DNA of 64,000 bases from Chiloscyllium plagiosum. Lineage: Eukaryota. Below are positions 1 through 64,000 of this stretch, piece by piece. The stretch spans positions 29,236,113 to 29,300,112 of the forward strand of contig NC_057724.1 in the NCBI RefSeq assembly GCF_004010195.1. The letters are read 5' to 3'. Below the pieces are notes generated by a model. It made no database searches. It worked only from the letters and a program-made list of their open reading frames with translations, and had not been told where the DNA came from. The translations under genes were made by a program, and so were the position numbers. Positions within the stretch are counted from its first letter, which is position 1. The number at the start of each line of letters is the position of its first letter.

Positions 1-825
1 CAGATGGAGTTTAATTCAGATGAATGCAAGGTGCTGCATTTTGGGAAAGCAAATCTTAGCAGGACTTATACATTTAACGGTAAGGTCCTAGGGAGTGTTG
101 CTGAACAAAGAGACCTTGGAGTGCAGGTTCATAGCTCCTTGAAAGTGGAGTCGCAGGTAGATAGGATAGTGAAGAAGGCGTTTGGTATGCTTTCCTTTAT
201 TGGTCAGAGTATTGAGTACAGGAGTTGGGAGGTCATGTTGCGGCTGTACAGGACATTGGTTAGGCCACTGTTGGAATATTGCGTGCAATTCTGGACTCCT
301 ACCTATCGGCAAGATGTTGTGAAATTTGAAAGGGTTCAGAAAAGATTTACAAGGATGTTGCCAGGCTTGGAGGATCTGAACTACAGGGAGAGGCTGAACA
401 GGTTAGGGCTGTTTTCCCTGAACCATCAGGGGCTGAGTGGTGACCTTATAGAGGCTTACAAAATTATGAGGGGCATGGATAGGATAAATAGACAAAGTTT
501 TTTTCCCTGGGGTCGGTTTAGGTTGAGGTTTAGGTCTACCCAGAGAGCATAGGTTTAGGGTGAGAGGGGAAAGATATAAAAGAGACCTTTGGGGCAACGT
601 TTTCACGCAGAGGGTGGTATGTGTATGGAATGACCTGCCAGAGAATGTGGTGGAGACTGGTACAATTGCAGCATTTAAAAGGCATTTGGATGGGTATATG
701 AATAGGAAAGGTTTGGAGGGATATGGCCCGGGTGCTGGCAGGTGGGACTAGATTGGGTTGGGATATCTGGTCAGGATGGACGGGTTGGACTGAAGGGTCT
801 GTTTCTATGCTATACGTCTCTATGA
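1..825 (+). mobile_element. CR1-clade LINE, 3' part (RT C-terminus and 3' UTR), degenerate
   Basis: ORFs 4..552 and 560..751 carry CR1 C-terminal motifs (CKVLHFG, RDLGV, LYRTLVRPLLEYCVQFW, ERVQKRFTRMLPGL, FTQRVV..WN). Ends in a ctctatgac tail. Confidence 0.93.
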
Positions 826-1149
826 CCAGTTTGGATGATGAGTAGATTCTCAAATTGGCAGGAAGTCATCGGTAAACAAATACTTATAATGAAGCAATGG
901 CCGTTGGGAACACTGGATAGGATGGTGTTGGAGAATACTGGAAAATAGAAGCACAATATAAATAGTCATTTGGTAGTACAAAACCGGAGCCTTCTGACGA
1001 AGTGACACATTTTGTTAATTTTTTTTGCATTGAACTTATCAGGACAATTCATAAGAATTCAACATGTAAGTTCTACCTCATGGCAATGCCTCTACCAGTC
1101 ACAGTCTATCTGCAAAATAATCAGCACTCTCCTCTCATGCAGTATGGTT

Positions 1150-1480
1150 TTGTTATTCATTCACAAGATGTGGGTATCACTGACTAGGGCTGCATGTATT
1201 GCCCATCCCTGATTGCCCAGTGAGCTGTTAAGAATCAACCACATTGCTGTAGGTCTGAAGTCACAGGTCAGCCAGACCAGGTCAGGATGGCAGTTTCTTT
1301 CCCTGAAGAACGTTAGTGAACCAGATAGGTTTTTCTAAACAATCAATATGGTCATCATTAGACTTTTAATTCCAAATTCTTACTGAATTCAAACTTCACC
1401 ATCTGCCTTGGTGGGATTCAAACCCAGGTCTCCAGAACATTACCTGGTTTCTGGATTACACCACTTGACCAATGTCTCCC
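1150..1480 (-). mobile_element. tRNA-derived shark SINE (Deu-domain/SacSINE-like), degenerate
   Basis: Reverse strand shows a B-box-like GGTTTGAATCCC head and a ...ccacatcttgtgaatgaataa tail. Similar to the copies at 16760-17405 and 23140-23540. The family name is inferred from memory. Confidence 0.6.
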
Positions 1481-1759
1481 ATGAAATGTCCTGATAAATA
1501 CAAGATGAAAAGTTTTGACAAAACATTGTTTCAGCAATTCTCGAAGAAAAGGTATTCTGTTTTCATGGTGGAGAATATAAAAATCATTTCAGTAATAGCT
1601 GTAAATCGGGGGTGGAAGTGAGAGGAACTTAGAGGAATTTATAATCACTAGGGAAGTGGTACTAAGCAAACTAGAGCTGTGAATGTAAGACCATTATGAT
1701 ATAGGAGTAGAAGTAAATCATTTGGTTTATTGATTGCACTCCGTCATTCAACGAGATAG

Positions 1760-4237
1760 CTTAATGTTCCATGATACAAATGCTACAGGAAGGATAGAAA
1801 GGAAGACGAGAGAACGGGGGAGTGGCATTTTTGATAAAGGATAGCTTTATGGCTGTACTTAGGATATTCCTGGAAATATGTCCAGGGAAGTTATTTGGGT
1901 GGAACTGAAAAATAAGAAAGGGATATTCACCTTATTGGGATTGTGTTATGGACCCTCTTAATAGCAGGAAATTGAGAAACAAATTTGTAAGGAGATCTCA
2001 CTTATCTGTAAGGATAATAGGGTGGTTATGGTAGGGTATTTTAAGTTTCCAAACAATGACTGGGACTGCCATAGTGTTTGGATGGAGAGGAATTTGTTAA
2101 GTGTGGGGGGAAAAAAAAAATTCTAATTCAGTATGTTGATGAACCCACTATAGAAGGTGCAAAACTTGACCTACTCTTCGGAAATAAGGCAGGGCAGGTG
2201 ACTGAGGTACCAGTGGGGGAGCACTTTGGGGCCAGTGACCATAATTCTATTAGTTTTAAAATAATGATGGAAAAGGATAGACCAGATCTAAAAGTTGAAG
2301 TTCTAAATTGGAGAAAGGCCAGTTTTGATGGTATTAAGCAAGAACTTTCAAAAGCTGATTGGAGGCAGATATTCTCAGGTAAAGGGTCGGCTGGAAAATA
2401 GGAAGCCTTCAGAAATGAGATAACGAGAGTCCAGAGACAGTATATTCCTGTTCGGGTGAAAGGAAAGGCTGGTAGGTGTGGAGAATGCTGGATGACTAGA
2501 GAAATTGAAGGTTTGGTTAAGAAAAAGAAGGAAGCATATACAGTAGACAGGAGGGATCAACTGAATCCTTAGAAGAGTATAAAGATAGTAGGAGTATACT
2601 TAAGAATGAAATCAGGGCAAAAGGGGACATGAGATAGCTTTGGCAAATAAGGTTAAGAAGAATCCAAAGAGTTTTTACAAATACATTAAGGACAAAAGGG
2701 TAACTAGGGAGGGAATAGGGCCTCTCAAAGATCAGCAAGGTGGCCTTTATGTGGAGCTGCAGGAGATGGGGGAGATACTAAACAAGTATTTTGCATCAAT
2801 GTTTACTGTGGAGAAGGACATGGAAGATATAGAATGTAGGGAAATAGATGGTGACATCTTGAAAAATGGCTGTATTACAGAGGAGGAAGTGCTGGATGTC
2901 TTGAAATGCATAAAGATGGATAAATCCCCAGGATCTGACCAAGTGTACCCTAGAACTCTGTGGGAAACTAGGGAAGTGATTGCTGGGCACTTTGCTGAGA
3001 TATTCGTGTGTCTAATAAACTTGATTGAGTTTTTTGAAGAAGTAACAAAAAGGATTGATGAAGGCAGAGCACTGGACTTTATCTATATGGACTTTAGTAA
3101 GGCATTTGACAAGGTTCTCCATGGGACACTGGTTAGCAAGGTTAGATCTCATGGAATACAGGGAGAACTAGCCATTTGGATACAGAACTGGCTCAATGGT
3201 AGAAGACAGGGTATTGGTAGAAGGTTGTTTTTCAGACTGGAGGCTTGTGACCAGTGGAGTACCCCAAAGATAGGTGCGGGGTCCACTACTTTTCTTCATT
3301 TATGTAAATGATTTGGATGTGAACATAGGAGGTAAAGTTAGTAAGTTTGCAGATGACACCAACATTGGAAGTGTAGTGACACCGAAGAAGGTTACCTCAG
3401 ATTACAACGGGATCTTCATGAGATGGGCCAATGGGCTGAGGAGTGGCAGATGGAGTTTAGATAAATGTGAGGTGTTGCATTGTGGGAAAGCAAATCTTAG
3501 CAGGATTTATACACTAAATGGTAATGTCCTAGGGACTGTTGCCGAACAAAGAGACCTTGGAGGGCAGGTTCATAGCTCCTTGTAAGTAGAGTTACAGATA
3601 AATAGATAATTAAGATGATGTTTGGTATGCTTTCCTTTATTGGTCAGATCACTGAGTATAGGAGTTGGGTGGTCATGTTGCGGCTATACAGGATGTTGGT
3701 CAGGCCACTTTTGTAATATTGTGTGCAATTCTGGTCTCCTTCCTATTGGAAGGATGTTGTGAAATTTGAAAGGATTCAGAAAAGATTTACAAGGAAATTG
3801 CCTGGATTGGAGGATTTGAGTTATAGGGAGAGGTTGAATAGGCTGGGGCTGTTTTCCCTGGAACGTCAGATGCCGAGGGCTAAGCTTATAGCGGTTTATA
3901 AAATCATGAGGGGCATGGATAGGGTAAATAGACAAGATCTTTTCCCTGGGGTCAGGGAGTGCAGAACTAGAGGGCATAGGTTAAGGGTGAGAGGGGAAAA
4001 ATGTAAAAGAGACCTAAGGGGCAACGTTTTCACACAGAGGGTGCCAGAGGAAGGGGTGGAGGCTGGTACAATTGCAACATTTAAAAGGCATCTGGATGGG
4101 TATATGAATAGGAAGGGTTTGGAGGGATATGAGCTGGGTACTGACAGGTGGGACTAGATTGGGTTGGGATATCTGGTCAGCATGGACGGGTTGGACTGAA
4201 GGGTCTGTTTCCATGCTATACATCTCTATGACTCTAT
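1760..4237 (+). mobile_element. CR1-clade LINE ORF2 (endonuclease + RT), 5'-truncated, internally deleted, frameshifted
   Basis: ORF fragments with endonuclease (LDLLFGN, SDHNSI) and RT (KSPGSD, YMDFSKAFDKV, KFADDT) motifs. Same 3' tail as 1-825. Inserted into a minus-strand CR1 3' end. Confidence 0.93.
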
Positions 4238-6050
4238 CTGATAATCATCAACTCCACTTCCCTGCCTTTTCTCCCATAATCCTTGATTTCCTTAATGATT
4301 AGGAATCTATCTCAACCTTGAATATACTTTATAATCCGGCCTCGACAGCTCTCTGCAGCAAAGAATTCCACAGATTCACTCCCCTTTTGAGAGAAGAAAT
4401 TTTTCCTCATCTCTACCTTGAATGGGTGACTTCTTATTCAGATTATGTTCTTTGGTCCTCGACTCTTCGACCAAGGGAAACAACCTCTCAGCATTGATCT
4501 TGTCAAGTCCCCTTAGTTTCTATCTCTGGATGGACTTCACCACTCGATCCTAAGAGGTTGTTAATGAGGTAGTAGATGCATTGGCATTAATTTTCCAAAA
4601 TTCCTAGATCCCACAAGGGATCAAACTGAAAAGTAGCAAATATAACCTGTCCCTTTCAGAATGGAAAAGGAAATTATAGGCCAGTTAGCTTGAGGTCTGT
4701 TATGGGAAAGATGATTTAGAAATGTAGCAAATAAGCGTAGGCCATTTGGACTTCTGAGCCTGCTCCGCCATTAAATTGAATCATGTTTGATCATCTAACT
4801 CAGTACCTGTTGCTAATTTCTCAACCTATACCTTTTGATCCCTTTCGGGCTAAGAACTATATCTCCTTGAAAGCAATCAATGTTTTGTCTTCTGTGGCAG
4901 AAGCTCCCACAGATCACTACTCACTGGGTGAAAATATTTCTACTTATCCAAGCCCTAAATAGACTAATCCATTTCCTTAATTTGTGACTCCTGGTTCTTG
5001 ACTCCCTGGTCATTGTGAACATTATTGCTGTGTTTACCCTGCCCAGTCCTGTTAGAATTTTATGGGTTTCTATGAGTTTCCTCTCATTCTTCTAAACTTC
5101 CAGTGAATATAATCCTAACCAATCCAGTCTCTCTTCATACATCAATCCAGCCATCCCTTAAATCGAAGTCTGGTAAACCTTTGTTGTCCTCAGTCCATAG
5201 CCAGAACTTCCTTCTCAGATAAGCCTACCTAAACTGCTCACAATACTACAGGTATGAGCTCACTGAGGCCCTGTATAACTGTAGTGAGACATCCCTTCTC
5301 CTGTATTTAAAACCTCTCAATGAAAACCAACATACCATTTGCAACCTTCATGTCTGCTGCACCTGCATGCTCACTTTCAGTGACTGGTGTCCAAGGACAT
5401 CTAGGTATTGTTGCATCTCCCACTTTCCCAATATATCACCACTCAAATAATAATGTGTAATTGCCAACAAAAGGGATAACCTCACATTTATCCACATTAT
5501 ACTTCTTGGACTATAACCTGGTGTTGTGTGACTTCTAACCTTATCTATATAAGCTCTTAAAATCAGTATGGATATTACCCACTTACTCTCGTACTCTATT
5601 TCTTCTCTCTTAATCACTTTGTCCTCCTTTGCTGAAATCTAAACTGATCCTACTCCTCAAGTCTGTTGCTTTTTTTTTTGGCCAATTTTTTTGTCCTCTC
5701 CTTGGATATAATACTACCTCTAATTTACCTTGTGAGCCACGGTTGGGCGACCTTTCCTGTTTTATTTTCTGCCAGGCAGGAAAGAACAATTGTTACATTT
5801 CTGCTGCAGTGAAGTTATACAGCTATTCAGAGATGTTATAATTGTTGTGAGTAAAACAAATCCAGATCCCACAGAGGTTGGTCTTAAGACCTAGTGGATA
5901 GATTCTTGTTAGGCGGGGGATCAAAGGTTACCAGGGACAAATAGGAATATGGAATTTGAAGCACAACCAGCTCAGTCATGATCTTATTGTTTGGCAGAGC
6001 AGGCTTGAGGGGTCAAATGGGCTACTTCTGCTCCTATTTTGTATGTTTAT
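4238..6050. mobile_element. Nested older CR1 fragments in both orientations
   Basis: Minus-strand CR1 3' segments (about 4238-4515 and 4720-5500) interrupt plus-strand CR1 RT/3' remnants (about 4550-4715 and 5890-6050). Confidence 0.65.
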
Positions 6051-6144
6051 GTTTGCGCTCTCAATTTGCATTTCAATTCATAAATAGCACAGAAATGTTT
6101 TTTCCATCTCAGCAAATTGCATGATTGCAATAAATTGCAATAGG

Positions 6145-6388
6145 GGTACAATAACTATCTAAGAGGTGAGAAGAAATTAGTTTATTTCCGTTCTCACTGT
6201 TTAATGTCACAAGGTTGTCAGCATTGAAGCCAAATTTCTTGTTTACACTATAAACAACGGAGTTCCATGTAACAGTTGTTTTAGTAACTTCCATTTTCTA
6301 TTTAAAAAGAAACTTGTTTTAGTAATTTCCATTTTCGATCTAAAAAGAAACTAAGTGCATTTATACTGCAACTTCTCAGTGTCAGTTT
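6145..6388 (+). repeat. Local direct repeat copy A (partner 9226-9431) with an internal 38-bp tandem duplication
   Basis: Aligns by eye from ggtacaataacta to cttctcagtgtc. The internal unit occurs at 6276-6313 and 6314-6351. Confidence 0.9.
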
Positions 6389-7007
6389 GTTGAAGAATAT
6401 GAAAGTAACTTATGATAGGAACAATCCCAATTTTGCCAATCTATTCTTGCAAATGAAGTCTGTCATTAGTGGAATCATCCTTGAGAATCTTTTGTGAACA
6501 GATTTGAATGCCTTCAAATATTTCCTGAAATGTGTTTAAAATTTGTCACAGTTCTCCAGTTGAGGCCAAACTAATAGTTTACAAAGGATCCCCCATTATA
6601 AAGAAAATAGAAGCAGGAGTAAGCTATTTGGCCCCGTGAAACTGCTCCACCATTCAACACAATCACCCTTTGATGCCTAGGAGCTTTATCTAACACCTTG
6701 AAAACATTCAATGTTTTAGCCTCAACCACTTTTTGTAGCAGAGAATTCCACAGGCCCATAATTCTCTGGGTGAAGAAATTTCTCAATCCTAACTGCCCCA
6801 TCCATAACTTACTTGCTTTTGTACTCTGTGTCTCCAGTTATGAAGCCCAGGATCCTGTATGTCTTATAAACTACTTTTTCACCTGGTTCTGCTGTGTTCA
6901 ACATTTTGTGTACATATGTTTCCAGTTTTTTTGCTCTTACACCCTTAAAAGCTCAAACTGTGTTTGACCAAAATTAATAGATAGTCCCACTTCCATTTTT
7001 TTGGAAT

Positions 7008-7085
7008 AGTGGTGCTGGAAGAGCACAGCAGTTCAGGCAGCATCCAAGGAGCTTCAAAATCGACGTTTCGGGCAAAAGCCCTTCA
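7008..7085 (-). mobile_element. Penelope-type terminal repeat fragment (truncated hammerhead-like core)
   Basis: Reverse strand reads gaagggcttttgcccgaaacgtcgatt...gctgtgctcttccagcaccac, the same family as 8457-8680 and 49236-49327. The upstream CTGA is missing. Confidence 0.75.
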
Positions 7086-7700
7086 AACTTCCATTTTTGC
7101 TAACATTTAATGATTGAAGTAATATTTTTCTATTTATTAGATCTTAATACAGTGAAAGTGAACTAGACAATGAGTGACAACGTTCTGGCAGAATGTGACC
7201 ATGATTAAATAGAATTCAGAATTACATAGCATCAATCTATAAATAGATAATTAACAAAAAAAATCAGTCAATAGAATTCTGACATTCTTGTACATTATGA
7301 AGGTTTGTAATGATTGCGATTACTGCACTTATTGCATCCCTGACTACCTTTATAAAGAACTAATTAAATAGTTGAAATACCACACACACAGTCTACTTCC
7401 ATTCTATTTCAAAACGATATTCACATTCTAGGATTAAATAACTGGCAGTTTACCAAAAATATAGTTGGTATCCAGACAATCGTCAAGTATAAATTTAGAA
7501 TACATTATTTAATTCAATTTTTGTGCCATTCGGTACACTTCAGATTTAACATTTGACTGGGAGGAGATTTAAAGACATTGCTGTGCTCATTATATCATCA
7601 TTCCAAATCCTCATGGTTAGTCGTGATGTAACTCATAATTAAAGTCTGGTGCAATACTTTGGCAATCTTTAGAAGTGATATATGACTAAAGGATTTATAT

Positions 7701-7849
7701 TCACTGACAATTAGTGGATATCTGTAAGCTTTTCTTTTCCTCTTCTTTCAAAAACCCTGAACAGCAAACAGACGTCTTTGCATATATCTTACAGCACTTG
7801 TGCATTTCTTCAATTACATGCTGGCATCTGCTTTCTTGATAATGATTAG
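7701..7849 (-). CDS. CMC4: CMC4 last coding exon: (A)NHYQESRCQHVIEEMHKCCKIYAKTSVCCSGFLKEEEKKSLQISTNCQ*
   Basis: Acceptor tttacag at 7850-7851 (minus strand), phase matches the upstream exon, TGA at 7701-7703. Completes a 68-aa twin CX9C protein (C7-C17, C28-C38). Confidence 0.93.
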
Positions 7850-8456
7850 CTGTAAAGGACACATGAGAAATGAGGAATCATTCAAAGACCATAGGTGTCA
7901 TTCCAGTTCAGCTTTCATACAGGAACATCTGCCATTGATCCAAGCTGGTCCTTTTTGGCAGCACAGAATGGAAAGGAATAACCACTTTCCTCTAGGATTT
8001 AATTTTTCAAGTACTATTAATGAATTGAACTATGTGATGGAGGTAAAAAGTGTTCTCTTAGTCCATTCTTATGAAATTACTGACTTCAGGTGATGAAATT
8101 ACTGACTTCAGGTTTTAGAAGTGTAAGTGGCGAGTCTCGATACTATGTGGCAGGATGCTGCCATGATTTGGAGGGATAGGGGAGAAGACAGAAAGAGAGA
8201 GAGAGGAAAGAATTGGCCAAAATATGAAGGAATATTAAGATAAAATCCTAGACAACATGATATTTAGCTATTCACATCAGCAAATCCAAATATTCACATC
8301 AGCAATTTCTTTTTTTCAAAAACAGAAAATTATATTGTTAAGTATAAAAGTATGTTATGCTGTTAACTTTTTTGGAAGCTGACAGTCAGCTTTTTTTTTA
8401 ATGAAAGTAATTGCAAAAAAGATATAGTTCAGAGTGCTAGACAAGTATCTGGAATT

Positions 8457-8680
8457 GAGAGTGTGGTGCTGGAAAAGCACAGCAGGTCAGACAGCATCCA
8501 AGAAGCAGGAGATCTGATGTTTCGGGCAAGAGCCCTTCGTCAGGATCATGATTCCTGATAAAGGGCTCTTGCCCGAAATGTCGATTCTCCTGCTCCTCGG
8601 ATGTTGCCTGACCGGATGTGCTTTTCCAGCACCACACTCTCGACACTGATCTCCAGCATCTGCAGTCCTCAATTTCTCCT
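8457..8680. mobile_element. Fold-back (inverted) Penelope-type terminal repeat insertion with putative 12-bp TSD
   Basis: Arms at about 8457-8545 and 8553-8641 are reverse complements. Flanks read tatctggaattg (8446-8457) and tatctagaattg (8683-8694). Confidence 0.85.
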
Positions 8681-9072
8681 AATATCTAGAATTGGTGGGT
8701 TAACTTATGAGGAAGGGTTGGACAAGCTAAACTTGCATTTGTATTTTTAGATATTGAAGGTGTCGAGGGGTATGAAGAGAAAGTGGGAATAAGGCAATGA
8801 GATAAAGGATCAACCATGAACATAATAAATGGCAGAGCAGGTTCAAATGGCCAAATAACTCTTTCTTGTTTCTATGTATGTATGTATGTATTGTAATGAC
8901 AAAATGTCAAACACCATGTGAAGCTGTTCAATAATATTACAAATAAATTTGCATGACTTTAGTGTCTCAATAAAATTTAACTAATTTGGGATAAATGATA
9001 AAGGGCGAATGATGAGTATCAGACACTTCAAACTAAGCACACTGAAGGAGAAAATGAAAACTTAAATTTCAC

Positions 9073-9130
9073 CTTGTAAGCACTTCTGTATTTCACAGGC
9101 TTGTTTCTGACAGGGATCTTTAGTAGACAT
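9073..9130 (-). CDS. CMC4: CMC4 first coding exon: MSTKDPCQKQACEIQKCLQ
   Basis: ATG at 9130-9128, preceded by a 10-nt UTR and acceptor ttttcag (exon starts at 9140). Donor G|gtgaaa at 9072. Matches the CMC4/p8MTCP1 N-terminus KDPCQKQACEIQKCLQ. Confidence 0.95.
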
Positions 9131-9225
9131 AGCAAAGCACCTGAAAAATAAATTGGTAGATTGGCATTTTTGTTTGCACTTTTACACAGTATGTTCAATG
9201 GCTAAATGTAAAATGTAAGACATGA

Positions 9226-9431
9226 GGTACAATAACTATATAAGAGATGAGAAGAAATTAGTTTATTTCCATTCTAACTGTTCAATGTCACAAGGTTGTC
9301 AGCACTGAAGCCAGATTACTTGTTTACACTATAAACAACAGAGTTCCATGTAACAGTTGTTTTAGTAATTTCCATTTTCTACTTAAAAAGGAACTAAGTG
9401 CGTTTACACTGCAACTTCTCAGTGTCTGTTT
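9226..9431 (+). repeat. Local direct repeat copy B (partner 6145-6388)
   Basis: Aligns by eye with copy A; scattered substitutions only. Confidence 0.9.
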
Positions 9432-9699
9432 CAGTCATGTGGAAGCCTTTACATCATCTCAGAAGTGAAACATGAATTGATTCTGAAATATACATGGGAA
9501 GAGTAGGCACTTTGACGCTACATGGGAGTGGAACTCTGGAGTCAAAGCAGTGGGGCATTTTTTAAAAAATTATCTGCAGTTAATTTAAATATTTTAACTA
9601 GTAATTACAAAGAGGGAACAAACATGCTGAGCAGTGTAATTATAACCTTACATTTTCATCGTCAGCAAGCTGGGAAAACTTTTTTGAGATATAGAGATG

Positions 9700-9852
9700 C
9701 CAGTGTTGGACTGGGGTGTACAAAGTTAAAAGACACACAACACCAGGTTATAGTTCAACAGGTTAAATTGGAAGCACTAGGTTTCAGAGCGCTGCTGCTT
9801 CATCAGGTGGTTGTGGACTATAAGTTACTTGTGATGTGTGATTTTTAACTTT
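9700..9852 (-). mobile_element. Second-family Penelope-type terminal repeat with degenerate hammerhead core and short inverted ends
   Basis: Reverse strand reads cacCTGATGAagcagcagcgctctGAAAcctagtg. The ends aaagttaaaa...cacaacaccaggttatag and ctataag...gtgtgatttttaacttt are inverted relative to each other. Confidence 0.65.
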
Positions 9853-10449
9853 TTCTTGAGAGCTTGTCTAAAAAAATTTGAAGATATTCTAAACATGCAA
9901 ATGTATCCCAAATTTATTTCTTAAAATACTTCTACGTGTCATGTGCCGATTCAGACATCAATTCTTCAAACGTTAGTTTTGAATGTACCAAAAGGTTTCA
10001 ACTCTGCCTTGAATGTAGTTTCCAAGAACAAGCTGGATATCTGTGATAGGCCTGAATTCTCAATGTTTTTTCAATCCCTTCCATCTATGAAATTCTACTC
10101 CTAAAATATTTGGTTTAAAGATACCCACTTTGCTGTATCCTACAGGCTGCAGATCAGCAATTATCAAGATTAGTATTTTGTTTCTGTTTCATTCGTTAAG
10201 GGGAGGAGGGGGGACTTATTTAGACGCAGCTTCCTGAAAACTCAAGGTACAAACTTAATCCGTCCTTTTCAGGAATCTGATCAAAGTGCTGTAAGGCTAA
10301 CTCTAATAACAATAACCATGTGGATGTACTTTCTCATCAAACTGACCTGTCTGGCCTCAGACCTTTAACTGCTCTGGAGAGTTAGTGTCACCTCATAAAT
10401 TGCTCGTGTTCAGCGCCCAATGAACATATGAAAATTAAATATCAACATC

Positions 10450-10945
10450 TTTTCAGTCTCGCGATGTTACAATTGATGTGCACAATGCGAACTCCCTCTG
10501 CCGAAATTTTAAAGTTGCGTTTATCACTCGTAATTTTTTTCCTCTTCCCACCCCCCGCCGCTGGCACAATATTAACTCGGGGGAATGTTCCCGGAACCGA
10601 GTTGCGACGCGCGCGCTTGCCGCCCGGCGCCGGTTGTCAGTCGGTCGGCCTCCCATGTTTGTCGGGAAGGGGAGAGGATCCGGTTCGGTTTAAAGCGAGT
10701 TTAGGTTTGACTCCCAAGTGTTGAGCGAACATGGCAGTGTGCGGGGTTCACCTGGACTCGGATGCGTTCCTCGTGTGTTTAAATCACGCCTTGTCCACCG
10801 AGAAGGAGGAAGTGATGGGACTGTGTATCGGAGAGGTACCCACTCGAACCTTCCCTTAGCAACCGGGCGGGAGACTGTCACCCTGACAACCCGACTCCCC
10901 CCTTAGCAACGGGCTGGGCATTGTTACCCCCGGCAACCAGGTCTC
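10450..10945. promoter_or_regulatory. CpG island / bidirectional promoter of CMC4 (-) and BRCC3 (+)
   Basis: Strongest CpG-dense non-repeat stretch in the window (gcgacgcgcgcgcttgccgcccggcgccgg). Lies between two divergently oriented genes. Contains NRF1-like GCGCGCGC, ETS-like CCGGAA and a GC box. Confidence 0.8.
10731..10835 (+). CDS. BRCC3: BRCC3 exon 1: MAVCGVHLDSDAFLVCLNHALSTEKEEVMGLCIGE
   Basis: ATG in good Kozak context (aacATGg), 35 codons, donor GAG|gtaccc. Matches the BRCC36 MPN/JAMM N-terminus including the EEVMGL glutamate region. Confidence 0.96.
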
Positions 10946-11844
10946 AGCATCCCTTGATGAGGAAGCCTCAGCATCTGTTTCTCCCCTCTGAGTGGGAATT
11001 GGTGCATTGCCTCAGGATTCGGGTCTGGGGCTATCATCCAGAGGTTGTTCAATCCTATCACTAGCACAGGCCCAGCTGGTACTGTCTGCTGGTCTACTGG
11101 AACTAACTCATCACTTCTGCAAGGTGATGCTCTTTACAGGCTGCTGGAGCGCAGCAAAGGTCCCTTCGCCTTACCCCTTTCTGTGCTGGGGCGTTGACTG
11201 AACTCATCAAATTAGTCCTGTTCAGTTAATGTGCACGAAGATTATTCACTGAGCCGATTGTTCTCTCAATAGAGCAAATCTCAAAATTCGATATAAATCC
11301 AATCCCTGTGGAATTATTGCTTCAGTTCCAATAGGGTGCCCGAGCATGAAGATAGGATTTTATTAATGTTACTTTCAGGAAATATTGGTATACAGTGTAT
11401 GGGTTATCTGAATGTGCCAAGTGCAGGTTGCTTCGGAAGACAAAGTATCATTGGATCTATGCATCCCCCAGCTCTGCACCACTTGGGTTTTGCTTGCATC
11501 GTGTTCTAAAATAATTCACAGAGTTGCTACAGTGCAGAAGGACTATTTAATCCATTGCTACAGTGCTGGGTCTCCAGTGGAACAATTTTATGAGCCCCAA
11601 ATCCCACCTTCTTTTCATGGTCCAGCAATAATTTCAGAATTGTATCCATCATTTTATGTTGTCTCTTTGACTTCTTCCTACCACAATGAATGACATCAGA
11701 GTTCTCTGCATTAAATGTCATTGTTTGCCTATACCATCAACCTACCTGTTTTGTCCTGTTGAAGTTCTATAATCTCCTCACAAATGTTCAAGTTTTGTAT
11801 CATCAACAAAATTTTAAGTCACTTAACAACAACTCCTGGAGAAC

Positions 11845-12055
11845 TCCAGGTTCCTCCCACAGTCCAAAGGTGTGTAGGTTAGGTGGGTTGGCCATGCTCA
11901 ATTGCCCATTATGTCCACGTCTGTGTAGGTGAGCCATGGGAAATGCAAGGTTACAGGGATAGGGTAGGAGGATGAGTCAGTTGGGATGCTCTTGGAGAGT
12001 TGGTGAGGACTTGTTAGGCTGACTGGCCTGATTCCATGCTGTTGGGGTTCTATGA
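11845..12055 (+). mobile_element. HE1-like SINE, 5'-truncated
   Basis: Core ttcctcccacagtccaaag...ggccatgct...attgccc shared with 28288-28650. Confidence 0.7.
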
Positions 12056-12443
12056 AACTCTGCCTATAAACCTTTCTCCAGTTTGAAAATCATCCATGAA
12101 CCACTACTGTTTGTTTCCAGTCATTCTGCATCCATGTTGTTCCTGACCCTTTCACACTGTGAGTTAATTGACAACATCACATCATTAATGACTGTCAGAA
12201 ATAATGTACAAATGAAATAAAATAGGCTGCCAACTCCAAACGTGTAATCCAAAGTAACCACTGAATAATTCAGAAGAAATTTCTTCATATACCACAAGGC
12301 ATATTGAAGCAAATAGTGTAGATCTTCAGTATTATAGTTCCAGCAAATATTTTGTATAACATTACTTCCAGCAAATGGATTTGAGCTACCATTATTTCAA
12401 CAACATGTCAGGGTGGGTTTTTTCCCCACTACTGACTGAACTC

Positions 12444-12708
12444 AACAAATGAGTAACTCAACCCAGAAACTAGCTGTTAGCCATTATTGTTCATAATTGA
12501 GAGAAGGGAGAACAAGCTCAGTCACCTAATAGCCACCACACTGTTCTCTTCTTTGCTTCTTGAATCACCTGGAATGACTCAGCTTTTCCTTGGCAGTTTG
12601 CAATTTTGTACTTGTGTTGATAGCTTCATGTTTTGACAGCATTCAGATATTTCACAAGAAAATATAGAGCTGACTGTGAAAACTGTGTTTTTTAAAGATG
12701 AGAAATGG
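12444..12708 (+). repeat. Direct repeat copy 1 (partner 13452-13705)
   Basis: Near-identical from aacaaatgagtaactcaaccc to aaagatgagaaatgg, with a few substitutions and one 11-nt indel. Confidence 0.95.
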
Positions 12709-13451
12709 ATTCTCAGTTATTTGTTGCAGTACAACAGTAAATGAGTTCTGGTGTTAGTGACAAAAAAACAGTTTAGGATTAGGGTTGGTTGGAGGTTGTT
12801 TGGAAGAAGAAGAAAATTAATGAGTGTTTTTATTTTTTAGGTTGCATTAGTAATTCTATTCATATTTAGGCTCCAAGACAGTCGCTCATCTGTTTTTAAA
12901 AAGAAAAATAATTAAGTTGGTTAAAGCACAATGGTTTCTGGAGACACACCAAAATGCCCTCCATCTGATAATGTTTCTGTTAAATTTTTTTTAGTGAGGT
13001 GAATTGTGTTATCAGCAGGGAAACTGAACACTTTCCATTTTGCTATTCAGTGTCAGCATTTTGTGACAGAACATTTATAAAATGCATGTGATACAGAGGT
13101 CTCTCCTTCCTGCAATTAATTGACCTCTATATACCTCGTACTGTGTTGCCCCACTCTAATTTTTTTATTTCCATATTGGTCTCCTTTTGAGTATTGCTGA
13201 GCAAGGATGTTGTGTTGAAGCATTTCATCTTGTACTCATCAGGGCATTTTACAAGAAGGACCAAAGTAAAGGGAAATCAACATTTGTATCGTATAAATGG
13301 AGAGTACTATTTGGTTGACAAATTGCCTCTGGTAGAGACACTGCCTTGGAGAGGACACCTATTAATGATTGAACATAATTGCCAAGTTTTGTTTAAATGT
13401 TTAGACCCGGAAGGTTAACTTGGATTAATCAACGCATTGCCCTGAGAAATA

Positions 13452-13705
13452 AACAAATGAGTAACTCAACCCAGAAACTAGCTGTTAGCCATCATTGTTC
13501 ATAATTGAGAGAAGGGAGAACAAACTCAGTCACCTAATAGCCACCACACTGTTCTCTTCTTTGCTTCTTGAATCACCTGGAATGACTCAGCTTTTCCTTG
13601 GCAGTTTGCAATTTTGAACTTGTGTTGATAGCTTCATGTTTTGACAGCATTCAGATATTTCACAAGAAAATATAGAAAACTGTGTCTTTTAAAGATGAGA
13701 AATGG
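13452..13705 (+). repeat. Direct repeat copy 2 (partner 12444-12708)
   Basis: As for copy 1. Confidence 0.95.
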
Positions 13706-14124
13706 CAGTCACCAATTTTGTTGATTTGATCCTTACAGTTCACTGCAGCCACACATTTATGGCCTGCTCAGGACTCTCAAGTGATATCCCTTTATGCCCT
13801 AGCTTAATGCAATTTCCTTGTATGTCCTCATAAGCTCTAGTGTAGTTCCTGCAGTTAACTCCCAAGATGACTTCTCTGATTGGAAGAGAAGTTACCAGAA
13901 TCCTCTTGCCAGCTAATCAGCCATTTCCTCAAATTCCATTTAAATATTTTCCTGCTGGGTACAAGATGAAAAGCTTCAATAACATTTTTCAACAATACAC
14001 AAATTTTGTACTACCAAACAGTTATGCTCTTTAAAGTGAGTTTGTGCAGTTTTCATCAAACAAAGACCCACTAGAGTCAGCAAAGAGAGATGTTCATCTG
14101 TTCCCTCCAGCTGGATGTGAGAGT

Positions 14125-14405
14125 ATAGAATCCTTACAGTGTGGAAGCAGGTCATTTGGCCCACTGAGTCCACAATGACTCTCCGAAGAGCATCCCACCC
14201 CAACCCCCTCCATCATCTTGCATTCCCCATGGCTAATCCACCTAACCTACACATTCTTGGACTGAGGGAGGAAACCAGAGCACTTGGAGGAAACCCATGC
14301 AGACAGGGAGAAAGTGTTAACTCCACACAGGCATCTCCCTAGTGTGGAATTGAACCCATGTCCCTCACACTGTGAGGCAGAGTGCCAACCATTGAGCCAC
14401 CATGT
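14125..14405 (-). mobile_element. HE1-like SINE
   Basis: Reverse complement of the HE1 head (gtggctcaatggttggcact...gggttcaattcc) and core. Confidence 0.8.
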
Positions 14406-14513
14406 TGTCAGGCTCCAGGGATAAAGGTTAATGTCCTAATTCAGTATGCCATCAGTTCATTTTGACATTGTAGGAAGGAAATAAAGTCAATTAACCTCTC
14501 ATATTTTTCTTAG

Positions 14514-14633
14514 GTTGACACAAGCAGGATTGTTCACATTCATTCTGTCATCATTCTTCGCCGTTCAGATAAGCGGAAGGATCGAGTGGAAATTTCTCCA
14601 GAGCAACTTTCTGCAGCATCTACTGAAGCTGAG
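14514..14633 (+). CDS. BRCC3: BRCC3 exon 2: VDTSRIVHIHSVIILRRSDKRKDRVEISPEQLSAASTEAE
   Basis: Acceptor ttttcttag, 120 nt, followed by the U12 donor ATATCCTTT. Confidence 0.96.
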
Positions 14634-15269
14634 ATATCCTTTCAGTTGAGATTATTATTGAGATAGTTTATGGAATTCATATACAATCATGTTGTTATTA
14701 GCAAACAACTGCTGTATTAGTTACAATTAGCAGATAATTGTTTCCATATTTTATCAAGATGAGGCAATCCATGTATGGGAAAGTAAAGTGGATATTAAGT
14801 GGAGAGTAAAGCTCCCTCCCTCATCAGTTTGTGATACAATTCCATTTAATAGCGTGTGTCATTGTACCTGCTCATGTACAAAGCAGACAACTTCCACCCA
14901 AAAAAATCCATAGTTTCTGCACAAATTCAATGCCAAAATGTCAAAGCTTCTAATGATCTAAATTTGCCCTTTCATGTAGGTTCACAGATCCACAAGTACA
15001 TTGTCCCTCATTTTCATTTCATATAGTGCATTTTCATTATTTTATTACTCAACTCCATTATTGTTGTGATAATGCAGTGACTTGATTTTGGTGTTGACTC
15101 CTGTTGTTAAACTTTTTTTTTCTGCATCTATTCTGCTGAATTTCAGACTATCAGAATCAAAAGACTGGACAAGGAAGCTTGTCATTTAAATATCCCAGTG
15201 CTGGAGAAATAGTGCAATAATGATTGTAGTCGCTGAAAATATGTTGTTAATAAAATTGCAATAGTCTAC

Positions 15270-15430
15270 ACTTTAGAGACAGAAAGCTGGTGGTGAGTTT
15301 AACCAGAAGGTCACCATAACTCAGGCAGGACCTTCACCCATGGCAACCTCAGCTGATACGGGTATTGAAGCCACTGTGGCGTCACTCTGCATCGTAATTT
15401 AGCCATCCTGCCAACTGAGCTAACTGACAC
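15270..15430 (-). mobile_element. tRNA-derived SINE (related copies at about 21670-21845 and 62095-62280)
   Basis: Reverse strand shows an A-box-like gtcagttagctcagttgg and a B-box-like ttcaatacc. The body tttaacc.ga..gtcacc is shared between copies. Confidence 0.6.
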
Positions 15431-15464
15431 TCTGATGTATAATCATACTGCTGAACTGACAGTG

Positions 15465-16722
15465 ATGTTGTTCATCAACATCACGAACACCTTCCACCCT
15501 GACCTTAAGTTCACTTGGATCATCTCGGACACCTCTCTTCCCATCTGGACCTCTCCGTTTCCATCTCCGGATACCTACTTCAAACCCACCAATTCCCACA
15601 ACTACCTGGACTACCCAGAAAAGAACCCTATCCTTTACTCCTAATTCCTCTGCCTCTGCCGTATCTGCTCCAAGGAGGAACAATTCCACTCCAGGACATC
15701 CCAGATGGCCTCCTATTTCAAGGACTGCAGATTCCCCTCCTACATGATCAAGGATGCCTTTCAGCACATCTCCACTTCCTGCACTTCCGCCCTTGAACCC
15801 CAGCCCTCCAACCACAACAAGAATAGAAGCCTCCTGATCCTCACCTTCCACTCCACTAAAATCTGTATACAGCTCATTACCCTCCACCATTTCTGCCACC
15901 TACAATCAGACCCCCCCCCACCAGAGATATATTTCCCTTCCCATCCCTGTCTGCGTTCTGCAGAGACCATTCCCTCCGTGACTTCCTCATTAGGTCCATG
16001 CCCTCCATCAACACACCTTCTGATCCTGGCATCTTCCCTTGCCACTACAAGAGGTGTAAAACCTGCACCCATACCTCCCCCTCACCTCCATCCAAGATTT
16101 TTTCAGATCTAGCAGAGATTTTCTTGCATATCCAAACACCTCATCTACTGTGTCCGTTGCTCTTGATGTCTCTTCTACATTTCAGGGAACGTCTCTGGGA
16201 CATGCACCAAACAGCACCAATGCCCTGTGGCTGACCACTTCAACTTCCCCTCCCACTCCACCAAGGACATGCAAGATCTGGGCCTCCTCCGCCAAATCCA
16301 AGCCACTGACAACTAGATGAAGAACGCCTCATCTTCTGCCAAGACCTTCCAACCACACGGCATCAAAGTCAACTTCACCAGTTTCCTTATTTCCTGTTCC
16401 CCCACCTCATCCCAGATCCAAGCCACCAACTTGGCACTGCCCTCTTGAACTGTCCTACCTATCCATCTTCCTTCTCACCTATTCCGTCCACCCTCCCCTC
16501 TGACCTAGCACTGTCACCCCCCACCTGCATCTACCTATCACCTTCCCAGCTACCATCCTCCCCAGCCCCATTTATCTCTCAGCCACCCCCACGATCCTGA
16601 TGAAGAGCTTATGCCTGAAATGTCGACTCTCCTGTTCCTCTGATTCTGCCTGACCTGCTGTGCTTTCCAGCGCCACACTTTTTGACTCTGATCTTCAGCA
16701 TCTGCAGTCCTCACTTTCTCCT
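15465..16722 (+). mobile_element. Penelope-like element, 5'-truncated (RT C-terminus, GIY-YIG remnants, terminal repeat)
   Basis: ORF fragments FHPDLKFTW, YFKPTNSHNYLDY and the Cys-rich linker PCHYKRCKTC. 3' terminal repeat with CTGATGA...GAAATGTC at 16597-16624. Confidence 0.88.
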
Positions 16723-16759
16723 AGTAATCTATAGCCCACACCCTAACATACTGATTATG

Positions 16760-17405
16760 GGGAGGTGATGGCCTAGTGGTTCCATTGCTAGATTGTTAAT
16801 CCATGGACTGAGGTAATGTTTTGGGGACCCAAGTTTGAATCTGACCATGGGGTGGATTTTGAATTCAATAAAAAAAAATCTGGAAACAAGAGTCTCATGA
16901 TGACCATGTTGATTGTCAAGAAAAACCCATCTGGTACACTAATGTCCTTTAGGGATGGAAATCTGCCATCCTTCCATGGTCTTGCCTACATGCAACTCCA
17001 GATCCACAGCAACGTGATTGATTCTTAACTGCCCTCTGAGCAATTAGGCATGATCAATAAATGCTGCCCTTGCCAGATATGACCATCTTGTAAATGAATA
17101 AAATAAAAATTACATCGGTTTGAGTCCCACTGCAACAATGGTAAGATTTGAATTCAGTATGAATCTGGAATTAAAAAGCTAGCAATTATGTAAGCATCAG
17201 AAATACCCATTTCGTTCAGTAATGCCCTTTCGGGAGGGGCAACTGTCATCTTCACCTGGTCTGGCCTATACATGACTCCACATCTTGGCAATGTTCTTGG
17301 CTCTTAACTGTCCACTTGAATGGCCTAGCTGGCCACTCAGTACAAGAGCAATTAGGGATAGGCAAGTAATACTTGCCCAGCCAGCAATGCCCACATCCCA
17401 TGAAC
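16760..17405 (+). mobile_element. Two tandem Deu-domain/SacSINE-like SINEs
   Basis: Both copies carry ctaatg.cctt...ggga.gg.aa.ctg.catc...tggtct.gcctaca...actcca and a matching 3' tail. Confidence 0.65.
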
Positions 17406-17930
17406 TAGTTTTTGTTTTAGAAAATAAAAAACATTGTCTTTAGAGAATTTGCTTCATAAAAAGGAAACCAAAGAAGGTGATCTACTTCCAAATTGACATC
17501 CCACTCAATCTCCGTCTAACTCTGTGACCCCCAAATTCATGGTTCTAGATAAGCATATAAAAATGTTCAGTCTGTACATGCGTTTTTAAGTTAGATGTAA
17601 AATAAAATTTTCTAGGAGGCAAAAAGTAAAATGTCCCTCTGTGCTGCTGTATCAAAATATGATACAGGTAAATTTAAACATTTCTTTGCCCATTCAACTG
17701 AAAAGTACGTGGGCAAGATAAGAATTTTTTTTTGAAACAATCATAATATACTTTCACAATGTTATTTTTCTGTATTATTTAGATTAGGAGAAGTTGGTTT
17801 GATGTCAGAGGTTTCTGGTGAGGATTGCAATTCATTGGCTTTGTGGGTTTGCAGTGTTCTGGGGAAAATGCATCGCTTGAAGGTTATGTACTAGAGATTT
17901 CAATTACATACAATCTTTGACGACTTGCAC

Positions 17931-18018
17931 AGGTTAGCTGAAATGACGGGTCGCCCAATGAGAGTGGTAGGATGGTATCATTCTCACCCTCATATCACTG
18001 TATGGCCTTCACATGTAG
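17931..18018 (+). CDS. BRCC3: BRCC3 exon 3: RLAEMTGRPMRVVGWYHSHPHITVWPSHV(D), JAMM motif
   Basis: 88 nt. Encodes the GWYHSHP zinc ligands and the S-x2-D motif. Donor G|gtaagt. Confidence 0.97.
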
Positions 18019-18237
18019 GTAAGTGTGTGACTGAACTGGGTGGGTATCAAGTAATAGTGGAGTTAATGTAACATATGTGAGCAGTTTAAAGAGTACAAAT
18101 CCCTTGTGAGCAGTGACTTTTATCCTGTTTGCTCCTGATAGTAAACAAGATAAAAAATCAGCAGTGTATAATGAAAGGCTTGCTTAAAATGCTAACTTTA
18201 TTAACACTATCCCATGTGTTTTCAGACCTTTTTTTTC

Positions 18238-18556
18238 TGATTAGATTACTTACAGTGTGGAAACAGGCCTTTCGGCCCAACAAGTCCAGATTGACCCTCT
18301 GAAGAGCAACCCACCCAGACTCATTCCCCTACATTTACCCCTTCACCTAAAACTACGGGCAATTTAGCATGGCCAATTCACCTGACCTGCACATTTTTGG
18401 ACTGTGGTAGGAAACCGGAGCACCTGGAGGAAACCCACGCAGACACGGGCAGAATGTGCAAACTCCACACAGACAGTTGCCTGAGGTGGGAATTGAACCC
18501 AGGTCTCTGGCGCTGTAAGGCAGCAGTGCTAACCACTGTGCCACCATGTCGCCCAC
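18238..18556 (-). mobile_element. HE1 SINE, near full length
   Basis: Reverse complement of 28288-28650: tRNA-like head, core and taatct tail. Confidence 0.88.
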
Positions 18557-18749
18557 CATTTGACTGTCGAAGGTTTCATGTCTGACCTCAGTTGTATTTT
18601 CACTGGTTGATCATGGCAGGTGCTGTCATGACTATATCAACGTCAGCCAGGTGGACCTCATAAAAAATGAGTTCCCTGATTGGGGCTGTTAACATTCCCC
18701 TTCCTCCCTGGTTTTGTGATTTCAAATTCTTTTGGAGTCCATTTTCTAC

Positions 18750-19015
18750 ACTGTCTGTGTGGAGTTGGCACATTCTCCCTGTGTCTGCATTGGTGTCCCT
18801 TGGGTGCTTCAGTTTCCTCCCACAATCCAAAGATGTACAGGTTAGGTTAGTTAGCCATGCTAAATTGCCCATTGTGTTCAGGGATGTGTGGGTTTGGTGC
18901 ATTAGTTAGGGGTAAATTTAGAGTGGTAAGGGAATAAGTTGGGCGGGTTGCTCTTCGGAGGGTCGGTGTGAATTTGTTGGGCCAAATAGCCTATTTATGT
19001 ACTGTAGAGATTCTC
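18750..19015 (+). mobile_element. HE1 SINE, 5'-truncated
   Basis: Core ctgtgtggagttggcacattctccc...tcccacaatccaaagatg...gccatgctaaattgccc. Confidence 0.8.
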
Positions 19016-19537
19016 TCTGAAGAAAAGAGTCAAATTATTAAAGAGACATTTGGATATTTTAATAGGGGAACTATGAGCTCTGTAAACTGAGAGGCCTTTC
19101 ACATTTGTATTTACTATTTTGGATGATTTACATCTACCCCTAAGCCATAAGAGAGCATTTTCATGCAACATACTTACCTGTGACCTGTTGTTTAGTTTAA
19201 TTCTGTTTAAAAAGGAACAAGATTGTTTGCTGTTCACTGTGTGTACGATAGACATTTTATACTTAGGCTTTTCCAATGATTTTCTATAGGAGATACACCT
19301 CCCTGTTATGTTGGCTGATGGGATCTTAGGTTTTTGGACAAAATAAGAATGCACCTTGCCATTAAAATTTGAGTTATGTCCAAATGTGCCAATTCAGATC
19401 ATCAATGTTAAGCTCTCTTCATTGAAATAATTTAGAGTCCATTTTAGTTTCCTTGCTAGTGCAGTTAACATGGAGTAGTTTGACAAAGAAGCAAAGCTTG
19501 ATCAATACCATTCTAAACCTGCTTTTTTTTCTGTCAG

Positions 19538-19626
19538 ATGTCCGTACTCAGGCCATGTATCAGATGATGGACCAAGGCTTTGTAGGGTTGATCTTCTCCT
19601 GTTTCATTGAGGACAAAAACACAAAG
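19538..19626 (+). CDS. BRCC3: BRCC3 exon 4: (D)VRTQAMYQMMDQGFVGLIFSCFIEDKNTK
   Basis: Acceptor ttctgtcag, 89 nt, donor AAG|gtctgt. Visible within ORF 19453..19728. Confidence 0.96.
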
Positions 19627-20483
19627 GTCTGTCCCTCTATATTTTATTGTGTGTTCATTCTTTTGATGGCATTTCATGGTGGTTTAATGCTTCCTCATAG
19701 TGGAGTGAGAGAAAATCTCTGGGGCTGATTTTCCCCATTAGTAGTTAACAATTATATGCAACTTTTGTGGGACAGGCCAAATTAATAAATCTGAGTCAAT
19801 GACATCCTGAAATGGAAGTATATTACCATTCCTTCACTATTACTAAAAACATCTACCTAACAGTCCTGACTGTGGTTGTTTTAAAAAGGCAGATCACCAG
19901 CATATTGTCTAGGTAGATAGTAATGGCCAAAATACAGACCTTGCCATGGTTATCCACATACTTTGAATGAATTTTTTAAAATCCAAACTAGAGAGACTAC
20001 TATCTGTTGCACCAGTGAAATGTTTTCAATTCCCAGACAATGCTGCCTTTTTGCCTTGATGTGTGTATATACCAATTTGATATGACTTATCAATAATTTT
20101 GTGCTGTGAGCATTGGTTGAAACCGCTCCAAGCTAATTTTGTTCCTGCAATTTTACAGCTGTCAGAGGGAAACATCACAATTATCCCTTCAGTCTGGCTT
20201 AAATTTAATTACGTAACCAAAAAATGAGAGGGAGATTTACTAACTCATATTATGGAGAGTTCCAGAGCAAGGCTAATTGAGGTCTCATGCTCCTTGGCAG
20301 AGCTATTAGAATTTTAAGAAATAGTATTTGAATAGTTAATTATTAAATTCCACCCAGACTTCGTAGTAGCTCCTACCATAAAAGCCCAGTTTCAAGGGCT
20401 TGCAGGTTATATTAAGAGATCTATAGAAAATTAGGTGACACCATTAAGCAAATACATTTTACCTTTTTACATGTTTTCTTCAG

Positions 20484-20539
20484 ACTGGCCGAGTTCTCTA
20501 TACCTGTTTCCAGTCAATTCAGGCACAGAAAGGTTCTGA
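20484..20539 (+). CDS. BRCC3: BRCC3 exon 5: TGRVLYTCFQSIQAQKGS(E)
   Basis: Acceptor ttttcttcag, 56 nt, donor GA|gtaagt. Confidence 0.95.
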
Positions 20540-20914
20540 GTAAGTATAATGCAGCCTTTTATTCTGGTGAAAACAATATAAAGAGTTTTTTAATATGAAG
20601 TGATGAATTTTGTTATTATGGGGAAATAGCGAATGGAAAGCTTGCAAAGTTTCCCCATCCATGCATATATCCTTTCACATGTTTGATTACTTTGATGATA
20701 GGCTGGGATCTGATGGCTATCATTCTCTGCCATGGTTTGAACTTTGTATGAGTTAATCAATTGGAGAAAACTTCAAGATAGAGATTTATGCTCAAAATTA
20801 ATCGATAGTGGATAGGCCTATAATTTAATCTGGGATCATACAAACACCATAAACTAAGATAATAGGTTAGGAGGTCATCTGAATGTCATTAACCTTTTGG
20901 TAACTTGGTTCCAG

Positions 20915-21046
20915 GTATGAACGAATAGAAATCCCTATCCATGTAGTGCCCCATGAAACTATTGGTAAAGTGTGTCTGGAGTCTGCTGTGGAACTTCCAA
21001 AAATCCTTTGTCAAGAGGAGCAGGATGCATATAGAAGAATTCACAG
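20915..21046 (+). CDS. BRCC3: BRCC3 exon 6: (E)YERIEIPIHVVPHETIGKVCLESAVELPKILCQEEQDAYRRIH(S)
   Basis: Acceptor ttccag, 132 nt, donor AG|gtaaag. Confidence 0.96.
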
Positions 21047-21109
21047 GTAAAGTAAGAAATGATATGCATTTTTGTGTTTGAGGCATTAATTAATCAGTGA
21101 ATTGGTAGA

Positions 21110-21650
21110 AATAGTGGAGGTCCAAAGAAACTTTGGTTTCAAACTGTACACAAAATCAGAATGTCATGAACTTATACAGAAAATAATCAAAAAGGCTATT
21201 GAAATGTAGGTCTTTATATCAAGAGGATGAAGGAACAAATGGATAAAAAACATGCTTAGTCTTTTATAAGCTCTGGTTGGATCGAACTTGGAGTACTATG
21301 AACATTTCTGGGCATAACACATTAGGAAGCATATATAATAGCCTTGGAGGGACTGCAACATAAACTTATTGGAATGACATCTGGACTGCAGAAGTTAAAT
21401 CATGAGGGTATGTTATACAATCTGGTTGTGTTTCCAGAATTTAGAAGGTTAAATGTTGATTTGATGGAACTTTACAAGATAGTAAGAGGGCCAGATTGAG
21501 TAAGTTGAGAGAAACAAATTCTGGTAGTTGGAGAATGTTGAGCTGGGCATTAATCAAAAATTAGAATCAAATCTTTCAGGTCTGAAATCATGCAAAGGGT
21601 GACAGAAATTTGCTAAATGCTATTATACAACTACTATTAATGGTAGATCA
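21110..21650 (+). mobile_element. Old CR1 3' fragment
   Basis: Degenerate match to the CR1 RT C-terminal DNA (tataagctctggtt...ttggagtact...gaatttagaaggttaa). Confidence 0.55.
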
Positions 21651-23139
21651 AAATAATTGTCCGTAGTCCACAGGGGACCATAGCCATCTCTTTATGGTAG
21701 AGAGACACAATTGATCAAATAGCTTGAAGATACATCTCTGCATCAAGCATGGGGTAAAGTGAAGAGGCAGGGTCATGAATTTCCACAGCTCTTAGAGGAA
21801 ATGAATCTGCACCATTGACATTTAGCTAACTATGCCAGCCAATCCTCACAGGTCGATTGAGTATTAATTGTAAATCTGCGTATGATCAATTTTTGTTAGC
21901 CAGAAACATTAAAGGATATGGTGTAAAATCCATGTGCTGTTGTCAATGAAGTCATGTAATTTTGTTGCTACCATTTTATCCTTTGAACACATGATCATTG
22001 TAGAGAGAAAATACTGAGGTCGTAGCTGTAAAAGAATCTATATTACAATGTAGACTGAAGGATATCAGTTTATTTCCACCCCATGTAAAATTGATTTGTA
22101 TAATGGTTTTGTTAATCAATTGGTTCTGCTGATTTGATTTTTAAAAAAAATCTAAACATTTGTACTTAAAATTCTTTGTTTTCCTTTTTACAGTACTGTA
22201 TTTGACAGGCAGACAATATAATGCCAGAATAATAATACTCCCTTTGGCACCCGACATCACTATCAAGAAATTAAAAACTTGCACAATGAGTCAGATACAG
22301 ATACTTTTTCCCAACAGTGTGCCAAACCAAGACTTAAAAGAGAATGATCTATGACATTTTCGCACACTACTCATCTATATAATCTACCTTAAACTGAAAT
22401 TGAATCTAAATCTGCATCAGATTTTGTATTTGTTTGACTGAACCTAAGTAAAATATTTTTTCTCAAGCTTCATGCTCACATATGAACTTGAATTTGTCAA
22501 ACCCAATTTATTTAAGACTTTTGAAGAACCTGTCTGGTTACACTTTGAATCCCTCAGAGAGGTGAAAGAGCAGCCAACAGTCCAGTTTTATATCCAATCT
22601 TTTCTTTCTTCATGATGACCAATGTTGTGCTTCTTTTTTATTTGCAGCATTTTTGTTTTAAATGATATAATCAAAACCACTATACTTCAAAGAAATACTA
22701 CAAGGCTGTAACTAACGCATTGTTGTCCACATCAACAAAGGATTTTTCATAATGAAATTTCTATGCTTTTCTCAGAATATTTTAGTTGAAGCCATTATTT
22801 GGATGGTGTTCTTGATCTCATACAGTGGCATTTGACCTTGAGATAAAGGAGCAGAATTGGGTCATTCAACTCTCAAGACTGCTCTGCCATTTAATCATGG
22901 CTGATATGTTTCTGACCCTCATTCTCCTGTTTCTCCCTGTAACCTTCAATCCCCTTACTAATAAAGAACCTACGTATCTCTGATTTGAATACAGTAACAG
23001 TGCTGTAACAGGCACAAGCATCAGTTTTATTTATCATATGCATACAATTATGAGTCATTCCTCCACATGAGAGCAGAAAATTCAATTAATTTATTGTTCC
23101 TTATTCAAATTCCCAATTTAAATTTACTTTGCAGTGTTT

Positions 23140-23645
23140 TTATTCATTCATGGGGTGTGGGTCTCACTGCCTGGCCAGCCTTTATTGCTCGGCCTTTTAT
23201 GGGAGGCAGTGGTGTTATGGTAATGTCACTGGGCTAGTACCCTCGAAGTCCAGGCTAATTTCCTGGGGACATTTGTTCGAATCACACCAAGACAGCTGTA
23301 GAATTTGAATTCAATAAATGTCTGAATAATAGAGTTGGTTTAATCACTGTTGATTGTTGTAAAACACATCTGGCTCGTTAATGTCCTTTATGGAAACAAA
23401 TCTGCCGTTGGTGCCTGGTCTGGCCTAAATGTGACTTCCGACCCAAAACAATTGGTTGACTCTTAACTGCCCTCTATGCTATTAGTGATGGCCTATAACT
23501 ACTGCCCTAGCTTGCAATACCCACATCCCACAAACAAATTTAAAATGATATTAGTTGCCCCTTGGCAGCTGCTTTATTGAGCCCTCTGTAGTCTATTTGG
23601 TGTAGGTACCAACAAATTGCTGTAGGGAGGGAGTTCCAGGATTTT
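23140..23645. mobile_element. Deu-domain-like SINE (+) nested in a minus-strand repeat with the same tail
   Basis: A tRNA-like head ggcagtggtgttatgg...ttgttcgaatc and tail ccacatccca interrupt ttattcattcatggggtgtggg...gcccc. Confidence 0.55.
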
Positions 23646-23836
23646 GACCCAAAATCCTATTATTGGAAACAGAATAACCATAGTCTAGTGTTTTAGTAGA
23701 TTCATCTGTGATCTTCCCTGTTTTTTGGTATGGATAAAATTTGTTAATCTACTTCACATCTTGTTAACGATGTTTGTTTGTATTCAACAGAAGTTTGAAA
23801 TAAACAAAATCTGTGATCTTTTATCTTTTGTTTCAG

Positions 23837-23880
23837 CCTTACACATCTGGACCCTATAACCAAGATTCACAATGGATCAG
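23837..23880 (+). CDS. BRCC3: BRCC3 exon 7: (S)LTHLDPITKIHNGS(V)
   Basis: Acceptor ttttgtttcag, 44 nt, donor G|gtagat. Confidence 0.95.
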
Positions 23881-25212
23881 GTAGATTATAGCTCAATGTC
23901 TCCTTTTTAGAGAAAATAATATACACACTATACCAGAAGAGTATAGTTGAATGTTTACGTTTTTGATCCTAATGAGTGCTGGTGAAACAGTTAAAAGCAA
24001 GCTATAGGGAACTCTGTGGAAATCAAAGATAGCCATTTCACCCACGAACTGTTTTTCTCATTCCTCTGTGTTTATAAAAGGTTTTTGCAAAAAAAAAACA
24101 TGTTTCACTGATTTAAAAAACAGAATTACAGGAGACAGCACAGAGAGATGTGACATTTAACACTTGCTATTGGTGACCTTTGTGCTTTGTATTGGGAGAG
24201 ATGGAAAATGCCAGCTTTCTGTGTGGAATACAGGAATTAAATTTCTAGGTGGAAGAGAAGAATAATTAGTGGGAAGGAAATTTCAGGAGTTCAAAATTTT
24301 TCAGGATGTTGTCCTTCTGACTCAGCTCCTCATCACCCCTGAAACGCACATGTCAATAGTGAGGTCAGCACAGGTAAAGAAATTCTAATTTTTTTCTAGT
24401 ATACCACTCTTGTTGAATTCCATTTTGCGCAGCATTAGAAAAGTAACAAACACGTGGTTAGGAGTTTCAGTGGCAATTTGAGCAGAGATATGAACAGAGG
24501 AGGAAATGTTACCTGGATTGAAATAGGTGCATTTTGTGATGGATGTGGAATGTGAGAAGGTTCTGAAGTTGTGTACCATAATGTGCATAATCTGTGTATT
24601 GTGAAACATGATTTTTTTTTCCTCACGAACAAATTGATTCAATAAATTTATTTGGTTTTAAAGGGCAGTATTACAGAAGTTAGCTTTCTGTTAGCTCAAA
24701 ACAGAAAGAAGAGTTGACAAACCTGTTCAGGAATTCCAAAATCTGACTAACTTTGTTACTGTCTGCTTTCCAACAAATTTTTTTGCAGGTCTATTATTAA
24801 ATAAATTGCAATAAGTGAATTAAAAGAGGACAACGGGAAGGGGAAGAGGTATCTTATGCAAAAGCAGACAATTTATATCCTATCCAATATTCCCATTTAA
24901 TACTTATTTGTTCAAATTAAAAATAAATGATAAGAAATGTGAGCAAACTGGCTCAACATCTCCCTAGATGTAAGCAAATTGAGTAATTTCTGCATCTTTT
25001 TATAAGGACAGGCTACATTTGGGTTGTGGAAATTTTAGTTAAGACTTTCATTTGCACCTATTTGCTCTGAATTAGTCACATGTTTCTACGATTTGATATT
25101 TATGTTTTGGACGCAGCAATATTCATTTATGTAGAATATATCCAATGTGTTTTTAAAAATTTTAAAATGCCCTGTCTGACCAATATCTGCCTATTCATTT
25201 TCATTTCTCTAG

Positions 25213-25364
25213 TTTTCACAAAGAATCTGTGTAGCCAGATGTCATCCATTAGTGGTCCTCTGCTACAGTGGCTGGAGGATCGTCTTGATCAGAACAAACA
25301 GCACATCCTGGAACTTCAGCGGGAGAAGGAACAACTCCTCCAAGAACTAGCGGCCTTAAAGTGA
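25213..25364 (+). CDS. BRCC3: BRCC3 exon 8 (last coding): (V)FTKNLCSQMSSISGPLLQWLEDRLDQNKQHILELQREKEQLLQELAALK*
   Basis: Acceptor ttctctag, coiled-coil C-terminus, TGA stop. All eight exons sum to 786 nt = 261 aa + stop. Confidence 0.96.
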
Positions 25365-28287
25365 AAGGAATCATGGGACCTGTGGGAAGAGGGACAGGAA
25401 ATTGCATTCCAGTTGTTCTTCTGTTACTGATGGACAAGGAAGCTATTGGATTGCAACAAAGATCTGTAACAAGCTTTTGGGTCATGTTTAAGACCCCCTT
25501 TTGTTGCTATTCATCTTACTTGCTTATCTATCCAGTCTTATGCCCAGACAAATGGAAATGGACACATTATAGCTTTGATCAGCTTTTGTGTCAAAGGGGA
25601 ATTATTCTAGTCCTTTTTGGATCCAAACTTCCATATTTCAGGTGTCCTGAAATTTGTGGCTCCATTTACATGAAGTTGTTGGATAGATACATTTTCTGTT
25701 GATGTTTTAACTGATCATTATTTCAGTTACACAGTGTGATAATAGAAGTTACTTCAACTGATATTTCTTGAAACCAGGGAAGTTGTTGATTATTTGACAA
25801 ATTTGTCAACAATTTTATTTGTGGCCTGCATTTTGGGTAGCCTTTAGCCAGTAGATATTCTGATTACTTTATATTCACCAGCTGTTGGAAAATTTAAGTG
25901 AATACTGGAAAATACTTTTCAATGCCACAAAATCTCAGCTAAATCTAAAGAGGTTAGACTGTTGATTTCTTACTATGTTCCCTGTGAAAGTAAAATAGTG
26001 AGTAGAAAAGTTCTGTTAACAATTTTCTTCTTTACTTCAGTATATTTATGATGGTTTGACATTATTGTATCACCAATCTGCATTTCATTGACTAATTCAA
26101 AAGTTTGGACTATTCCAATGACATCTTTGATTGTATGTATCATTAAATTAGGCAAACAACATAACTGAATCCTCAGTAAGAGAAGGATCAGTTTTATTCC
26201 AGCATCTCTAAACAAAGAGGAATGATAGGAGCTGTGGAAAGAGGATCAACAAATTTTATGCAAGCCATTGTTGTTACAGATGAGAAGGGAAGCCATTAAC
26301 CTGCAAAGATACCTAGATTGGCTGAATAAATGTGACAGATCACTTTACAATCTGCTTTGTTATCGCTTCCAGTACTTAAACAGTCTTGATTGTGTCTTTG
26401 ATTTTTTTTGTCTGGCATAACTATTTTCATTCAGGTTTGTGCATTGGTATCTGGGTTGCATAGGAATACATTCCTTATTCATATACACTTGGTGAACTGT
26501 TAGGCTGGTACTGCCACATACAATCTGCAATGCAGTGAGGTTCTCAATAGGGTTTGAATGCATTCTTTATAAAATTAATTGATTCATGTTCCACAATGAC
26601 TGGTGTTTCACTTGTCAAATTGTAGTTTCCAAGGATAGTAACATTTTTTTACCTGTATACTAATGGTATTCTAAATGCCCATTTGTGATTTCTGGTATAG
26701 TTTATTGACCTCTGCAGATAAACCAAAGGAGCTTCGTAGTCATCAGCATAGATAAGGTTTGAGTTGGATGTTTACATTCAAAGTGTCATTATACAGAATT
26801 AAGAATAAAATCTGATTTCTACTGATCTGAAATTAGTTATGAAAACATTTTCAGTTATAAGTATTTTCCAGTTGTACACGTTTGTTGAATTCTAAAAATT
26901 CTAATGGAGGTTTTATAAACATCAAAATTTAATTTGTTGTTAATTGCCAATAATGTCTATAACAGAATCATTGTGATCTCTCTCATATAAAAAAGATTAT
27001 GTGCACACTTCTCACAAAATTTATGTCACTCTTTCTTCATATACATAATTTAAACTGATTGGCTAAATTTGAATTGTTGTGAAAGCAACTCTACCAGCGT
27101 TACAGCTCAAATGTTACATCTTCAAATTGTCCAGTACACTTTGTGCTTGCAGTCAGTTACATGACAAGTGATTGCAAGCTTTTCAGCTTTCATTCTCTCT
27201 TAAAGGTACAGTACATGCCTTCAACTTCATCATAGTGGAAACAAAAAAAAGCACTGATTTTTTACTATTCTCTTGTATCTTAAAAAAAATGAGGACTTTG
27301 TTATAGGATTTCTAACATGATAATGATGAAAATTACAAAATTTACAAACGATTACATATTCTGTGTAATTATCATTTTGTGCAGAACAATATTCTTTGGA
27401 GGATATATTTGAGGCATTCCCACACTTCCCCACCTTGTCCATCTTGAGAAGCTGGAAATTTGATTTCACATGGCTTCTCTGGCTCTAATTTCTTAGCAGA
27501 CTGCAGTTATACTAGTGTTATTCTGAAACTGTTCTGAATAATACTACCAAAATGTTTATATTGCTATATAATTGTCTCTATAAATGCACTTTAAAACGAT
27601 CTCTCCTCTGAATGTACTTAGTGCTATCATATTTTGAAATGCAGATATATGTAACACCGTTGTTATAATTGGAAATTGGTTATATTTGGAGGATTATTCA
27701 GAAGATGTGCTGTTAACTGTTACAATCCCCATCTGTTCTCATTTTATCCCTGTCATGTGCCAGGTGTAGCAATAGAAAGAGGTTTGTGCAAAGTATTCCT
27801 CCAAGACCAGTGAGGGTAACTGATTTTTTTTTTAACCATGGAAACATTGAAATGAAGCAACACATGAATCTTTTATATTTTACTATCAAGTAATTGATCA
27901 GAAAAACCATGACCTATGTATGTTCATGTATACATCATTGTTTCAACTGCGGTATACAAGACAAAACAAGAACAAATGATCAACTCCCAAAGGTTTTCAC
28001 AACAAGCCAATTACTTTTGCAATGTAATCAATATTAAGCAGAAGAATGTGAGCTAAATTGCGCAAGTAGAATCATACAGAACAAATTAATATATGATCAG
28101 ATAAATGCTTTGCATTGTATTAATTAGGGGAGGTATTGTATATTAGAATGCTAAACTCACTATTATTCTTTGAATAACATCATAGGATTATGCTCATGAT
28201 TCTGTGCAAGCAGAGGAATAGATAGATATCTAAATTTCAAAAGAAGTATCATTTATATTTCTTTCACAACCTCAGGATGTCCCGTGT

Positions 28288-28650
28288 GGGCGACACGGTG
28301 GCACAGTGGTTAGCACTGCTGCCTCACAGCTCCAAAGACCCGGGTTCAATTCCCGCCTCAGGCGACTGTGTAGAGTTTGCACGTTCTACCCGTGTCGGCG
28401 TGGGTTTCCTCCGGGTACTTCGGTTTCCTCCCACAATCCAAAGATGTGCAGGTCAGGTGAATTGGCCATGCTAAATTGCCTGTAGTGTTAGGTAAGGGGT
28501 AAATGTAGGGGTATGGGTGGGATGTGCTTCGGAGGGGCAGTGTGGACTTGTTGGGCCGAAGGGTATGGGTGGGATGTGCTTCGGAGGGGCAGTATGGACT
28601 TGTTGGGCCGAAGGGCCTGTTTCCACACTAAGTAATCTAATAAAAAAAAG
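28288..28650 (+). mobile_element. HE1 SINE, full length, with internal 52-bp tandem duplication
   Basis: A box tggcacagtgg, B box ggttcaattcc, CR1-like 3' tail. The unit repeats at 28509-28560 and 28561-28612. Confidence 0.9.
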
Positions 28651-29539
28651 TAATCTTATCTAATCAAAGGGTTTTGCTGTCAATGTAAGAGTTCGATGTG
28701 TCACAGTTTACTGTGCAGTATAGGTAAACATAGCAAGCAATTAAATAAATAACCAGGCAACCTATTCTAAATAATGTTGATTCAGAGATAACTGTGCATG
28801 GTACCAGAAGCGCTTCCTTGACTTCTTTTTTAAACATAGTGCCACGAGGTCTCTAATGTTAAGGTGAGGGTGCAGACTGGCTCTAAAAGACAGCAACCTT
28901 GGAGCTTGACTGAATATGGCTGGATTTCATCTGAGTTTTTCAACAATAACAGCTGTGGAACTGTTAGCGTTTGCTGTCATTACTCCTCTGAAATTGATAT
29001 CAACGTCCCAAGATTGCAGATATATAGCAAACCTGTAAGTCTGGAGATTCAATTCATTGTGAGTGGTTCTATGCTAACCCTGAGAGTGGGCTACTAAAGG
29101 CAGTTAGATATCACTGAACTATCTTGAAATTCTGCTGTACATTTTCTTAGACTCCTGAATACCCCAATTTTAATAAGAAATTCTATCTTTTAAACATGTT
29201 TTAAAGGCTTGTTTTTGACTTTATTTTAATCTCGTCTCCATGTCCAATCTATCACGATTTTTCTATTTTAATGTATGTAAAAATTAAAAGCAAAGATATT
29301 TAGTTATTTTTAATTTCCTGGTTTGCAGATTGTGGGAATACTTGGCTATTTGTCCTGTTTTCTGACATCACTGGTGCTAGGATGTTTGGAGATTCCTTTG
29401 ATATGATGCAAGATTCAAGCTAACCTTGGGCAAGAGAATGACTGTGCCATGTAAGTTGCTGGATCTGCACGGATAATTTTTTTCAAGGTCAGAAAGCCTA
29501 ACTAAAAAACAAAAAGGAACAAAGAACTAGGAGGACCTC

Positions 29540-29641
29540 AAAAATAAAAACACAAATTGCTGGAAAATCTTAGCACATCTGGCAGCATCTGTGGATAGAA
29601 AGCAGAATTAATGTTTTGGGTTCAGTGATCCTTCTTCAGGA
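29540..29641 (-). mobile_element. Penelope-type terminal repeat fragment with degenerate hammerhead core
   Basis: Reverse strand reads tcCTGAAGAaggatcactgaacccAAAAcatt...cagatgctgccagatgtgct...tttccagcaattt. Confidence 0.6.
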
Positions 29642-30765
29642 TTACCACTGCTTCACTGTTGACTGCAAAATCCAGCTCAGTTTGTTACTGGAGAATCCTA
29701 CTGGATTTGATCTTAAATCACCAAAAGCCATTCACAAAAACAAAGTCAAGATTAGGCCCAGATTATAATTTACTGAGCTTCTTCATTTGCTATTAGTAGG
29801 ACCTTGCTATGTACAAATTGGCTGTTATATTTTCCAAAGCACAATTTTTATATTTAAAAAGTTGCTTTTAAAGTATTAAAATAACACGCCATAATAAAAT
29901 CCTTTCTGCAAATTCATTCATTATCTTTCTTTAAGAGATGGAAGAAAGTTAAAAACTTTGAATATTTTTAATTACCAGTTGAATGCAGCAATAAAAAATG
30001 CAAGGTATTAATGTTTAAAATTTCAATGTCCGTGAATGTTTTTCATTACACCATCTTTTGATCTATGTTTTGCTCATCTTTGAGCTTCTACTTATTATGT
30101 ATCATCAGCTGTCTTAAATCGGAATAAGCATTGGTAGAGGTTACCATGGCATCTTGCTATTGTGGGGTATGCAAATAATTCCCTCTGACCAAAAGAATAA
30201 AATATTTTATAATTGCTAATTCCTTGTATCTAGCAAAATAGAATAATCCTGGCAAGTTAAAATGGTACAGTTATATGTGGTTGAAACAGTGTCATCAGCA
30301 TAGAGCTATTATAAGCTCTCAACAATGTAACTTTTGAGATATATGCTGATTCTTGCTATTAACATGTAAATCTGTTAGGTCTATATTTCTATACAGAGCA
30401 ATTAGATAGCTCTGCTTACATTAATTTGCACAACAATGAACTCTCAAGTATTTTAGAAAGTTGTTTCATTAACAGCTACAAGAAAGGTAATTTCATGTTT
30501 TTTTGTACCATTTTAGCCTTACTTTTACAATTCATGCTCATAAACACTTACATTTGATTCTCATCTTTGATTCTTCACATGAAATAATAAATATATAATC
30601 CATAACAACCTTGTCAATGGTCCCTCCTCTTGAGCAAGCAGGAGACATCACACGTACACAGATAAAAGAGGTACGCCTGTGTCGGGCAGTTTAACAGATG
30701 AAGAGATGCAGCCTAGACTGTACAACTTGATTTAGTTACAGCCTAGAACCAAACACAACAGATTG

Positions 30766-30772
30766 TATAAAG
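30766..30772 (+). promoter_or_regulatory. Candidate TATA box for the MAO gene
   Basis: TATAAAG about 75 nt upstream of the ATG; no CpG island here. Motif match only. Confidence 0.3.
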
Positions 30773-30843
30773 GTAAAAGAAATAATCGAATAGCCATATT
30801 CAGGAGCATCTGCACAAAAGGCAGGTGAAAACTGACGGTAAAA

Positions 30844-30892
30844 ATGTCCAGTGGAAAACAAGATGTGATCATCATTGGAGGGGGCTTGTCGG
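30844..30892 (+). CDS. Monoamine oxidase (flavin amine oxidase) exon 1: MSSGKQDVIIIGGGLS(G)
   Basis: Rossmann FAD motif GxGxxG split by a phase-1 donor G|gtgagt, as in vertebrate MAO genes. Confidence 0.9.
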
Positions 30893-31499
30893 GTGAGTGT
30901 TTTCTGATTCTACCTTTCAGTTGTGTCTTTCCCTCAAGTTGTCAGCACAATGTATTTAGTGCTGGAGTCGTTCAAAGGAAAAGCAGCTAATGCTTTCTGA
31001 ATGAATGCATTGTGCCCTAGGATAATAATTTAGGAAGCAATAAAGTGGATTCCGTTCATCCTACATTTGTAGATAATGGAGTTTAACACATATGAAAATG
31101 TGTGAAAATATATGATACTGTAGAATTTAATCATCATTTCTGAAAAAAAAATTCTTCCAAATTATTTGAATAACATTCAAAAGGAAAATGCTTTGATTTT
31201 TAAGCACTTTAGTTCTCATTTAGAATACAGACTTCATATATGTGGGAGCTGCACATACCATTGTATTGATCTATGCATTACAAGAAGACAATTATCTGCA
31301 GTGTTCTATTGGAAGCAGAACTACGAACAATTGATGTGCTATCAGAACATGTTACAGCGAGCACACATTCTATACAGATGTTTTATTTGTTGTCTTCCCA
31401 ATTATGATGTGTATTTTCACAAAACCTATGGATCTTCAGACTAATCCCTTCTGTACTCCATTCCCAGCAAGGCAATCTTTTCTCACTGTTCAAGCGTAC

Positions 31500-32235
31500 A
31501 GTTACTTTATTAGATTGAGTGTTGCAAATCACTGTTCTTGGTCCCCATTCCAAACTCCACCCTCTTGCTGACAACAGTCTAAGATCAAACAAATATCTTT
31601 GCTACCTTGGTACCATATTTGACCCTGAGATAAGTTTCCAACCAAACTGCCATGCTATCATTAAGGAAGCGTATTTCGTCCCCATGTCACCAAACTTCAC
31701 CCCTGTCTCATCTCATCTCATCTAATGCTGAAAACCTCAACTATACCTCTGTTATATCTTGCTTGATAATTTCAGTGCACTGCTGGCTGGTGTTCAATAT
31801 TCTAATATTATAGTCATCCAGACTCTGCTATTTCCATCTTGTAGCAAATCCTTGTGACAGCTCACTGGCCTCTACTGGATCCTGATCAAGTCATGTCTTG
31901 ATTTTAAAATATTCATCTTTGCTTTCAAATTCTTCCATGAATCCTTGCCCTAATTTCAGCAGCATAGCTATTCAAGATATCTGTTCCAATAGCTATTCTA
32001 ATTCTGACCTCTTGTGCATCCGTGATATGAACGTCTCATTATTGGTGGCTGAGTCTTCAATTGGCTATCTCCCTTTCCTTTAAGACACTATTTAAATCTT
32101 CCTGCTTCAACCAGGCTTTTGTTCATCTGATATCTATCATCTTCCTATGTGGTTCAATATAATATTTTGAAGTTCAAAGCTTATGGGAAGTGTCATTGTG
32201 TATTTTATTACATTAAAAGGCTGCTTATAAATAAA
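31500..32235 (+). mobile_element. L2-clade LINE 3' fragment
   Basis: accttgg..ccatatttgaccctgag (LG.IFD), gctgaaaacctc, tcactggcct...ttgattttaaaat and the tail attacattaaagg...tataaat are typical of L2 3' ends. Confidence 0.6.
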
Positions 32236-32842
32236 AGATTGTTCTTTTTAGATTAGAATTTGGCTCCAGATTATAGTCTCTTGTATGAAAGAAAAATGTC
32301 AAGAAAATATTGTGGAAATGAAGTGAACTTCAGGAGGACTGGCAGTGACGAGGAACCAGACTCTAGTCTGCTTCATGAAGATTTAAACAGCTTGTAGAAA
32401 ATGTAAACATTTCTATTGAATCATTATGGATGAATGGATTTGCAATTCATGGCTTAATTGGATATGGAACAGTTTAAAGAATTTGTCAAAATATCTCACT
32501 AATTTCCTATCTTTTGCTCCTGTGTTGACAATATAGAATGCCATATTATCTTGACATGGTAAACAGGAAGATACAATATTATGATTTTCAGGTATTAGAG
32601 TCTAGCCCAGATTGTTTCTAAACCAGCTTGAGATATATCTGGAGGATCTTAATTGAAACTGAGACCAAGAAATTTCTTGACCTAAAAGGATGTTTGGCTT
32701 TCTGATGAGGTACGATATACCTCAAATATGAAACCCTGTTTTCCTCCTAGATATTTTGTTTTAAACAATCCCACAGACCTGTGAGAAAATCTCAGAGATC
32801 TTTACAGGCACTGTCCCAAAAATGTAGTTCATGGATGAAGAA

Positions 32843-32992
32843 GATATGGAATGAGCTGCCAGAGGAAGTGGTGGAAGCTAGTACAATTGCAACATTGCAG
32901 GTGGGACTAGATTGGGTTGGGATATCTGGTCGGCATGGATGGGTTGGACCGAAGGGTCTGTTTCCATGTTGTACATCTCTCTGACTCTATGA
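32843..32992 (+). mobile_element. Short CR1 3' end
   Basis: WNELPEEVVEA and the same 3' UTR as 1-825. Confidence 0.8.
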
Positions 32993-34679
32993 GAGAGCCT
33001 CAGTTAATTGCCTGCCAGCTTTCCTTAATCCATTTGAATAAGTACTCAGGTTCTTGCACCAGTGATTAATTCAACACTGAGAACTTGTATGTGAAAAAAT
33101 ACAGATGCAAAATCATATCCTGCTTCTTTGTAGCACAGCAGATTAGCATAATTTATCACATACATGGAGGAGATTGAGAACATTTGAGGTAATTTTTTTG
33201 CTTTAGTATGAATGCCAAGTTAATCTGCGAAAAACATCAACATTATTATTATGGACTGGCCTCAGTTATATTCGCTCAAATAACTTTTGGTGTAGCATAT
33301 GTTTGTTGAGGCAGCTTATTGACCTGGGGGCATGTACATCAGCATTTTGTAAAGCTTCTGTCCGAAACTTTTAAAGGATTTATATGGAAGCATCAATTCT
33401 GAGGAGCAGGAAATTATTTTACAGCACATTTCCAATCAATGACATCAAATATGTAAGCCTTTGAGCTTTGGAATCCAATGTGACTGACATAAAAATGTAC
33501 ACCAAATCTGGAAGTAGCATTCCCTGTAACATTCCTGCCATGTCATCTCTCCCCATTGAAACTGCAGCTGTCCTTTCAAAGAAGGCAAATCAAATTATTT
33601 GCAAGTGTTGAAATAATGCATAAAGGATATTTGATGATATTTTACAGTTTGTTAATTTCTTCATTTGCATTTTACCAAATAACAGCACTAGCTTTAGAGA
33701 AAGCTTAAATAACTTGTGGAAATTTAACTTTTTAACAGTTTTAGCTGAGCTACTGAAACAGGATATTGCATCCTTAAAACGAATCAAATTAAGTAAGTTG
33801 TATAATATGTAGACTCAGCCACAGCAGCTGCTGTTCTGAAATCATTCCTATTTAATTGTTTACAGGCTTCTCGTCGAGGCATGTAATTTCCTGTCCTGCT
33901 GCCGTCCTTTGACGTGTATTGATTTACACCTCAATAGCTTGACGAAATCATCTCAGAAACCTTTATTGTACTGTCAGTGCAGATCAGAAATGAGTGGGAG
34001 GCAAGTGCTGTTCTGAATGCAGATGGATGGCTTTGAATTGATTTATATCAGTGAAAGATCATTAAACTCAAAGGTTTACTGGTAGTGGAAATGAAAAGTT
34101 CTTACATTGCAGACAGATTTATTTTGTAATTTTTGGAATTGAATTTGCTGATGTTTGGATTTTAAAATAGAGCTTTTAAAAAGGAAGAGCTTTAGCAGGG
34201 CCAGTGGGTGAAGACATGGAGTGATGGGACATGTCCCCAAATTTCTTAAAACAATGTTTAAGTTCTATACTACCAAGTAATTACTCATACAATTAAACGG
34301 TTGTATTTTGATCAGAATGTCCTAACTTTACCAAGTCAAACTGAAGACCTAGCTAGTCCATTGACTAGATACTCGGTTATTTTTCACACAAAAATACTTT
34401 CCTATCTGGTCCTATGCACACTGTAAAGAATCACAAATGACTGATCAGAATGAATCAGGAAAGGACAGAGAAATTTAACTAAAACTGTATCAAAAATCAG
34501 GGAATAGAGACTTAAAAATGAAGTTAAATGTTCTTCTTCGAAATGTGCAAAAAACCTGCAGTAAGTGTACTAGTGGCTCAAATTAAGGTAAGCGTTTTGA
34601 TCAAATTGTCATTACAAAGACATAGTTACAAGGTCACTAAATTAGTGAAATAAATTTTCCAGAGTGCGCAGCATTTCAG

Positions 34680-35990
34680 AAAAACAGATACAGGCATAGT
34701 CCTGATAGTAAAGGACTAGTGAGGATGTTAGTGAGAAAATATCTGCCTTTAGGTGTTCTTGAAATAGAATAATCATGTGAGGAAATTAGGAATAACAAGA
34801 GTGAGGCCTTTAATCTTCACATAAACTGTAATAATAAAATTCATAAGAGTAGTCTAGAAGGTGAGGTGATTAGAATGTTTTTGTTTCTTGGAGCAATATA
34901 TATAAAAGGGGACATAGCTATCTTAGATCAAGGTTAGAGTAATGAAATAGGATACATTCCCCTGGGAAATAGTGATCATAAATTATTGGATTTAGTGATC
35001 AATTTCAATGTAACATATTCCAACCACAAACAAAAATCTTAAACAAAGCTAAATTTATGGTGATGAGGGGACAATTAGTGAAGGTTAATTGGGTAGATTG
35101 GCAAATAAAAAATATGGCTGCAAATAAACAATGGAAAACATTTAAATAAACAATTCAAAATATGAGTACATTTCACTGAAGTGCAAAAACTCAACAAGAT
35201 CCATCAGAAATGCATTTAGGAAGTTAAGCACAGTACTAAATTAAATTAAAACGCTTACAATATGAAAAAAATGCAAAAACCAAGTGTCAGGATTTAGATT
35301 GTTGTAGAAACTAGGAAATGATTCCCAAAATGAATTGATAAGAGGAAGAAAAAAATACAATAGAGAATAAAATAGGCAGAAATAGGAAAACAGATTGAAA
35401 GAGATTTTGTGTATATACATATAATATGAAAAGGAAGAGACTAGCTCAAGTCAAGTTCATTAGAAGGAGCAACAAGAGAAATGATCAGGGGAACACAGAA
35501 AATAATTTTGAACAAATATTTCATGTCTACCCTCTCAGTAGAAGACATACGTTTCATGCCAGAAATAGATGTTAACTTAGGGCTATAGTGAGTGAAGACA
35601 TTAAGGAAATTAACATTAATATTGAAGAAATATTTGAAAAAGTATTAAAAGTATAAGGACAAAAAAAATCTGACAAATCTGTAAGACCTGATATCTTATT
35701 TCCTAGGGTTACAAGAGGTAACTACAGAGATAATGGGTGTGTGAGCTATAATTTTCCAAAATACCTTAGATTTGGGACCACTCCCATTAGACTGGAAGTT
35801 GGCAAAAGTAACACTGTTTTTCAGGAAAAATAACAGTGAGAAAACAGGAACAGCCAGTAAGCCTAACATCAGGTTCACGAAAAAGGTTGTGAATCTTTGG
35901 GTTTCTGATGGTTGGAGATGACTCATCATTGTACACATTTAAGTTTGGAGTAGATGGAGGTTTGGCCTCTCAGAGAATCAAGGGAAATGG
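34680..35990 (+). mobile_element. Old CR1 ORF2 remnant
   Basis: Degenerate endonuclease (agtgatcat) and RT (gactggaagttggcaaaagtaacac...ttcaggaaaa) segments. Confidence 0.6.
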
Positions 35991-36847
35991 TAGCTCAATC
36001 TTAATTTTATTTGACTGTGTCAGTTACATTCAGTTTCATGGAGGGTTTCACTGTAAGCCTAATGAGTATTCTCAACATTCCTACCAAACCTGCCTCTTTA
36101 ACTACCTATCTCACCCTACAGCACTCCCTCACCTAATTTTAGCCCGATTCTATCACCCAGTGTTCCTGGAAAACCTCACTGTTCACTGGATATCCCCAAA
36201 GGATTAGTATCCCTAACAACCATATTGAAAAGTCCAATCTGTGCCTAATCGAGCACAGCATTCTAAAACTGCTCTATTTGGTCATGGACTATCCTCTGAA
36301 GTTGCAGGACAAGGAGAAAATGGTGCCATGAGCCTCTGACTGGGATATGGATAACCTGGTGAAAGGGATAGTCCAGAGATTGGCTGTACTCATCCTAGAG
36401 ACAGGAAGACAATGATCCATTCCCACTGTCTATTCTCCTCACCATCTTTTGACAATCTGCACCAGCACTAACAGCTGTGCCAGAGCCAGGGTGAGTGGAT
36501 AGGTGCTCTACATTGGCTCCTCCTTGTAGAGCAAAGACTGGGACTGTTCCTAAGGGAATTCTGAGATACCCATGTCCCACCAATCAGTAAACACCATTCT
36601 TCACTCTACTGAAATTCTCACAGTAACTCACCATCAATGCCATTCCTCTCCGGTGTCTTACAGGTGCCAGTGGGATGGCCATAGACCTGCGGAGAAATGA
36701 CTTTTACCATCAGAAGAGACCTCCTCAATCTCTGAGAATAAGAGATCGGAGGCCTCAGAAGAAGTATTTACAAGCTTGCTTTTTGCACTCCCTCCAGCTC
36801 TGATACTGACTCCACAATGAGAAGGTCAGCTTTAAATAGGTTGGGAG

Positions 36848-39800
36848 TGGGGGTTTCAAGATGGTGGTGATCTAACAGGTCTGCCTTACTGAGCTCTGCA
36901 CTATAACCCAGGAAAGGTGGTGCTTTAAACCTCCACGTTTTATCTATTCTGGGAAAAATCGGTGATTTTAAGTGATTAGAATCACTATATATCCTTTTTA
37001 GTGAACTGGAAGGATGACTAAAGGCAAAAGGCCGGTGGATCACAACAAACTCCCCTGCAGCAACGGGCGCACCTGTGGCCGCAACGATGACCACTGTGGA
37101 AGCCCTGTTGGACTTACCTGCTCGGCAAAGCCTGGCTTTGGAGTTCATTAAAATCCGAGAAAAGATCGGGTCAGTGATGGAGGAGACCGGAACCAGGCTG
37201 GAACCGATCGCGGCCATGCTACAAAGGCATCCTCAGGAGATGCAACGTCTCGAGCAGCGTGTGGAGGAGGTTGAGCGGTGGACCGTGGCATCAGAGACCG
37301 CAGCTGAATCCTCGGCGGGATGGATCCAGGCTCTGGAAAAGCAGGTACAGGCCTTATTGGAGCAGGTCAATGACCTTGATTTTCAAGGTCGAAGAAATAA
37401 CATTTGTGTTATTGGGCTGTTGGAGTGAGAAGAAGGGAATTGGCCAGCCAGCTTTCTTAGGCAATGGCTGATTTGGTTTCTGGGATTGGAAGCCAAGGGG
37501 GGCTGGGTGCTGATCGATCAGATTCACCGGGTCGTGGTGTGCAGGCCTTGGTTGGACCGGCACCCCCGCCCAGTCCTAGTGCAATTCCAGTCTTATAGAG
37601 ACAAACAAAAAGTGTTGGAAGCTGCCAGAGCGCTGGGGAAGGATCCACAGGCCCTGATTTACAAGGGATCGAAGATTATGTATTTCAGGACTTTTCTGTG
37701 GTCGTGCTCCAGAAGAGAAAGACCTTTGATGAGGTAAAGAAGACGCTGAGGGATCTGGATATCCAGTACTCTGTAAGGTACTCGGCAGTGCTCCGTTTCA
37801 GCTATGGAGGGTCTGTACTTCTGTTTGATTAATGTTGTGAAACTTGAAAGGGTTCAGAAAAGATTTACAACGATGTTGCCAAGGTTGGGGGATTTGAGCT
37901 ATAGGGAGAGGTTGAATTGGCTGGGGCTGTTTTCCCTGGAGCGTCGGAGGCTGAGGGGTGACCTCATAGAGGTTTACAAAATCATGAGGGGCATAGATAG
38001 GATAAATAAAGTCTCTTCCCTGAGGTGGGGGAAGTCCAGAACTAGAGGGCATAGGTTTAGGGTGAGAGGGGTAAGATATAAAGGACACCTAAGAGACAAT
38101 AATTTCAAGTAGTGGGTGGTATGTGTATGGAATGAGCTGCCAGAGGAAATGATGGAGGCTAGTCCAATTGCAACTGGATGGGTATATGAATAGCAAGGGT
38201 TTGGAGGGATATGAGCCGGGTGCTGGTAGGTGGGACTAGATTGGGTTGGGATATCTGGTTGGCTTGGACGAGTTGGACCGAAGTTTCCACGCTGTATATC
38301 TCTATGACTTTGTGACTTTAAAAGGCAAAGGACTTTTTGGACACTTTAAAATAGACTGACTGTATCAAGCAATATGGACAATAATGTTTCTCCTTTGTTG
38401 TTGTTTCTTTCGTTTTGTTTTATCCCTTTACCTTTTTTTCTTTTCTCTTCCCTTTTCACTTTCCTAGGGTCTGGGAAGATTGTGGGAATTTTCGGTTTGT
38501 TTTTTCCAGCAATAAATGGAGGTCGATTTATGGGTGGGATGGGTGAAACGTCGACTTTTAATTCTTGTGCTTATAAGATTTATGTATTTTTTTACTTTTG
38601 TTTTGACTGAGTTTGTGGCACGGATTCAACAGAAGGAGCCATGGAAATGTGTGTGGGTAGTGTGAGTGCCTCCTATGGTCAAGGGAGAAGTCTCCTATTA
38701 TGTGTTTTTTGTATTGGTTTACTTAGTTGTAGTTTTTAAAAGTTTCGTTTTGGTAGTTTTTATAGATATGTTCTTCAGGCTCTATGAGTCTTTAACTGTT
38801 TCCAGTTGGCTCATTGTGAGTAGGGTTCTTTCTCGTGGGGGTTCACGGGCTGTTTTAGATGACTATGGTTAATTTTTTGTTTAAATGGTGCACCTGGAAT
38901 ATCAAGGGGAATCACTCACCGATTAGGGGAAATAAAGTACTTTCAAGTCTTAGGAAGGAGAGGGTAGATGTCGCTCTGTTACAAGAAACCCACCTTGATG
39001 ACAAGGGACATCTAACGTTGCAGCAGGTAGGGTTTGACAGGGTTTTTTTTCATCTTTTAATACCAAAATCAGGGGAGTGGCTATACTTATTCAGTTGTTA
39101 GATCAAATTAAAGATGAATATGTGTGGTTTGTGATTCTCAAAGCTTTAATACATGGAGGAATATGGAATTCTGAATGTTTATTGGTCCCCGGCACACCCC
39201 CTTAAATTTCTGAGGATGCACTCTCTAGATTGATTGCCCATGGTATGTGCTACAGGGGAAGACTTTAATTGCCTCATGGATCCCACAGTGGATAGGATGC
39301 TCAGGGGTTCCCAGTGCACCTTCTCTCAATCTAAACAATTGGTGGACTTATGTGTGGAGTTGGGATTTGTAGATGAATGGAGATGTCTTCACCCGGCGGG
39401 TATGGATTTCACCTTTTTCTCCAATCCACACAAGTGTTACACAAGGATTGATTTGTTTCTTGCTCCATCAGCTTTTTTGGATTCGGTGCTGTCCTGTAAA
39501 ATTGGGAACATAGCCATTTCTGATCATGCAGCAGTGTATTTGGAGATTAAGGCCAGGAGTAATGAGGTAGGTTCACGGCATTGGCACATGGATCCTTTCC
39601 TCCTTAAATATAGTAAATTTATGGAGTGCTTCTTGTGAGATTTTAAAACGTTTTTGGATATCAACTCATGCACAGCCAGCAACCCACCTGTGCTTTAGGA
39701 GACTGCCAAGACCTGCGCAAGGGGTATAATCATCTCTTATTCAGCTAATCAGAAACTACAGAAGAGAGAGCAGCAACATCTGCTCAAAGCCCGTCTGAAA

Positions 39801-42681
39801 GCAACTAAGACCGTGTACTTTGATAGGCCATCCATGATTAAGTTATAGTGAATCACAGTTTCCGGGCTGCTCTGAATTTGCGCTCACTCAAACAGCAAAG
39901 AGAGAGATCTCTTTCGCAAAACAAAGGTTGTTTGTGTATGGAGGTAGGCCAGGTAAATACGTGGCTTATTTGCCTAGGAAGAAGAACACTCCCCAGTCCA
40001 TCACATCTATCAGAGAGGGCACTGAGACTCTTACTTGCGACTCCAAAAAGATGAATATGGCTTTTAGGAAATTTTACACCAAGCTGTATCGGTCAGAGGG
40101 CTGGGAGGACAGGTTGGCAAAGAGGGTGTCCTCCTTTAAGAACCTGGACCTTCCAGGTGTGACTCCGGAGCAGGTGTCCCTTTTGAATGCTCCCTTGACA
40201 GTGCCAGAGAGGCAGTATGTAAGTGGTAAGGCACCCGGCTGTGTTTCATATAGGCCCATTTCGCTAATAAACTTGGATTCTAAAATTTTATCTAAGACAT
40301 TCGCATTCAGTCTAGAGAAGGTGTTGCCATTTATAGTAAAGGAAGACCAGACAGGTTTTATTAAAGGCTGTAGGTCAGCTAATAACATTAGAAGATTATT
40401 GAACATGGTCCAGCAGAAGTCAATTCCGGGCTTGGTGGTCTCCTTTGACACGGAGAAGGTGCTTGACTGTGTGGAATGGCCATATCTTTTTTATGTTTTG
40501 GAGTAGTTTGGTCTCGGTGGGGACTTTACCGGATGGGTGGAAGTGCTATATAGTGATCCTATGGCAGCAGTTCTTACTAATGGCTATAGTTCACGCTGGT
40601 GATTGAGGCTTTGGCGGAGGTTATTCGGAGGGACCCCAACATAGTTGTTCCCAAGGTGGGATCAGGGGCACATGAAATCACACTCTACACAGGTGATGTT
40701 CTCCTTTTCCTATCAAACCCGGCAGTGTCTGTGCTTCATTTAGTACAATGTATCAATTTATTTGGCTCTCGGGATATAAGGTTAATTTTATGAAGTCGGA
40801 GGCCATGCTCGTGAGGGGTCTTGGGGGAATGCCCATTCTTGAAGGTAAAATCCGATTCCCTTTCAGGTGGACACAGGGAGGTGTTCTGTACCTAGGCATT
40901 TTCATTACTCTAGCCATTGACCGGTTATATAAGGCTAACTTTGTGCACTTGCTCGGTAAGGTAAAGCAGGATCTTCAGCATTGGGAGGTTCTTCCAATAT
41001 CTTGGTTAGGCTGAAAAGCTCTTATTAAAATGAATGTTCCTCCTCACTTATTATATCCCACGCGAATGCTCCCTCTGATGATGCCAAGGCAAACATTATG
41101 GAGACGCAACAGTTGCCTCAGTTTTTTAATTTGGTATCACAGGCAGCCTCTCATTAAGCTTACCAAGTTGTAGCTTCCCCAGGGAAGTGTGATGGCGGTT
41201 GTGGTGGCGGGGTTGGGGGTTTGGTGGGGTGGGGAGTTGGGGGTGTGACTTTCCAGATATTAAGAGGTATCAAATAAACTCCCTACTATCCTTTGTGAAT
41301 GATTGGACTTGTGAGGATCCGAGGTCAATATGGCTGGATATTGAGGCCTCCCAGGTGAAGTGCCCCCTCATTAATCTGCTATTCATGGATAAGATGAGGA
41401 CAGACACAGAGTATTGTTGGAACCTAACTGTCATCAATACAGTTAAAGCGCTGAGAGTGATGCGACAAAGCAAGGGCAGTTTATCTAAAACCTTCTTTCT
41501 CAGTCCTACAGTAGGAATGCCAGAATTTCGGACAGCATTGAAGAACTCTGGTTTTTAGTTATGGACATCTAAAGGAGTCTCTTGTGTGGGAGATTTATTT
41601 GAGGGGGAGGTCATGATGTCCTTCGATCGGTTGAGTTGCAAGTATGAATTGCCCAGCAGGGACGTCTTTCGTTACTTTCAGGTCCGGGACTTCATCCTGA
41701 AAAAGACTACATTTCTGCTTGATCTTTATAGATCTGATGTAGAGAGGAAAGTGCTTCAGACTACAGGTACTCTCCCATTTAGCACCCTTTACCATTTACT
41801 TGGAGGTGGCACCTCAAAAGATATTGAGTGGCTGCATGGGGGTTGGGAGTGGAGATTTTGTCAGAGATATGGGAGGACATTTGGGAGAACGTGAGAAAGA
41901 TTGTGATCTGCAACAGAATGTTCATCTGGCATCAGAGCAGCTTGCAAAATTCAAAAAAGGAGTGTCTCCATTGTGTCCCAAATGCAAAGTAGGTATTATC
42001 ACTCTCACCCATTGTTTGTGGTCATGCCACAAGCTTTGCAAGTATTGGAGTGCTATAGTGAGTGTCATGGGGGGCTGTCCTGGGGACTGAGGTCAAGGTA
42101 GATCTGGTGTCTCTTCTCCTGGCCCTGCCAAATTTGCCTTCCTTAGATGAGCATGGGAAAAAGCTGTTTAATATTCATACATATTGTGTGAGGAAAAACA
42201 TTTTGGTGAGTTGAGCCTTGGAAAGCCCTCTGGCCCTACTGGGATGGTGTAGATTAGTTACGGAACACATCCCCCTGGACTTCCTTAAAAGTATGGTGCA
42301 CCAGAAAACAGAATTTTTCTACAAGATGTGGCGGCCCTTTCTGAACCACCTAGAAGCAGATTTATTGGCCATACTAACTAGGGTTTTTGTTCAGTCACGA
42401 GGCCTGGGTCTGATGAGCCAGGTGCCCTGAGAGGAAGAAATATGGGTATGCTAACTGATGCTTCCTGTGATGGAGAGCTTTGGTTGGGTTGTGCTGAGGG
42501 CTGTAATTTAACTTATGTCCAATTATTTATTGAATTGTAGTATGAGTTGCCTTTTTTTGTTATTATTTGTTTTGTAGAGTGGTAGTTAGTTTATTGTAGT
42601 TGTTGTTATACACTCAGATTGTTATACTTCATGTAATTTTATAATTTTGTAAAGAATAAAAATATTTCTCAATAAAAAAAA
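36848..42681 (+). mobile_element. Near full-length degenerate L1-clade LINE (5' UTR, ORF1, ORF2 EN-RT-Cys, polyA)
   Basis: 5' caagatgg start. ORF1 coiled coil + GRRNNICVIGL + PRPVLVQF. ORF2 motifs TWNIKG, ALLQETHL, RIDLFL, ISDHAAV, YRPISLIN.D.KILSK, DQTGF, CPKC..THCLWSC. aataaaaaaaa end. ggttgggag present at both flanks. Confidence 0.92.
37830..38318 (+). mobile_element. CR1 3' fragment inserted into L1 ORF1
   Basis: ORF 37804..38112 (ERVQKRFTTMLP...) and a ctctatgac tail. L1 ORF1 resumes afterwards (KAKDFLDTLK*). Confidence 0.9.
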
Positions 42682-43699
42682 TCACTGAATGGTTGGGAGC
42701 ACAAGCTGGTGAGTACTGCACAGAGATAGCTCTGTGGCTGACTATAGTGTCAGCAATCAGGGACATTGCCAGATGAGCACCAAGCAGGTATGTGGGAGGT
42801 AACAGCATTCAGCAATATGCCTACCCCCTGACTGAAGACTTCTGATCAGCAAGAAAAGCTTGCAATGCAAGGCAAGGCAAGGCTAGATAGGGATGTTGTG
42901 AGAACATAATAAGGTGATAAGTGAGCAAGTGATCAACCCTAAGATGGAACCTGGTCGAATGTGTCAGCTGGGCACTGCAGGCCTGCAGAGTGTCCCTGTT
43001 ACAATCTTTCGATTATCATCAGCAGTTTAACCTGAAGTACACCTCTCAGCTTCCTAAATGTCCGGCAGGTGAATCAGAGAGGTGCCATGAAGATTCTGAG
43101 GGGTTAATTAATGTCAGAGGTAAGATGTGTGCAGCTGGTGCCTATCAATTATGCCCTGAAATGTTGTCACGTGGTGACCAACATGGAGCTCCTTTGCAGC
43201 TAGAGGCAAATTGAAGTCACTAGGTACCTGCTTTGTCTGCCATGTCAAAATCTTTCAACATCCAATTTCTTTGAGGTGGACGGTGGGATAGAAATATTAA
43301 TGAGGTGAGTTTTGTATTTAATAAAGTCATTAACAAGCACTAACCCCACTTAATAAGCAACTCACCGCTGTCTGCCGAGAATCTTGTCTTGAAACTTGAA
43401 ACATCATTAAAAGGTGCAATGATTTGTTGCCAATGGAAAAAGGCCTTACTGGAGTTCTTGTGTGATTCTACCAGATTGCATGTCATAACCCATTTTGTTC
43501 AGGCCTCTATTAGATTCTGCCTAGTTAGTTGCCAGGAAAATGAAGTTGAAGCTCAAGGTCAGCTCTGATCATACTGAATGCAGAGGAGCGTGATGGGCCA
43601 TTTTGGCCATTGTATAGAGTTCTTGTGTTTTTGAGCCAATTCCTAAGTGTGCCCATCAGCAGCATTTTATTATGTTGTGTCAGTATGAATGCAATGCAG

Positions 43700-44805
43700 T
43701 TTAAACAGAGAACAGTACAGCACAGGAACAGGTTCTCTGGCCCACTATAACTGTGTCGACCATGATGCCATTCCAGATTAATCACAACTGCCTACCTCTG
43801 GTCTGTTTTCCTCTATTCTCAACCTTCATGTTTCTGTCTAAATGGCTCTTGAACTTTGTTATTGTATCTGCTTCTACCACCTCCCCGAGCAGCATGTTTC
43901 AGATACCTACTACCCTCTGTAATAAACTTACCTCGCTCATCGCCTTTAAAACTATCCCGCTTTATTTTAAACCTATATTCCTCAATATTTGACATTTCCA
44001 CCTTGGGGAAAAAAAGTTCTGTGCGTCCACCCTATCTATGCCTCTCATACTTTTGTCAGGTCACCCCTCAGCATCTGATACTCTAGCAAAATCAATCCGA
44101 GTTTGTCCAATCTCTATGTTCAATTATAGTTAATGCACTCCAATGTAGGCAACATCTTGTAAACCTCTTCTGAAACCTCTCCAAAGCTTCGACATCCTTC
44201 CTACAGTTTGGCGACCAGAGTTGTACACAGTACTCCAAATGTGGCCTTATCTAATTGCAACATGACTTTCTAGTTTTTATACTCCTTGCCACGACCGATG
44301 AAGGCAAGCATGATGCAAGATAACCCTTTAGGAAGGATGTGATTGCAATGGTGGAATTGCAGTGGGGATTCACCAGGTTATTACCTGGATTAGCACAGTT
44401 TAGCTATGAAGAGAGGCTGGATAAGCTTGGGTTGAGTTTTCTTTAGAGCAGGGAAGGCGGAGGGAGGTTCCAGATTGAGGTGTATAAGCTTAGGAGGGAA
44501 ATGGTGAATAGAAAGCAGCTGCTCCCCGTAGTTGAAGGGTCAATAATGATGGAGTTAATTTCAAATGAAGGGCAGGAGGTTTAGAAGCAATATAAGGAAA
44601 AACATTTCATCCAGAATCTGGAATGCACTGCTTGGGAGGGCAGTACAGGCAGGAAACCTCCCAACCTGTAAAAAGTATGTGGATTTGCACTTGAAATATC
44701 ATAATATTGAAGACAATGGACCAAGTGCAGTAAAGTGGGATTAAGGTGGATAGGTTGGTATAGGATTAATGGGCTGAAGAGCTCTTCTGGGACTCTATGA
44801 CTCTA
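43700..44805. mobile_element. Two CR1 3' fragments: minus (about 43700-44310) and plus (about 44320-44805)
   Basis: RT C-terminal motifs and ctctatgactcta-type tails in opposite orientations. Confidence 0.7.
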
Positions 44806-44955
44806 ACAGCTGATAAATCTGTTGAATTAATAAGGGATGACTTTTAATTCATGATTGTTTGTATATGATCAATTTATTTTCTGGTCAATTCCAGGATTTT
44901 CCTTGGCGTGTAGGCCATCCTGTTCCCATCTTATACTGTTGTCTTTACTCACCAG

Positions 44956-45050
44956 GTCTTTCAGCTGCCAAACTCCTCATAGAGAAGGGCCTCAATGTGG
45001 TGGTTTTGGAGGCTAGAGATCGTGTTGGAGGAAGAACATACACTGTTCAA
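44956..45050 (+). CDS. Monoamine oxidase exon 2: (G)[31 protein letters not shown]
   Basis: Acceptor accag, 95 nt, [11 protein letters not shown] motif, donor CAA|gtaggt. Confidence 0.95.
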
Positions 45051-46367
45051 GTAGGTCATGAAAACAACTCTACCATTTGCACTTTGGGATTGCAGAGGTT
45101 TTGAAAATATAAGTTTGCATTTTGGGTTATCAAAAGGAATCCAAAGAATTCAGGGCCTGTTCTCTGGTATGCTGGTAAAAAGTAAAAGTTGTTCTTTTGG
45201 CACTGTGATTCATGGGAGCATTCACAATAATTGCCACAAAATGAGTACTGCAAATTCTGAACTTTTTTGCAGAAAGTTGATGTGAATTAGAGGCGAGTGA
45301 GTAGTCAAACACCTATGAATACAGCCATTACCTGTTTGACTGATAGTTCAACCTATTTGCCCAGTGTCATACAGACTGTAATTAAGCATTTTCTTGAAAG
45401 CTGTATTTGAAAGTTAAACATCATATTTACTTCTCCTAGTGACGCAATGGGACAGATGATGTGATTAACCACTCTTGAAATGTTGTTGTGCTATGTACAA
45501 CAGAACCTTACATGGAGTGTGCAGAGGTTTCATTGTCACCAATATTTTTGCAATCCTAATTGTATATGTGAAAGCATTGTGAGTAAAGCTTCATAACCAT
45601 ACTGCAGCAAAACTCACCTGTTATAAACATGTCCTTCAGACAGGGATAATTCAGTAAGTTGGGAAAGAAATTCTGGCTGCCCCACTCATCTAAATTGAAG
45701 ACTGTGTTCTCAAAAGGCCAGAGTTGGTGGCCCTAATGTCTTTCCTCTTTTGAAAAAGGAATTATTCATTCAATTGCTTGAAATTCCATCTCCATGGTAT
45801 TAGGGCACCCCAACCATTTTATTCTGAATATGCTAGACTACCATAAGATTTCTGGGCTCCCTTACCTCTCTTTTTTTACAGTCATCTATCTCACTGCTTA
45901 ACAAATTTACAAACATGCCTTTACAACAAATTCTCATTGTTCTCCTTTTCTCCCTTTCTTTAAGGCCTTCTTTTATTTGTCTCCTCAATATAAAGTACTT
46001 TGAAATTTTCTTGCTGGACTGTAACCTGGAGAAGAATGTATTTTATTATTGTTGCACCGCTTGATACAGCTTTCAAACCTGGTCTCTATGTTGTTGAACT
46101 GGAGGGGTTTTCTGCTCCCAATTGCTCTCAATAAATTCTTGCTCGAGCACATAAGTGCAAATATTGTGCAATGACAGAAATTGTCTTGCCTGCGATATCC
46201 ACTCTGTAGTAAAGCTTGTCAACAAATATTGCCAAGATTTGCACTCCATGAAGTGCAATTCCATATAGCAGAAGGACGCCAGAACCCAGACCAACAGGAG
46301 AGTAGACAAGAAATTAAGAAAAAAATGCCACAGAAAATAATGCCATTGATTTAATTATTTCTTATAG

Positions 46368-46505
46368 GGGCCGGAGTTCCAGTATGTTGACTTAGGAGGA
46401 GCATATGTTGGGCCTACGCAAAATCGGATTTTGCGTTTAGCAAAAGAGCTGGGTATAAATACATATAAAGTTAATGAGAAGGAACAACTGATTCACTTTG
46501 TGAAG
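46368..46505 (+). CDS. Monoamine oxidase exon 3: [46 protein letters not shown]
   Basis: Acceptor tttcttatag, 138 nt, donor AAG|gtaaaa. Contains the MAO motif [14 protein letters not shown]. Confidence 0.96.
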
Positions 46506-47177
46506 GTAAAATGTTCTACTTCATATTAGTTGTTTTGAACCTTTCTGCTACTGATAGTATTACATACAAATGTTAAGTGTAGCAAATTAATAACATTAGG
46601 TGTAGTATTAGATGCAGCAAGTTGGCGACATTTACCATCTTTTCACATTGTGTTCCTCCACCAAAAGACAGAGGCAATAATCAAAGATACAGGTGATAGC
46701 ACGTCCAAGTTCCACATCCAAGTTCTGGAGCACTTCCACCAAAAACTCTTGAAATCTATGTGAGAATTTGATGGCAGGATAAAATCATAAAACAATGAAT
46801 TTCTCTCTCTATGTGTCTGTGTGTCCTGTGTGAAGGACTATATTTAACTCCACTAGTGAGTCAGAGAGTCATAGAGAGATTGAGTGAATCAATGAGTAAG
46901 TGAGTGAGAGAGTGACTGTATCTCCCCACTGCAGTAGCACATCGGAGATCAAGCCCTGCTATTCCAGGCATCATCACAAAAGTTAAATATAGTCTCCTGC
47001 ATGAATCACTCCAGACAGGACAAACAATATCAAAGTGGTCATAATAAGAAGATGTGAACAAAAGAGCGCCACAAATGTTTACACTGTAGATCACCCCTCT
47101 TGGGAAAACACAGCAGTTGATTGGCCCACGTGGAGGATGGCACTGAAATTTGACTCAGCATTTTGATTATGATCTAT

Positions 47178-48345
47178 GTCGAGAGTGTGGTGCTGGAAAA
47201 GCACAACAGGTCAAGCAGCATCCGAGGAGCAGGAGAATCGACGCGTTGGCCAAGACCCCTTCATCAGGAATGAGGCTTGTGAGCCGAGGGGGTAGAGAGA
47301 TAATTGGGAGGGGGATGGTGCTGGAGTAATGTAGCTGAAAGTGTGATAGATGGTTGGAGGTAGGGGAAATGGTGATATGTCGGATAGGAGGATGGAGTGG
47401 ATAGGTGGGAAGGAAGCTGGGCAGGTCATGTGGGTGGTGCCGAGTTGGAAGGTTGGAATTGGAATAAGATGGAGGGAGGGGAAATGAGGAAACTGGTGAA
47501 GTCCGTATTAACAACATGTAGTTGTTCTTTCTCCCGGCATTGAATAGTTTGGGTGTGGCTATGGAGGAGGCTCAGAACCTGCATATGCTCGGCAGAGTGG
47601 GAAGGAGGGTTGAAGTGTTCGGCCACAAGACATTGGGGTTGGTTGGTGCGGGTGTCCTGGAAGTAGGCTTCCTGTCTCCCCAGTGTAGAGGAGACCGCAT
47701 CGGGAGAAGCGGATACAGTAAATAACATATGTAGATGTGCAGGTAAAACTCTCATGGATGTGGAAGTGCTTCAGAGAGGACGCCTACTTGGAGAGTGCTT
47801 CAGTGCACATCCATTAGAGTTTTACCTGCACTTTCACATATGTTATTTACTGTATCCATTGCTCCTCTACACTGGGGAGACAGGATTCCTACTTGCAGAG
47901 GGCTTCAGAGAACATCTCCGGAACACCCGCACCAACCAATCTCACTGCCCTGCGGCCGAACACTTCAACTTCTCTCCCACCCCACCAAGGACATGCAGGT
48001 CCTGGGCCTCCTCCATTGCCGAACCCTAACCATCCGATGACTGAAGGAAGAATGCCTCATCTTCCGCCTTGGGACCCTCCAACCACATGTCATCAATGTG
48101 GACTTTACTAGTTTCCTCATTTCCCCTTCCTCCACATTATCCCAGATCCAACCTTCCAACTCAGCACCTCCCTCATGGCCTGTCCATCTTCCTTCCCACC
48201 TATCCGCTCCACCCTCCTCTCCAACCTAGGCTCCTGCCCAAAACGTCAATTCTCCTTCTCCTCGGATGCTGCCTGACCTGCTGTACTTTTCCAACACCAC
48301 ACTCTCAACTCTGATCTCCAGCATCTGCAGTCCTCCCTTTCTCCT
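47178..48345. mobile_element. Inverted pair of Penelope 3' segments forming a ~1.17-kb imperfect palindrome
   Basis: Minus arm at about 47178-47763 and plus arm at about 47806-48345. Both carry GIY-YIG remnants (YTGETG..LAEGFREH; AEHFN) and the terminal repeat. Confidence 0.85.
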
Positions 48346-49235
48346 GATGATGATTGAAGTCAGCACAAACATGTCTAGAAAAAGGACAGAGGTGGCATAA
48401 CTGCAACAAAGCAGCAACAAAGACAGCATGAACTGCAAAATATATCAAATGTTTCAGTCATGAGAGGACCCACAGGAGACACATAGGTTAGACATAAACA
48501 AGCAATGAAGAGTTTGTCAAGAAGATACATTACCTAAAGTCGATTGTAGACTTAAGACGTAGCATATTGTGGACATTGTCATGAAGTCCTTGCAGTATCA
48601 TATAAATGCACCTACAGCTGCTTCAGAAGAATAATTTGTCATGTTGCTCAGGTTTAAGCCTTTCAACGTAATCTTACCCTGAGAGTATTGGTAATAGTCT
48701 GAGTTGTCTTCAGTAATCTAGTAAGAAGTTTTACACTCCTAGAACATAAATGTTGACTGTCTTTAGTACCTTTCACTAAGTTAAATTCTTTGGGGTAAAT
48801 TTCCTTACAGGATCTTTCAATGTTCTACCAGATGAGATGGACAGAAATCCCAGAGAAATAGTATAAATAGCCATTAAATATTGACATCTTAAAATACCTT
48901 TGTCCAATAGAACATGGATCGTGACTAAACCTACTAAATAAATTAAAATGGAAAGCATTAAGAAGCAGTAAAAAAAGGAGCATTCTTCCTGTTTCTGAGA
49001 ACATTCCCCATCCCTCCTTGACATGTTAACTGCTCATTTCAGACTTGTTTTTAAGTGTGTATCTATAAGTTTCTAAAATGTATTAGACAACAAATCTTTA
49101 GGTTTACAAAACGATATTTTATTGCCTAACCACATTTTGATGTTGTGACATTAATTCTGAGTCAAAGTTAACACAATATATAATTCAAGCTAGGATCCCA
49201 GTCCTGATGATTTCATACCCTGCCCTCTTCAGTGC

Positions 49236-49327
49236 TAGAAATGTGTTGCTGGAAAAGCGCAGCAGGTCAGGCAGCATCCAGGGAACAGGAGAATCGACGT
49301 TTCGGGCATAAGCCCTTCTTCAGGAAA
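49236..49327 (-). mobile_element. Penelope-type terminal repeat fragment
   Basis: Same family as 8457-8680, with the best-preserved sequence. Confidence 0.8.
49291..49327 (-). ncRNA. Minimal hammerhead ribozyme motif (Penelope-associated)
   Basis: Reverse strand reads ttc-CUGAAGA-A-GGGC-UUAU-GCCC-GAAA-CGUC-gau. Both core boxes are present, stem II is perfect, palindromic ACGU replaces helix III, and the cleavage triplet is GUC. Confidence 0.65.
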
Positions 49328-51059
49328 TTTTAAATACTAAAATGTTTCAGAATAAATAAAATGTTTATCTGTATGTTAAACCGTGTTAATGGAACCATTG
49401 TTAAAGCAATAGTAATTAAACTGGTTACTAGCAATGTATGATCTTAAGTTGAATTTAAATTTTGTGTCTTAAGAAAGGGAAGACATGGTTCATTTTCATT
49501 TTAGATTTGTGAGCCTAAGCTGTGTTGATAAAGTGCCTGCAGGTCTGTTTTGATTAAATGTATTTTAATGAGGTTTTACAAACTTATCCGACTCACTATT
49601 CACTTCAGCTCTTGAAGTCAACGGTTTTGTGCAATATTCCCTCTACGTTTAGTTGTTCTTCCATGGACTTCTGAATTCTTGGTCCATGTGAACAGAGCAG
49701 AAGTCATATGGTGGAAGGTGATCAAAGGTGCATGGGGTTTCTCAGCTGCTACATGAGCACCAACTGTGCAAATTCAGGGAGCATTGGTTCACTGCATGAC
49801 TAAACAAAAGAGAGAAATGAAAGAAAAATGCTGTCCCATTGCCTAGTGACATAGTTGCAGATATACAAAGATGTTGATCCAGGAAGACTCTTCAATCAAT
49901 GTGGCTGCATTGCAGCTGGAAGCTGAGTTTCGAAAACTCATGTATTTGTTCTGATTTAAAATCTTTTGTCTGGAGTTTATTTTAGGTATTTTGGGAAGGG
50001 GCAATCTTTTCAAAGGAAGGAAAGGAAGCATCTTCCAGCGACTGCATAAATTCACCTTAAGGAAACTGGTTGCAGCTATCCCAGCTGAGAATGTGCCAGG
50101 AGCTCTAGTGAAGAAAGTGGCGGCACTGTCCTGATGGTTAAGCCTTTGTAAGGATATTAGTGGGATAAAAGAAAGTGTGAAGTTGTATGTTTTTCAGATG
50201 TCTGTCATGAAATATTTCCAACATTTAATTTCATCTTGGGTGATATAGTTAATGGTTTTTCTTGTTTAATAAATGTTTATTCTCATTCTAAAGGTACACT
50301 GGCAGCCTTTTGTGATTGCATTCAATTACTTTCATGGTTTTAAAAAATGTTAGGATAAAACAAGACAGATTTCAGTTTGGGGTCTGACTTGTCCAGTATC
50401 AACATCTGTTCAGATCATTATAATCTCAAAAGGGAAATTTTGTTGTATTCTGCCTATGACTACTTTTATTTTTGCATTTTCATTTTAGAAAAAAAGAACC
50501 TTGTGTTTTCTTTCTTTTTTGAGGTAAATGCCAATGTATTTCTCCCACTGCTTTCCAAAGAGAAGTTGCCCTTTCAGGTCTTGTTTCTTGTTTTGTTGTC
50601 ATGGATGCACTATAAAAGTAAAAGCCCTGCAGCTAGGCTGTCATCTTTAATACATCAGTTTAGATGTGCTGATATCCAGCAATAATTCTTAAAAAGTTAC
50701 TCATTGCAAGACTGAGAGGCAATTTGTCATTGTACTTAGAGGATTATCTTCTTGCGTAAAACCAGCCCAAACATACACCTGTTATATGTTGGAGTTTATA
50801 TCAGGGTACACGAGATGACCATTTAACACCAACTAACTTTGCACAAGTAATTTGACAATGTATTGAAGTCGTAGGAAAATATGCATGGAATGAATGAGCA
50901 GTCATTAACTTCTGCAGATATCCACTCCATTACTCATTTCTTATGTGCATTGCATGTTATTATGTGACGTTACGGAAACTGACACTTTGTACCTGGCCTG
51001 TAATGGACATCTGTTGTACTGTGTTGTATTGCAGAATTCTGTTGTACAGTGGGATTCTG

Positions 51060-52410
51060 GCAGGTGAGTCTCAAAGTTAGTATGCAGGTACAGAAAGTGA
51101 TTGGAAAGAGAAATGGAATATTGTTGTTTATTGCACGGGAGTGGAGTCTGAAAATAGAAATATTGTGTTACATATCATTAGTGAAATCACATCTGGAGTT
51201 CTGTACATGGTTTTGATCTCCTTATTTAAGGAAGGATTTACTGTAAATGCATTGTGAACAGTTCAGATAATGTTTATTTGACTGAGACCTGGGGACTATG
51301 TTATTGGACAACTTAGTAAAGTTGGGTTTGTATCCTTCAGAGTTTAGAAGAATAAGAGGTGATCTTATTGAGAAATGGATAGAGTGGATGCTTCAAGAAT
51401 GTTACTCCTTGTGGAATAGACTGGATCTAAGGGACACAATTTTAAAATAAGGGGACTTCTTTTATGGTAGAGATGAGGTGAAACATTTTCTCTCAGAGGG
51501 TTTGAATCTTTGAAACACTGTTGTCCAGGAATTGGTGAGGGCAAATAAACTAGTTTTCTTCGGGTTTTAAGTACTTTAGCTGCAGAGAGAAATACACTAC
51601 CTTCCTACCCAGCCTGCAAAGGCTTTTGGCTATCTTGTTCACACCCACAACCATTCTGCTGCCTGGGAGCCAATCACATTGTTTATGGCAGGCAGAATGT
51701 CTTTGTCATCTCCTGCTCCTCGAATGCTGCCTGGCCTGCTGCGCTTTTCCAGCACCACACTTTTCAACAAATATGCAGGTTAACATACAGGTTCAGTTGG
51801 CCGTTAGGGCAACAAATACAATTTTAGCATTCATTTCAAGAGGGCTAGAATACCAGAGGAGGGATGTACTGTTAGGGCTGTATAAGGCTTCCATCACAAC
51901 ACATTTTAAATATTAGGCCCTATGTCTCAGAAACGATGTGCTGGCCTTGGAGGGGGTTGAGAAGAGCTTTACAAGAATGATCCCAGGGATGAAGGATTTG
52001 TCATATGAGGAGTGGCTGAGGGTCTTTACTCGGAATTTAGAATAATGAGGGGGGATCTCGTTAAAACTTACAGAATACTGAGAGGCTTGAATACAGTGGA
52101 TGTGGAGAAAATGCTTCCCCTAGTAGAAGACACTTAGGACTCAAGGGAACAGCTTCAAAGTAAAGGCATGACCCTTTGGAACTGAGATGAGGAGGAATTT
52201 CCTCAGTCAGAGAGTAGGACTCTCTGTGGCAGAATGCTGTGGAGACAAATCTCTCTTTAAGTCAGAGATAGATAGGCCTTAATTAGAGCAGGGATCAAGC
52301 TTTATGGGCAGAAAGACAGGAGAATGGCATTGTGAAACATATCAACCGTGATTGAATGGTGTAGCAGTCTTGATGGGCTGAATTGCCTAATCTACATTGC
52401 TCCTATGGTC
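51060..52410 (+). mobile_element. Two CR1 3' fragments (about 51060-51545 and 51770-52410) separated by a short Penelope-end fragment
   Basis: Degenerate RT C-terminal DNA; ORF 51626..51916 ends ILAFISRGLEYQRRDVLLGLYKA. Confidence 0.7.
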
Positions 52411-52419
52411 TCATTTGAT

Positions 52420-53350
52420 TTGATTTTTACTGTCACATGTACTGAAATACTTTGAGAAGTATTGTTTTGTGTGCTATCCAGACAAATCATACCTTACGTA
52501 AGTATATCAGGGTAATAGAACAAAATGTAGAATATAGTGTTACAGCAAACAAGAAGGTGCAGAGAAACATCAACTCTAAATTTTGAGAGGTCCATTCATA
52601 AATCTGATTACAGCAGGTAAGAAGCTGTTCTTAAATCTGTTGTTACATGTTTTCAAACTTTTGCATCTTCTGTCCAATGGAAGAGGGTGGAAGAGAGTGT
52701 AACTGGGGTGGGAGAGGTCTTTGATTGTGTTGGCTGCTTCCTCAAAGCAATGAGAAGTGTAGATGGAGCCAATGGAAGGAAAGCTGGTTTTTGAGATGGA
52801 CTGGGCTGCATTCACAACTCTCTGTAATGTCTTGCGGTCCTGGGCAGTCGCCATACCAAGCTGTGATACATCTGGATAGGATGCTTTCTGTGGCGCATCA
52901 ATAAAAGTTGGTAAGAGTCCATGTGGACATGTTGAATTTCTTTGGCCTTCTGAGAAAATAGAGGTATTCGTGTGCTTTCTTGATTGTAGCTTCGACGTGG
53001 ATGGACCGGGATAGATCATTGGCGATATTTACTCCTAGGAACTTGAAGCTCTTGACCACCTCAGCACCATTGATACAGACAGAGACGTGGCCTCTACTCC
53101 GCTTCCTGAAGTCCTTTGTTTTGCTGACATTGAGGGAGAGATTATTGTCTTTATGCCACACCACTAAGCTCTCTACCTCTTTCCCGTACTGTGTCTTGTC
53201 ATTGTCTGAGACTCAAGCCACTACTGTGGTGTCATCATCAAATTTAAAAATGGAGTTAGAGCTGAATTTGACCAAACAATCATGAGTGTACAAGGAGTAT
53301 AGTAAGGGTCTGAGTACCCCACAGTCTTGCAAGGCACCAGTGTTGGGGAT
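52420..53350 (-). mobile_element. Rex1/Babar-type LINE 3' part
   Basis: ORF fragments WHKDNNLSLNVSKTK, SFKFLGVNI..DL, YLYFLRR.KKF, LQRVVNAAQSI, RFKNSFLPAVIR. Confidence 0.8.
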
Positions 53351-54871
53351 TATGGTCTTATGGTATCTGTCCATCTGCAGTTAACTGCCCCCAATGCTTG
53401 AACAAGCAACAGTATAAGCAGCACTTAATAAAACCATTGGTAGCTTATTCCCCTTTCAGAATTATGAGTTTTGAAAGCAGTTCCTTTGTCTTTTCAGTCC
53501 CCAGTCAAAACTACAGAAAAAAATTAAAGGATACCGTCTTTACAATCAACAATGTTCTTATTGGGTGGCACAGCAGGCTTGAGGGGCTGATGGCTACTCT
53601 TGCTCATAATTTATTAGTTCATATATTCTATTTTAAAAGTATAGAGTATTGGATTTTAAAATGTGGCTCCATTGATTAAAGACTGACCAACTTTTCATAA
53701 TTATGCAATCAGTTGTGGGAGAATTGATTGAACTCTAAAGTATTTGAGACCATTCATGAAGAATGAATCAGTTTTATAGTCATGTAGTTTGTTTTGTGAA
53801 TGGTATTACATACCACAATCCTGTTGTACATGTATCTATTGTCAATGTTTTGTACAGTATTATAAGGGATTGATCCATATATCAGTATTTGTGTTAGGGA
53901 TACATATTTGTGTTTATGGATCATGTGAAAAACTGAAAGATATTGAACTGTTTGGACACTACTTGAATTTAAAAGTGTTTTTGCCAATAGTTTGAAGGGA
54001 TCCAAGTTCTATCTTAGTAATGCGTTCAATAGTTTAATGTGGGCTATGATCTACCTGCTGCTGACAGAAAGTTGAACAACTTTTGAACACAACCCAACAA
54101 AGCTTTGAGGGTGATAAGAAGTGGAGTTTGTTTCCCTTATTTGATGGAAAACCTGTCTTTGGAAGACACTATGGGTCCACTGTGCTAATGGTTGCAGAGC
54201 AACTCTTTCTGGATATAATTTCTGTTCCACAAACCTGGAGAATTAGTAGGAAAATAGCCTTAAAAGCAGTAGTAAGAGTGCAAGTCTCACTCTCCTCCCC
54301 CCAGTCCCCTCAAACTGCATCCCCTCCCTCTCAACTGAAGAACTTGAAAATTGATAAAGCTTTCGCATCTCAGTATCTTGACTATCTTGTACACCCTGAG
54401 AAGCTGATCTGTGGCCATTATCCAGACACTTGGACCCAATTTCAATGCAATCTAAACCAAAGCACTGTTTAGAAGATTCTCTGTCACTAAGTCATTTTAT
54501 CAGCAAGAAATGAAGTGGACTATGAGAATTCATCAAATTCTATCTTTTGCTTCTCAGACCATTGGTCAATAAGGGTATTTTTCTTTTGTCATTTTAAAAA
54601 TATCATCTGTACAAAGTCTTTGTTATTTTTTGTATTTTGTTTTATGGAATTAAAAGGGGATCTAGTTCTAATTTGGGGTTATAGCTTCAACATTAATCAG
54701 TTTTGCCACTTGTATTTAGGGATGAGCTTCATTGTACGTTGGGAATACATTTCGATATTTAGAGACAAACTAAAAAGAAACTGGAAAGTTTTGATATGTA
54801 CAGTATTTTGTAGAATGAAGAGGGTTTCTTCCCATAACATTTCTTAAAAATGAATCCAATGCTTTAATATG

Positions 54872-55045
54872 TTAGCGATTTTTGAGAAGATTTGTAGCTC
54901 AGGTTGATGATAAGCATGTAAGTTAGCTCGCTGTGCTGGAAGGTGTGTTTTCAGATGTTTCATCACCATACTAGGTGACATCATCAGTGACTTCTGGTGA
55001 AGTGCTGGTGGCATGTCTTGCCTCTCTATTTATACATCTTGGTTT
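54872..55045 (-). mobile_element. Further Penelope-type terminal repeat with hammerhead-like core
   Basis: Reverse strand at 54952-54989 reads ca-CTGATGA-t-gtcacc-tagtat-ggtgat-GAAA-catc-tg. Confidence 0.65.
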
Positions 55046-57059
55046 CATCAATGGGAAATCTAACAGACATAAGAGGTCATCACATTTCAATTTTAGTCTC
55101 CTGACACTTGACCCTTTTGCTATTTTGCCCTTTTAAAGAAAAATACATAATTTCTGCAGAAACTCACCTTTTGTGCTGTGTGAGTATATTTGTATTTGGG
55201 ATTAAGGGGATATATTTTAATGTTGGATCACAGCTTTGGTGTTAAGTAGGGTTTGTAAGTAGGGAATAAGTATTGTTCATAGTAAGTGGATTGTTTCATG
55301 ATCTTTAAAGAAGAGTGGTGGGCATTTCTTTTATTCTGGATGGTAGTACAAAAGGGAAGTTATTGGATATTTTTGAAATTGAATCAGTAAGCTAATGGTC
55401 CAACCGGTGGAGTAGTGGGACTTGACTATCAGTTCATTCCTCCCATCACAGTGATAGTATTTATTCTGAGTTGATTATGTTGAGTTCATTAAAAAAGCAT
55501 GGTGTAAGTCTTTTGTATTTTGGATAATAATACCAAAGAGAGAAAAAAAATCGACCATTTTGGTGATTAGGTACAAGGCATTAATACCAATGGTGTGCCT
55601 CATGGAGAATTGGGACTTCATTATTTGTGTACTCTTCCCATCCGAATTGAAACAGCTGATAACAATGATTACAGCTGTTCTGCTTACCTGTTACACAGAT
55701 CCCACATCGAAATGAATTCAGTAACAAAGATACTAGAATGACCTTCTGTCTCCTCTACATGTTACTTCAATGTTACTGACCAAGATTGTGATCTTTGTTT
55801 GGTGAATACAGACCTATAACATGCAGGGACTTAAAATCTGCCCATCAGTAGCAGAGAGTGGAGGACACTGGTACCTGTTACAGAGGACTAACCATGACCT
55901 TTAACATCTGCCAAAACGTAAATGATGCTTTTGCTATGTAAGATATATTAGATATGAATTAATACATATGAATTATATGTATGAAATGAAGCTTAAAACA
56001 TTAATTAATGTAAAAATTTGAAGTTTTAAACGGTATTATATCCAACGAACCCTAAAACTCAGACCTTCAATATTTACAATTCTGTTCAACCTTCATGCAC
56101 TTACTCTCTCCCTGACTGGAGTAAATATGTATCACAAGTTTCAACAGTAATGTAATTGTAATTGGCTGTTTTCACATATGTTTTTTGCATTCAGTTTTTA
56201 AAACCAGAGAAAAAATGGTTGGTTACTTCTTGCCTGTTTCCTATCTTATAGCACTGTTTTTAAACTAACTGAAATCTACAATAACCTATGAGTGACCACC
56301 TGAACTCTACAAAAAGTGTATCGCTGTGTGGCTGACTGATAAGTCCAACAATAGTGAGAACCCGTCACTGTGTGATTGAGTAATTGAACCAAATGGTATT
56401 GAGACTCCATTGTATTGCTGACTGAAGAGTTCTATATGATTTACTACATCTGTAATAGTGTGGCCCTGTTAGTGTGCAGCTGTTTGATGACCCCTGATAA
56501 TGTGGCATCAATGAAAATATTTTTATATGTTTCCTGTGTCTGAACATGAATAAAAAACCTCGAACAGAGAAATGAAACTAGTCTAAGTGACATGATAGCC
56601 CCTTTCTGATGATGAATCAGGGAGTAAACCAGAGACAGTGGCTAAATTAGGATTTGGAGTTATATTATAGCAGTAAACGCAGGGATTGTTCTCCCATATG
56701 AGTTACGGTTTCCCTGCTATGTACTTATGGAGTCCTGTTTCCAGGCAAGACAGCATTGGCAAGGAGCCTGCAACTTCCTGCTTACTGGATCCACTGATAA
56801 GATGCTGATGCCATGTCACATATGGTGACATTTCTGATGATAACATTGTTGAAATTTCTGATAGATTAGCGTCTGTATCCTGTTGCCTTTGGAACAGGCT
56901 GTTGTTCCTGTTTGAGCAAGTACCAGTTGCTACATACATTTGTTTGACCCATGTTCCAATGGTATCAAGGATTAATTTCACAAACAATAAATGCTCTCCT
57001 TGCATTTTCTTAACTTCTTAGAATTTACAAATTAACATAACAGAAAAGAAATGCTCACA

Positions 57060-58300
57060 GGCAGAATTTCCCATTTTTAATTAAAGTGATTTGCGGAGTG
57101 ACATGGGTACTACCTGGTCCGTCAAGGCTGAGAGTGACATTTCTTAGGCGATCTTCACCTCATCCATTAGGATATTGAACTTTTGGTCTTCTTTTCTGGG
57201 AAATCATGCAACTGAGAGGCAGGATTGCTGGCCCCTGCCAGGAACCCCTACTACCCCCTCCCAACTTTGCAGTGTCCATATCTCAGGTGCTGTATTTACA
57301 GCTCTGCTACATGCCTCTTCCCATGTTGCAAATTAGGAACGGCCCCTCACACTGTGGGGCTTGTGCTATCATTGAGACATGACTCAGAAGAAAGGAAAGC
57401 TCATCCCCTGCTTCAAAGAAAGAGGCCTGGAGGCCTCACTGTCAGGCTGGTGCAGAGGAGGGCATTTCATTTTCCTGCAGACTGCCACATCTCCTGAATC
57501 AGTTTGGACACAATTCGCAGTCTGGATGAAGTGGACACTCATAGTGAATGAAGAAACTCGATGCTCAGTCCTGGTAAATGCCACCTCACTCTAATTCTGC
57601 CACTGCACCCTTCTCTCAACAAGTCTCATTAACTACAACTCTTCCACATCATGTCCACTCAACAGCTCCTACCCACCATATCCTCCCTTCCTGCCAGCTA
57701 CACTTCCGACATGGTAACTGGAGACAACACGCCACTTCTCCAGGTGATCTGCAGGACTAACCAAGGCCCAATCCTTGGACTGCAAGGACACAGATCCCCA
57801 GACTTTAGTTGGACCAAGTTCTTGACTGACTGTAGTGACAACTCTAACTGACTGGAGTCCACCTCTTATCCCCACTGAAGTTTTCTCCCCTTTCCACTTC
57901 ACACATGGCCATTTGGTTGAAGTACATGCGTATGTTTACCATTTAATCTACTGGCAAATGCCATAGCTGTGAACTTGACACAGCACAGTCCCACACAGCA
58001 ACATGTCCACCTTTTTGACTATTCAGTGCTCACCACTGTGACAGATAGCCTGCCTCTTCCTCCATATAGAAAAGTAGTGCAGGACATAGAGACTAATAGC
58101 CTGTAAATGACCTGTACACTAACGCAATGTGATGAAAGATCAAGGAGGATGGTCACCATAGAAGATGTGGTGACATTATTGTGAAGAAATAGTTTCATGA
58201 TGGCCAGGACAAGTATTTGGTGAGTTGCAGCTGCCAGGTACCCACTCTGATTAACGTATTGGGAATTTGCTGTTACCCAGGCAAGGAACAGAGAATTGGA
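57060..58300 (+). mobile_element. Possible PIF/Harbinger relic (Myb/SANT-like ORF remnant)
   Basis: Weak resemblance of KGKLIPCFKERGLEASL... and VWTQFA to the Myb/SANT-like protein of Harbingers. No TIRs resolved. Confidence 0.3.
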
Positions 58301-59559
58301 ATTGGTGTCGAAATAGATTGATTAAACACTCAATGATAGTATTTAAGTTGTCATCATTAAGGAAGCCTGAAACTTTCCCTTTCCCAGTTTACCTTCACCT
58401 TTAAACAACATTCTAACATTTACCTCATTGTTGGGGACCATTCAATCTGATTCCAGATACAGTCTCCAGCCACCATTCCCACCTCACCTGGGTCCTCCTG
58501 GGAAATAGGCCAGAGTCCTCCTTCAATTACTTTGATGAGGTTCAAAATTTTCAGAAGTGTTAGAGCCCTTACTGACTTTCCATTATTTTTATTATATTCT
58601 TTTATCGATTTTAGTTTGAGCAAAATATGACTTTTGTACTGAAGGAAATAGCTTGTGACCAAACAAGTTTTTGCTTATTCGTGAGGCCAGACTTGGAAGT
58701 TAATTGCAGGTCGGTACCTGATCAAATGGCTCTGCAGATGCTTTGTCACTGGAGAAGAGCATTAAGTTTAAACAGACAGCAAAAGTTGGCTATTAAAGAG
58801 GTCAGAAGCTAGGAATTGGTCCTGGCAAATCTGGAAAATAACTTATGCTCAAGCAGATGCCAGTTGTTGAAGGGTAACTTGGGATCTTGTGAAGGAGATG
58901 ATCAGTCTGTCAGGGAGGGGTCAGAGCTTGAATTGGATTTTGGACTGTGTTGCAGTGAGAAAGAATCTGGCTGTTGATGCTACAGCATGAAGATTTGAAA
59001 GCTCCTTTCCTAGCCTCACTTATCAGCTCATGGAATTTCAGAGATTGGAAAATAGAGTTATAAATATTACTACCTTTATCTAAGTGAACTGTAAAAGTGA
59101 CCCCAATAGTCATCTTCAGAAAATCAACCAAGAAATCCTCATCTATGCTTATAGAACAACAAATCATGAAAATGATTTAAGCAATCTGTCCACTTTTGTT
59201 ATTTTAGTTTATTATTCCCTTAACTGTGTTTGTTTGTTTATCTGTCTTTTGTGTGAATGGTGCTGAAAACATACGTTTTTTGGGTTTATAACAGAGACCA
59301 AATAGATTACTTAGTAATTTAATTTTTGCTCTGTTAAATTTGCTGTATTAAATTGTTAAGTCCTTTGTTTAAAATACAAATTGGTGTCTGAAATTGATTA
59401 TTTGCAGAGCCTGGGATTGTTTATTTACAAGTTAGGAACTATTGAGAATTTTTCAGGATCTTGAAGGTTTTAATTTAACTGTATTGCAAATGCAGAGGTA
59501 AAGAGGTTGATTTAGTTCAGCTATCTGTCTCTATGTCATAACAGGGGGCTGAAGGATTC

Positions 59560-61250
59560 CAGTTTACTTTGGTTCTCATTTGCACTGATCTTGCTCATCT
59601 TTAAAATCACCATGATCATCAAGTAATTAAACCATAATCACAACTGTGTACATGCTCCCATACTTTTACATCACTTTGAATACTATGATTCATTCCTCAT
59701 GACTAGATCCAATAAGGAATATTTTCTTGCGGGGTTGTTTACATTTTGGGTTAAAAAGAGTCTGAGACACACTTGTGGACATCTATTCCCCCATCGCCTT
59801 TACCTACCTCTTTTTAAATGCTAACTAATTAATATCAGAGTGATTGAAATCCTCCATAATTATTTTTCTTGTTTTATTAAATTCCTTAAATTTCCTGCAT
59901 ACTTCCTCCTCAATGTCTCACAGGTTGTCTGTCGACCACACCTATAAAAGTATTAACCTTTTATTACAATTTACTTGCATGCTTACGGGTTTTATTTTTG
60001 ACTTGCTGAAAGTTATCTCCCTTTTTTTGACTGCTGTTATGATATGCTTAAGTATGGATACTCCATCTCCAATTTTTACCTTCCTACCTTTTAAAAATAT
60101 TTTATGACACACAATGTTTAATTCCCAACTGTAATGTTTCTGTAGTCGTGTCTCAGTGATCAATATCTCCTTCCTGTCAATGTGATTGCCTCCAGCTCCC
60201 TGTTTCGTTATGAACACTGTATACTGTTGTACACATGATTTAATTTATTACAATAAGATTTCTATTATGTTTTGTCTAACCATATTTCTAAAATGATGTT
60301 CTATAACTATTTATTTCTGTGCTATTACCGTTTCCCTTATTTAAGGTGAAACTCTTTCCTATGTTCATCTTTCGTGTTTTCATTTAAGCACTTACTTTTC
60401 CAGTAGATTCCTCCTCATCCTGTCTTGCTAGCTTAAAGCATTTATCACTTTCCTTTTTACAAGTGTACAGGTTCCATCCCACTAATACAAATTATTTTTG
60501 TCCCAGAGCTGATTTCAATGGTTTTTGTAAATGTTTTCCCACCCCAGTCCTTTGGACGTTTATTAATTCTCCTCATCTGTCTGCTCCGATGTCAAATTCC
60601 ATGTGACTTGTGGAAGAATCCAGGGAATAAACTCTCGAGGTTCTGTCTTTTAAAATAAAATCTAAATTCTCTTTCAGAAGGACCTCCTGCCTGTTCCTGC
60701 CCATAACATTAGTCCCAACTCTTCCCTTTCCAAGATCCTCTCCAATTGCTGTAACATATTTCAGGACAACAGTAAGTAGGCAGCATGCCCTTTGAGATTC
60801 TCATTCGTGGCTGCTGAGACTACTGTCTTTCTTCTGCTATCATCCCCCTGTTGCTACTAAATTTATATTCTATTCCCTGCCTTGGACAGTCTTCTCAGCC
60901 ACGGTGCATTGGTCTGCATTGTAGCTTGCTCCCTGTAGCCCTTCTCCTTGCTCTCACAGATAGTGACTACATTGTATCTAGTGTATCTAGTAGAAGAACC
61001 TCCTACTCAATATTTCCTAAATCTCTGATCCCTGTAACTCTCTATCAGCAACACTGACCCTTTCCTGAACCTGTGTTTTCATCTGTTGTATGACTGGAAA
61101 AAAGCTCTTCAGAAATTTCTCTCCCTCCCTTATGTGTTGGTGTCTTTCTATCTTGCTTTCCAGCTCATGACTCTGAACTGGAGAGATTCAATGTGAAGCT
61201 ATCTCCCACATTCTGCTGTCCAGGCACACAACATGCTCTGTCATAACTTA
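59560..61250 (-). mobile_element. Old CR1 5' region (ORF1/endonuclease) remnant
   Basis: ORF 59942..60217 has ILITETRL...ELNI...IFLKGRKVKIGDGVSIL, an endonuclease-like segment. Confidence 0.55.
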
Positions 61251-61943
61251 GACTAGCCTTAATAAAAATCAAAGTCTTTGTTTGATTATTATATTATGTA
61301 TTAATTGATGTAGTTTAACTAGTTAGGCTATAAATTTATGCCTTTAGAAGAGCTCAAGTTCCACTTTGAGAGCATGTGGGTAGATGAATCAGAAACAGTT
61401 TAAAGCTAATATGAACAGGTTGCTAAAAGATTCTGTGTTACTGAGTGATGGATATTCAGTTCAGTAGTGAGATTTTCCAAGTAACAGGTACTTATTCAAT
61501 GTTGTATTCTGCCTCCCTATGTAAAAGATGCCTGTCTGATGCAATATTATGCAACTTGAGTAACAATTATATATTCAATGCTGTGTTGAAAATCTCTGAT
61601 TAATGAATATATTCTGCATAGTACTGCATGTCCATGTGTAACTGTACATAGCCAGCTCATTAACACTTACTTAATGAAGACACATAGTGCTGCTATATAT
61701 GAGGGTTGGATATTTTAATGTTTCTTTGAGTAACAACTACCTTTCCAACACAGTAGCATATAACTTTAGTATAATGGGATGTAACTGAGCACAGTACTGT
61801 ATTTCACTAACATGCACACATCCAGTACAGTACTATGGATGTCTGAATATTAGATACATGCACACTCAAGATGTCTCTGAGTACTTATACTGATCTAGCA
61901 CATTGAATTAAGTTTTTATTGCATTTACTGACATCTTTTGCAG

Positions 61944-62048
61944 GGGAAATCTTACTCATTTAAAGGGCCATTTCCTCCTGTGTGGAACCCTATTGCTTAC
62001 TTGGATTACAACAACCTCTGGAGGACATTGGATGAAATGGGAAAGAAG
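61944..62048 (+). CDS. Monoamine oxidase exon 4: [35 protein letters not shown]
   Basis: Acceptor ttttgcag with a ctgac branch point, 105 nt, donor AAG|gtaaca. Confidence 0.96.
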
Positions 62049-63541
62049 GTAACAAATTTGCTTCTTTCCCAAAGTAAGTGAAGTTAAGGCACCATAGTTC
62101 CATCTCATTAGGGAGAGACAATTGCGATGGTTTAACCTGAGAGTCACCCCTCCTTGGGGAGGGGAGAAGTTGAGAAGGAGGGACTTTTGTGATGACCTTA
62201 TCTGATGTAGGAATTGAAACTACACTGTTGGTATAATGCTATGTCACAAACCAGTCATTCAACCAACTGAATTAACTAACACCCAAATTATTCTGTGTTG
62301 GAAAGATTCAATGTCTTTTTTACTGCCTGCGGTGTTGTGATTCTTGCTCTTTTGTAGATATGCATTCAGTGAGATGTGAAAATGCATTCTATAAGCTGTG
62401 CGGGTCATCAACCTGCTGGATTCACTAAGACCCTCCTGGGAGCTGCTTGAAATCTTTCTGGTTGATACAAATCTGGGGTTTACATCAGGCGGACACAATG
62501 ACATAATGATGTAACCACCAACTCTGAAAACCTCGGGGAATCTGGCAATTTAGAAACATTTGATGGTCCAGAGCCATGTGTTTGAACAGTACTTTATCAG
62601 ACTGTGTGGATTCTGGGCAATGGAGATATTGTCGCCTTGTGTTATGGAGGAATGCATAGCAAATTTGCTGAATTGATAGAAGTTAGATCAGAAATTCTGC
62701 TAAGGTTTTCTGGAATGAGCATATGGCAAAAAGGCTGATAGCGGTAACCCTGTTCTGTGCTGCAGTGAGAGGTGGCTATACTGTGATTGAAATCCAACCT
62801 CTTGTGCCACATTTCAAAGACTTTAAAAAGCATGAATTGATATGTTGATCCTAGGATGATCAGGCTTTTTCCTAGTGCTATCTGCTTCATCTATTTTGTA
62901 TCACAATCTCTACTAATCTTCCTCTTCAACATTTAGTTCCACTTAAATTGTGATTTCCATTTGGAAACCTCTTCTGCAATCATCAGATCCTCACTGAGTG
63001 ACTGCATTGAAATTAAATAACTCCCAAGAGTAATGGAAATTTGCTGAGTATAGAGTGAATAAAATTCCCCAAACCTGCTGTGGGTCCCAAGATATGGCCA
63101 TAACCAGGTTTGAACAATATCTTTCCAATCAATTACAATTGTTGTGACAAAATGGTGCTTCCAGATTATGTTTTTATAAACACTTGCATGCATTCTCAGG
63201 GTATTTAAAGATTATACAATTTTGTCCTAGCTCTGTCAGTTGCTTGTGGCTGCTACTGAGAAGACAGGGACTTCATCAATCATCTGAAACTGTGCAGAGT
63301 TTAAGCCAATGCCAACCGAATCTCAACCCTGCCAGAAATCTCTGGCCTTACAAAAGGTTAATTTCTAACTTTTGATTTCACACAAACCTACAGTTTTGAG
63401 GCCAGTTGGCAGAGGTAGAGGTCTTTTTTCATCTCTCTGCTGGGTTGGGTTGTTAAGCAAATCTCAGAAGTGAAAAGAAAGTGTCCGAACTAAGCCCCAT
63501 AAGGTCTGCTTTTAGAATGATCATTAATTTAATACTGTTAG

Positions 63542-63633
63542 ATTTCTGCAGATGCACCATGGAGTGCTGAACGTGCAATGGAGTTGGATAACATGACCAT
63601 GAAAGAGTTAATTGATAAACTTTGCTGGACAAG
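63542..63633 (+). CDS. Monoamine oxidase exon 5: [30 protein letters not shown]
   Basis: Acceptor ctgttag, 92 nt, donor AG|gtaagt. The gene continues beyond the window. Confidence 0.93.
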
Positions 63634-63659
63634 GTAAGTAACTCTTGATTCCTAAGCTG

Positions 63660-64000
63660 CTAACAGATGTGACAATATCTTGATTTTTCCAGTTTATATG
63701 TAGATTAAAGTCATCCATTCTTATTATTGTCCCTTTATCACAATCACCCAATATTTGTTGATGTATACACTCTCCTGCGCTGTGGGTACTGTTAAAGAGC
63801 TTGTAGATGACTCCCAATTGTAGCTTTGTTCCCCTACTATTCCTCATCTCTAGCCAATCCAAACCTACAACCTGTTCAACTGAACTAAGGTAATCTCTAA
63901 CTATTATTTAAATGCTAATCATAATTAACAATACTACCTCTTCTCATTGACATTGTATCCCTTTCATCTTAAATGTCATATACCTTCCATATTCAGGACT
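63660..64000 (-). mobile_element. CR1 endonuclease fragment
   Basis: ORF 63608..63862: WLEMRNSRGTKLQLGVIYK...MDDFNLHINW. Confidence 0.75.

What the first reader, a model, noticed from the sequence alone, without database searches (positions are those of the whole stretch)
30844..63633. Monoamine oxidase gene next to BRCC3/CMC4: candidate extra MAO paralog absent from the mammalian locus
Seen: five exons with MAO-type sizes and phases (49, 95, 138, 105, 92 nt) begin 5.5 kb after the BRCC3 stop. The junction [16 protein letters not shown] differs from the TYT.RN...YVD of MAOA/B. Established: human MAOA/MAOB lie at Xp11 near NDP/FUNDC1, whereas BRCC3/CMC4 lie at Xq28 near FUNDC2/VBP1 with no MAO. 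Inference: this is an ohnolog on the sister paralogon, retained in sharks and lost in mammals, possibly with different substrate or inhibitor specificity. From memory, a fish-restricted MAO clade has been reported, so novelty must be verified.
Basis: partly seen in the sequence, partly recalled or inferred. Interest (0 to 1): 0.7.

Follow-up and report, generated by a model that had tools for sequence, protein, structure and literature searches.

The report
Shark monoamine oxidase F, already published
These five exons start an intact shark gene whose protein is identical to a published monoamine oxidase F, a fish copy of the amine-degrading enzyme reported lost in land vertebrates, so the gene is ordinary; its likely origin in an ancient whole-genome duplication is the main point the papers read here do not state.

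Summary
Five exons (49, 95, 138, 105, 92 nt) start 5,480 bp after the BRCC3 stop. Ten more follow beyond the window, giving an intact 519-aa protein identical to P0373 (XP_043560518.1). Merello Oyarzun et al. 2025 (PMC11833248) list that accession as MAO F (MAO C in the table), next to CMC4/BRCC3, so the gene is already known. In my trees it groups with tarpon MAO F (100/99), sister to MAO A/B. A separate A/B gene lies on contig C12 beside EFHC2-type exons, which rules out simple translocation. FAD cysteine, aromatic cage, oxygen lysine and a membrane-anchor-like tail are present. Two small additions: (1) both genes lie between a FUN14 gene and a CASK/MPP1-type gene, in the same order and orientation, which supports a whole-genome-duplication origin that the paper does not mention; (2) the shark gate is Phe/Leu, not the Phe/Met of the assayed tarpon enzyme. 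A third, deeper shark MAO lineage exists elsewhere in this genome. This scan had already noted MAO F and the third lineage in other genomes.

The parts
30844..30892 (+). MAO F coding exon 1 (ATG, GxGxxG dinucleotide-binding start)
44956..45050 (+). MAO F exon 2 ([10 protein letters not shown])
46368..46505 (+). MAO F exon 3 ([11 protein letters not shown]; Tyr61)
61944..62048 (+). MAO F exon 4
63542..63633 (+). MAO F exon 5; exons 6-15 lie beyond the window at G000:C15:29301486-29340377
10731..25364 (+). BRCC3 neighbour, start codon to stop (JAB and BRCC36_C exons)
7700..9130 (-). CMC4 neighbour, two coding exons, head to head with BRCC3 (lower end approximate)
37018..42087 (+). Broken LINE-like element in intron 1 (ORF1-like, endonuclease-like and RT-like fragments; identity recalled from the translations, not scanned)

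Best explanation
This is the 5' third of the shark monoamine oxidase F gene, an intact 15-exon gene whose 519-aa product is identical to a published MAO F protein; it is predicted to be a mitochondrial outer-membrane flavoenzyme that oxidises amines, and it likely arose from MAO A/B's ancestor by whole-genome duplication. Shown here: gene structure, identity, clade, neighbours and active-site residues. Inferred from human MAO A/B and tarpon MAO F (PMC11833248): FAD is bound covalently at Cys398; the amine sits between Tyr399 and Tyr436 and is oxidised to an imine that hydrolyses to an aldehyde; O2 reoxidises the flavin near Lys297 and gives H2O2; residues 492-510 anchor it in the membrane. With Phe200, Asn173 and Leu327 the cavity should be MAO A-like: tyramine, phenethylamine, dopamine and serotonin accepted, benzylamine poor, clorgyline-sensitive. 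No shark enzyme assay was found in the papers read.
For: Identity: the assembled protein equals P0373 at 519 of 519 residues; P0373 is XP_043560518.1, which stands in the MAOC column of Table S1 of PMC11833248. The paper gives CMC4 and BRCC3 as the 5' neighbours in bony and cartilaginous fish and Chr15/Chr12 for the two shark loci. Tree: with 41 rows, F (12 rows) 100/99, A/B (20 rows) 100/99, F+A/B 99/98; same split with 85 rows. A shark-only duplication is rejected, p-AU 8e-71. Second gene: a 15-exon MAO on C12:40.456-40.608 Mb falls in A/B and is 68.7% identical over 502 aligned residues. Paralogon: C12 (-) reads FUN14 40.79-40.80 Mb, DM10 exons 40.69-40.77, MAO A/B, CASK 39.52 (74.9 bits to CASK, 46.6 to MPP1). 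C15 (+) reads FUN14 29.225-29.229 Mb, CMC4/BRCC3, MAO F, MPP1/CASK-type 29.53. PMC5526904 reports FUNDC1/2 as strict ohnologues. Residues and tail; best solved structures are human MAO B and A, E about 1e-250. Splicing: one contig of run X1 (RNA is a guess; about 97% alike, so a relative) joins exon 14 to exon 15, its 30-nt loose end matching exon 14 at 30 of 30 letters.
Against: The duplication origin rests on three gene pairs in one genome. The C15 guanylate-kinase exon favours MPP1 over CASK only narrowly (48.5 vs 44.2 bits). The two FUN14 genes were named from their neighbours, not from a tree. My trees held no lamprey MAO, so the timing comes from the paper. The paper reports that lungfish and coelacanth MAO F lack the conserved neighbours. 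I did not locate NDP on C12 (that stretch has 7,072 N). The shark gate differs from the only assayed MAO F (Leu vs Met), so tarpon kinetics may not carry over. In run X2 the contig runs into intron 14 without a splice.
Confidence: 0.93

Rival explanations
1. The gene is the ordinary MAO A/B orthologue, moved next to BRCC3/CMC4 or placed there by misassembly.
For: It is about 64-69% identical to tetrapod and fish MAO A/B (draft model with exons 9-10 not yet corrected) and shares the exon plan of the A/B gene.
Against: A separate A/B gene lies on C12 beside EFHC2-type exons. The window has no N. A sturgeon gene model fuses BRCC3 and MAO F sequence, which implies the same adjacency there (P0013). 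The paper reports the same neighbours in several fishes.
Confidence: 0.01
2. It is MAO F, but it arose by a local or segmental duplication in the jawed-vertebrate ancestor, not by whole-genome duplication.
For: Only three pairs were tested. EFHC2, CMC4 and BRCC3 have no partner on the other side. The paper speaks only of 'a duplication event'.
Against: The pairs are co-ordered and co-oriented on two contigs of 88 and 81 Mb. FUNDC1/2 are listed as strict ohnologues. The lamprey's single gene is sister to both clades.
Confidence: 0.15
3. It is a chondrichthyan-specific duplicate of MAO A/B, unrelated to bony-fish MAO F.
For: Sharks keep Leu at the gate like their A/B gene, unlike ray-finned MAO F.
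Against: The AU test rejects one clade of cartilaginous-fish F + A/B (p 8e-71). F monophyly is 100/99.
Confidence: 0.01

Closest known systems
MAO F (MAO C in the preprint) of non-tetrapod jawed vertebrates; Merello Oyarzun et al., Genome Biol Evol 2025, PMC11833248; bioRxiv 10.1101/2024.08.20.608864
   Same: The same protein is in their sequence table. Same 5' neighbours CMC4/BRCC3, same clade, Phe at the first gate position, Met at the position of human MAO A Ile325.
   Different: Nothing at the level of membership. The assayed tarpon enzyme has Phe/Met at the gate and this one Phe/Leu. The paper does not discuss whole-genome duplication.
MAO A/B of fishes, and human MAO A (PDB 2z5x, 2bxr) and MAO B (1gos)
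   Same: FAD cysteine, Tyr-Tyr cage, oxygen lysine, Gln, hydrophobic tail. Same exon plan as this genome's A/B gene, with which 16 of 19 tabulated cavity positions agree.
   Different: Sister clade on another chromosome. Gly-Pro in place of Asn-x at the exon 2/3 junction. It lacks the MAO B features Ile199, Tyr326 and Cys172.

Membership tests
MAO F | Falls in the clade of non-tetrapod sequences sister to MAO A, B and A/B | tested here: met
   (100/99, includes tarpon XP_036404314.1)
MAO F | CMC4 and BRCC3 on the 5' side | tested here: met
   paper
MAO F | Coexists with a separate MAO A/B gene at the EFHC2 locus | tested here: met
   C12 gene and DM10 exons; NDP itself not located
MAO F | GABRA3/GABRB4 on the 3' side (bony fish; partial in cartilaginous fish) | tested here: inconclusive
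   The 80 listed ligand-gated-channel matches on C15 lie at 2.1-3.8 Mb, none near 29.3 Mb; the list is a floor, and the paper calls the 3' side only partly conserved in cartilaginous fish
MAO F | Phe/Met gate as described for tarpon | tested here: not met
   Phe200/Leu327 here. Met in 7 of 7 ray-finned F rows, Leu in 6 of 6 shark and ray rows and 2 of 2 lobe-finned rows, Ile in chimaera. It is a ray-finned trait, not a clade definition
Vertebrate flavin monoamine oxidase | FAD-linked Cys, Tyr-Tyr cage, oxygen-site Lys, GxGxxG | tested here: met
   Cys398, Tyr399, Tyr436, Lys297; Pfam Amino_oxidase E 1e-82
Vertebrate flavin monoamine oxidase | C-terminal membrane anchor | tested here: met
   Most hydrophobic 19-mer at 492-510, mean 2.1, followed by a basic tail; a hydropathy prediction only
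Vertebrate flavin monoamine oxidase | Amine oxidase activity, covalent FAD, mitochondrial location | not testable with these tools
   Activity, bound FAD and mitochondrial location were shown for tarpon MAO F; not for a shark
MAO A / MAO B / MAO A/B orthologues | Falls inside the A/B clade at the NDP/EFHC2 locus | tested here: not met
Whole-genome-duplication ohnologue pair (MAO F with MAO A/B) | Flanked by other paralogue pairs on sister chromosomes, with matching age | tested here: inconclusive
   Three co-ordered pairs support it; no chromosome-wide map or dating was run

The most novel reading that the evidence does not exclude
MAO F and MAO A/B are sister products of a vertebrate whole-genome duplication, preserved in the order FUNDC - MAO - CASK/MPP1 on two shark chromosomes. 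The shark enzyme keeps the ancestral Phe/Leu gate, so the slow, deprenyl-blind behaviour measured in tarpon MAO F is a ray-finned innovation tied to the Leu-to-Met change, and shark MAO F behaves like MAO A/B.
Probability: 0.3. Interest if true: 0.3.

Novelty: already known. Interest (0 to 1): 0.12.

Why it matters
As a discovery it matters little, because the gene, clade and neighbourhood were published in 2025. Two remaining points are useful. The duplication origin would explain why the human FUNDC2/CMC4/BRCC3 region has no MAO: it would be the emptied sister locus of MAOA/MAOB (human gene order recalled). The Leu/Met gate difference gives a cheap test of what made tarpon MAO F slow and insensitive to deprenyl.

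Tried and rejected
Expression in the window's own species was not shown. No listed holder was on record as RNA. Laying four runs on window 44001-64000 was swamped by intronic repeats and showed no exon junction among the rows printed. The two single-cell runs gave 0 reads on the last exon and 3' region, from about 2% and 6% of each run, which is no test. NDP was sought on C12:40.59-40.69 Mb by motif, by cysteine-rich ORF scan and by Pfam Cys_knot, and was not found. The first exon-4 boundary and the first exon 9/10 boundaries were wrong and were corrected. Turtle and frog hits named 'B-like' or 'A-like' were considered as possible tetrapod MAO F; all 18 tetrapod rows in the tree fell in A/B. 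One search listed only the best 120 of 4,347 hits, so loss in tetrapods is not proven here. No structure prediction was run, since the protein aligns end to end with solved human MAOs. Print searches for the duplication origin: plus term look-ups in the paper ('WGD' 0, 'ohnolog' 0, 'whole-genome' once in a reference) and in the preprint ('genome duplication', 'paralogon', 'FUNDC', 'CASK', 'ohnolog' all 0). Subscription papers and the preprint's supplements were not visible.

Full report
Observation. Human MAO A and a primate MAO B hit exons 2-5 at 47-77 bits; 20 of 20 shuffled windows gave at most 28.5 bits. BRCC3 runs from 10731 to a stop at 25364, and CMC4 lies head to head with it on the minus strand. 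The MAO start is 5,480 bp after the BRCC3 stop. The window holds no N.

Whole gene. The window is G000:C15:29236113-29300112. Ten further exons lie downstream to C15:29340377. The 15 exons span 73,422 bp and encode 519 residues without a break. The product equals P0373 at every residue. P0373 is XP_043560518.1, labelled Chiloscyllium plagiosum by its source.

It is published. Merello Oyarzun et al. 2025 (PMC11833248) describe MAO F in lungfish, coelacanth, bony and cartilaginous fish, sister to MAO A, B and A/B, flanked 5' by CMC4 and BRCC3, and lost in the tetrapod ancestor. Their Table S1 lists XP_043560518.1 under MAOC, the preprint name, and Fig. S1 gives Chr15 and Chr12 for the two shark loci. 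I read parts 1-4 of 7 of the main text, term passages and part 1 of 2 of the supplement. Of the preprint I saw term passages only. Of Goulty et al. 2023 (PMC10244343) I saw 12 of 13 passages.

Phylogeny. In a 41-row tree (LG+G4, bootstrap/SH-aLRT) the window protein sits with zebra shark, inside a 12-row clade that includes the tarpon enzyme assayed in the paper (100/99). A/B forms a 20-row clade (100/99), and the two are sisters (99/98). An 85-row mixture-model tree gave the same split, with all 18 tetrapod rows in A/B. Rows were chosen by hand; partial and redundant proteins were left out, and no lamprey sequence was in hand. Forcing all cartilaginous-fish F and A/B rows into one clade is rejected (p-AU 8e-71).

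Second gene and paralogon. A second 15-exon MAO lies on C12 at 40.456-40.608 Mb (minus), with the same coding sizes for exons 1-14 and 68.7% identity over 502 residues. It groups with shark A/B. Pfam FUN14 matched at two places only, among 4 matches from 9 candidates: C12:40.79-40.80 Mb (-) and C15:29.225-29.229 Mb (+). DM10 exons of EFHC2 type lie at C12:40.69-40.77 Mb. Guanylate-kinase exons lie downstream of both MAO genes: C12:39.52 Mb (-), clearly CASK (74.9 vs 46.6 bits), and C15:29.53 Mb (+), narrowly MPP1 over CASK (48.5 vs 44.2 bits). Both chromosomes therefore read FUN14, MAO, CASK/MPP1-type in one direction. PMC5526904 states that FUNDC1 and FUNDC2 are strict ohnologues in the Ohnologs database (passages and part 1 of 2 of section 12). 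I infer a whole-genome-duplication origin at about 80%. The MAO F paper and preprint do not use those terms, and two targeted searches found no other paper on it. Against it: three pairs only, no dating, NDP not located, and no ligand-gated-channel match listed near the 3' side.

How it likely works. Aligned to human MAO A numbering, the protein has Tyr61, Asn173, Phe200, Gln207, Lys297, Met317, Leu327, Phe344, Cys398, Tyr399 and Tyr436. The roles of the cysteine, cage, lysine and gate are those given in the paper; the choice of the other tabulated positions is recalled. The tail has a hydrophobic 19-mer at 492-510. The best solved structures are human MAO B and A at E about 1e-250. By inference it is an outer-membrane FAD enzyme that turns amines into aldehydes and H2O2. 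Tarpon MAO F is mitochondrial, acts on all six amines tested, barely on benzylamine, reacts with clorgyline and not deprenyl, and is several-fold to tens-fold slower than tarpon A/B. The shark protein shares Phe and Asn with MAO A but has Leu at the second gate position. Met is there in 7 of 7 ray-finned F rows, Leu in 6 of 6 shark and ray rows and 2 of 2 lobe-finned rows, Ile in chimaera; 13 of the 14 rows labelled AB have Leu. Leu is thus the likely ancestral state. Met at the Ile325 position is the better clade mark: 15 of 16 F rows and 0 of 34 A/B-side rows. The shark's two enzymes differ at only 3 of 19 tabulated positions, so any division of labour may lie more in expression than in chemistry (inference).

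The junction. All 16 F rows have Gly before the exon 2/3 motif and 15 of 16 have Pro after it; all 34 A/B-side rows have Asn. Several invertebrate MAOs and the third shark lineage have D-P or G-P. The motif is useful for sorting but is largely ancestral.

Expression. One contig from run X1 (RNA is a guess; about 97% alike, a relative) enters exon 15 from exon 14, its loose end matching exon 14 at 30 of 30 letters. A contig from X2 runs into the intron instead. Nothing was shown for the window's own species.

Seen in passing. A third MAO gene is present in pieces: an exon 2 on C21:51.897 Mb, exons 3-5 on C84245 and later exons on C92591. That the pieces form one gene is inferred. Relatives exist in four other sharks (P0214, P0215, P0216, P0245). 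P0215 is about 48% identical to both F and A/B, has a different cavity and ends in -SKL. It falls outside F+A/B among invertebrate sequences on long branches; a single clade with F and A/B was rejected (p-AU 3e-7, LG+G4), a test that shares any long-branch pull. None of its accessions is in the vertebrate sheet of Table S1.

Verdict. A real, intact gene, and an already known one: shark MAO F. Interest 0.12.

Noticed in passing
G000:C84245 (L050), C92591 (L049, L020), C21:51896857-51896964 (L091): A third, deep MAO lineage in sharks, about 48% identical to both MAO F and A/B, with a different cavity (Gly/Ser and Tyr/Phe/Cys at the gate) and a C-terminal -SKL. It falls outside the F + A/B clade and is absent from the paper's vertebrate table.
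   Followed up: partly
G000:C15:29528778-29528993 (L096) and C12:39522329-39522457 (L097): MPP1-type and CASK guanylate-kinase exons lie downstream of MAO F and MAO A/B, co-oriented with them.
   Followed up: yes
Protein P0013 (sturgeon gene model): An annotation that fuses the BRCC3 C-terminus to MAO F; probably a merged model of the two adjacent genes.
   Followed up: partly
window 37018-42087: A broken LINE-like element in intron 1, with another repeat fragment inserted near 37.8-38.3 kb.
   Followed up: no
window 63549-63551: A second AG lies 10 nt inside exon 5; its use would shift the frame. No evidence that it is used.
   Followed up: no
MAO F clade: Among teleosts MAO F appeared only in eels, tarpon and bonytongues, both in my best-120 list and in the paper's table. 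This hints at a second loss in clupeocephalans; not tested.
   Followed up: no
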